Positions 1-43,856 of a stretch of DNA of 43,856 nt are shown here, one piece after another (the first letter of the stretch is position 1; the number at the start of each line of letters is the position of its first letter). The notes beneath the pieces are model-generated. The model saw only the letters and a program-made list of their open reading frames with translations. It did no database searches and was not told the origin of the DNA. Both the position numbers and the translations under genes were made by a program. This DNA is from an uncultured Gemmatimonadota bacterium (GTDB lineage Bacteria > GCA-2686955), in contig CAZBBK010000046.1 of NCBI GenBank assembly GCA_964490075.1, positions 1-43,856 of the forward strand, given 5' to 3'.

Positions 1-145
1 TGCCCGCTGCCGATGGGGGCTCTGGCCGTCCCATCCGGCGGGAGGTCCGCGGCGCGGCGCCGGGTGGGTCGTGGAAGCGGAGGCCCTTTCGGCGAAAGGG
101 ACTACAGGGCTGCAACAGATGCCGCGGTTGCCCGAGTAGGTAGGC

Positions 146-1693
146 ATGCTCTCGAGCATCACATCTGTCCAGCCGCTGGTGCCGTCCCACCGCCCGCGAC
201 CTGCCCCACCGCCCGAAAACCATCCCCCTCTAAACGGCGTCCGGGGTCACAGCCCCGGAGTCTTTCGTTGCCTGATGGTGAGGAGTCCCTGCCCGACCGG
301 CGCTGGTTGTTGGGAACAATGCTACGGATGAGAGCGACTACGGCACGGGCAAAGGCGGCGGCATCTACTGCTCCGTGGTGTCGACCATCCGTGCCTGTGA
401 GATCGTGGACAATTACGCGGGGCGATTGGGTGGCGGTGTGGCGATCATCGATGGAGCGCGTGCGATCATCGAAAACACCCGCATCGAGGGGAGCTCGGCG
501 TGGCTTTCGGGCGGCGGTATCGCGACCGAAGGGGAGGACGCCTCGGTCGAGATCTATCGTTGTGAGATCGTGGAGAATGAGGCGTTCGAGGGCGGCGGAA
601 TCAATGGAATCGTGACCCGGGCCGATTCGTGTGAGATCCTGAGGAACACCGCGTACGGTTACGAGGGCGGGGGTTTCTACGGCGGAGAGATTTGGGCGAC
701 GGACTGCCGTTTCGAAGGCAACTACAGCAATTACTGGGTGGGGCGATCAGCGTCTACGATCGCTACGCTCCCACCATCTTCGAGGACTGTTTGATCGTAG
801 GGAACGGCGCGGAAGAGCGCGCTGGGGGGATCTTCGGCTTCTGGTCGTGCCCGATCCCGGCACGTTGCGAGGTGCGCGCGAATACCGCCGCGTACGGCGC
901 GGTGATCGCCTGCAACGCGGCATCTCCTACGGTCGACGACAGCACGCTTGCGGACAACCAGGCCGACTGGAACGGGGGCGCGCTGTGGCTCAGCAGCTAC
1001 TACAACTACGGTGTAGACGCCACCATCTCCCGAACCACCATATCGTCCAACCAGAGCGGAGGTTCAGGCGGCGCCATCTACGCCGATTAACACCGAACAC
1101 GCGTGCACCTCGTTGCCGTCGACCTGCGCGACAACAGCGCCGCTGCCGACGGCGGCGCGCTCTTCTGCGAGAACGCGTCGGTAGACCTGGTCGGCTGCCT
1201 GCTCGCCGGCAACAGCTCGGGGGGATTGGGGGGCGCGATTTATGTCGCGACGGCGGATACTTCGGCGCTGCAGCTCGCAAGCTGCACTTTTGCGGAGAAC
1301 GAGTCGGCGCTTGCGGGTGGGGCGGTGGCGATCGGCGCCGGTGGGTGGCGAAGCGCGAGCGACTCCGCACCGGTGGCGGCGCTCGGCTCGATCTTCTGGG
1401 ACAATCGGCCCGATGAGCTCGCGGGCGAGGGAATCGTGGCTCTCTACTCCGATGTGGGCGGCGGCTGGCCGGGGCGGGGCAATCTGGATGTCGATCCGCG
1501 ATTCGTGTCGTTTCGGGGAGTGGACTTCTTGCTGGGCCGGCTTCGGAGTGCATCGACGCGGGGCCCCCTTGTGGGCGGATGACGTGCCCTGGCCACCCTG
1601 GTATGGCAACGATCCGGGGCGGGCCGACATGGGGGCCTACGGGGGCCGGGCGCGGCGCTGCGGTGGGGGGGAGCCTCCGGCGCGACCAATTGA
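146..1693 (+). pseudogene. Disrupted right-handed beta-helix (Pmp/POMP-like GG[A/G]I repeat) protein gene
   Basis: Repeated N-x-A..GG(G/A)(I/V/L) units (GKGGGIYC, GGGVAI, SGGGIA, GGAIS, NGGALW, SGGAIY, DGGALF, GGAIYV) run across ORFs 375-794, 692-1090 and 1103-1582. The C-terminal DPRFV...CIDAG...DMGAYGG motif is split over several frames. There are frameshifts near 737 and at 1535-1650, and an in-frame TAA at 1088-1090. The 5' boundary is uncertain. Confidence 0.75.
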
Positions 1694-1695
1694 CA

Positions 1696-1725
1696 TTGAC
1701 GAGCCGGCGCGCCATTGGCTAGCTT
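1696..1725 (+). promoter_or_regulatory. Candidate sigma70 promoter for tRNA-Met
   Basis: TTGACG (1696-1701), 18-nt spacer, TAGCTT (1720-1725), ending 12 nt upstream of the tRNA 5' end. Confidence 0.45.
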
Positions 1726-1737
1726 TTGCGTTTCCCT

Positions 1738-1814
1738 GGCGGCGTAGCTCAGTTGGTTAGAGCAGCGGAATCATAATCCGCGTGTCCGGGGTTCGAGTCC
1801 CTGCGCCGCTACCA
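1738..1814 (+). tRNA. tRNA-Met (CAT), probably elongator
   Basis: 77-nt cloverleaf: acceptor stem GGCGGCG/CGCCGCT, D arm TAGCTCAGTTGGTTAGAGC, anticodon stem GCGGA/TCCGC with loop ATCATAA, T loop TTCGAGT, encoded CCA. It lacks the C1:A72 mismatch and the three consecutive G-C anticodon pairs of initiator tRNA. Confidence 0.95.
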
Positions 1815-1835
1815 GAATTCACCCGCCAACGGGTC

Positions 1836-1864
1836 GGGGCTCCTTGGGTCGACCAGGGGGCCCC
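1836..1864 (+). terminator. GC-rich hairpin after the tRNA (possible terminator or processing stem)
   Basis: GGGGCTCCTTGG-gtcga-CCAGGGGGCCCC forms a 12-bp stem with two G-U pairs. The following U-tract is weak. Confidence 0.4.
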
Positions 1865-1881
1865 TTGCTGATTTGCCGCTG

Positions 1882-3282
1882 ATGCGTGATCGAACGGAGC
1901 CCGACCTGGTCGAGGAGTTGCGCGCGGTGATCGCGCGCGAGGGGCTCTTCGCGAGCGGGGGACCGGTGCTGCTGGCGTGCTCGGGGGGCGGGGATTCGGT
2001 GGCGCTGGTGGCGCTCGTGGCGCGATTGGCTGGGGAGCTGGGGGTGGAGCCGGTGGTGGGGCATGTGCACCATGGGCTGCGTGGGGAGGAGGCGGACCAG
2101 GACGAGTCGGCGGTGCGGCGGCTGGCCGGGGAGCTGGGGTTCGGGTTCGCGGCGCGAAGGGTCGACGTGGAGGGGGCGCGGGGAGCGCGTGGGGGAGGCG
2201 TGCAGGCGGCCGGACGGCGGCTGCGCTACGCGGCGCTTCGGGAGATGGCGGACGAGGTCGGGGCGGCGTGGGTGGCCACGGGGCACAGCGCCGACGACCG
2301 GGCTGAGACCCTGCTGCTGAACCTGGTGCGGGGGACGGGGCCGCGCGGCCTGGCAGGGCTGCGGCCAAAGCGCGCGGACGGAGTGGCGCGGCCCCTGATC
2401 GAGATGCGGCGCGAGGCGCTGCGGGACTGGCTGCGGGGACAGGGCATCGGTTGGCGCGAGGATTCGAGCAACGAGGACCAGGGGTTCCGGCGGGTGCGGG
2501 TGCGGCGCGAGCTGATTCCCTGGTTGGAGGATGAGCTGAATCCGCGGGTGGTGGAAGGGCTGGCGGCGTGCGCGCGGACTTTGGACGGGGCGGCGCAGGT
2601 GATGGAGGAGGCGGCGCGGGCGGGGCTCGAGCGGGCCCGGCTGCCGGCACCCTCCGGGACTGCTCGGCTTGATCGGCGTCGGCTCGAAACCTATCATCCC
2701 GCCTTGAGATGCATGATCGTGGCCGGCGCTGCTCGAGAGCTGATCGGGGATGCGTCGCCGGTGGCAGTGGGCCGAATCGATGCAGCGCTGCGGCGCGACC
2801 GAGGCGGCGAGCTGGCTCCGGGAGTTCGGCTGCGACTGCTCGACGACTGGATCGTGGTCACCGATTCGCGGCGTCGTGCCGAGCCTTTGCCGGAGACGAC
2901 GCTGGCCATCGGGAGCACGATCGAGATCGGCGGCTGGTCGTTTCGCGCCGAGCGCGCACGTCCGGATCCCGCGCGTCGCGGGCGCTGGGTGGCGGAGCTC
3001 GCCGCGCCGCGGGAGCCCTTGGTGATCCGCTCGCGCCGGCCGGGCGATCGCTTTCGACCGGCCGGCGGACCCGGTGGGCGTAAGCTCTCCGACTACATGA
3101 TCGACCGCGGGATTCCGGAGCCCGAGAGATGCGGCGTGCCGCTGCTGGCGGATCGCAGCGGTATCCTCTGGGTGATCGGGCATCGGCTCGACGAGCGTGC
3201 CGTGCCGGGGCCGGGAGCACGCGAAATACTGCGAGTCGTCGCCACCCCGCCGCGCATGGACCCGCAAACCGATGAGGAGTGA
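1882..3282 (+). CDS. tilS: tRNA(Ile)-lysidine synthetase
   Basis: PP-loop SGGGDS, GHSADDRAETLLLNLVRGTG, RPL, EDSSN, and a C-terminal RSRRPGDRF...RKLSDYMID..IP domain. It sits in the usual position upstream of hpt-ftsH. Start is ATG 1882 (alternative TTG 1873). Confidence 0.95.
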   Translation: MRDRTEPDLVEELRAVIAREGLFASGGPVLLACSGGGDSVALVALVARLAGELGVEPVVGHVHHGLRGEEADQDESAVRRLAGELGFGFAARRVDVEGARGARGGGVQAAGRRLRYAALREMADEVGAAWVATGHSADDRAETLLLNLVRGTGPRGLAGLRPKRADGVARPLIEMRREALRDWLRGQGIGWREDSSNEDQGFRRVRVRRELIPWLEDELNPRVVEGLAACARTLDGAAQVMEEAARAGLERARLPAPSGTARLDRRRLETYHPALRCMIVAGAARELIGDASPVAVGRIDAALRRDRGGELAPGVRLRLLDDWIVVTDSRRRAEPLPETTLAIGSTIEIGGWSFRAERARPDPARRGRWVAELAAPREPLVIRSRRPGDRFRPAGGPGGRKLSDYMIDRGIPEPERCGVPLLADRSGILWVIGHRLDERAVPGPGAREILRVVATPPRMDPQTDEE

Positions 3283-3288
3283 CCGCGC

Positions 3289-3834
3289 TTGAGCCCGTCC
3301 CATAGCTTTCGAACCCTGATCCCCGAAGAGCAGCTGCGCCGGCGCGTCGCCGAGCTGGGCGCACAGATCGCCGGGGATTTCAGTGGCAAACGTCCGCTCC
3401 TGATCAGCATTCTGAAAGGGGGCTTCATGTTCCTGGCCGACCTGAGCCGTGCCGTGCGAGAGGACCACGAAGTCGACTTCATGGCGGTGTCGAGCTACGC
3501 CGGGGGCAAGATCTCGACCGGGTCGGTGCGCATCCTGAGCGACCTCTCGCAGAGCATCAAGGGGCGCCACGTGATCCTGATCGAGGATATTTACGACACC
3601 GGGCTGACACTGCGCTACCTCAAGAACCACTTGCAGTTGCGCGAGCCGGCGAGCCTCTCGATCTGCACCTTGCTGCGCAAGGAGCGACCCGAGCACGCCG
3701 GGGTCGAGCTGGACTACGTCGGCTTCGAGATCCCGGACGAGTTCGTGGTGGGGTATGGGCTCGACTTCGAAGAGATCTACCGGAATCTGCCGGAAATCGC
3801 GATCCTTGAAATGGCGCCGACTACCGAGGAGTAG
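3289..3834 (+). CDS. hpt: Hypoxanthine phosphoribosyltransferase
   Basis: ILKGG, PRPP motif VILIEDIYDTGLTL, FVVGYGLD...YRNLP. Confidence 0.96.
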   Translation: MSPSHSFRTLIPEEQLRRRVAELGAQIAGDFSGKRPLLISILKGGFMFLADLSRAVREDHEVDFMAVSSYAGGKISTGSVRILSDLSQSIKGRHVILIEDIYDTGLTLRYLKNHLQLREPASLSICTLLRKERPEHAGVELDYVGFEIPDEFVVGYGLDFEEIYRNLPEIAILEMAPTTEE

Positions 3835-3927
3835 GCTGAGCGGATCTCCGGCGCGGCATCCGGGGAACCGCGTTTCCATTGCCGCGTATCGCGTATCGCA
3901 GGGTTGCTGATACACGAGAGGAAGCTC

Positions 3928-6050
<2,123 letters not shown>

Positions 6051-6054
<4 letters not shown>

Positions 6055-6950
6055 GCTCGACGCAGGCGCGGGGGGAAGTGCGCTGGGAGTGGCGGTCTCG
6101 CGCGCTGCCCTGGCCCGACCGGCCCGCCGTGGTCGGGATTCTCAACTTGACGCCGGACTCGTTCTCGGACGGCGGGTGTTTCGTGGAGCCGGAGCGGGCG
6201 CTTGCGCACGCGGCGGCGATGGTGGCGGCGGGGGCCGACGCGGTCGACGTGGGGGCGGAATCGACGCGGCCCGGCGCGCGGGCGGTGACGACCGCCGAAG
6301 AGCTGGAGCGCCTGCTGCCGGTGTGCGAGCGCCTGGTCGCCGAGCTGCCGGTGCCGATCTCGGTCGACACCAGCAAGGCGGGGGTGGCGCGGGTGGTGCT
6401 GGAGCTCGGCTGCCACGCGATCAACGACGTCTGCGCGTTGCGTGATCCGGAGATGGCGGAGGTGATCGCGGCGTCGGGAGCGGGAGCGGTGTTGATGCAC
6501 ATGCAGGGCGAGCCGCGCACCATGCAGCGCGCGCCGCGCTACCACGACGTAGTCGGCGAGGTGCGGACCTTTCTGGGTGAGGCGAGCAAGCGGGCGCTGG
6601 CGGCGGGAATCAAGCGCACGGCGATCGCGGTCGATCCCGGGATCGGCTTCGGCAAGACGGTGGAGCACAACCTGGTGCTGCTCGACCGGCTGGGGGAGCT
6701 GGCCGAACTGGGCTTCCCGGTGCTGGTCGGCCCCTCGCGCAAGTCGTTCATCGGTGCGATCACGGGGCGTGGTGTGGAGGAGCGCGAGGCAGGAACCACC
6801 GCCAGCGTGGGCGCGGCGGTGCTGCGCGGGGCGGCGGCGGTGAGGGTGCACGAGGTGGCGGCGGCGGTCGATGCGGTGCGGATCGCGGCTTCGATTCGGG
6901 CGCGGCGGATGTTGAAGGGGGCGAGGACGGAAGAGAAGGTGACGCCATGA
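6051..6950 (+). CDS. folP: Dihydropteroate synthase
   Basis: GILNLTPDSFSDGG, GAESTRPGA, SVDT, VDPGIGFGKT, SRKSF, VRVHEV. ATGA overlap with ftsH. Confidence 0.97.
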
Positions 6951-7726
6951 TCCGACTCGACGAGGGGGCGTTGTGGATCGGTTTCTTGTCGATCCGACCC
7001 ACCGACGTGGTCGACGTGGTGGTGGTGAGCTTTCTCACCTACAAGCTCTTCAGCCTGATTCGCGGCACGCGCGCGGTGCCGATGTTCATCGGCCTGTTCT
7101 TGATCGTCATCGTGTCGGTGCTGGCCGACGCGTTGCGGCTCGACGGTCTGAACTACCTGGTCTCGCATGTGCGAACGGTTTTTCTGGTGGCCTTCGTAAT
7201 CGTGTTTCAGCCGGAGCTGCGCCGAGTGCTGACGCGGCTCGGGGAGAGCCGGCTGTTGGCGCGCTACTTCGCGATCGAACGCCACGATGCGGTGGACGAG
7301 GTGGTGCTGGGGGCACAACGGCTGTCGGAATTGTCGCTCGGTGCGCTGATCGTGATCGAGCAGGAGGTCGGTTTTCGCAGCATCGTGGAGACCGGGGCGC
7401 CGATTCGCGCCGACGTTTCCGCCGACCTGCTGACGACGATTTTTACGCCCAATACGCCCTTGCACGACGGGGCGGTGGTGGTGCGCGGCGACCAGATCGT
7501 GGCGGCGGCCTGCATCTTGCCGTTGACTCAGAACCCGGTGGTGGAGAAGTCGCTCGGCACCCGCCACCGGGCTGCGCTCGGGATCTCGGAAGAGACCGAC
7601 GCATTGGTGGTGGTGGTGTCGGAGGAGACACGGCGGATTGCGCTGGCGCATCGCGGGGCGGCCGAGATGGCGCTGAGCCCCGACGAGCTGCGGACGCGGA
7701 TCCGCGAGCTGGTTACTGCTGGTTAG
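6947..7726 (+). CDS. cdaA: Membrane-bound diadenylate cyclase CdaA/DacA
   Basis: N-terminal TM helices, FQPELRR, catalytic LHDGA and GTRHRAA motifs, VVVSEE. Follows folP with an ATGA overlap. Confidence 0.94.
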   Translation: MIRLDEGALWIGFLSIRPTDVVDVVVVSFLTYKLFSLIRGTRAVPMFIGLFLIVIVSVLADALRLDGLNYLVSHVRTVFLVAFVIVFQPELRRVLTRLGESRLLARYFAIERHDAVDEVVLGAQRLSELSLGALIVIEQEVGFRSIVETGAPIRADVSADLLTTIFTPNTPLHDGAVVVRGDQIVAAACILPLTQNPVVEKSLGTRHRAALGISEETDALVVVVSEETRRIALAHRGAAEMALSPDELRTRIRELVTAG

Positions 7727-7763
7727 TTCTACTGATGTCGGCTTCGTCGGCCAGCTGGAGAGG

Positions 7764-7803
7764 AAGCGCAGAGGCCTCAGAGGCCTCCGCGGTCTCTGCG
7801 TTT
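7764..7803. terminator. Hairpin between convergent cdaA and rlmN (possible bidirectional terminator)
   Basis: AAGCGCAGAGGCC...GGTCTCTGCGTTT forms a 13-bp stem with G-U pairs. An alternative GAGGCCT-cag-AGGCCTC palindrome overlaps it. Confidence 0.45.
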
Positions 7804-8896
7804 AGATCTCTTCGGACCTCGGCAGTGGCACAGCGGATTCACTGCCGGCGCAGCGAGCCCCCAATTGACCGCAGGCTGCGGCGATGTCGGCGCCGCGGTT
7901 CCAGCGTAGGGTGACGTTCGGCACCCAGCGGCGCACGCGCTCTTGAAAGCGCAGCACCTGGTCGTCCGCGGGCGGCCGGTAGGGGATGTCCGGGATGGGG
8001 TTGTGGGGGATGAGGTTGATCTTGCAACCGAGCGGCGCCAGCAGCCGGCCCAGTGCGGCGGCCTGATCCAGGTTGTCGTTGACTTTCTCTAGCAACACAT
8101 ATTCGAATGTGACGGCTCTGCGGCCCGCGGCGCGACGGCGGTAGTCGCGCACGGCATCGAGCAGTGGGGCGATCGGGTAGCGACGGTTGATCGGCATGAG
8201 CATCTCGCGCAATTCGTCGCTAGCGGCGTTGAGCGAGATCGCCAGGCCGATGTTGGGGGCGGCGTCCGCCAGGCGGCGAATGCCGGGGATCACGCCGGCC
8301 GTGGAAAGAGTGATGCGCGGGGCGCCGAGTCCGAGTCCCAGCTCCGAAGTGATGACTTCGATCGCCGGCAGCACCTGGTCGAGGTTCAACAGCGGCTCGC
8401 CCATCCCCATGAAGACCAGGTTGGAGATGCGCCGCGGCGCGGCGCGGGCGCGGGCGCAGAGCACCTGGCCGAGGATTTCGGCCGAGCTAAGGTCGCGGCC
8501 GGCGCCGAATGCGCCGGTCTGGCAGAAGGTGCAGGCCAGGGCGCAGCCGGCCTGGGAGGAGATGCAGAGCGTGGTGCGTTCGTCGTCCGGGATCAGCACC
8601 GCTTCGGCGCTCGCGGTGCTGGCGAAGCGAAAGAGCAGCTTGGATGTGTCGTCGGCGGAGCGCTGGACCGCGACCGGGTCGGGGATGTCGATGCGGGCGC
8701 GCTGCTGGAGGAGACGGCGTAAATCGAGCGACAGATCGGTCATGCCGTCGAAGCCGCGGACATCGCGCTGGTAGATCCAGCGCATGATCTGTCGCGCCCG
8801 GTACGGCTTCTCGCCGAGCTCGGCGAGCCATGCCTCGAGCGCGGCCTGGGGCTGGCCGACCAGGTTGGGGCGCTGGGCGTCGATCGGGGAGCTCAT
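7802..8896 (-). CDS. rlmN: Dual-specificity 23S rRNA/tRNA methyltransferase RlmN (radical SAM)
   Basis: TLCISSQAGCALACTFC (CxxxCxxC), FMGMGEPL, TFEYVLL..VND, NLIP, DIAAACGQL. Start taken at ATG 8896 (MSSPIDA), which overlaps the upstream stop. Confidence 0.95.
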   Translation of the reverse strand: MSSPIDAQRPNLVGQPQAALEAWLAELGEKPYRARQIMRWIYQRDVRGFDGMTDLSLDLRRLLQQRARIDIPDPVAVQRSADDTSKLLFRFASTASAEAVLIPDDERTTLCISSQAGCALACTFCQTGAFGAGRDLSSAEILGQVLCARARAAPRRISNLVFMGMGEPLLNLDQVLPAIEVITSELGLGLGAPRITLSTAGVIPGIRRLADAAPNIGLAISLNAASDELREMLMPINRRYPIAPLLDAVRDYRRRAAGRRAVTFEYVLLEKVNDNLDQAAALGRLLAPLGCKINLIPHNPIPDIPYRPPADDQVLRFQERVRRWVPNVTLRWNRGADIAAACGQLGARCAGSESAVPLPRSEEI

Positions 8897-10026
8897 CGCG
8901 GCGCCGCCACCGCCGTCTCGGCGATCGAGGGGCCCCAGAAGGGCAGCAGCGGGAGATCGAAACCGAAGGCCCGCACGGCGAACCACCAGAGGCCGATTGC
9001 CGTGATGGTAAGCCAGAGCTTGCGGCCGGGCGCCCAGGGGCGGGTGGCGAGCGCGCGCCGGATCAGCAGGGCGACGGCGGCCAAGGCGGCGGCGGCGGCG
9101 GCGCCGTAGGCGAGCAGAGCGGCCGCCGGCAGCAGTCGCGGATCGAGGCGCTGGGAGAGCAGGGCCGCGGCGAGCGCGCCCTGCAGCAGACCGGCCACCG
9201 CCGCGACTGCCGCGCGTCCACGGGCGGCGCCTCCGCCGATCGCGTTGTCGCCCGCCAGGTAAGCGACGGCCAGAGCCAGAGCGGCCGCCAGCGCGACCGG
9301 CTGGACGGCGATGATGCCGGCCGTGGCGAGCAGCACGCCGCCGAGGCTACCGGCGGCGAGCGCGGCGATGGCCGCCATCGAGGCGGAGACGAAGCAGAGC
9401 GCCAGCGCCAGGACGTCGGGGCGCCCCAGAACGCTCCACAGGCCGGCCCGGGCCAGCGAGCCCGGCCCTTGCGCGGGCGTTGCGGCCGTGGCGATCTCGT
9501 CGCCGACCAGGCGTGCGGTCATCTTCGAGCGCTGCGCGGAGAACAGGAAGGTGCGTTCCTGGCTGCCCAGCACCACGGTCGCCACGTTGCGGTGCGGATG
9601 GTAGAAGGCGGGCACGAAAGCGAGCTCGATGGCGACCGCGCCCGGACCCGCGGGGCAGGCGAAGCGGAGCGTGGTCTCGGCGGCGGTGGTCAGCGGCGCA
9701 TAGCGCACCGCTCCGGCCCGCGCCCGGCAGGGACGCTCGTCCTTGGTCAGGATCGTCTGGGCCTCGAAGAAGCGGCGGATGTCGGCGTCATGGGCCAGCA
9801 CCTCGGCCTCGGCGATGAATCCGTCGCCGTTGTCGTCCAGGGCGACCGCGGGGGGGAGCTCGTCGGCGTTGATCGAGATGGCGATCTCGACCGCTTGCGC
9901 CGAGAGCTCGATGCGCGAGTAGGAGACCCCGAAGTCGTGGCCGCGGGCCTGGCCCAGGCAGCTGAGCGCTGCCAGGGCCAGGGCGACCAGACGGGAGCCG
10001 AGGGCGATCGGGCGCGGATCACCCAC
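8893..10026 (-). CDS. Membrane protein with signal peptide, soluble N-terminal domain and degenerate HupE/UreJ-like TM domain
   Basis: Signal peptide ending ARG-HD, EF-hand-like DDNGDGFIAEAE, a Cys pair, then several Ala/Leu-rich TM helices. The HupE/UreJ resemblance is architectural only. Confidence 0.55.
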   Translation of the reverse strand: MGDPRPIALGSRLVALALAALSCLGQARGHDFGVSYSRIELSAQAVEIAISINADELPPAVALDDNGDGFIAEAEVLAHDADIRRFFEAQTILTKDERPCRARAGAVRYAPLTTAAETTLRFACPAGPGAVAIELAFVPAFYHPHRNVATVVLGSQERTFLFSAQRSKMTARLVGDEIATAATPAQGPGSLARAGLWSVLGRPDVLALALCFVSASMAAIAALAAGSLGGVLLATAGIIAVQPVALAAALALAVAYLAGDNAIGGGAARGRAAVAAVAGLLQGALAAALLSQRLDPRLLPAAALLAYGAAAAAALAAVALLIRRALATRPWAPGRKLWLTITAIGLWWFAVRAFGFDLPLLPFWGPSIAETAVAAPR

Positions 10027-11284
10027 GCTGGTAGATCGTCACCACCGCGGTGCGGTCGTCGCCCCCGATGTTGGCCGCCAGCCCAGTGTGCAGCTCGCGG
10101 TCGACCTGGTAGTCGCCGCACTCGCCCTGGAGCTGGCGGGTGATCTCGAGGGCCTGCTTGACACCGGTGGCGCCGACCGGGTGGCCGAATCCGATCAGTC
10201 CCCCGCCGGTGTTGACCGGCAGCGATCCATCGAGATTGGTGACGCCCTCGCGCACCAGCTCGGCCCCCTTGCCCGTAGCCGCGAAACCGCACGCCTCGTA
10301 GAGCAGGATCTCGTTGATGGTGAAGCAGTCGTGGAGCTCGGCCACCTGGATGTCGCCGGCGGCGATGCCGGCGCGCCCGTAGGCGGCCTCCGCCGCCTTG
10401 GCGGTGGTGGTGGCGGCGCTGAGCTCGCGCTCGCCGCGCAGCGGCGCCACCACGTGACCGAAGCCGGAGATGCGCACCAGGTCGGCCGGGTTCTTGCCGA
10501 GCCGGCGGGCGCCCGCCTCGGTGGCCAGCACGATCGCCGACGCGCCGTCGGAGACCTGGGAGCAGTCGGAGACCTTCAGGTAGGGATGGAGCTCCTCGGT
10601 CGACAGGAAGGTGGGGTTCGCCTTGCTCGCCTCGCGGGCTTGCTCGAAGGTCAGGGTGTGGGCCTTCATGTGGGCGTTCGGATTGCGGTTGGCGTTGGCG
10701 TAGGCCTTCGCCGAGATCAAGGCGAGGTCGTCGAAATTGAGGTCGTAGGCCTCCATATAGGCGCGGATGCGGCGCGCGAAGAGCGAGGGGAAGGGGAAAG
10801 AGTCGATTTCGTGCTCGGTGGCGTAGTGGGCGGCGCGAGCCAGGTAGTCGGCGCCGACCATGGCGTTGACCGTGGTCTGCACCTCGCCGCCGGCGACGAT
10901 GGCCACGTCGTAAGCCGAGCGCAGGGCATGAAGCGCCTGGACCACCGCCAGGCCACCCGACGCGCAGGCTCCTTCGACTCGGGTCCAGGGCTTGTCAGCG
11001 AGATCGGCATGGGCGCCGGCGGCGAGGGAGCCGAGGTGGCCCTGGTTGACGAAGCACTCGCCGACGAAGTTGGCGACCAGGCCGGTCTCGATCTCGCGCG
11101 CGGCGACGCCGGCGTGCTCCAGGGCGCCGCCGATCGAGCGCTCCAGGTGCTCGTCGAGGGTCGGGTTCTCGCGTTTGCCGAAGTCGGGGTGGCCTTTCCA
11201 GATGAAGTCGGGGTGGAACTTCCCAAGGTAGGGGGAGTGGGCTCCGCCGAGCACGAAGATCGGGGCGTCGGAATGGGTAGCCAT
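10019..11284 (-). CDS. SCP2-type thiolase (acetyl-CoA C-acyltransferase family)
   Basis: EGACASGG, CSQVSDGASA, HDCF, GHPVGATG, and no C-terminal catalytic Cys (ANIGG). This is the SCP2-thiolase fingerprint. Confidence 0.9.
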   Translation of the reverse strand: MATHSDAPIFVLGGAHSPYLGKFHPDFIWKGHPDFGKRENPTLDEHLERSIGGALEHAGVAAREIETGLVANFVGECFVNQGHLGSLAAGAHADLADKPWTRVEGACASGGLAVVQALHALRSAYDVAIVAGGEVQTTVNAMVGADYLARAAHYATEHEIDSFPFPSLFARRIRAYMEAYDLNFDDLALISAKAYANANRNPNAHMKAHTLTFEQAREASKANPTFLSTEELHPYLKVSDCSQVSDGASAIVLATEAGARRLGKNPADLVRISGFGHVVAPLRGERELSAATTTAKAAEAAYGRAGIAAGDIQVAELHDCFTINEILLYEACGFAATGKGAELVREGVTNLDGSLPVNTGGGLIGFGHPVGATGVKQALEITRQLQGECGDYQVDRELHTGLAANIGGDDRTAVVTIYQRG

Positions 11285-11378
11285 GGGGTTCTCCTGGTTT
11301 TGCTTGAGCCGATTCGGAAACTCCCATGGTAGCGCCTGAGGGGTCCGGCGTGGTCAGCGCAGCACTTATGATGACGGG

Positions 11379-12545
11379 ATGGAGTCGATCGAGCTTTCGG
11401 AAGAGCAGGTGCTCTACTTCCGTGCCCGGCGCGGCCACCTGGCGGGACCCGGCGCGGCCGATGCCGCGGCGTCGGCGCGGGCGATCATCGGGGCGCAGGC
11501 GCAGCAGCTGGCGCCGGCCTTGCTGGCGCTCAGCCTGCGCACTCGGGGACGGCCGACGAGCGACGAGCTCGAGCAGCGGATCTTCGGCGCGTCGCGGAGC
11601 CTGGTGCGCACCTGGGGACAGCGCGACACGCTGCATCTCTACGACGCGCGGAGCGACTGGCGGGCGGTGGTGGCGGCGCGCGAGAGCTGGTCCCCCGGCG
11701 GGCGCGGGGGACCCTTGCCGCCCGAGGATGCGGTCGACCGGGCGTTGGCCGTGATGCACAAGGCGCCGGGGCCGATCACCAGAGCCGACCTGGTCGAGAT
11801 GGTTCCGGCCGGCTACGTCGAGGCGCTGCGGGAGCGGGCGGAGATGGCCGGAATGGACGCGCGGCGCCTGGCGGCGGCTCGGCTGCTCTGGCGGCTCTCG
11901 CAGCGCGGCGATGCCAGCATGGCGCAGAAGATCGGTGCCGAGCAGGCCTACGCGGCGCGCTCGGACTGGTTCTCCGATCTGCCCTGGGCGGCGGAGCGGG
12001 ACGGTGCGGTGCGGTCCGAGACGGCGCTGGCACGGCGCTACCTGGCGCTGCACGGACCGGCGACGGCGACCGACCTGGCCCATTTCTTTGGTGCTCGGGT
12101 GTCCAGTGCGCGAGACTGGCTGAGGGCGCTGGAGCCGGAGCTGGCTGGCGTGGTTTGCGGTGCCCGTCGCGGTCTGCTCGCGCTGGCGGCCGATCTCGAC
12201 GAGCTGCGGAGCGCCGCGCCGCGGGCGGAGCGCGATTGGCCCTTGCGCCTGCTACCCATGTGGGAGTCGATGCTGATGGCCCATGCCGACAAGAGCTGGA
12301 CGATGCCCGATGCGAGCGAGCGCAAGCAGGTCTGGGGCAAGGCCGCCCAGGTAGCCGCGGTGGCCCTGGCCCGGGGCCGGGTGGTGGCGACCTGGCGCAT
12401 GCGCCGGCGGGCCCGCCGCCTGAAGATCGAGCTGCGCCCGCTCGGCGCCTGGCGCCGCTCGAAGCACGGGGCGGCGTTGCGGCGGGAGGGGAAGGCGGTC
12501 GCCGCGCATCTCGGCTTGGAGGGGGTGGAGGTGGTGGGGGAGTGA
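11379..12545 (+). CDS. HTH_42 winged-helix protein, AlkZ-like DNA glycosylase
   Basis: GAQAQ (QxQ) motif, LVRTWGQRDTLHL, RRYLALHGPATATDLAHFFG, RLLP, GRVVATWR. Confidence 0.82.
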   Translation: MESIELSEEQVLYFRARRGHLAGPGAADAAASARAIIGAQAQQLAPALLALSLRTRGRPTSDELEQRIFGASRSLVRTWGQRDTLHLYDARSDWRAVVAARESWSPGGRGGPLPPEDAVDRALAVMHKAPGPITRADLVEMVPAGYVEALRERAEMAGMDARRLAAARLLWRLSQRGDASMAQKIGAEQAYAARSDWFSDLPWAAERDGAVRSETALARRYLALHGPATATDLAHFFGARVSSARDWLRALEPELAGVVCGARRGLLALAADLDELRSAAPRAERDWPLRLLPMWESMLMAHADKSWTMPDASERKQVWGKAAQVAAVALARGRVVATWRMRRRARRLKIELRPLGAWRRSKHGAALRREGKAVAAHLGLEGVEVVGE

Positions 12546-12675
12546 GACAGTACCGGAGGCACGACCTCATGCCGATCAACCGGAAGCCGGACGACTCACT
12601 TGACATCCCTGTCGACAATCTGTCACGCTAGGGCGATCTGAGAGAAACAGCTTGCGACCACCCAGGGAGGGACTC

Positions 12676-15600
12676 ATGATCGCTCGTCGCTCGTCGCGCT
12701 CTCTGGCGCATTCCTGAGCGTCTGCTGCGCTCCTGGTGAAGCGCACGGAGCCGTCAACCTCTTGGAGGACGGCCACCTGAACTGGCTGTTCGATCCTGGG
12801 GATGCGCCCCCTCCGGTCCCGTTGTGGTGGACAGCCGATTATCATGGCGGGGGCTTCCACTACGAACCTGTCACCGACAGCGACATCGGGCGGCCGGCGC
12901 TCAGAGATCCATCTCGCGGACGTGAGGACTTGGGGAACCCCTCGCCCTGCATCCGTTTCACGCGCGAGTCGCCCACTTCTGACGGCCTCCTGACCAAGTT
13001 CGTTGTGTATCGCAGAGATCCGGTCACCAACCCCGCTCTGAGTCCCCCAAACACGCCCCCTCCGCTTGATCAGTGGGAGCCGAGCTCGGTCGATTTCGGG
13101 TTCTGGGCCAAGCTCTATGTGCCCGGCGGGGGACCACCGTCCGCGCCCGCCACGATGCGCGTCGACTTGGTGTCGATGGTCGCCAACGATGAACTCGGCT
13201 CGGTGATCGGAGAGCCGCTCTCCTACGACATTGCCATCAGCTCGGAGGTCGAGTGGGAGTGGTTCGAGATCCCCACCGTCGGGGTATCGGAGCCGATCTT
13301 CACGGTCGATATCAGGCTTGGGCTAATCTCGAAGCCAACCGATGTCGAGGTGCTGGTCGACGACCTCTCGTTGACCGACGAGTTGGAGTGGCTGCCCTGC
13401 GATCCCGAGACCACGGATGAGGCGATTCGTGCTGCCCTTCCCATGCGGATCGCACGCGACGGTTGGCTCGAGATCGCCAATACTCCCGTCATGCCCACTG
13501 CGGTCTTCGATTCTCCGTCCGGCAAGGTCAGTCCCTGTGAGCAGCTGAGGCGTTTCTACCTGCTCGGTCCCCACTACAACGCCGAGCCCCTGCTCCCCTG
13601 CGAGGATCTCGGCGAAGGAGAGGTGGTCGAGGCGATCGACGGACGGGGTTTCGATGCCGTCGTGATTCGGCCGGACAACAAGCGCGTGTACCACACCAAG
13701 CGCTCCCTGCTGGTGGCGTTGAAGAGCGCCCAGTGTACCGGTATGCGTGGGATCCCGTACGTGCCTCTGTATCCCTTCCATGGACAACAGAACCAGAAGT
13801 TCCCCCTTATGGCCCAGCAAATCCAGGAGTGGGCCGCTTTTTTCGAGCTCCACCCCGCTCTCGGCGGCTGGGTCGTCTCGGACGAGATGAGCACTGGCGA
13901 CGTGCACAGCAAGGCGGACAGCCATCCGGTTCGAAAGTGGATTCACGATGCCGAACGTGCGGAACCGCCGGTCCGTTGGCATCCGGTGATCGCCAACATC
14001 AACGGCGATGTCTCTCGGGGACCCGCGGCGTGGGACCTGGAAGACGCGTGCTTGCTGCTGCACGGCTTCGAAGAGCCGCCGGATCCTTCCACCAGTAGAA
14101 TCGATAATCTTCGCCTTTTACACTGCATCAACGACCAGGTACACATCGGAGACATTCTCGCGCCGAACACCTATCCGCTTCATACCTGTGACCAGAACCT
14201 CATCGACTACCCGCGTTTCGATGTGGCGACGGTTACGGCGGGCGTGCGAACGGCGATCCGCTACTGCGAGGGCGATCCGTCGAACTGCTGGCCAGGCCTG
14301 CCCGAGGGAGATGTCTGGGAGCCGAAGATGGTCGCTCCCTACATCCAGATCTTCCCGTGGAATCTGAAAGACCGCAAGATGCCCAACGCCGAGGATGTTC
14401 TATCGATGGCCGGTCAGGCGGTGGCCCTGGGAGCGAAGGCGGTGTTCTTCTGGCGTACCGGCGACGCGGATGGGCACGAGCTGCCTCAGTCGGGCCGACC
14501 GTATGACCTGCTCGATCCGGCGGCTCGAGCCGACTGGGATGCAGAGCAGACCTGCCCGGCGCAGCAGGGGCAAGAGCCGATCGAGGGTCTTTGGCAGGCC
14601 CTTCCGGAGATCAACGAGGCGTTGCACGAGATGGCTGATCTTGCTCGCACCGATCGACCTCTGGGAACGAGACACATGCTCTTCGGCCCCGACGACGGGG
14701 ACGAGATCCGCGCTGGAGTGACCGACACCTACGTGCAGCAGCGGTCCGGGTGGGCCACACACGGCACCGACACATTGCTGGCCGTGGGCCAGCGGAACTA
14801 CACGGATGGCAAACTCCCCCACATCGCAACCAACCGTGCTTTGATCCGCATCGAGCCCTCGGCATTGCCCGACGTGCAGAGCACCGATTTGGAGCGGGCC
14901 TATCTGCGCCTGCTGGTGCAGAAGCAGTACTTCCGGGATGACGATGCGGGTGGCGAACCCTATCAGGAGAACTTCAATGCCCCGGGCCCGTTGCGAGTCG
15001 GGGCCTATCGAATACCGGAGAGGCCAGAGGCCTTCGATTGGGACGAATCCGCTCCGCCTTATGGAGATCCGCCGGCGTTGCCGGAGCTCGACTGGATTCA
15101 GTGGATGGGCCGCACGGAGAACAACAACCTGTACGCTCCCGGTTTCATCCCCTTGCGGCCAGCTTCTCGACGCTTACGAGGTGCCGATGCGCGCGGGCCT
15201 GGAATCGGAGATGGCGTTCAATCGACACCAGTCGATCGAGCTGGACATCACCGAAGCGATGCGTGAGTGGCTGGCCGCCAAAGGGAATCCCACCGCGCAT
15301 TTCAACAACGGCCTGATGCTCGCGCCCTTCCGCTACACCGCCGGGCACCGAAAGGGCGCGCTTCACCCCACGGCTGTGCTGAAGCAAACCGAGGGGTCCC
15401 ATCACGAGTGGTGGGACGGCTTCGAGATGGCGATCCATCTTTTCTCGTCGGACCGCGGCGATGGAGACGTGATTGAGCCCGGCGCCGTTCCCAACATCGT
15501 CTACTACACCGACACCGACGCGCTCTATCGCCGCCCCTTCGCCGTTCACGATGTCTCCACCGAGCAGTCGGTGGTGACCCGCGCCCTGGCGCCCGACATC

Positions 15601-15956
15601 GGAGGCGATGCCTACGTGCTCGCGGTGGAGGCCAATCTCGATCCCTTCACCACTTGCGATACCTGGTGGCTCGGCTCCCCCGCCACCGACATCGATACGC
15701 CGTCCCGGCGGCGGTCTACGACCCGGGAACGGGAGAGGAACTGGTTCTTGGCGGGATTCCGTGGGAGCCGTGGACCAAAGAGCTCACGACCCAGCGTGAC
15801 ATGCGCTACGGTGGATCCGACCGCGTCTGGGGCGGCGAAGAAGCCCTGGTCGGAGGGACGCCGGACAACGATCTGTTCTGCCGCTTGGCCTGGGAGCGAA
15901 TGCCCGGCGATTCACCGGTCGTCGTCTTTCGTATTCGCCGCTCGGCGCAGCAGTGA
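12676..15956 (+). pseudogene. Frameshifted large secreted protein with glycoside-hydrolase-like barrel and DNRLRE (CBM96-like) domain
   Basis: AGGGAGG RBS and ATG 12676 lie one base out of frame with a signal-peptide-like RSSLVALSGAFLSVCCAPGEAHG-AVNLLEDG that opens into ORF 12762. HPALGGWVVSDE is a GH-like motif. DTYVQQ...LAVG...RALIRI..SALP...AYLRL continues after a shift near 15150 with ELDITEAMREWL...NNGLML. A further shift at about 15650-15700 leads to TGA 15956. Confidence 0.65.
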
Positions 15957-15967
15957 GGAGAATCGTC

Positions 15968-17941
15968 ATGATCGCGAATCGCTCGATCAACCTGGTGGGT
16001 TTCGTGTTGGTGTCGGCATGGTTCGCTTCTTCACCCGCTCGTTGCGAGGATTGGGATGCGGGCGTCGTGCATGCTCGGACCACCGAGATCGGATACCGGC
16101 CGCCGTGGCCGGTTCGGGGATCGTTGGGTGGTACGGTCGGGGGCATCTACCGAGGGCAAGTCGCCGTATCCGGAAACCGTGTCTATAGTTTCGCGGGTGG
16201 TACCGGTCTCCATGGCTGGGAATGGAACGGCAAGAGGCACCACTACCTCGGAAACGGAGTCCGGCCCACCGGACTCGGCGAGAGGTTGGCGGTAGATGGC
16301 TCGATTCTGTTCACCAGGACCGATTCGAAGGAGACAGTCAGCGCCGCCGATGTGTCGGACGCGATGGATGCTCCGCCCCACTGGCGTTTCTTCGCCGACT
16401 CCGGTGTGGGGAGCACGCTGGCACCGATCGGCTCCAATCTGGCGCTCATCATGGATGGCAAGCTCGAGCTCCACGCTCCCGATCGGCCGACCGGAGCGTC
16501 TCGCCTCGGGAGCATCGAGCTCGCCGACTCGCCTGACGACATGCTCGCCGTCGGCCCCTTCATCGTCATGTGCAGCTCCACGACCGGGCTCGGAATCGTC
16601 GATGCACGCGATGCGCGGCGGCCCGCGCTGGTCGGGCACTACACCGAGTGGCCAGGGCGTCAACTGGCGCGGTCGGGGCGACGCCTGTACATGCTCGGCG
16701 CCGGCGGACACGACGCACTTCTCCACGTCTTCGGCCTCGACGATCAAGGCCGCCCGCATGAGCTGTCGGTGCTCTCCGTGGGTCCCACCGCCGGTTTCCT
16801 GAGCGCCTTCGGAAGCGTCGTCCACCTCCTGCACGGGGGAGGGTCGAATCTGTACGATGCCTCCGATCCGACCGATCTGCGTCTCGCAAGCCGTGTCGAA
16901 GATCTCCGCGCCGGCGTGATCGGTGCCTCCCGTCTCTATGCCCAGCGGCGGCGTTTTTCTGGTCTGCTTGCCTTTGATATCAGCGATCCGTACAGCCCTA
17001 CCGTCTTGGACACGCTCGTGGCGCCGCCGACTGGAGGCTACGGTCCCGGCCTGGCGGTCCAGGACGACCGGATCTATGCATTTGCCTACGAGGCGGTCGG
17101 CGTCTTCCCCGCACAAGGCGATGAGCGCCCCCCCCCGGCCTGGCTCGATCTTCCCGAAGGCCCGGTCCACAAGGACATCGCCACCGTGCCGGGCGCACTG
17201 GCCGTGCACTCGGCGCTCTGGTCCGATTCGTCGATGGTAGCGACCTACTCCTTGCCCGATCTGGAGCCGCTCGACGAGATCCGGGTGAAGGGGAAGGACC
17301 TTCTCGAGCGCTACTACCTGCTCTCCGACGGCCCCTGGCTGGCCTTCGAGGCGGGACGCTGGAGCGATCGGCGGATCGTCGTCGTCGATGCTTCCGATCC
17401 GGCGCACCTCGATCTGCGTACGATCGTGGAATGGCCTTTCCGTCCCAACGCCTACTCTCCGGCCCTGCGGGTTCATCTCGGAGTGCCGCACGTGATCTTC
17501 GCCGATACCACCGGACTGGTCGACATCGCCTGTCTGGAGGGCGGCGAGAACGAAATCGTTGCGACCTATGGCGAGGGCACCGGGTTCGATTATGTTGCTT
17601 ATCGCGATGGGCTGGTCGTGGCCGGCGACCGGGAAGTGTACGATCTGCACCTGATCGACTGGTCGGATCCCGCGTCCCCTTCTTCCGTCGATCGCATCGA
17701 GCAGGGGATCTACTACCTCGCGGACGCGATCCCGCTCGCCAATCAGCTCCTGGTGTCACGCGCCGACTACCAACTGCGTAGCTACCCCTTGGTGAACGGA
17801 GAGTTCTTGCCCCCGATCGACATGCCCTGCGTCTTCGGTTATCGCATGGATCTCACGGGCGGTGTATTGAGGCCGTACTACACGGGCACCGGCCTGGCGG
17901 AGTACGTCCCGGATCCCGAGCTGGCGCCGCCATTCGAATGA
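15968..17941 (+). CDS. Secreted LVIVD-repeat (beta-propeller-like) protein
   Basis: GAGGAG RBS before ATG 15968, a signal peptide, and repeats GLGIVDARDARRP, LYDASDPTDL, LLAFDISDPYSP, IVVVDASDPAHL, LHLIDWSDPASP. Confidence 0.75.
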   Translation: MIANRSINLVGFVLVSAWFASSPARCEDWDAGVVHARTTEIGYRPPWPVRGSLGGTVGGIYRGQVAVSGNRVYSFAGGTGLHGWEWNGKRHHYLGNGVRPTGLGERLAVDGSILFTRTDSKETVSAADVSDAMDAPPHWRFFADSGVGSTLAPIGSNLALIMDGKLELHAPDRPTGASRLGSIELADSPDDMLAVGPFIVMCSSTTGLGIVDARDARRPALVGHYTEWPGRQLARSGRRLYMLGAGGHDALLHVFGLDDQGRPHELSVLSVGPTAGFLSAFGSVVHLLHGGGSNLYDASDPTDLRLASRVEDLRAGVIGASRLYAQRRRFSGLLAFDISDPYSPTVLDTLVAPPTGGYGPGLAVQDDRIYAFAYEAVGVFPAQGDERPPPAWLDLPEGPVHKDIATVPGALAVHSALWSDSSMVATYSLPDLEPLDEIRVKGKDLLERYYLLSDGPWLAFEAGRWSDRRIVVVDASDPAHLDLRTIVEWPFRPNAYSPALRVHLGVPHVIFADTTGLVDIACLEGGENEIVATYGEGTGFDYVAYRDGLVVAGDREVYDLHLIDWSDPASPSSVDRIEQGIYYLADAIPLANQLLVSRADYQLRSYPLVNGEFLPPIDMPCVFGYRMDLTGGVLRPYYTGTGLAEYVPDPELAPPFE

Positions 17942-18310
17942 CGCGACGAGCGTGGCTCCGGAGCCGCGGCACGACTTCTCCGTGCCTTCGCTTGCCTGTG
18001 ATTCCTCCGCGCCGCTGCCTACCAGGAGCACTTGGCCGGGACCGAGCTGGGCATGGGGAACACTCGGCCGCCGGCCATCTCGCGGCGAACGCCGGCATGG
18101 CGCGAGGAAGGCGTCGGAAAACAGCGCGGCTGGCCCCTGGAATCGGCCGGCTTCGGAGCGTCGATACTCGATATTCGAGATATCACGATGGCTGGACAAG
18201 CGGGACCCAGGCGCGACATGCGGACCGATGCTCGACACGCGGAGAGGAAGACAATGGCGCTCGAGTTCCGCCTCGTGTCAGGACGAGCGTTCGAGACGAC
18301 AGAGACAATG

Positions 18311-18850
18311 CAGAGCCCCGGACATGGTCCAGAAAGTGTCGCGACAATGGAGCGATTTGCGTCGGCTCGAACACGAGTCGCAGACTGGTGTCGGGGTAGT
18401 AGACCTTCAGGTCGTTGAGCACGTGGCACAGCGCTGCCAGGGCGCGGTTGTCGCGGGGTGTAGCCATGCTGTGCAGGCGCAGGGTCAGCGTGGCCTGCTC
18501 GTGGCCTGGAAGTAGATCTGCCGGAAGCTCGAACACCTGTCGCATGGATTTGCGGGCCTCGTCGTCCCGAAAAGGAAGCAATCGCCCCACCAGGTTTGCG
18601 AGTTGCGTCTCGGCGCGATGGGCGACCATCTTGATGGTGTCGGTGATGATCTTGCGCTCGCGCTCGAGCCGAACCACCGGCTGGCCGTCCATTACCTCGC
18701 GGACTGGCACGCGGGCGGGCAGTGCCTTCAGATCGGCTTCGAGCCGTGTGCACTCCGAGCGGAGCTTCTTGATCTCTCGTCCCAGCTCTGCATGGGAGAT
18801 CTTGAAGCCTCGCACTGTGGGGCGTTTGCGCTCCGGGTGTAGCCGCCCCC
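18311..18850 (-). mobile_element. Transposase remnant (C-terminal part only)
   Basis: RPTVRGFKI...LERERKIITDTIKMVAHRAETQL...DEARK...LTLRLHSMATPRDNRAL...LN...YPDTSLRLVF matches, from memory, the C-terminus of a family of large putative transposases. The N-terminus is missing. Confidence 0.6.
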
Positions 18851-19177
18851 TCCCATCCGCCACCGCCGTCGCTCCTCTTGCCGCATAGCCCCGCTCTTGT
18901 GTAGATCCGTCGACGGGACAGTCCGGTGGTCGGGCTGAACAGACCAACCCACCGAAACCCCTACATGGTGGCAAACCTCGGAGGTTCCGGCGGGCCGGAG
19001 GTTCTCCATGATAGCGGCGACGGGCATTCGGACCAACGACTATTGGGAGGTGCACCGGAGGGCAGAGCAGTGGCCGGAGCTGGATTGCCCGGAGCGCTCG
19101 TGCGGTTGCGGCGCTGGCTCATGGCCCGGTTCGCCGTCTTCTTCGGCGGACCTCGCGGAGTCTGCCAAGAAGAACCG

Positions 19178-19497
19178 ATGATGAATGAGACACTGCGCGA
19201 GAAGACGGCCACGTCGGCCCCGGGGTCGAGGGAAGGTCGAGCGCTTCTTTGGGACGGTCCGATCGGCCTTCCTGCCTCACGTGACGCCGGACCATCGCAC
19301 GGATCTGGCGACACTGAATCGGGTGTGGTGGAGCTGGCTCAAGGCGGAGTACCACCAGACCTCGCGTCGCGGCATCGGCGGACAGACACCGCTGGATCGC
19401 TTCCTGGAGGACAACGCCCTGATCCGTCCCGCGCCGGACAACCTGGACGACATGATGCGCATGCAGGTGTCGCGCAAGGTCAACCGGGACCGGTGTG
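19178..19497 (+). mobile_element. Internally deleted rve/DDE (IS481/Mu-like) transposase remnant
   Basis: PRGRGKVERFFGTVR...LNRVWWSWL..EYHQT.RRGIGGQTPLDRF is the second half of an integrase core. A short out-of-frame start (MMNETLREKTA) precedes it. Confidence 0.7.
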
Positions 19498-19787
19498 ATC
19501 ACGCAGATCCGTGACGGGAGAGCGCGGGATGGGGGGGGCGGAATTGTGTGGGGCTCGACATTGCCGAAGGTCAAGCGCGGTCTCCAGCAACATGCTCCCA
19601 CCGCGTTTCGGCCCGGAGCAACGACGCGACGATGCGGAAGCACGACTCGCACTGTCGACGTCTGAGAGCGCCACGGTATCGAGTCGCCTCGGTTCGAGGT
19701 GGGGCCGGCGCACTCCAGATCGGCAGCGGGACGTAGACCGACCCCTTGCCTCAAGCGCCCCCCACGTCTCTATCCAAATCCTCCGGC

Positions 19788-20342
19788 TCAGTCGTCGCTG
19801 ACCAGCGCCGCCATTTTGGCCACGCGGTCGCGGCTCTTGTCGAGGAAGTCGGCTCCGAACTTCTCGTTGACGCGCTCGAACTCGACCATCAGGCGCGCGG
19901 TGTCGTCTTCGTCCAGGAGCTGGAAGGCCAGCGGGTAGAAGCGATGGTCTTCGCGGTTGATGTGTTGGCGCAGCATCGAAATGTAGCTGGCCAGGTGCTC
20001 CAGCAGGTCGTTTGTCGCTGCCTCTTGCCCGCTTTCGTAGCCTTCCTTGGCGTAGTCGATGGCGGCGACATGGTTGCGGCCGGTCTCGTGCTGGTTGCGC
20101 AGCGCCTCGATCGGCGCGTCGAACTGGCCGGCGTGCTTCTGAGCCAGCAGCGTGAACATCTGCAGCTCTTCTTTGAAGTGGTGATACTTGTCGACGAACT
20201 CGCGCGAGAAGAGGACCGCGTGCTGGAAGAAGGTCTTGGGGACCTTCTCGCCGTGCTCGATCTTGTCGAGGGCGCCGGCCAGGGTGTCGAGGAATCTGCG
20301 GATCAGACCGTGCTCGGTCGCCAGTGTGTCGATCGCTTTCAT
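19788..20342 (-). CDS. Hemerythrin/HHE cation-binding domain protein
   Basis: EH..IRR, HHFKEE, QHETGR and HINRED give the tandem HHE ligand pattern. The gene is divergent from the two-component system. Confidence 0.88.
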   Translation of the reverse strand: MKAIDTLATEHGLIRRFLDTLAGALDKIEHGEKVPKTFFQHAVLFSREFVDKYHHFKEELQMFTLLAQKHAGQFDAPIEALRNQHETGRNHVAAIDYAKEGYESGQEAATNDLLEHLASYISMLRQHINREDHRFYPLAFQLLDEDDTARLMVEFERVNEKFGADFLDKSRDRVAKMAALVSDD

Positions 20343-20495
20343 GGAAGGAGCCTCCGCGGGCGTCTTGATAGGGAGAGTGGTTCGGTCCGCTTGCCATCTC
20401 GCGCCAGCGGTCGCCTCGCAGTCCGCGCCGATTAGACTTCGATTGCGACTTTTACACTACACTGGGGCGGTGGTCGATGTCGATTGCTGCCCGCC

Positions 20496-22667
20496 ATGAT
20501 CCGCGATCCCCTCAAGCTCGTTCCGGTCCGCTACAAGCTGCCGATGACCTTCGCCTTTCTGTGCGTGGTGGCCTTCGGTCTGGGCGGCTACATGGTGACC
20601 ACGACCGCCCGGCAGGCGCTGGAGAGGCAGATTCGGCTGCGCCTCGACGACCTGGCGGCCAACACCAACCTGGCGGTCGACCGCAACCTGGAGCTGCTGG
20701 GGCGGCGGGTGGAGGATTTCGCCTCGGATGGGCACATCCGACTGGAGCTGGAGCGGCTGCGGGAGGCGGGGGGCGGCGCCGCCGAAGGGCGCGACCTGGT
20801 GCGCCACCTGCGCACCAACAAGCTGCCGCTGGTGGTTGAGTTCGTCGACGCCTACGTGCTGGACGACGAGGGAGCGGTGCTGGTGCGCGCCTACTCGCGG
20901 AGCGCCGACCCGCCGGCCGGATTCGACCGCGAGGGCTTCTGGTATGGGCCCTTGACGGCGCCCGGCAGCGACCATCCCTACCCGAGCTTCGTGCTCTCGA
21001 CCCCGGTGATGGCGATCGACGGGACGCGCCAGCTCGGCTTTCTGCAGCTGGTGGTGCGGGCCGACTTGTGGGCGGGGCGCCTGCGCAACGTGGTGGCGGC
21101 TTCGCCGCTGGAGGGTTTGCGGCTGGGCCTGAGCGTGCCGGGCGGCTACCGGCTGCCCTTGATCCCGACTGCCGCGGAGGAGGCGCCGGAGGGGGCCGCG
21201 GGAGAGGACGAGGCGGGGCCGCTGGCCTTCTCCAGCACCAACCAGCGCAGCGGCTGGAACGTCGACCTGGCGGTCGACCGGCGGGCGCTGACGCTGCCGA
21301 TCGAGACCATGGTCTCGACCTTCGTCTACGTGGGGATCGCGCTGGTGCTGCTGGCGGCCTTGCTGCTGCTGCCCTCGCGGCAGTTCCTGCTGAAACCGCT
21401 GGCGGAGCTGGAGAGCGCCGCTCGCAGGATTACCGAGGGGGACTTCGCGGCGCGGGTGGGCTATCGCTCGGACGACGAGGTGGGGCATCTTTCGCAGGCC
21501 TTCGACGTGATGGCGGCGGCGGTCCAGGAGCGCACCCAGCGGCTGGCGCGGGCGGCCCAGGATCTGGAGTACCGCGAAGCGGAGATCCGCTTCGAGCGCG
21601 ACCGCCTCAACACGGTGATCCACTCGATGGAGGACGGGCTCTTCATGCTGGATCGCCGGGGCGATCTGACCCTGGCCAACGGCGCGGCGCGGGCGGTGCT
21701 GGACGAGCTCGGCAGGGGGCATCGCGGCCTCGACCCGAGCCTGTGCAAGGGAGCGGGGCGCGCGCTGGGGAGCTGTCTGGCCTGCCTGGCGGACCCGGGG
21801 CGCAGCGCGGCGGGCTGCGTGATGTCGATCGGGACCCGGGTCTATGACATCCAGGCGACGCCGCTGCGCGGGCCGGAGGGGGAGGAGAGCGGGCGGATCT
21901 TTGTCAGCCGGGATGTGACCGAGCGGCTGCGACAGGCCGACCGGCAGGCGCACCAGGAGCGGATGACGGTGCTGGGGGAGGTGGCGGCGGTGATGGCGCA
22001 CGAGATGAACAACCCGCTGGCGGCGATTTCGATGTTCAGCCAGATGCTGCTCGACGGGCTGGACGGGGAGTCGCCGCTGCGCACGCACGCCGAGGTGGTG
22101 CACCGCAACACGCTGAGCTGCAAGCGGACGATCCGCTCGTTGCTCGATATGGCGACGACGCCATCGGCCGATCCGGAGGAGTTCGATGCCCGCGACCTGG
22201 TGGACGAGGTGGTGGAGCTGCTGCGGCCGGTGGCGGAGCGCGGCGGGGTGACGCTCGAGGTCGACGGGCGGGCCGGGGATGGACGGGTGCACGGCGACGA
22301 GCTGCAGGTGCGCCAGGCGCTGGTCAACCTGGTGATGAACGGGATTCAGGCGCTGGCGGAGGCGAAGCGGGGCGCGGTGCGGGTGGCGACGGTGGAGCGC
22401 GCGGGGGAGTTGGCGATCCGGGTGCGGGACGACGGGCCGGGAATCCCGGCGGAGCTGCGCGAGAGGGTGTTCGAGCCCTTCTTCACGACCAAGGCGCCGG
22501 GGGAAGGGACCGGGCTGGGACTGCCGACCTCGCGGCGCATCATCGCGGCGCAGGGGGGGCGCCTGACGCTGGTCGAGGGGGAGCGGGGGACGGAGCTCGA
22601 GATGGTGTTTCCGAGGGCGGCCGCGGGCAGTGCGGGGGGCGGTGCGGCGGGGAGAGGGGCGTCGTGA
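20496..22667 (+). CDS. Sensor histidine kinase (TM-periplasmic-TM-HAMP-PAS-HisKA-HATPase)
   Basis: Two TM helices, HAMP (KPLAELESAARRITEGDF...DEVGHLSQAF), PAS (SMEDGLFMLD...LANGAA), H-box MAHEMNNPL, N-box NLVMNG, G1 DDGPGIP, F-box FEPFFTTK, G2 GTGLGL. Confidence 0.95.
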   Translation: MIRDPLKLVPVRYKLPMTFAFLCVVAFGLGGYMVTTTARQALERQIRLRLDDLAANTNLAVDRNLELLGRRVEDFASDGHIRLELERLREAGGGAAEGRDLVRHLRTNKLPLVVEFVDAYVLDDEGAVLVRAYSRSADPPAGFDREGFWYGPLTAPGSDHPYPSFVLSTPVMAIDGTRQLGFLQLVVRADLWAGRLRNVVAASPLEGLRLGLSVPGGYRLPLIPTAAEEAPEGAAGEDEAGPLAFSSTNQRSGWNVDLAVDRRALTLPIETMVSTFVYVGIALVLLAALLLLPSRQFLLKPLAELESAARRITEGDFAARVGYRSDDEVGHLSQAFDVMAAAVQERTQRLARAAQDLEYREAEIRFERDRLNTVIHSMEDGLFMLDRRGDLTLANGAARAVLDELGRGHRGLDPSLCKGAGRALGSCLACLADPGRSAAGCVMSIGTRVYDIQATPLRGPEGEESGRIFVSRDVTERLRQADRQAHQERMTVLGEVAAVMAHEMNNPLAAISMFSQMLLDGLDGESPLRTHAEVVHRNTLSCKRTIRSLLDMATTPSADPEEFDARDLVDEVVELLRPVAERGGVTLEVDGRAGDGRVHGDELQVRQALVNLVMNGIQALAEAKRGAVRVATVERAGELAIRVRDDGPGIPAELRERVFEPFFTTKAPGEGTGLGLPTSRRIIAAQGGRLTLVEGERGTELEMVFPRAAAGSAGGGAAGRGAS

Positions 22668-24097
22668 GGAGCCTGGCGGAGTGCTCGCAGGAACGGGGAT
22701 TCGATCGGTTGCGGGTGCTGATCGTCGACGACGAGGCCGACGTGCGGCTCGGGTTGCGGATGCTGATCAAAAGCCTTGGGGCGGAGGTGCGCGAGGCGGC
22801 GAGCGGCGAGATGGCGCTGGAGGTGACCGGCGACTGGACGCCGCATCTGCTGCTCTCGGACATCACCATGGGCGAGATGTCGGGGATGGAGCTCCTGGGG
22901 AGGGTGCGCCGCGACCGGCCCGAGATTCGGGTGCTGATGATCACCGGCTACGGAACGATCGAGCTGGCGGTCGAGGCGATGCGGCGCGGGGCGGTGCATT
23001 TCATCACCAAGCCTTTCGACAACCGGGAGATTCTGGCGGAGGTGGAGCGCCACGGTTGCGAGGCCCTGCTGGCGCAGCGGGTGCGGCGTATGGAGACGGC
23101 GGGGGACGGGGGGGCGCCGGTGATCGTGGCGCGGGATCCGCGGATGCTCGAGGTGCTGGAGCTGGCGCGGCAGGTGGGGCCGACCGATCTGCCGGTGCTG
23201 ATTCGCGGCCAGAGCGGAGTCGGCAAGTCGTTGGTGGCTCGTGTGATCCACGAGCACGGGCGGGATCCGGCGGTGCCCTGGGCGCGGGTTCGGGTGGCGG
23301 CGCTCTCGGAGACGCAGCTCGAGTCGGAGCTCTTTGGCCACGTTCGGGGGGCCATTCCGGGCGCGGACCAGGATCGCGACGGGGCGCTGGTGGCGGCGCG
23401 CGGCGGGACGGTTTACCTGGAAGAGGTGGCGCTGCTGCCGCCGCTGGCGCAGGGGAAGCTGCTGCACGCTTTGCACGAGGGGCGGGCGACGCCGCTCGGC
23501 GCGACGGCGGCGGTGCCGGTCGAGTTTCGGATGGTGGCGGCGACCAGCCGCGACTTGTTGCACGAGCGGATGGCGAAGGGGGAGTTCCGCAAGGACCTCT
23601 ACTATCGGCTGCGGGTGGTGACGATCGACGTGCCGGCGCTGCGCGAGCGGCGTGCCGACATTCTGCCGCTGGCGGAGCATTTTCTGGCGCTCTACGCCGG
23701 CCAGATCGAGCGTGGCCGTGCTGGGGTGCCCGAGCTGACCGAAGGCGCGCGGGCGGCGCTGCGCGACCACGACTGGCCAGGCAACGTGCGCGAGCTCGAG
23801 AACGGGATCCAGCGGGCGCTGCTGCTGGCCAGGGGCGGGGAGATTCGCGCCCAGCATCTGCGCCTGGTGGAGGAGGCCGATCCGCTGGCGATCGGCGGCG
23901 GCGACGATCTCAGCTACGAGGACGGCAAGCAGCGGGTGTTGCAGGCCTTCCAGCGCAGCATCGTGGAGCGGGCGCTGCGCAGCACGCGGGGAAACGTGAC
24001 CCGGGCCGCCGACGCCTGCGGTCTGACGCGGGCGGCCTTTCAGCGCATCATGCGCACTCTCGACCTCGATCGCCACGAGTTCGCCGCCGACGATTGA
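22664..24097 (+). CDS. NtrC/Fis-family response regulator with degenerate sigma54-activation domain
   Basis: Receiver (VDDE, LSD, ITKPF), AAA+ domain (GQSGVGKS, ESELFGH, FRKDLYYRL, WPGNVRELEN) and Fis-like HTH (GNVTRAA). GAFTGA is replaced by GAIPGA. Confidence 0.92.
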   Translation: MRSLAECSQERGFDRLRVLIVDDEADVRLGLRMLIKSLGAEVREAASGEMALEVTGDWTPHLLLSDITMGEMSGMELLGRVRRDRPEIRVLMITGYGTIELAVEAMRRGAVHFITKPFDNREILAEVERHGCEALLAQRVRRMETAGDGGAPVIVARDPRMLEVLELARQVGPTDLPVLIRGQSGVGKSLVARVIHEHGRDPAVPWARVRVAALSETQLESELFGHVRGAIPGADQDRDGALVAARGGTVYLEEVALLPPLAQGKLLHALHEGRATPLGATAAVPVEFRMVAATSRDLLHERMAKGEFRKDLYYRLRVVTIDVPALRERRADILPLAEHFLALYAGQIERGRAGVPELTEGARAALRDHDWPGNVRELENGIQRALLLARGGEIRAQHLRLVEEADPLAIGGGDDLSYEDGKQRVLQAFQRSIVERALRSTRGNVTRAADACGLTRAAFQRIMRTLDLDRHEFAADD

Positions 24098-24260
24098 GGA
24101 TTTTTCCGTGCGGCGCATTGCCGAGTATCGCCTGCGCTGCATAGCGGGCTATGCACCTCGGAGCTGGCGACACGGACGCGCTCGCGGCAGTGTACCAGGG
24201 GCGCCGCCTAGTCGAGTATGCACCCAACACAGTTTTGGCCGGGGGGAAGGGGTTCGGAGC

Positions 24261-24302
24261 CGTTGATTCGACGTTGAAGCGGCGTATTTCCTTGCCTAAC
24301 TT
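24261..24302 (+). promoter_or_regulatory. Candidate sigma70 promoter of the nar-act operon with phased direct repeats
   Basis: TTGAAG (24274-24279), 17-nt spacer, TAACTT (24297-24302). CGTTGA occurs at 24261 and 24272, 11 bp apart. Confidence 0.4.
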
Positions 24303-24334
24303 GACAAAGCGTTACCAGTTCCGAGGAGATTCGC

Positions 24335-25246
24335 ATGCGTGTCCAACGTGTCGAGACAGCGGCCGGAATCAGACGGTCGGTCACAGGCCCCGGTGCCCGA
24401 GCGGCGCGGATCGTCGGCGTTCTACTGGTCGTGGCTCTGTCGCTCCTCCCGCGCGCGCGGGCCGAGAGCGCGGTGGAGGATTTCGAGAACCACTGCATGA
24501 GCTGCCACACCATCGGCGGCGGCCGTCTGACGGGTCCGGACCTGAAAGGCGTATTCGAGCGCCAGGACCGGGCGTGGCTGGCGCGCTTCATTCTCGACCC
24601 TCAGACCGTGCTCGACAGCGGCGATGCCTATGCGCTGGAGCTGCGCAACGAGGCGCGCGGAGTCGTGATGCCCGCGGTTCCCGGAATGACCCTGGAGCGC
24701 GCCAAGGCGCTGCTCGATCTGATCGAGGAAGAGTCGGCGCAGGAGCGCTCGAAGTTCGCGGGCATCCAGATGAGCGAGCGAGCCTTCACGGAAGTCGACG
24801 TGCGTATGGGCAGAGAGATCTTCCTCGGGACTCAGTCCCTGGCCAAAGGCGGCGCGGCGTGTGTCTCTTGCCACTCGGTCAACGGCATCGGCGTGTTGGC
24901 GGGAGGCAAGCTGGGACCGGATCTGAACGACGTCTACGGTCGGCTGAACGGACGCAAGGGCCTCGGGACCTGGCTCTCGGCGCCCGCGACCAGCACCATG
25001 CAGTCGATCTTCGCATCGCGCCCGCTGGATGGTGACAACGAAATCCTCCCCTTGCTCGCCTACTTTGCCGATCTGGCGCAGGATCCGCCGGAAAGCAGCC
25101 AGGCGGCCACGTTGATTTTCATACTGCTCGGCCTTGGGGGAACGGCGGCCGCCTTGATGATCTTCGACGGGGCATGGAAGGGACGCTTCAGAGGCGTGCG
25201 GAAGGCACTCATCGCGCAGAGCGGCGCACCGGTGGAGACCAGGTAG
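24335..25246 (+). CDS. narC: Membrane-anchored di-heme cytochrome c, NarC-like
   Basis: Signal peptide (..ARA-ES), two class I heme domains (CMSCH..GPDL, CVSCH..GPDL) and a C-terminal TM anchor. It ends 2 nt before narG, the arrangement known from Thermus narC. Confidence 0.8.
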
Positions 25247-25248
25247 CC

Positions 25249-28200
25249 ATGAGCAACAATCCTTGGATTCAAGACAGCGTTGATCCCGAGAGTCGATCTT
25301 GGGAGGAGTTCTACCGCAACCGCTGGCAGCACGACAAGATCGTGCGCAGCACCCACGGCGTGAACTGCACCGGCGGTTGTACCTGGCAGATTCACGTCAA
25401 GGACGGAATCGTCACCTGGGAAATGCAGGGGCTGGACTACCCGGAGATCGATCCGGAGATTCCACCCTACGAGCCGCGCGGTTGCCAGCGGGGCATCTCT
25501 TATTCGTGGTACCTCTACAGTCCCTTGCGCGTGAAGTACCCGTACATTCGCGGTGCTCTGGTGGACCTGTGGCGAAAGGCGCGCGCCGCCCACGCCGATC
25601 CGGTCGAGGCCTGGACTTCTCTGGTGAGCGACGGATCGGCGCGGGCCCGCTGGCATCGGGCGCGCGGCAAGGGGGGATTCCGCCGCACCAGCTGGGACGA
25701 GGTGCTGGAGCTGATCGCGGCATCGATGATCCACACGATCAAGACGCACGGTCCGGATCGCATCGCCGGCTTCTCGCCGATCCCCGCGATGTCGATGATC
25801 AGCTACGCATCGGGTGCGCGGATGCTGCAGTTGATGGGGGGCGTGGCGCTCTCGTTCTACGACTGGTATTGCGACCTGCCCTCGGCCTCGCCGGAAACCT
25901 GGGGCGAGCAGACCGACGTCAACGAATCGGCGGACTGGTACAACGCCAAGCTGTTGGCGGTCATGGGGTCGAACTTGAACATGACGCGCACGCCGGACTG
26001 TCACTTCGCGGCGGAGGCGCGCCACAACGGCACCAAGATGTACGTGTTCGCGCCGGACTTCAACCAGGTCGCGAAGTACGCCGACACCTGGCTGAGCGTC
26101 AACGCCGGACAGGACGGCGCCTGGTGGATGGCGGTCAATCACGTCATTCTGAAGGAGTTCCACCACGAGCGCGAGGTCGAGTCCTTCCAGAGCTACTTGA
26201 AGCAGTACAGCGACGCTCCGCACCTGGTGGAACTGGTGGAGGAGGAGGGGGTGCTGCGCCCCGGTCAGATGCTGCGGGCCGGCCGGATGGAGGGCTGCGA
26301 GGAGGTCGAGAACGGTGACTGGCAGTTCTTGTTCTGGGATCGCGGCGACGATCGTCCCAAGGTGCCTAGCGGCGCGGTCGGCTCGCGTTGGGCGGAGCAG
26401 AACAAGGGCAAGTGGAATCTGAAGCTCGAGGATATCCGCGACGGATCGCCCATCGATCCGGTGCTGACCTTCCTGGGGGCGGCGGACCAGGAGTGCCTGG
26501 TCACCTTCGACGACTTCGCTCAGGCGCGCCCCCTGCAGCGCGGTGTTCCGGCGCGGCGCATCACCACCGCCGCGGGCGAGCAGGTGCTGGTGGCGACGAT
26601 CTACGATCTGTTGATGGCGCAGTACGGAGTGCCGCGCGGGCTCGGCGGCGCTTACGGCGAGGGCTACGATGACGCCGACGCGCCCTATACGCCGGCCTGG
26701 CAGGAGCGCTACACCGGACTCGATCGCAAAGACCTGATCCAGTTCGCGCGCGAGTGGGCAGGGACCGCCGAGCACACCGGCGGCAAGTGCACCATCATCA
26801 TCGGCGCCGGGATCAACCACTGGTACCACGCCAATTTGATGTATCGAGCCGGCATTCATGCGCTGGTGCTCTGCGGCTGCGTCGGCAAGAACGGCGGCGG
26901 GCTGGCGCATTACGTGGGCCAGGAAAAGCTGGCGCCGGCCGAGTCGTGGGGCGCGATCGCGTTGGGCAAGGACTGGTACCCGGCGGCGCGGGTTCAGAAC
27001 GCGCCGAGCTGGCACTACGTCCACACCGACCAGTGGCGTTATGAGAAGTCGTTCACCGACTACCACACGGTTCCGCCGAACCAGAAGGAAGGATCGCTGG
27101 CTCGAGGCCACACCATGGATGCTCAGGTGCGCGCGGTGAAGAACGGCTGGCTGCCCTTCTACCCGCAGTTCACCGAGAGCAGCCTGGAAATCGTCGCCAA
27201 GGCCAAAGCGGACGGGGCGGCGGACGACGCCGCGGTGGTGCAGCACGCGCTGGCGCGCATCAAGAACGGCGATCTGAAATTCGCGATCGAGGATCCCGAC
27301 GCGCCCGAATGCTGGCCGCGGGTCTGGTTCATCTGGCGCGGCAACGCGCTGATGTCGAGCTCCAAGGGGCACGAGTACTTCCTGAAGCACTATCTCGGTA
27401 CGCACCACAACGCGATCGCCGACGAGATCGCCGGCGATGCGGTCGAAGAGGTCACCTATAGAGACATCGCGCCGGAAGGCAAGATGGACCTGGTGATCGA
27501 CCTCAACTTCCGCATGGATACTTCGGCGCTCTACTCCGACATCGTGCTGCCGGCGGCCACCTGGTACGAGAAAGCCGACCTCAACTCGACCGATATGCAC
27601 AGCTTCGTGCACCCGCTCTCCGAAGCGGTGCCGCCCTGCTGGGAGGCGAAGAGCGACTGGGCGATCTTCCGCGCCGTGGCCGAGCGCTTCTCGAAGCTCG
27701 CCGAGCGTCACTTTCCGGAGCAGGTCGACGACCTGGTGGCGGTGCCCCTGGCACACGATACGCCCGCGGAGATCGCGCAACCGCAGATCAGGGATTGGGC
27801 GAAGGGCGAAGTCGAGGCGATCCCGGGCAAAACGATGCCGGGCCTCAAGGTGGTCCGCCGCGACTACAAGAATCTCTATCGACAGTTCACCTCTCTTGGG
27901 CCACTTGTGCGTAGCAATGGGCTCGGCGCCCACGGCACCCACTACCACTGCGAGGAGTTCTACGACGAGCTCAGCGCGCGTTGCTCCACGACCTGGGACG
28001 GCAACACCTACCCTTCGATCGAGCGCGACGCTGACGTTTGCGACGCGGTGCTGCGGCTGGCGACGGTGTCGAACGGCGAGCTGGCGTTCCGCTCCTACAA
28101 GAACATGGAAGAGCGCGTGGGACTGCCCTTGGCGCACCTGGCCGAGAAGTCGCGCTCGGTGCGAATGTCCTACGACGACCTCCAGACCCGCCCGCATCGC

Positions 28201-28884
28201 TACCTGAGCAGCCCCATGTGGTCCGGCCTGATCGAGTACGGGCGCGCCTACTCCCCATACACCTACAACCACGATGCGCTGGTCCCCTGGCGCACTCTGA
28301 CCGGTCGCCAGCATCTCTACCTCGATCATCCTGGCTACTTGCAGTTCGGTGAGCATCTGCCCACCTACAAGCCCAAGCCGACGCCGCATCAGTATGCCGA
28401 TCTACGGGTCTCGGACGCGGTCGGCGAGACCATGATGCTCAACTACCTCACGCCCCACGGCAAGTGGCACATCCACTCGACCTACGGCGACAACCACCGA
28501 ATGACGACTCTGTCGCGAGGTTGCGAGCCCTTCTGGATGAACGACAAGGATGCGGAGCAGGTGGGGATCGTCGACAACGACTGGGTCGAAGTGCACAACG
28601 ACCACGGCGTGGTGGTCACTCGGGCCTGCGTCAGCGCGCGCATTCCGCGTGGAATCTGCATCATCTACCACTCGCCCGAGCGCACCTACGGTGTGCCGAA
28701 GTCGCCGCTCAGGGCGAACCGCCGCGGCGGCGGCCACAACAGTCTTACGCGAACCCGTCTCAAGCCCAACCTGATGATCGGGGGCTACGGGCAGTTCACC
28801 TACCACTTCAACTACTGGGGCCCGATCGGCTGCAACCGTGACACGCACGTCTATGTGCGCAAGTTGCCCGAGCTGCGCTGGTAA
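25249..28884 (+). CDS. narG: Respiratory nitrate reductase / nitrite oxidoreductase alpha subunit (Mo-bisPGD), cytoplasm-facing
   Basis: FS0 motif [10 protein letters not shown]...PRGC, Mo-ligand region [41 protein letters not shown]. No Tat signal. Start ATG 25249. Confidence 0.96.
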
Positions 28885-28913
28885 CGATTGGCGAAGCAAG
28901 GAAGGACAGAGAC

Positions 28914-30401
28914 ATGGACGTTCGCTCTCAGGTTTCCATGGTGTTCCACCTCGACAAGTGCATCGGTTGCCACACGTGCAGCGTCGCCTGCAAGAACGTG
29001 TGGACCGACCGCAAGGGCACCGAGTACATGTGGTGGAACAACGTCGAGACCAAGCCGGGCACCGGCTATCCGACCAAGTGGGAGGACCAGGAGAAGTACC
29101 GCGGCGGGTGGGTGCGCAATCCCGATCTGCAACTGCGCTCGACCAGCAAGGCACGCATCGTTCCCAACATCTTCCACAACCCCTCGATGCCCAGTCTCGA
29201 CGACTACTACGAACCCTGGACCTACGACTATCAAAATCTGTTCAACGCGCCCGAAGGCGACGACCAGCCGACCGCACGGCCGATCTCGATGGTCGACGGC
29301 AGACCGATCGACATCGAGGCCGGTCCGAACTGGGACGACGACCTGAGCGGATCCCCGATCTATGCCGAGAACGATCCCAACTTGACGGCGCTGACTCCCG
29401 AGCAGCGAGCTCAGCTCTTCGCCATCGAGCGCCTGGTCTTCTTCTACTTCCCGCGCATCTGTAATCACTGTCTCAATCCGGCATGTGTCGCCTCGTGCCC
29501 CTCGGGCGCGCTCTACAAGCGCGGTGAAGACGGGATCGTGCTGATCGATCAGAAGGTCTGTCGAGCGTGGCGCTCGTGCGTGGCGGCTTGCCCCTACAAG
29601 AAGACCTACTTCAATTGGCAGACCGGCAAGTCGGAGAAGTGCATTCTCTGCTTCCCGCGCGTGGAGACCGGCCAGGCTCCGGCCTGCTTCCATTCCTGCG
29701 TGGGGCGGATTCGCTACCTGGGCGTGCTGCTCTACGACGCCGACCGACTTCAGGATGTGGCGCGGAGCGACGACCAGGGGTTGGTCGAAGCGCATCGCTC
29801 GATGATTCTGAATCCCCACGACGACGAGGTGCAGCAGGCGGCGCGCGCGCAGGGGATGTCGGACGCGGTGCTCGATGCGGCGCGCCGCTCGCCGGTCTAC
29901 AAGTTCGTCAAGGAGTGGGGGCTGGCACTGCCCCCGCACTTGGAGTTCCGAACCCTGCCGATGCTCTTTTATGTGCCGCCCTTGCTGCCGGTGACCAGCA
30001 GCGAAGAAGAGGGCACGGTCTGCACCGACTCCGATGACTTCTTTCACGCCGTCGACAAGGCCAGGGTGCCGGTGGAGTATCTGGGCAACCTGCTGGGGGC
30101 GGGCAACAGCGGCGTGGTGAGCTATGCGCTGCGCAAGTTGATGGCGGTTCGCTATCACCGCCGGGCCCTGACTGTCGGCGACATCGCACCGGAGGTGGTC
30201 GAGCGGGTGCTGCGCGAAGCCGACTGCACAGCGGAGCAGGCGGAGCAGATCTACCGCCTCAGTACGATGGCGACGCTTCGCGACCGCTTCGTCTTCGCGC
30301 CGGCGCAGCGCGAGCAGGCGATCGAGATGCTCGCCGATCCCTTGGAGCACAAGCAGGCCGTCGGCTTCGGCTTCCTGCGTGGACCGCAGCGGGGGGCATG
30401 A
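28914..30401 (+). CDS. narH: Nitrate reductase beta subunit (Fe-S)
   Basis: LDKCIGCHTCSVACKNVW, CNHCLNPACVASC, CRAWRSCVAACPY, KCILCFPR...CFHSCVGRIRY. Confidence 0.97.
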   Translation: MDVRSQVSMVFHLDKCIGCHTCSVACKNVWTDRKGTEYMWWNNVETKPGTGYPTKWEDQEKYRGGWVRNPDLQLRSTSKARIVPNIFHNPSMPSLDDYYEPWTYDYQNLFNAPEGDDQPTARPISMVDGRPIDIEAGPNWDDDLSGSPIYAENDPNLTALTPEQRAQLFAIERLVFFYFPRICNHCLNPACVASCPSGALYKRGEDGIVLIDQKVCRAWRSCVAACPYKKTYFNWQTGKSEKCILCFPRVETGQAPACFHSCVGRIRYLGVLLYDADRLQDVARSDDQGLVEAHRSMILNPHDDEVQQAARAQGMSDAVLDAARRSPVYKFVKEWGLALPPHLEFRTLPMLFYVPPLLPVTSSEEEGTVCTDSDDFFHAVDKARVPVEYLGNLLGAGNSGVVSYALRKLMAVRYHRRALTVGDIAPEVVERVLREADCTAEQAEQIYRLSTMATLRDRFVFAPAQREQAIEMLADPLEHKQAVGFGFLRGPQRGA

Positions 30402-31033
30402 TGAACGACAAGATTGCCCTGCTGGACGCGCTCTCCGAGCTCTTCGAGTACCCCGGTGAGGGTTTCGCGGACGCGGTGGCCGCCTTCCGTGCGATCGCCG
30501 ACGGGCGGCGCCCTGGCTCCGGAGACCGCCTGGCGGATCTGGAGCGGCGGGCGAGGGGCATGAGCCGCGGCGAGGTCGAGGAGATGTTCACTCGCACCTT
30601 CGAGATCAACCCGGTCTGTGCGCTGGAGGTCGGCTGGCATGTCTACGGCGAGGAGTACGAGCGCGGGGCGCTGATGGTGCGGCTGCGCCAGGAGCTGCGC
30701 CGGCACGATGTCGCCGAGGGCAACGAGCTGCCCGACCATCTGACGCACGTCTTGCGCCTCCTGGGCCGACTGGATTCGGCACTGGCGGACGATCTGGCGG
30801 GTCGTTATGTGTTGCCCTCCCTCAGCAAGATGATCGATGCGCTGTCCGGCAAGGAATGCCCCTACGAAGGGCTGCTGCAGACCGCGCACGAGATTGTCGA
30901 CGCCGAGCACGACGCGATCGAGATCGCGCCGCAACGAAGGCGCAGTGATCCGCCGGGCTCGCTGCTGCCCTTCCCAATGACTCGACATCGGTCCGAGGGC
31001 CCTGCTTGCGGCCCGACGGGAGGATGCTCATGA
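30398..31033 (+). CDS. narJ: Nitrate reductase molybdenum cofactor assembly chaperone
   Basis: LFEYP, FTRTFE, ERGALMVRL, ELPDHL (TorD/NarJ motif). Lies between narH and narI with ATGA overlaps. Confidence 0.9.
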   Translation: MMNDKIALLDALSELFEYPGEGFADAVAAFRAIADGRRPGSGDRLADLERRARGMSRGEVEEMFTRTFEINPVCALEVGWHVYGEEYERGALMVRLRQELRRHDVAEGNELPDHLTHVLRLLGRLDSALADDLAGRYVLPSLSKMIDALSGKECPYEGLLQTAHEIVDAEHDAIEIAPQRRRSDPPGSLLPFPMTRHRSEGPACGPTGGCS

Positions 31034-31749
31034 GTCTGAGCAACGACATCCTGCACCACCTCGACACCTTCTTGTTCGGGGCGCTGCCCTATCTGTCGAT
31101 CACGATCTTCCTGGTCGTGACCATCCAGCGCTACCGCCAAGACACTTTCACCTACTCTAGCCTGTCGTCGCAGTTCCTGGAGAACCGCCAGCACTTCTGG
31201 GGCCTGGTGCCCTTTCACTACGGCTTGCTCACGGTGTTGGCCGGACACGTCGTCGCTTTCCTGATTCCACGCGCGATTCTGGCTTGGAATGGGGTGCCGC
31301 TTCGTCTCTACGTGCTGGAAGTGAGCGCGCTGATCTGTGGGCTGCTGACGGTGACGGGACTGGTGATGGCGATCGCCAGGCGCTTGAACAACACCAGAGT
31401 TCGCGGCGTGACTACCGCCTCGGACTGGGTGCTCTTCGCCATGCTCCTGTTTCAGATCATCACCGGGGTTCTGGTGGCGGTCTTCGTGGGCTGGGGGTCT
31501 TCCTGGTTCGCCGCGGCGGTCTCTCCCTACCTCTGGTCTCTGGTGAAATTCCAACCGGACTGGAGCTTCATCGTCGGCATGCCGTGGCTGGTGAAGCTGC
31601 ACATCGTTTCGGCGTTCGTGCTGATCGGATTCTTCCCCTTCACCCGGCTGGTGCACCTGCTGGTGATTCCAAATCAGTACTTGTGGCGCAGGACACAGAT
31701 CGTCCGCTGGTACGGATTTCGCGGAGCCACTCGAGGAAAAGCAACATGA
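31030..31749 (+). CDS. narI: Nitrate reductase gamma subunit (di-heme cytochrome b)
   Basis: Multi-TM protein with SSQFLE and four heme b His ligands in FHYG..LAGH and KLH...PFTRLVH. Start ATG 31030. Confidence 0.95.
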   Translation: MSLSNDILHHLDTFLFGALPYLSITIFLVVTIQRYRQDTFTYSSLSSQFLENRQHFWGLVPFHYGLLTVLAGHVVAFLIPRAILAWNGVPLRLYVLEVSALICGLLTVTGLVMAIARRLNNTRVRGVTTASDWVLFAMLLFQIITGVLVAVFVGWGSSWFAAAVSPYLWSLVKFQPDWSFIVGMPWLVKLHIVSAFVLIGFFPFTRLVHLLVIPNQYLWRRTQIVRWYGFRGATRGKAT

Positions 31750-33395
31750 CGAGCGCAACCAAGAACACGCGGGCTGTCCGCCTCTCCTACTGGGACGTCG
31801 AGGACGACGGCTTCTGGGAATCCGAAGGCAAGGGCATCGCCAATCGCAATTTGTGGATTTCGATCCCCAATCTGCTCTGCGGTTTCGCGGTGTGGCTGTA
31901 CTGGGGCATGGTGGCGAAGTTTATTCAGAGGGCCCACTTCGCCAATACCGAGCTCTTCGATTTCACCTTCATGAACGGCGGTCAACCGTATGAAGGCGAC
32001 GCCTATCGCAACCTGCTCTTCACGCTGCCGGCGGTAGCCGGTCTGGCGGGAGCGACGCTGCGCATTCCCAACTCATTCATGATCTCGATTTGCGGGGGTC
32101 GCAATGTCAAGTTCATGACCACCATGCTCTTGATGCTGCCGGCTCTGGGAGCCGGCATCGCCCTGCAAAACCCGGCGACACCCTTCTCGACCTATGTGTT
32201 GTTGGCGGCGCTGTCCGGAGTGGGAGGTGGAGCCTTCGCCTCGTCGATGTCCAACATCAGCTTCTTCTTCCCCAAGCGGATGCAGGGACTGGCCCTGGGC
32301 CTGAATGCCGGTCTCGGCAACGCCGGGGTCTCGGTGATGCAGTTTCTGCTGCCCTGGATCATCACTTTTGGCGCCTTCGGTGGATTCGGCGGCGAGCCCT
32401 ATCAGGTCGGCGACAGCGCGCTGTGGATTCAGAACGCGGGACTGGTGTGGGTGCCGATCACGGGCTTCCTGATGATCCTGGCGTTTCTGTTCATGAACAA
32501 CATGCCGCAGCACGACTGCGGGCCGACCGCGGCGGCGGTCGGCAAGTACCTGTGGCTGACCTTGCTCGGGTTCATCGGAGCCGGTGTCGGTGTGACTCTG
32601 CTGATCGTGCCCTGGGGCGGCTTTCCGGCGCTGCTGAAGATCTTCGTGATTCTGGTGGTCGCGGTGGTTGTGACGCTGCTGGCCATGAAGAAGCTCACAC
32701 CGAGCGCGGTCAAGGGGAAGCTCGATGCGCAGTTCGCCATTTTCGACAACAAGCACAACTGGATCATGACCTGGCTCTACACCATGACCTTCGGGTCGTT
32801 CATCGGCTACGCGAACGCTTTTCCGAAGCTGATCGATGACGTGTTCGGCGTGATCAGGGTCGGTGCCGATGGTTCGCCTTTGGCCGAGGCGATGATCAAT
32901 CCGAATGCACCTCTGTCGGCGTCCTATATCTGGATCGGCGCTGGTGTCGGCGCGTTGATCCGGCCCCTGGGAGGCTGGCTCTCGGACAAGCTCGGGGGCG
33001 CGCGAGTGACTCAGTGGGACACCGTGGTGATGATCGCGGCAACGATCGGAGCCGGCTATTTCGTGGCGCTGGCCAACCGCTCAGCGACGCCCGAGCAGTA
33101 CTTCTTGCCTTTCCTGTTCTTGTTCATCCTGCTCTTCGCCACCACCGGCATCGGCAACGGTTCGACCTTCCGCATGATTCCGATCATCTTCGAGAAGGAG
33201 CAGGCGGGACCGGTGCTCGGCTGGACTTCGGCGATCGCCGCTTACGGCGCCTATCTGATCCCGAGGATTTTCGGAGAGCAGATCAAGAGCGGCACGCCAG
33301 AGTACGCGCTCTACGGCTTCGCCGGATACTACGCCAGCTGTCTGATCGTGAACTGGTGGTTCTACGCCCGCAAGAACGCCGAAACCCCTTGCTGA
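31746..33395 (+). CDS. narK: Nitrate/nitrite MFS transporter, NarK2 (E. coli NarK/NarU-like) type
   Basis: WDVEDDGFW..NRNLWISIP, signature Arg in GATLRIP and ALIRPLGG, GGGAFASSM, TGIGNGSTFRMIP. Start ATG 31746 overlaps the narI stop. Confidence 0.92.
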   Translation: MTSATKNTRAVRLSYWDVEDDGFWESEGKGIANRNLWISIPNLLCGFAVWLYWGMVAKFIQRAHFANTELFDFTFMNGGQPYEGDAYRNLLFTLPAVAGLAGATLRIPNSFMISICGGRNVKFMTTMLLMLPALGAGIALQNPATPFSTYVLLAALSGVGGGAFASSMSNISFFFPKRMQGLALGLNAGLGNAGVSVMQFLLPWIITFGAFGGFGGEPYQVGDSALWIQNAGLVWVPITGFLMILAFLFMNNMPQHDCGPTAAAVGKYLWLTLLGFIGAGVGVTLLIVPWGGFPALLKIFVILVVAVVVTLLAMKKLTPSAVKGKLDAQFAIFDNKHNWIMTWLYTMTFGSFIGYANAFPKLIDDVFGVIRVGADGSPLAEAMINPNAPLSASYIWIGAGVGALIRPLGGWLSDKLGGARVTQWDTVVMIAATIGAGYFVALANRSATPEQYFLPFLFLFILLFATTGIGNGSTFRMIPIIFEKEQAGPVLGWTSAIAAYGAYLIPRIFGEQIKSGTPEYALYGFAGYYASCLIVNWWFYARKNAETPC

Positions 33396-33415
33396 GAGAT
33401 GGTTGAGGTCGCCGG

Positions 33416-34069
33416 ATGAACGGTCGTCTGTTCTCGACTCTGCTGATCTGCGGCATCGTGTTGGCGGGGATCTCGCTGGTGCGCGCCGGCGGTCGCCTGC
33501 AGCTGGCTGGAATCGATCAGGGCTATCAACCGGTGCAGCCGATCGCCTATTCCCATCGACTGCACGCAGGCGAGCTGGCCATTCCCTGTCTCTACTGCCA
33601 CAGCGGCGCCGAGAAGAGCCGCCGGGCGGGGATTCCCGCGGCCAGCATCTGCATGAACTGTCACCGCTTCGTGAGCGCGACGATGGGTGCAGTGCGCGCC
33701 GAGGAGAAGGCGGCTGACGAAGAGGGGCGCGAGCCGCGGAGCTTGGTCTCGCCCGAGCTGGCGAAGCTCTACCAGGCCCATGGACTCACCGAGAGCCTGC
33801 AGCCCGACCCGGGGCTGGAGGCGATGCCGATCGCCTGGAAGCGCGTTCACAGCCTGCCGGATTTTGCGGCCTTCGATCATCGGCCACACGTTGCGGCGGA
33901 GATCTCATGCATGAGCTGCCACGGCCCGATCGAGACCATGGACCGAGTGCGCCAGGAGGCGACGCTGAGCATGGGGTGGTGTGTTCGCTGCCATCGCGAG
34001 ACGACTCCCCGCACCGAGGCCGGCAGGCCGGTGGATCCCCCGCTCGACTGCGTCACATGCCACTACTGA
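33416..34069 (+). CDS. actA: Alternative complex III pentaheme cytochrome c subunit
   Basis: N-terminal TM, GYQPVQPIAYSHRLHAG, five CxxCH (CLYCH, CMNCH, CMSCH, CVRCH, CVTCH), WKRVHSLPDF, LSMGWC. Confidence 0.9.
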   Translation: MNGRLFSTLLICGIVLAGISLVRAGGRLQLAGIDQGYQPVQPIAYSHRLHAGELAIPCLYCHSGAEKSRRAGIPAASICMNCHRFVSATMGAVRAEEKAADEEGREPRSLVSPELAKLYQAHGLTESLQPDPGLEAMPIAWKRVHSLPDFAAFDHRPHVAAEISCMSCHGPIETMDRVRQEATLSMGWCVRCHRETTPRTEAGRPVDPPLDCVTCHY

Positions 34070-34085
34070 TCGATTGGAAGCGACG

Positions 34086-37000
34086 ATGAGTCAAGGCAGC
34101 AAAGGGTACTGGACCTCACCGGACCGGCGCGGGGCGGCGGACGGCGGCGTGAGCCCGGCGTCGGGAGAGTTCTCGGTGATGTCGGTGGGCGACCTGCCGG
34201 CCTTGCCGCGGCGCGACTTCCTGCGTCTGGCCGGATTCGCCGTGGGCGCGACCTCGCTGATCGGTTGCAGCCGTGGCAAGGAGCGCGAAGTCGCTCCCTA
34301 CCTGGTCGCCCCTGAGGAGGTGGTTCCCGGGCGCGCCTACTGGTACGCGACCGTGTGCGGGGCGTGTCCGGCGGGCTGCGGCGTGCTGGCCAAAGCGCTT
34401 GACGGTCGTCCGGTGAAGCTGGAAGGCAATCCGCAGCACCCTCTTTCGGCGGGCGGCATGTGCCCCATCGGGCAGGCCAGCGTGCTCTCCCTCTACGATT
34501 CTCAGCGACTGTTGGCACCGCTCCGCGACGGCAACGCGAGCGATTGGCCGTCGGTCGACGCCGAGCTGAGCGCGGCCTTCGAGCGCCTGGCGCAGGGCTC
34601 TGGTCGGGTGCGTTTCCTGGTCGATTCCACGACCGGTCCGACCGAGCGCAAGGCGATCGAGCGTTTTCTGGCGCGCTTCTCCGACGCACGGATGGTCACC
34701 TACGATCCGATCTCGCTGTCGGCGATCGCGGATGCCCACCAGGAGACACACGGTCTCCGAGCATTGCCGCGCTTCCGCCTGGAGCGGGCAGAGGTCATCG
34801 TATCCCTCGGCGCCGACTTCCTCGGGGGTTGGATCTCTCCGGTCGAGCACACCAAGGCCTACCAGGCGGGACGCCGTCTCGACCGCCACGAGGGGGACTT
34901 TTCGCAGCACATCCAGCTCGAATCGAGAATGTCGCTGAGCGGCAGCAACGCCGATCGGCGGATTTCGATCCCGCCGGGCACGAGCGCGACAATCCTGGCC
35001 CACCTGGTAGACCGTGTGGCCCGCCACGCCGGAACGGCGCCTCCCTGGCAGGCACTCCCCGCCGCGCCGATCGAGGGCAGGTTGATCGAGGACCTGGCTC
35101 GAGCCTTGCTGAGTGCGCACCGCGGCCACGCCGTGGTTCTCTGCGGAGACAACGATTCCGACGCACAGCGTCTGACGAACTGTCTCAACGAAATGCTGGG
35201 TGGCTACGACTCCGGCCATGGACGAGCGCTGATCGACCTGGCGCGGCCTTCGCGCCAGAGGATCGGCTCCGATGCCGATCTACTGACGCTCATGACCGAG
35301 CTCGAAGAGGGAGCGGTCGACGCGTTGGTCGTGCGCGGCGCCAACCCGGTCTTCGACCTTCCCTTCGGCCCCGTCTTCGCCGAGCGGCTGCGGAACCTCT
35401 CGTTGGTGGTCAGCATCGGCGAACGCGTTGACGAGACCGCCCAGCACGCACACTTCGTCTGCCCGGAGCCACACTTTCTGGAGAGCTGGGGAGACTCGGA
35501 GCCCGCGGCCGGCGTCGTCGCGCTGCGCCAGCCGGTGTTGCGCTCGATGGGTGCCACCCGACCGCTGCTCGAGAGCCTGGCCGCGTGGCGCGGTGAGCGA
35601 CGCAGCGCGCGCGACCAGATCCGCGACAGATGGTTCGCGGAGGTGTATCGAGGGGCACGCGATGCGGCGGGCTTCGAGGCGTTCTGGAACCAGACCCTGC
35701 ACGACGGCTGCGCCGAGTCCGAAGCGACGGACGAGCTCGCTGGAGAATTCAGGAAATCGGCTCTGAGCCCTTCGCCCTCCGCTGCGCCCGATGCCCCGGC
35801 GCTGCCGGCGGAGCTGGTAGCCGAGGTCTACTCGTCGCCGCAGGTGCTCGACGGCAGGCACGGCCACAATCCCTGGCTCCTCGAGCTTCCCGATCCAATC
35901 GCCAAGACGACCTGGAGCAACTGCGCAGCGTTGGCGCCCGCCACCGCTCGGTCGCTGGGCGTGGCGACCGGAGACGAGCTGGAGATCGAGGCCGACGGGG
36001 GCGCGAAACTGCTGCTGCCGGTCGTGGTGCAGCCCGGCCAACATGTCAGCGCGGTCTCGGTGGCGCTCGGATGGGGGCGCGCAGGCACAGAGCGCTTCGC
36101 CGGCGTGGGACCGCAGTGGCTGGAGGGCGAGGCGACGGTGGCTCCCGGCGAGCGCGTAGGGACCAACGCGGCACCCTTGATGGTGGCCGGGACCGACGGA
36201 ATCGCCTACAGCGGACTTCGAGTCAAGGTGCGCGCGACCGGAGTCAAGCGTTCCCTCGCTACCACCCAGCGACACCATACGCTTTTCGTTCCCGCAGGCC
36301 TCGCGCGGGCCGGCCACGAGCGGCGCCCGATCGTGCGTGAGACTACCCTCGGCGAACTGCGTCACGCCGTTCACGGTGCCGCGGAGCACACTCACCATGA
36401 ACATCCCAGCCTCTATGCGGAGCATCCCAAGTCGCCCCATCACTGGGGCATGGCGATCGATCTGAGCCGCTGCACTGGCTGCTCGGCCTGCGTGGTGTCG
36501 TGCCAGGCCGAGAACAACATTCCTGTGGTCGGTCGCGACGAAGTGTTCCGCTCGCGCGAGATGCACTGGATGCGCATCGATCGCTACTACTCTGGAGACG
36601 GCGACGAGGTCGAAGTGGTGCACATGCCGATGCTCTGCCAGCACTGCGACAACGCTCCCTGTGAAAACGTCTGCCCGGTGCAGGCCACCGTGCAGAGCGC
36701 CGAAGGGCTGAATCAACAGGTCTACAACCGCTGCGTAGGGACCCGCTACTGCGCCAACAACTGCCCCTACAAGGTGCGGCGTTTCAACTGGTTCGACTAC
36801 CCGCGCCAGGATCGTCTGCAGAATCTGGTGCTGAACCCGGATGTGACGGTTCGATCGCGCGGCGTCATGGAGAAGTGCAGCCTGTGCGTGCAGCGCATTC
36901 AGGAGGCCAAGGCGGCGGCGAAGATCGCCGGCAAGGCTCTCGATGATGGCGACATCACACCGGCCTGCGGGCAATCCTGCCCTGCGGGCGCGATAGTATT

Positions 37001-37157
37001 CGGAGATATGAACGATCCCGAGAGCCGCCTCTCCCGTCTCAAACAGGATCCGCGACACTACGCGGTTCTCGATGAGCTCGGGATCAAGCCGGTCGTTGGG
37101 TATCTGGCCAAGGTGAGGAATCGGACCGAGCCGGTGGGAACCGTGAACCATGTCTGA
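34086..37157 (+). CDS. actB: Alternative complex III ActB (Tat-exported molybdopterin-oxidoreductase-like domain fused to an Fe-S domain)
   Basis: KGYW..., Tat [37 protein letters not shown], and four Cys clusters ([39 protein letters not shown]...CGQSC). Confidence 0.92.
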
Positions 37158-38526
37158 AGCAAGCAGCGAGCTGCGCCGTCCGCTGGTCGACGGCAACAAG
37201 TCGCCGGCCGCGGTCACCGAGGATATCTGCCGGCCGCTGGAGGGCCGCGCGGGTGCCCTGTGGTGGATCGCTTTCGTGATTGCTGCGTCGGTGCTCGCCG
37301 TCGGCGTCGCGGCGGTCGCCTATCTCTTTGCCACCGGTGTCGGCGTGTGGGGGCTGAACCGCACCGTGGGCTGGGGATTCGACATCACCAATTTCGTCTT
37401 CTGGGTCGGCATCGGCCACGCCGGCACGTTGATCTCCGCGGTACTCTTTCTCTTCCGCCAGCGCTGGAGGACTGCCGTCAACCGCTCCGCGGAGGCGATG
37501 ACGATTTTCGCGGTGATGTGCGCCGGGCTCTTTCCTTTGATCCACATGGGACGCCCCTGGCTCGCCTTCTTCGTCTTCCCCTATCCGAACACTCGGGGCC
37601 CCCTGTGGATCAACTTCCGCTCCGCCCTGTGCTGGGATGTGTTCGCGATTTCTACCTACTTCTTGATTTCGCTCGGGTTCTGGTACATCGGCCTGGTTCC
37701 CGATCTGGCGACACTCAGAGACCGCGCGGCATCCAAGCTGAAGCGCGCGCTGTGCGGATTCTTCTCGCTGGGCTGGAACGGATCGACCAGAACCTGGCTG
37801 CGCTACGAAACCGTCTACCTGCTGCTGGCGGGACTGGCGACGCCGCTGGTGTTCTCGGTCCACACCATCGTCAGCATGGACTTCGCCACTTCGGTGATTC
37901 CCGGCTGGCACACCACGATCTTCCCGCCCTACTTCGTGTCGGGCGCGATCTTCTCCGGCCTGGCGATGGTGCTGACTCTGATGCTGATCGCGCGCAAGAC
38001 GATGCATCTGGAGGACTACATCACCACACGCCACGTGTCGGCGATGTGCAAACTGATCATCGCGACCGGCGGGATCGTCGCGACGGCCTACGGGACGGAG
38101 TTCTTCATCGCCTGGTACTCGGGGAACGACTACGAGCTCTTCGTGTTCCTGAATCGAGCGCTCGGTCCCTATGCCTGGGCCTACTGGACGATGGTCTCCT
38201 GCAATGTGCTGGTGCCGCAGCTGTTCTGGTTCAAAGCGGTGCGTGGGAACCTGATGTTGGTTTGGGTCCTGTCGATCTTCATCAACATCGGGATGTGGTT
38301 CGAGCGATTCGTAATCATCGTCACCTCACTGCACCGGGACTTCCTGCCGTCGAGCTGGACCTACTACGTGCCGACCAAGATCGAGATCGCGACGCTGGTG
38401 GGGAGCTTTGGGCTCTTCTTTAGCCTGTTCCTGATCTTCTGTCGCTTCCTGCCGGTCGTCGCCATCGCGGAGATCAAGGGGGTGCTCAGCTTTGGGCGGT
38501 CGAGCAAGACTGGAGGAGAGGCATGA
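37150..38526 (+). CDS. actC: Alternative complex III NrfD/PsrC-type quinol-binding subunit
   Basis: [77 protein letters not shown]. Confidence 0.95.
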
Positions 38527-39050
38527 ACCGAAGACTGGACGCGGTCTTCCAGAACGAAGGCGCAGTGCTCTCGGTGACCAGGGCGTGCCGGGAACGCGGC
38601 TACGAGATCATCGACGTCTATGCTCCCTATCCGGTCCATGGCTTGGACGCCGCCATGGGGCTGGAGCGATCGCGAATCCCGGTGGCGTGTTTTCTGCTGG
38701 GGATGGCGGGCGCCGCGGCGATGTTCTGGTTCCAGGTCTGGGCGTCGGCGATCGACTGGCCGGCGAACATCGGAGGCAAGCCGCTCAACTCGGCGCCGGC
38801 CTTCGTGCCGGTGACTTTCGAAACCGGAGTCCTGTGCGCCGGCCTCGGCACCATCCTGGTGCTGCTCATGGTCTGCCGGCTGCATCCCTTTCGGCGCGTG
38901 GAGCACGACGACGCGCGCTTGAGCGATGACCACTTTCTGGTCGCCATTCGACAGACCGATGCCGACCTGCATCCGGATATGGCGAAGGAGCTGTTCGAGG
39001 CCCACGGAGCGCTGGAGGTTCGAGAGGTGCCGCAGGAGGAAGGGCTATGA
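38523..39050 (+). CDS. actD: Alternative complex III ActD (DUF3341)
   Basis: [14 protein letters not shown], two TMs, [21 protein letters not shown]. Confidence 0.92.
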
Positions 39051-39631
39051 GAGGGGCCAGCGCAAGGAACATGGTGCTCTTCGCTGTGCTGGTACTGCTG
39101 GTGGCGGCGCACCGCGCCATGCCCAGCGATCCGACCAGGCGCAACCTGCATTTCATGCCGGAGATGGTGGACTCGCCGGCGTACGAGGCGCAGGCGCCGG
39201 CACCCGCGCTGCCTGGCGGTGGGCGGGTCGATCTGAGGCCGCCCGAGGGCAGCGTGGCACGGGGCTATCCGCCCTTTCCCTACCGGGCGACGGAGCAGGA
39301 CGCGCAGCGCGCCGGAGTGGAGCTGACGAATCCGGAGGCGGCCGGCGATCCGGCAGTGTTGGCGCGCGGCGCGGCGGTGTTCGCGAACTTCTGCGCGACT
39401 TGCCATGGCGCATCGGGGACCGGTGACGGACCGGTGACGCGCCGCGGAGTCCCCCCGCCACCCTCGCTCCTGAGCGACCACGCACGAGCGATGGCCGACG
39501 GCTACCTCTACCACATCATCAGCGTCGGCCGGCGCAACATGGCTGGCTACGCGGCGCAGATCGAGAGGCACGATCGATGGAAGGTCGTGAGCCATGTCAG
39601 ATCGTTGCAGCAGGCCACGGTGGCGAGATGA
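39047..39631 (+). CDS. actE: Alternative complex III monoheme cytochrome c subunit
   Basis: FMPEMVDSP, PPEGSVARG, LTNP, CATCHG..G.GDG, DGYLYHII..G..NM..YA.QI...DRW. Confidence 0.9.
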   Translation: MRGASARNMVLFAVLVLLVAAHRAMPSDPTRRNLHFMPEMVDSPAYEAQAPAPALPGGGRVDLRPPEGSVARGYPPFPYRATEQDAQRAGVELTNPEAAGDPAVLARGAAVFANFCATCHGASGTGDGPVTRRGVPPPPSLLSDHARAMADGYLYHIISVGRRNMAGYAAQIERHDRWKVVSHVRSLQQATVAR

Positions 39632-40833
39632 GCGTGACACCGACGGTGATCGAGCCCGAGACGATCCAGCGACACTTCGTCCCGGCGCCGGCGCTCACCA
39701 GGCGCCTGACGATCGCGGCGGTCCTGGCCGCGCTGGCGGCGCTGACCGGGATCCTCGCGGCGCCGGAGCGCACCTGGCCAGGGCTTCTGGTGGCAGCGGT
39801 CTACATGGCCGAGATCGGGCTCGGCGCGTTGCTCTTTCTGGCTACCCAGGCGGTCGCCAGCGGCGGCTGGTACGTCTGTTTCAAACGCGTACCGGAAGCG
39901 CTCGCCGCGACCCTCCCCTACGCCGGCGGCATTTTGCTGCTGACCATCGCCGGTGGTATGGGAACTCTCTACGAATGGTCACATGCCGATGTGATGGCTG
40001 CCGATCCCCTGCTCGGAAACAAGAGCGCCTGGCTCAACGTGCCCTTCTTCCTCGGCCGGACGGTGTTGGTGCTCGCGATCTGGACCGCCCTGGCGCTGGC
40101 GTTGGGCAGGGTGTCGCGACGGCAGGACGCGGAAGGCTCGCACGCGGGCAATCGCCGCACGGTGATACTGGGGGGGCTCTCTCTGGTGCTCATCGCGCCG
40201 ACCTTCTCGATGGCCGCCTTCGACTGGCTGATGTCGCTCGAAGCGCATTGGTTCAGCACGCTCTATGCCGGATATCACTTCGCGCGCACCCTGATCTGCG
40301 GTCTGGCGACGATCACCATTGCGGTGATTCTGCTGCGCCGGGAAGGAGTGCTGCGGGGGGTCGTGAGTGACGAGCATCTCCACGATCTGGGGAAGCTGAT
40401 GTTCGGGTTCACCTCGTTCTGGGCCTATCTCTGGTTCAGCCAGTACATGCTGATCTGGTATGGGAATCTCCCGGAAGAGGTTAGCCACTACCAAACGCGT
40501 CACGAGGGCGCCTGGGCGGTCGTCGCCGCGGCGAATGTGATCATCGGATGGGTCATCCCTTTCTTGATGTTGCTGCCCATGGCGGCGAAGCGCAGCGAAA
40601 GTCTGTTGCTGAAGGTCTCCGGACTGCTCCTGGTCGGCCATTGGGTCGATCTGTACCTCGCCGTCCAGGGCGCGCTCTCACCCGCGGCGCCTGCGCTAGG
40701 GATCTGGGAGCTGGTGACGATCGCCGGAGGCATCGCGGTGTTTCTGCTGGTCTTTCGGCGAGGTCTGGCGGCGACCGACCTGCTGCCGAGAGGTGACGCC
40801 TATCTGCGGGAGAGTCTCCACCATCATCAGTGA
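39628..40833 (+). CDS. actF: Alternative complex III membrane subunit ActF
   Basis: LYEWSH, KSAWLNVPFF, DWLMSLEAHWFST, HLHDLGKLMFGF..FWAYLWFSQYMLIWYGNLPEE. Confidence 0.93.
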   Translation: MSVTPTVIEPETIQRHFVPAPALTRRLTIAAVLAALAALTGILAAPERTWPGLLVAAVYMAEIGLGALLFLATQAVASGGWYVCFKRVPEALAATLPYAGGILLLTIAGGMGTLYEWSHADVMAADPLLGNKSAWLNVPFFLGRTVLVLAIWTALALALGRVSRRQDAEGSHAGNRRTVILGGLSLVLIAPTFSMAAFDWLMSLEAHWFSTLYAGYHFARTLICGLATITIAVILLRREGVLRGVVSDEHLHDLGKLMFGFTSFWAYLWFSQYMLIWYGNLPEEVSHYQTRHEGAWAVVAAANVIIGWVIPFLMLLPMAAKRSESLLLKVSGLLLVGHWVDLYLAVQGALSPAAPALGIWELVTIAGGIAVFLLVFRRGLAATDLLPRGDAYLRESLHHHQ

Positions 40834-40870
40834 TTCCCCGAGCTCACTGCCGCCCTATGGAGAAAGATCG

Positions 40871-42421
40871 ATGGCCGTACCGGATCTGATCGACGTCAGA
40901 CAAGAACGCATCCGCACTTTGCACTACACGTGGATCGCCTTCTTCGTGACCTTCTATGTGTGGTTCAACATGGCTCCTCTGGCCACCACCATGCTCAGCA
41001 GCATGGAGTGGCTGACCAGGGAGCACATCAAGGTACTGGCCATCTGCAACGTGGCCTTGACGATTCCTGCGCGCATCGTGATCGGGGCGCTGATCGATCG
41101 CTATGGACCGCGCATCGTCTTTTCTTCTCTGATGATCAGCATGTCGATACCGGCGCTCTTCTTCGCCTTTGGAAACAGCTTCATTCAGCTCTTGATCTCG
41201 CGGCTGGTGCTGGGATCGATCGGCGCCGGTTTCGTGATCGGCATTCGGATGGTGGCGCAGTGGTTTCCCAAGAGCATGGTCGGGCGTGCCGAGGGCTTCT
41301 ACGCCGGCTGGGGGAACTTCGGATCGGCTGCAGCGGCGATGACGCTGCCATGGATCGGCTTGACCTTCTTCGCCGATCAGCTCGGACTCGGCGAGGATGG
41401 ATGGCGTTGGGCGCTGGCCTTCAACGGACTGATCTCCCTGGTCTACGGCATCGCTTATCCCTTTCTGGTGCGCGACCTTCCCGGTGGAGAGAAGTTCCGC
41501 GGCACCGAGAAGACCGAGCCGATGACCGTGAGCTCGCAAGCCGACCTGGTTCGCTACCTGGCCTGGTCGTTCCCCCTGGTCGGCGCCATGGCGGTGCTCA
41601 CCTGGCGAATCAGCAACGTGATGGTCGCAGACCAGCCGCTGCTCTCGGGCGCTCCCTTGTACGCGATCTACGCGATCCTGGCGGCCGTCTACGTGGCCCA
41701 CGTCGCCAAGACATTGCAGGTAAACCTGCCGATCCTCAAGGCCGGCGTTCCGGAGAGCGAACGCTACCACTGGGGAAGTGTGGCCGCACTGAACAGCACC
41801 TACTTCGCCAACTTCGGGGCCGAGCTGGCTGTGGTATCGATGCTGCCGATGTTCTTCGAGACCACTTTCGCATCGCTGCGCGGAGCAGACGGTAGCTACC
41901 TCATGACGGCGACCTTGGCGGGGTTGATCGCATCGTCTTTCGCCTTCGTCAATCTCTTTGCGCGACCTCTGGGCGGCTTGCTCTCAGACACCATGAAGAA
42001 CAGAAAAGCGACCATGCTGGTGTACATGGCCGGCATCACTCTGGGCTTCCTGGGCATGGCCAACATCGGCACCTATGCCGATGGCGCTGCCGCCGATGCG
42101 GCCACCATCGTGCCGATGTTCGATGGATTCTGGTGGCTCGGAGTCGCCGTGGCCATCACGATTCTCTGCTCGGTCTTTGTGCAAGGAGCCGAGGGAGCGA
42201 CCTTCGCGATCATCCCGATGGTGAAGAAGGAAATGACGGGACAGATCGCTGGCATGGCCGGAGCCTACGGAAACGTGGGTGCTGTTTGCTACCTGGTGCT
42301 CTACTCTCTGGTGGACGCCAAGACCTTCTTCTACGCCATTGCCGTGGGCGCGTTTTTGAGCCTGATCTACTGCTGGATCGCACTCGAGGAGCCGAAAGAT
42401 GCGTTCTCTGAAGAGATTTGA
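40871..42421 (+). CDS. narK: Second nitrate/nitrite MFS transporter, NarK1/NrtP-like type
   Basis: LHYTWIAFFVTFYVWFNMAP, signature Arg in TIPARI and LFARPLGG, GWGNFGS, FGAELAVVSMLP, QGAEGATFA, GAYGNVG. Confidence 0.9.
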   Translation: MAVPDLIDVRQERIRTLHYTWIAFFVTFYVWFNMAPLATTMLSSMEWLTREHIKVLAICNVALTIPARIVIGALIDRYGPRIVFSSLMISMSIPALFFAFGNSFIQLLISRLVLGSIGAGFVIGIRMVAQWFPKSMVGRAEGFYAGWGNFGSAAAAMTLPWIGLTFFADQLGLGEDGWRWALAFNGLISLVYGIAYPFLVRDLPGGEKFRGTEKTEPMTVSSQADLVRYLAWSFPLVGAMAVLTWRISNVMVADQPLLSGAPLYAIYAILAAVYVAHVAKTLQVNLPILKAGVPESERYHWGSVAALNSTYFANFGAELAVVSMLPMFFETTFASLRGADGSYLMTATLAGLIASSFAFVNLFARPLGGLLSDTMKNRKATMLVYMAGITLGFLGMANIGTYADGAAADAATIVPMFDGFWWLGVAVAITILCSVFVQGAEGATFAIIPMVKKEMTGQIAGMAGAYGNVGAVCYLVLYSLVDAKTFFYAIAVGAFLSLIYCWIALEEPKDAFSEEI

Positions 42422-42431
42422 GCGAGGGATC

Positions 42432-42932
42432 ATGAGCAACAGATCGCCACTCGCAAGACTGATGCTGCTGGTTCCGCTCTGTTTCGCGGCGTGCGCACCG
42501 CCGGGTGCCTCCGATCCCGACATGGTGCATCTGTTGCTGCCGGAAGGCAATGCCGAGGCTGGCCGCAAGGCGCTCGCGGACCTGCGATGTGTCGCCTGTC
42601 ACACGGTTCGCGGAGAGGATGCGCTTGCCGAGCTCTCGAAGGGACAGCCGGGCCCGATGCTCGGGGGCAGCGAGATGGCGGGCCTCTCCCGCGGTGCTCT
42701 GGCGACCGCACTGATCGCGCCCGCCCACGTCAACGCGGAGGTCGTCGAACTGTGGACCGACTGGTCGGATCGACAACGCGTTTGGCTGGGACCGGGGCAC
42801 CAGTTCGACGGCGGTGCGCTCGACGCGGAGATGGAGCGATCGCGGATGCGCGACTACCGCTCGGTGATGACGGTGCAGCAGCTCTGCGATCTGGTCGCCT
42901 TTCTGCAGCAGGTGAGCGCGGCGCCCAAGTAG
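42432..42932 (+). CDS. Monoheme c-type cytochrome lipoprotein
   Basis: Lipobox-like FAAC after a basic/hydrophobic leader, LPEGNAEAGR...CVACH, distal Met in SRMRDY, then MTVQQLCDLVAFL. Starts 10 nt after the narK stop. Confidence 0.82.
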   Translation: MSNRSPLARLMLLVPLCFAACAPPGASDPDMVHLLLPEGNAEAGRKALADLRCVACHTVRGEDALAELSKGQPGPMLGGSEMAGLSRGALATALIAPAHVNAEVVELWTDWSDRQRVWLGPGHQFDGGALDAEMERSRMRDYRSVMTVQQLCDLVAFLQQVSAAPK

Positions 42933-42936
42933 AAGG

Positions 42937-43215
42937 GGCGACTTCCCCATAATCCGCCACCCAATTCGTGACCGGGTCGTGCGGATCTTGGCCCCAGTCG
43001 AGGCGCCGCGCCGCGCCGATTCAGCTGCGAGCGACTCCGAGTCGCTCGTCTGCCGCAATCGGCGCCCAGGGGGCGGCCGAAGGGCCGCCATCTGGCGTCT
43101 TGAGCGTAGGCGCAGTAGAGCTACGTTGAGCATCAGATCGGTGCGATCAACGAAGGACAAGGCCAAGAGGCGCATAGCGAATCGCGAATTGGGTGGCGGA
43201 TTATGGGAAGCCGCC
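42937..43215. mobile_element. MITE-like element with ~34-bp terminal inverted repeats
   Basis: Left GGCGACTTCCCCATAATCCGCCACCCAATTCGTGA (42937-42971) matches the reverse complement of 43182-43215 (GGCGGCTTCCCATAATCCGCCACCCAATTCGCGA) with 2 mismatches and 1 indel. No transposase-length ORF lies between them. Confidence 0.75.
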
Positions 43216-43328
43216 GTGCAGGAATCTGTTGGGCACGAAGCAGAATCCACCTTCGATTCTACGCACCCGCTCGGGTAGAACGGGTCCGCGGTGGGGACGG
43301 TTGCGGCGGGGTTCAGGCATTGGCCGGT

Positions 43329-43670
43329 CGGGTCCCGTAGTGAGGGTCCATCGATGCGAATCGTGGGACACCGGTGGTGGTGGAGCCGGTAGACCTCGGG
43401 GATGTAGAAGAGAAGCGGCTTGAGTGTCGGTTTCTCGGCGGGGTAGAGCCCAATCGGTTTGGCGTGCAGGTGTCGCTTGTATCTTCCGTTGACCTGGTTG
43501 CACCACGTGGCGAGCTGTCGATGGAGATCGGCGGGATCGTCGAAGGTACGACCGGCGTAGAAGTCGTTCTCGATGTAGTGAGAAGGCCGCTCGATACGAG
43601 CCGAACGGTTTGCATCGCCAACTTCATGAGCCCGAAACACGAAGTCGAACCGATCGGCAAAGGCCTTCAT
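43329..43670 (-). mobile_element. IS21-family remnant: istA core fragment joined to a probable istB C-terminal tail
   Basis: AHEVGDANRSARIERP.HYIENDFYAGRTF...L..WC..VN is an IstA integrase-core half. HHRCPTIRIDGPSLR resembles the IstB C-terminal motif. Confidence 0.7.
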
Positions 43671-43856
43671 CAGCTCTCGTGCAGCTCCCTCAGGCGCCGG
43701 GCCTCCTCGATCGCCGAGCGCCGCCCCGATCCCTCCGGACGCGCGGCGAGCAAGAGTGCCTCGGGCTCTCCAAGTTCCAGCTCGATGGCGCGGACCGTGT
43801 CAGGGTCGCGTCACTCCGCTCGGCCGCACCGGGTCGGTGGCGACGGATTTCCGGGT

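Follow-up and report, generated by a model that had tools for sequence, protein, structure and literature searches.

What does an alternative complex III (ACIII) do in the middle of a nitrate reductase operon? The window analyzed here, a 43,856-nt stretch of DNA, contains the gene order narC-narGHJI-narK-actABCDEF-narK-cyt c, comprising 14 intact open reading frames, all on the plus strand and with the same coordinates as in the initial annotation, preceded by genes for a sensor kinase and a response regulator:

20484..22667, + strand: HAMP-PAS sensor histidine kinase, 5' of the operon, a probable regulator (profile matches)
22664..24097, + strand: NtrC-type response regulator whose GAFTGA loop is degenerate, reading GAIPGA (profile matches)
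24098..24334, + strand: promoter region containing an inverted repeat (TGCATA..TATGCA) and a weak TTGAAG-17-TAACTT pair, with partial conservation in the relatives G017 and L181
24335..25246, + strand: narC, di-heme cytochrome c of the Thermus NarC type with signal peptide and C-terminal membrane anchor (2 CxxCH, hydropathy, alignment)
25249..28884, + strand: narG, 1211 aa, cytoplasmic, without twin-arginine signal (TIGR01580, over cut-off)
28914..30401, + strand: narH (TIGR01660, over cut-off)
30398..31033, + strand: narJ chaperone (TIGR00684 at 56.5 bits, just under the cut-off of 59.35; PF02613 match)
31030..31749, + strand: narI, di-heme cytochrome b, four His ligands kept (over NCBIfam cut-off)
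31746..33395, + strand: NarK-family nitrate/nitrite transporter 1 (TIGR00886, E 1e-77; strong match, under the NarK subfamily cut-off)
33416..34069, + strand: actA, penta-heme cytochrome c (5 CxxCH; clade-specific insertion around residues 96-100)
34086..37157, + strand: actB, with Tat signal, lipobox, B1 domain, and B2 iron-sulfur domain (CxxCxxxC-x27-C in B1: C91, C94, C98, C126)
37150..38526, + strand: actC, quinol-binding NrfD-type subunit (H132, D163, D244, E385, R386 conserved)
38523..39050, + strand: actD, with conserved membrane Glu100 (passes Pfam PF11821)
39047..39631, + strand: actE, mono-heme cytochrome c with N-terminal hydrophobic helix and no lipobox cysteine (1 CxxCH)
39628..40833, + strand: actF, membrane subunit (position; 71 of 80 ACIII loci have a tblastn match in this slot)
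40871..42421, + strand: NarK-family transporter 2 (TIGR00886, E 1e-86; strong match, just under the NarK subfamily cut-off; place 3' of actF variable among relatives)
42399..42932, + strand: mono-heme cytochrome c, probable lipoprotein, second start at 42432 (1 CxxCH, PF00034)

The initial annotation described codirectional genes with overlaps or gaps of at most 37 nt and no obvious internal terminator. The spacing is borne out by the frame coordinates, with successive gaps, for ATG-started frames, of 2, 29, -4, -4, -4, 20, 16, -8, -4, -4, -4, 37, and -23 nt, the last of which (narK2/cyt c) becomes +10 with the second cytochrome c start. The terminator scan likewise returned no match inside any gap between two of the 14 genes; its 18 weak matches, 8 of them on the plus strand, compare with 10.9 +/- 3.9 in shuffles, nothing distinctive. 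The promoter scan found no sigma-70 sites, the TTGAAG-17-TAACTT pair scoring under its threshold, and no sigma-54 consensus is present 5' of narC in the 24098..24334 region. The GAFTGA motif has a role in sigma-54 dependence, and because the loop is degenerate in the response regulator, this protein is probably sigma-54 independent. The sensor histidine kinase gene also lies 5' of narC in G017 and L181.

The nar-act linkage is not unique to this assembly. In the same-family genome G018, the nar and act genes are together on one contig; in G017, narI directly adjoins actA; and further instances were found in metagenome loci. Of the 60 genomes in the search for relatives, which added little, 4 were family or class kin. 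Four DNA runs of one study cover all 30 bins of the window, and single contigs of run X1, possibly the source run, span narI-narK1, narK1-actA, and actF-narK2-cyt c. A chimeric assembly was rejected on the basis of the G018 and G017 linkage and these bridging contigs. No cultured carrier of the layout was identified.

Among the relatives, narC lies 5' of narG in 4 of 4 genomes and in 16 of the 17 metagenome loci whose upstream sequence extends to 7.5 kb or more. The gene for NarK may separate narI from actA, follow actF, precede narC, or be missing from these places, so that the enclosure of the act genes by two NarK genes, emphasized in the initial annotation, holds true in this window but is a local feature, not conserved among relatives. 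Nothing is conserved 3' of actF in the relatives, apart from narK in some. The terminal cytochrome c has no tblastn match in the 80 ActC-relative loci or in the 84 loci of the metagenome search and, judged by sequence, is outside the conserved operon core.

The nitrate reductase itself has the features of a cytoplasmic, Thermus-type enzyme. NarG is 61% identical to Thermus NarG and at most 49% to other plasmid records among those listed. The best plasmid matches of NarC are the gene before narG in Thermus, with 31% identity to Thermus NarC. In NarI, E. coli K86 is replaced by Arg and M91 by Glu, both as in Thermus; the di-heme anchored NarC right before narG, the lack of a Tat signal in NarG, the four NarI His ligands, and the NarK transporters complete the assignment. 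NarI retains His66 and, at position 86, a basic residue in 48 of 48 sequences, with or without ACIII, and the columns separating ACIII-linked from ACIII-free loci in this set are three weak ones, none convincing. Given this retention and the lack of a diagnostic change, NarI probably still oxidizes quinol directly. ACIII is optional for this Nar lineage: it is absent from 7 of 24 metagenome loci of the same NarC-NarI lineage with at least 4 kb downstream (the other 17 have act) and from 4 of 21 such loci at >=52% identity. Downstream of ACIII-free nar, no bc-type or NrfD-type replacement quinol:cytochrome c complex was found in the four loci examined. The genes seen there encode only MFS transporters, a SLAC1 channel, and a barrel of the alginate-export type.

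A very similar narC-type cluster of Nitrobacter acts as a nitrite oxidoreductase (NXR) (PMC7694296), and sequence does not reveal the direction of such enzymes (PMC10732223). The Nar of the window could be a Nitrobacter-type cytoplasmic NXR, with NarC passing electrons to the oxidases that the genome possesses and ACIII running uphill to make quinol. We consider this very improbable: the closest characterized NarG among the plasmid records listed is the Thermus nitrate reductase, NO-stress genes occur in or beside the operon in relatives (an NO-stress RIC gene is inside it in L169 and L184), and no RuBisCO was found in the genome, the RuBisCO route alone having been looked at.

The six act genes encode, by homology, a genuine ACIII, with subunits ActA-F in one cluster, ActF being assigned by position and homology alone (it has no Pfam or NCBIfam match). 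ActC is an NrfD-family protein whose best PDB matches are ACIII subunit C (E 1e-185 to 1e-147). The quinol-site and proton-path residues of R. marinus, His139/Asp169/Asp253 and Glu394/Arg395, correspond to H132, D163, D244, E385, and R386 here and are present in 31 of 31 sequences of the nar-linked clade described below, as is ActD E100 (R. marinus Glu122). Clade loci encode five-heme ActA (14/14) and one-heme ActE (15/15), the latter with a lipobox, by a crude pattern, in 2 of 26 cases vs. 17 of 45 among the others. For ActB, the top five Foldseek matches of the predicted model are all ACIII ActB, and the RRxF..C pattern (Tat plus lipobox cysteine) occurs in 30 of 32 clade sequences. A new NrfAH-like nitrite reductase, the hypothesis advanced by Suarez et al. 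in 2023 for such a six-gene cluster sitting behind nar (PMC10732223), can therefore hardly be correct: each of the six genes corresponds to one of ActA-F, with ActC and ActB matching solved ACIII subunits, the ActA sequence contains five CxxCH motifs but no CxxCK, and an NrfA-like query has no match in the genome.

Clade ActB keeps in B1 four FS0-type cysteines, which in the alignment fall on the motif of the N-terminal cluster in PsrA, and because of these cysteines, an extra iron-sulfur cluster is predicted in this domain. As a unique marker of the nar-linked clade the motif was rejected, given that 6 of 49 other ActB carry it, three of them oxidase-linked. A live molybdenum site in ActB is disfavored, B1 aligning end to end with cofactor-free ActB and lacking the basic residue that PsrA has two places past the fourth cysteine.

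The PsrA-like motif also bears on a reverse, Qrc-like use of the complex, in which periplasmic low-potential donors would feed ACIII, perhaps via the FS0-type cluster or ActA, menaquinone would be reduced, and NarI would reoxidize it, closing a redox loop. Electron exchange between the [4Fe-4S] wire of ActB and an external carrier has been proposed (PMC5928083), the homologous Qrc works as a cytochrome c:menaquinone oxidoreductase (PMC8076601), and both dsr genes and molybdoenzyme-NrfD modules are present in the host. We nevertheless regard reverse use as unlikely, because ActC is far nearer to quinol-oxidizing ACIII (E 1e-185) than to QrcD (E 2e-6) and, in the clade, is sister to Bacteroidota-type ACIII, the motif also occurs in oxidase-linked ActB, and the operon contains no conserved donor enzyme.

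Phylogenetic analysis supports, at the sequence level, a tie between this ACIII and nitrate respiration. The window ActC and the 17 closest of 80 ActC relatives form one clade, the branch with nar-linked ActC on one side receiving SH support of 99 in two trees (a FastTree tree of 81 rows and a quick IQ-TREE tree of 37 selected rows). The narGHJI genes lie upstream in 13 of the 17 clade loci, the other 4 being truncated, and none of the 17, 9 of which have at least 9 kb downstream of actC, has an oxidase match; among the remaining 63 ActC loci, none is nar-linked and 39 occur with oxidases. Clade hosts belong to Planctomycetota, Acidobacteriota, Bacteroidota, Ignavibacteriota, Myxococcota, and Ca. 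Zhuqueibacter. A second ActC is present in 12 of 15 host genomes, 11 of these 12 copies having a COX1-family gene no more than 10 kb away, and the nar-linked clade stands apart from these oxidase-linked second copies of the same genomes. The Act proteins thus do not group with oxidase-linked ACIII and have several nar-linked relatives. The Nar and Act distances also covary: across 26 operons, several of them close kin and without a host-gene control, the distance correlation was 0.43 for NarH-ActC, vs. 0.47 for ActB-ActC and 0.63 for NarH-NarI (Mantel p 0.001).

A single origin would suffice for the clade, and some members of the Nar lineage lack ACIII, so an ACIII operon might have landed behind nar once and travelled along without functional coupling. 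Such hitch-hiking appears quite improbable, because all six act genes are kept and their catalytic residues are invariant across several phyla, at ~70% (ActC) and ~50% (ActB) identity, while narK moves, and because hosts retain the nar-linked ACIII alongside a second one. That the ACIII of this operon serves nitrate-respiring conditions in one way or another is, in our assessment, likely.

The host of the window is a marine bacterium. As the initial annotation stated, there are no heme-copper oxidase genes in the window; the aa3 and cbb3 oxidases of the genome are both on other contigs, without ACIII beside them. The proposal of a nitrate-dedicated ACIII fits the relatives that have a second, oxidase-linked ACIII, but is not borne out by this genome, in which the ACIII of the operon is the sole one and aa3 and cbb3 are present. 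The sole ACIII here could also serve these two oxidases. The suggestion that ACIII feeds nitrite, NO, or N2O reductases encoded elsewhere finds no canonical target, since NirS, NirK, Nor (NorB), NosZ, and NrfA were not found in this 95% complete genome.

The latter result also weighs against a parallel branch, in which NarI would oxidize quinol as usual and the coexpressed ACIII would act at low oxygen as the quinol:cytochrome c oxidoreductase that supplies other sinks (nitrite, NO, and N2O reductases, octaheme nitrite reductase, cbb3 oxidase, or peroxidases). This arrangement is possible but rather doubtful. It agrees with the retained NarI quinol-site residues, with the nrfHA-like genes ~4.6 kb 3' of actF in L005, with the cbb3 and aa3 oxidases lacking an adjoining ACIII, and with Thermus, where the bc complex is repressed in the presence of nitrate and a replacement is required (PMC7694296). 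The genome further carries an octaheme HAO-like protein, but this has its own NrfD-type module; most hosts already own an oxidase-linked ACIII, and no conserved reductase lies downstream beside the operon.

The best explanation, to which we give not quite an even chance, is series wiring from quinol through ACIII, NarC, and NarI to NarGH, raising the proton yield; the lack of the above reductases as alternative electron takers in the genome is one point in its favor. The operon would then be one inherited module for nitrate respiration at low oxygen, combining NarC on the outside, membrane-embedded NarI, cytoplasmic NarGH, nitrate/nitrite exchange by NarK, and a dedicated ACIII lineage. ActC would take electrons from menaquinol at a periplasmic site and pass them through the [3Fe-4S] cluster of ActB to ActA and ActE, and from there, presumably, to di-heme NarC, the only conserved periplasmic acceptor in the operon, which would stand where the cytochrome c domain of the oxidase stands in aerobic ACIII chains. 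NarC would deliver them via the two NarI hemes to NarH and NarG; both co-transcription and this direction of flow are what we infer. The textbook NarGHI leaves much of the ~0.5 V menaquinol-nitrate span unused. With ACIII pumping added to the NarI membrane crossing, each nitrate might move about four charges rather than two; as a bypass, NarI could probably still oxidize quinol directly.

Several observations speak against series wiring, including the occurrence of the NarC-NarI lineage without ACIII. The NarI hemes of E. coli have potentials of about +20 and +120 mV. Compared with the +165 mV of R. marinus ActE (PMC5928083), the hand-over would be uphill unless the potentials are shifted. In Thermus, NarC binds NarI and is required for maturation (PMC7694296, PMC10609526), yet the flow proposed there is outward, from NarI to NarC, opposite to the model. 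In favor, NarC-NarI interaction is documented in Thermus, and in the Nitrobacter homologue, electrons pass between NarI and NarC (PMC7694296). Series wiring also draws on the nar-linked ActC clade and the oxidase-linked second copies of its hosts, the covarying distances, the regular place of narC before narG, the narI-actA junction of G017, and the RIC gene inside the operon in L169 and L184, with the Streptomyces Nar1 described below as a further precedent. More tentatively, an ACIII lineage with a fifth iron-sulfur cluster (ActB1) might dock on NarCGHI, feed it via NarC, separate roughly twice as many charges per nitrate as the E. coli redox loop does, and have spread among several phyla as one module, a nitrate counterpart of the ACIII-oxidase supercomplex.

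A recent survey treats ActB as exclusively aerobic (PMC10100899); a conserved ACIII in nar operons would mean an anaerobic role for ACIII and possibly higher-yield nitrate respiration among uncultured bacteria of sediment, soil, and the subsurface. The FS0-type motif would lengthen the [4Fe-4S] wire of ActB, whose role is still called elusive (PMC5928083), and offers a concrete handle on it. The layout, which the initial annotation took as possibly uncharacterized, is already in print: Suarez et al. reported a nar-linked six-gene NrfD cluster in 13 instances from Planctomycetota and KSB1 MAGs (PMC10732223), the one description found, whereas the available portions of PMC13608581, PMC5317091, PMC3903129, PMC6303296, and PMC6995999 do not describe it. 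Recognition of the cluster as ACIII corrects its published reading as a possible new nitrite reductase.

In the supplement of that study, the rows for MAG OFTM153 list a 2-heme gene, narG, H, J, I, two NarK, a 5-heme cytochrome, a PF04879-bearing FeS protein, NrfD, DUF3341, a mono-heme cytochrome, and a membrane protein, the same arrangement as in the window (PMC10732223). In the text available, the authors state that the cluster fits no described complex, suggest an NrfAH-like or respiratory role, and do not recognize ACIII, NarC, the ActC clade, or the extra cluster motif; five of their instances have oxygen reductase genes downstream, compared with none of our clade loci. QrcABCD of sulfate reducers comprises homologous multiheme, molybdoenzyme-like, FeS, and NrfD modules, but has four subunits and reduces menaquinone, whereas here B1 and B2 are fused and ActD, E, and F are present, all Qrc models scoring far under cut-off for the window proteins. 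In Streptomyces coelicolor, Nar1 depends on and copurifies with the bcc-aa3 supercomplex, a bc-type complex III rather than ACIII, the accessible text mentioning neither NarC nor a shared operon (PMC7931247).

The canonical ActA-F order, penta-heme ActA, mono-heme ActE, Tat/lipoprotein ActB, the quinol-site and proton-path residues of ActC, and the ActD glutamate are shared with the solved ACIIIs of Flavobacterium johnsoniae (6BTM), Rhodothermus marinus (6F0K), and phototrophs (6LOD, 8K9E). Unlike these, the present locus follows narI/narK with no oxidase adjoining, ActA has the clade-specific insertion, ActE mostly lacks a lipobox, and ActB1 carries the four FS0-type cysteines, which are absent from all four solved ActB, the B1 domain of R. 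marinus being without a prosthetic group (PMC5928083). The closest parallel on the Nar side is narCGHJIKT of Thermus thermophilus, with the same narC-G-H-J-I-K order and the same NarI substitutions, where NarC is proposed to stand in for complex III in supplying NirS and Nor (PMC7694296); the Thermus operon has no act genes in the 12 kb shown, whereas in the window a complex III is built in.

The nar-act operon is real and widespread, and represents a new form both of the NarC-type operon for nitrate reductase and of alternative complex III (ACIII), glimpsed in print before. As the initial annotation described, it comprises 14 co-directional, tightly spaced genes, all intact, on the plus strand at 24335-42932 (narC, narG, narH, narJ, narI, narK, actA-F, narK, and a mono-haem cytochrome c gene), with intergenic distances of -23 to +37 nt and a 4-nt overlap at six junctions. 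In profile searches, NarG, NarH, and NarI exceeded the NCBIfam cut-offs, and ActD exceeds the PF11821 threshold; ActC matched subunit C of solved ACIII with E values of 1e-185 to 1e-147, and ActB matched solved ActB by sequence and by fold. A sensor kinase and an NtrC-type regulator are encoded 5' of the operon, with an IS21 remnant 3' of it. Other features of the flanks are as follows:

12762-17941, lower-GC stretch: two ORFs of 834 and 662 aa, both long and both unmatched in Pfam and NCBIfam
19788-20342, minus strand: gene for a hemerythrin-like (HHE) protein, transcribed away from the sensor kinase gene
about 43200-43670, minus strand: fragment of an IS21-family transposase immediately past the operon, where the contig ends

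Apparent transposase remnants near 19185-19514 follow the two ORFs. RIC/ScdA, hemerythrin, and Rrf2 genes lie inside or adjoining the operon in three comparison loci (L169, L184, and L005) and, with the HHE neighbor, point to NO or oxygen sensing. Within 22664-24334, the regulator has GAIPGA instead of GAFTGA (GALPGA in genome G017); a TGCATA..TATGCA inverted repeat is conserved 5' of narC, where no sigma-54 consensus was found, and the regulator may activate the operon in the sigma-70-type manner.

An assembly artefact was rejected, since narGHJI-actABCDEF reside on one contig of a same-family genome, G018 (NarH, 88%; ActC, 89%). In G017, narI directly adjoins actA, and contigs of run X1, possibly the source of the assembly, span the nar-act junctions; the chimera that the initial annotation had raised as a possibility is thus contradicted. 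Coverage extends to all 30 bins in four DNA runs belonging to a single study.

The ActC relatives retrieved from GTDB genomes are a sample, the best 80 of at least 599. Seventeen of these are at least 69% identical to ActC, and nar genes lie upstream in 13, the remaining four loci having only narK visible (two) or being too short (two); no oxidase match was found within the 10-kb flanks of any of the 17. Among the other 63 (at most 66% identity), none has nar genes and 39 have oxidase genes. The window and the 17 form one branch of the ActC tree (SH 99), rather than grouping with oxidase-linked ACIII. This branch recurs, with the second copies outside it, in a second tree for which 37 rows were chosen, 14 of them nar-linked, 7 being second copies or kin, and 16 others. 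Its hosts are labeled Planctomycetota, Acidobacteriota, Bacteroidota, Ignavibacteriota, Myxococcota, and Ca. Zhuqueibacter. Of the 15 host genomes searched among the 17, 12 hold a second ActC (41-63%), and 11 of these second copies have a COX1-family gene no more than 10 kb away; no other result argues as strongly for a division of labour. In six other loci (L029, L033, L035, L042, L054, and L109), actC-actD-actF occurs without adjoining actA, actB, or actE and has genes for an aa3 oxidase after it.

Suarez et al. 2023 (PMC10732223) report nar genes 5' of the same six-gene cluster in 13 instances; five instances, which may be ordinary ACIII, have oxygen reductase genes downstream. In their MAG OFTM153, the layout matches the window through actF, except that both NarK genes precede actA. 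The arrangement is therefore in print, whereas its identification as ACIII was not found in the accessible text, where the authors state that the cluster fits no described complex and suggest either a part in respiration or a nitrite reductase resembling NrfAH. Given the matches to solved ACIII, a new nitrite reductase is scarcely credible. No paper naming the nar-linked cluster as ACIII, or testing it, was found in a search with most subscription journals outside its reach; the layout, or the cysteine motif described below, may have been mentioned earlier, for example in the ACIII surveys of Refojo and Yanyushin, which lay outside the search.

Searching from NarI (best 80 of 96 metagenomic relatives), we found act genes in 17 of the 24 loci with at least 4 kb downstream, namely 17/21 at 52% identity or more and 0/3 below 50%, the ACIII-linked loci being partly non-independent because six are close kin. 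With two genome loci counted in, the tally is 18 of 26. With narC 5' of narG in 16 of 17 loci of sufficient length, the conserved core is narCGHJI-(narK)-actABCDEF. The bracketing of act by two NarK genes is a local feature, the narK position differing among relatives, and none of the other loci compared has a counterpart of the terminal cytochrome c. A 45-row branch of the NarI tree (support 100) unites all 39 ACIII-linked sequences with six ACIII-free ones, five of which are nested within the ACIII-linked branch, suggesting ACIII losses. In line with the proposed co-inheritance, NarH and ActC distances are correlated at 0.43 over 26 operons (ActB-ActC, 0.47; NarH-NarI, 0.63), in a comparison uncorrected for host genes. 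Mere hitch-hiking of the act operon behind nar would accommodate the losses; alongside the conserved core it is improbable. In two ACIII-free loci, L129 and L165, an alginate-export-type outer-membrane barrel follows narI, where others carry narK or actA.

By sequence, the Nar half is Thermus-type. The top plasmid matches of NarC are the genes preceding narG in Thermus nar operons, and NarG shares 61% identity with its Thermus counterpart and at most 49% with the other plasmid records among the 30 of 429 matches listed. NarI retains the four haem histidines and, as in Thermus, has Arg at E. coli Lys86, which we take to be part of the quinol site, and Glu at Met91. No twin-arginine signal was found in the NarG sequence. 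Given the kinship to Thermus Nar, a nitrite oxidation system is very improbable. Thermus NarC binds NarI, is required for maturation, and has been proposed as a complex III substitute for NirS and Nor (PMC7694296, PMC10609526).

We favor, with somewhat less than even confidence, wiring in series, whereby electrons would leave quinol via ACIII and pass to NarC, which would hand them to NarI and then NarGH. Among the conserved genes of the operon, only narC encodes a periplasmic acceptor, a second ACIII usually handles oxidase duty, and in Streptomyces Nar1, NarGHI is coupled to a complex III (PMC7931247). Conversely, part of the Nar lineage dispenses with ACIII, NarI retains quinol-site residues, outward flow is proposed for Thermus, and the ActE-to-NarI step would be uphill at known potentials, unless shifted. 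Between menaquinol (-70 mV) and nitrate (about +420 mV), the potential difference could sustain the movement of about five charges for every two electrons at normal proton-motive force; direct NarI turnover moves two, and with ACIII pumping added the number could, by our estimate, reach four. Qrc-like operation of ACIII in reverse is unlikely.

The source genome (5.7 Mb; 95.3% complete, 0.5% contamination; the window is its entire contig C46) yielded no second ACIII and encodes one aa3 and one cbb3 oxidase, both on other contigs, which its ACIII could serve as well. NirS, NirK, NosZ, NorB, and NrfA were not found in it, leaving its ACIII no canonical denitrification target, contrary to the suggestion that it feeds nitrite, NO, or N2O reductases encoded elsewhere. 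That ACIII feeds other sinks in parallel to Nar, for which the oxidases would be available, is accordingly rather doubtful. RuBisCO was likewise not found. The dsrA match includes one TAG stop; dsrA, dsrMKJOP-like, and dsrC genes occupy contigs C8 (about 42500-57400) and C11 (about 59500-66900; L087, L092, and L200), and immediately after a Rieske/cytochrome b/subunit IV set come dsrC and genes resembling dsrMK. This combination of sulfur, nitrate, and oxygen genes is unusual. Contig C47 (about 8000-15800; L085) encodes an Rnf/Nqr-type protein, ApbE, an octahaem HAO-like cytochrome, a tetrahaem protein, an FeS protein, and NrfD, together a candidate for a reductase of nitrite or of a sulfur compound that is fed by quinol.

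The ACIII half of the operon looks catalytically complete. The quinol pocket and proton path residues named by Sousa et al. (PMC5928083) map to ActC H132, D163, D244, E385, and R386, which, like ActD Glu100, are invariant in all 31 clade sequences. In other respects, the complex departs from solved ACIII. ActA carries an insertion, the columns that mark it being gaps in 44/44 non-clade ActA, and, by a crude pattern, clade ActE mostly has a helix instead of a lipobox. The B1 domain of ActB bears CxxCxxxC-x27-C, absent from all four solved ActB and present in 6/49 non-clade ActB. Within the clade, C94 is kept in 32/32, C98 and C126 in 31/32, and C91 in 26/32, being Ser in six close relatives. 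This FS0-type motif recurs in non-clade ActB of Ignavibacteria and Bacteroidota (L013, L078, L080, L114, L024, L026, and L034); the first three, all oxidase-linked, keep a Lys two residues past the fourth Cys. In alignment, the motif coincides with the cysteine motif near the N terminus of PsrA.
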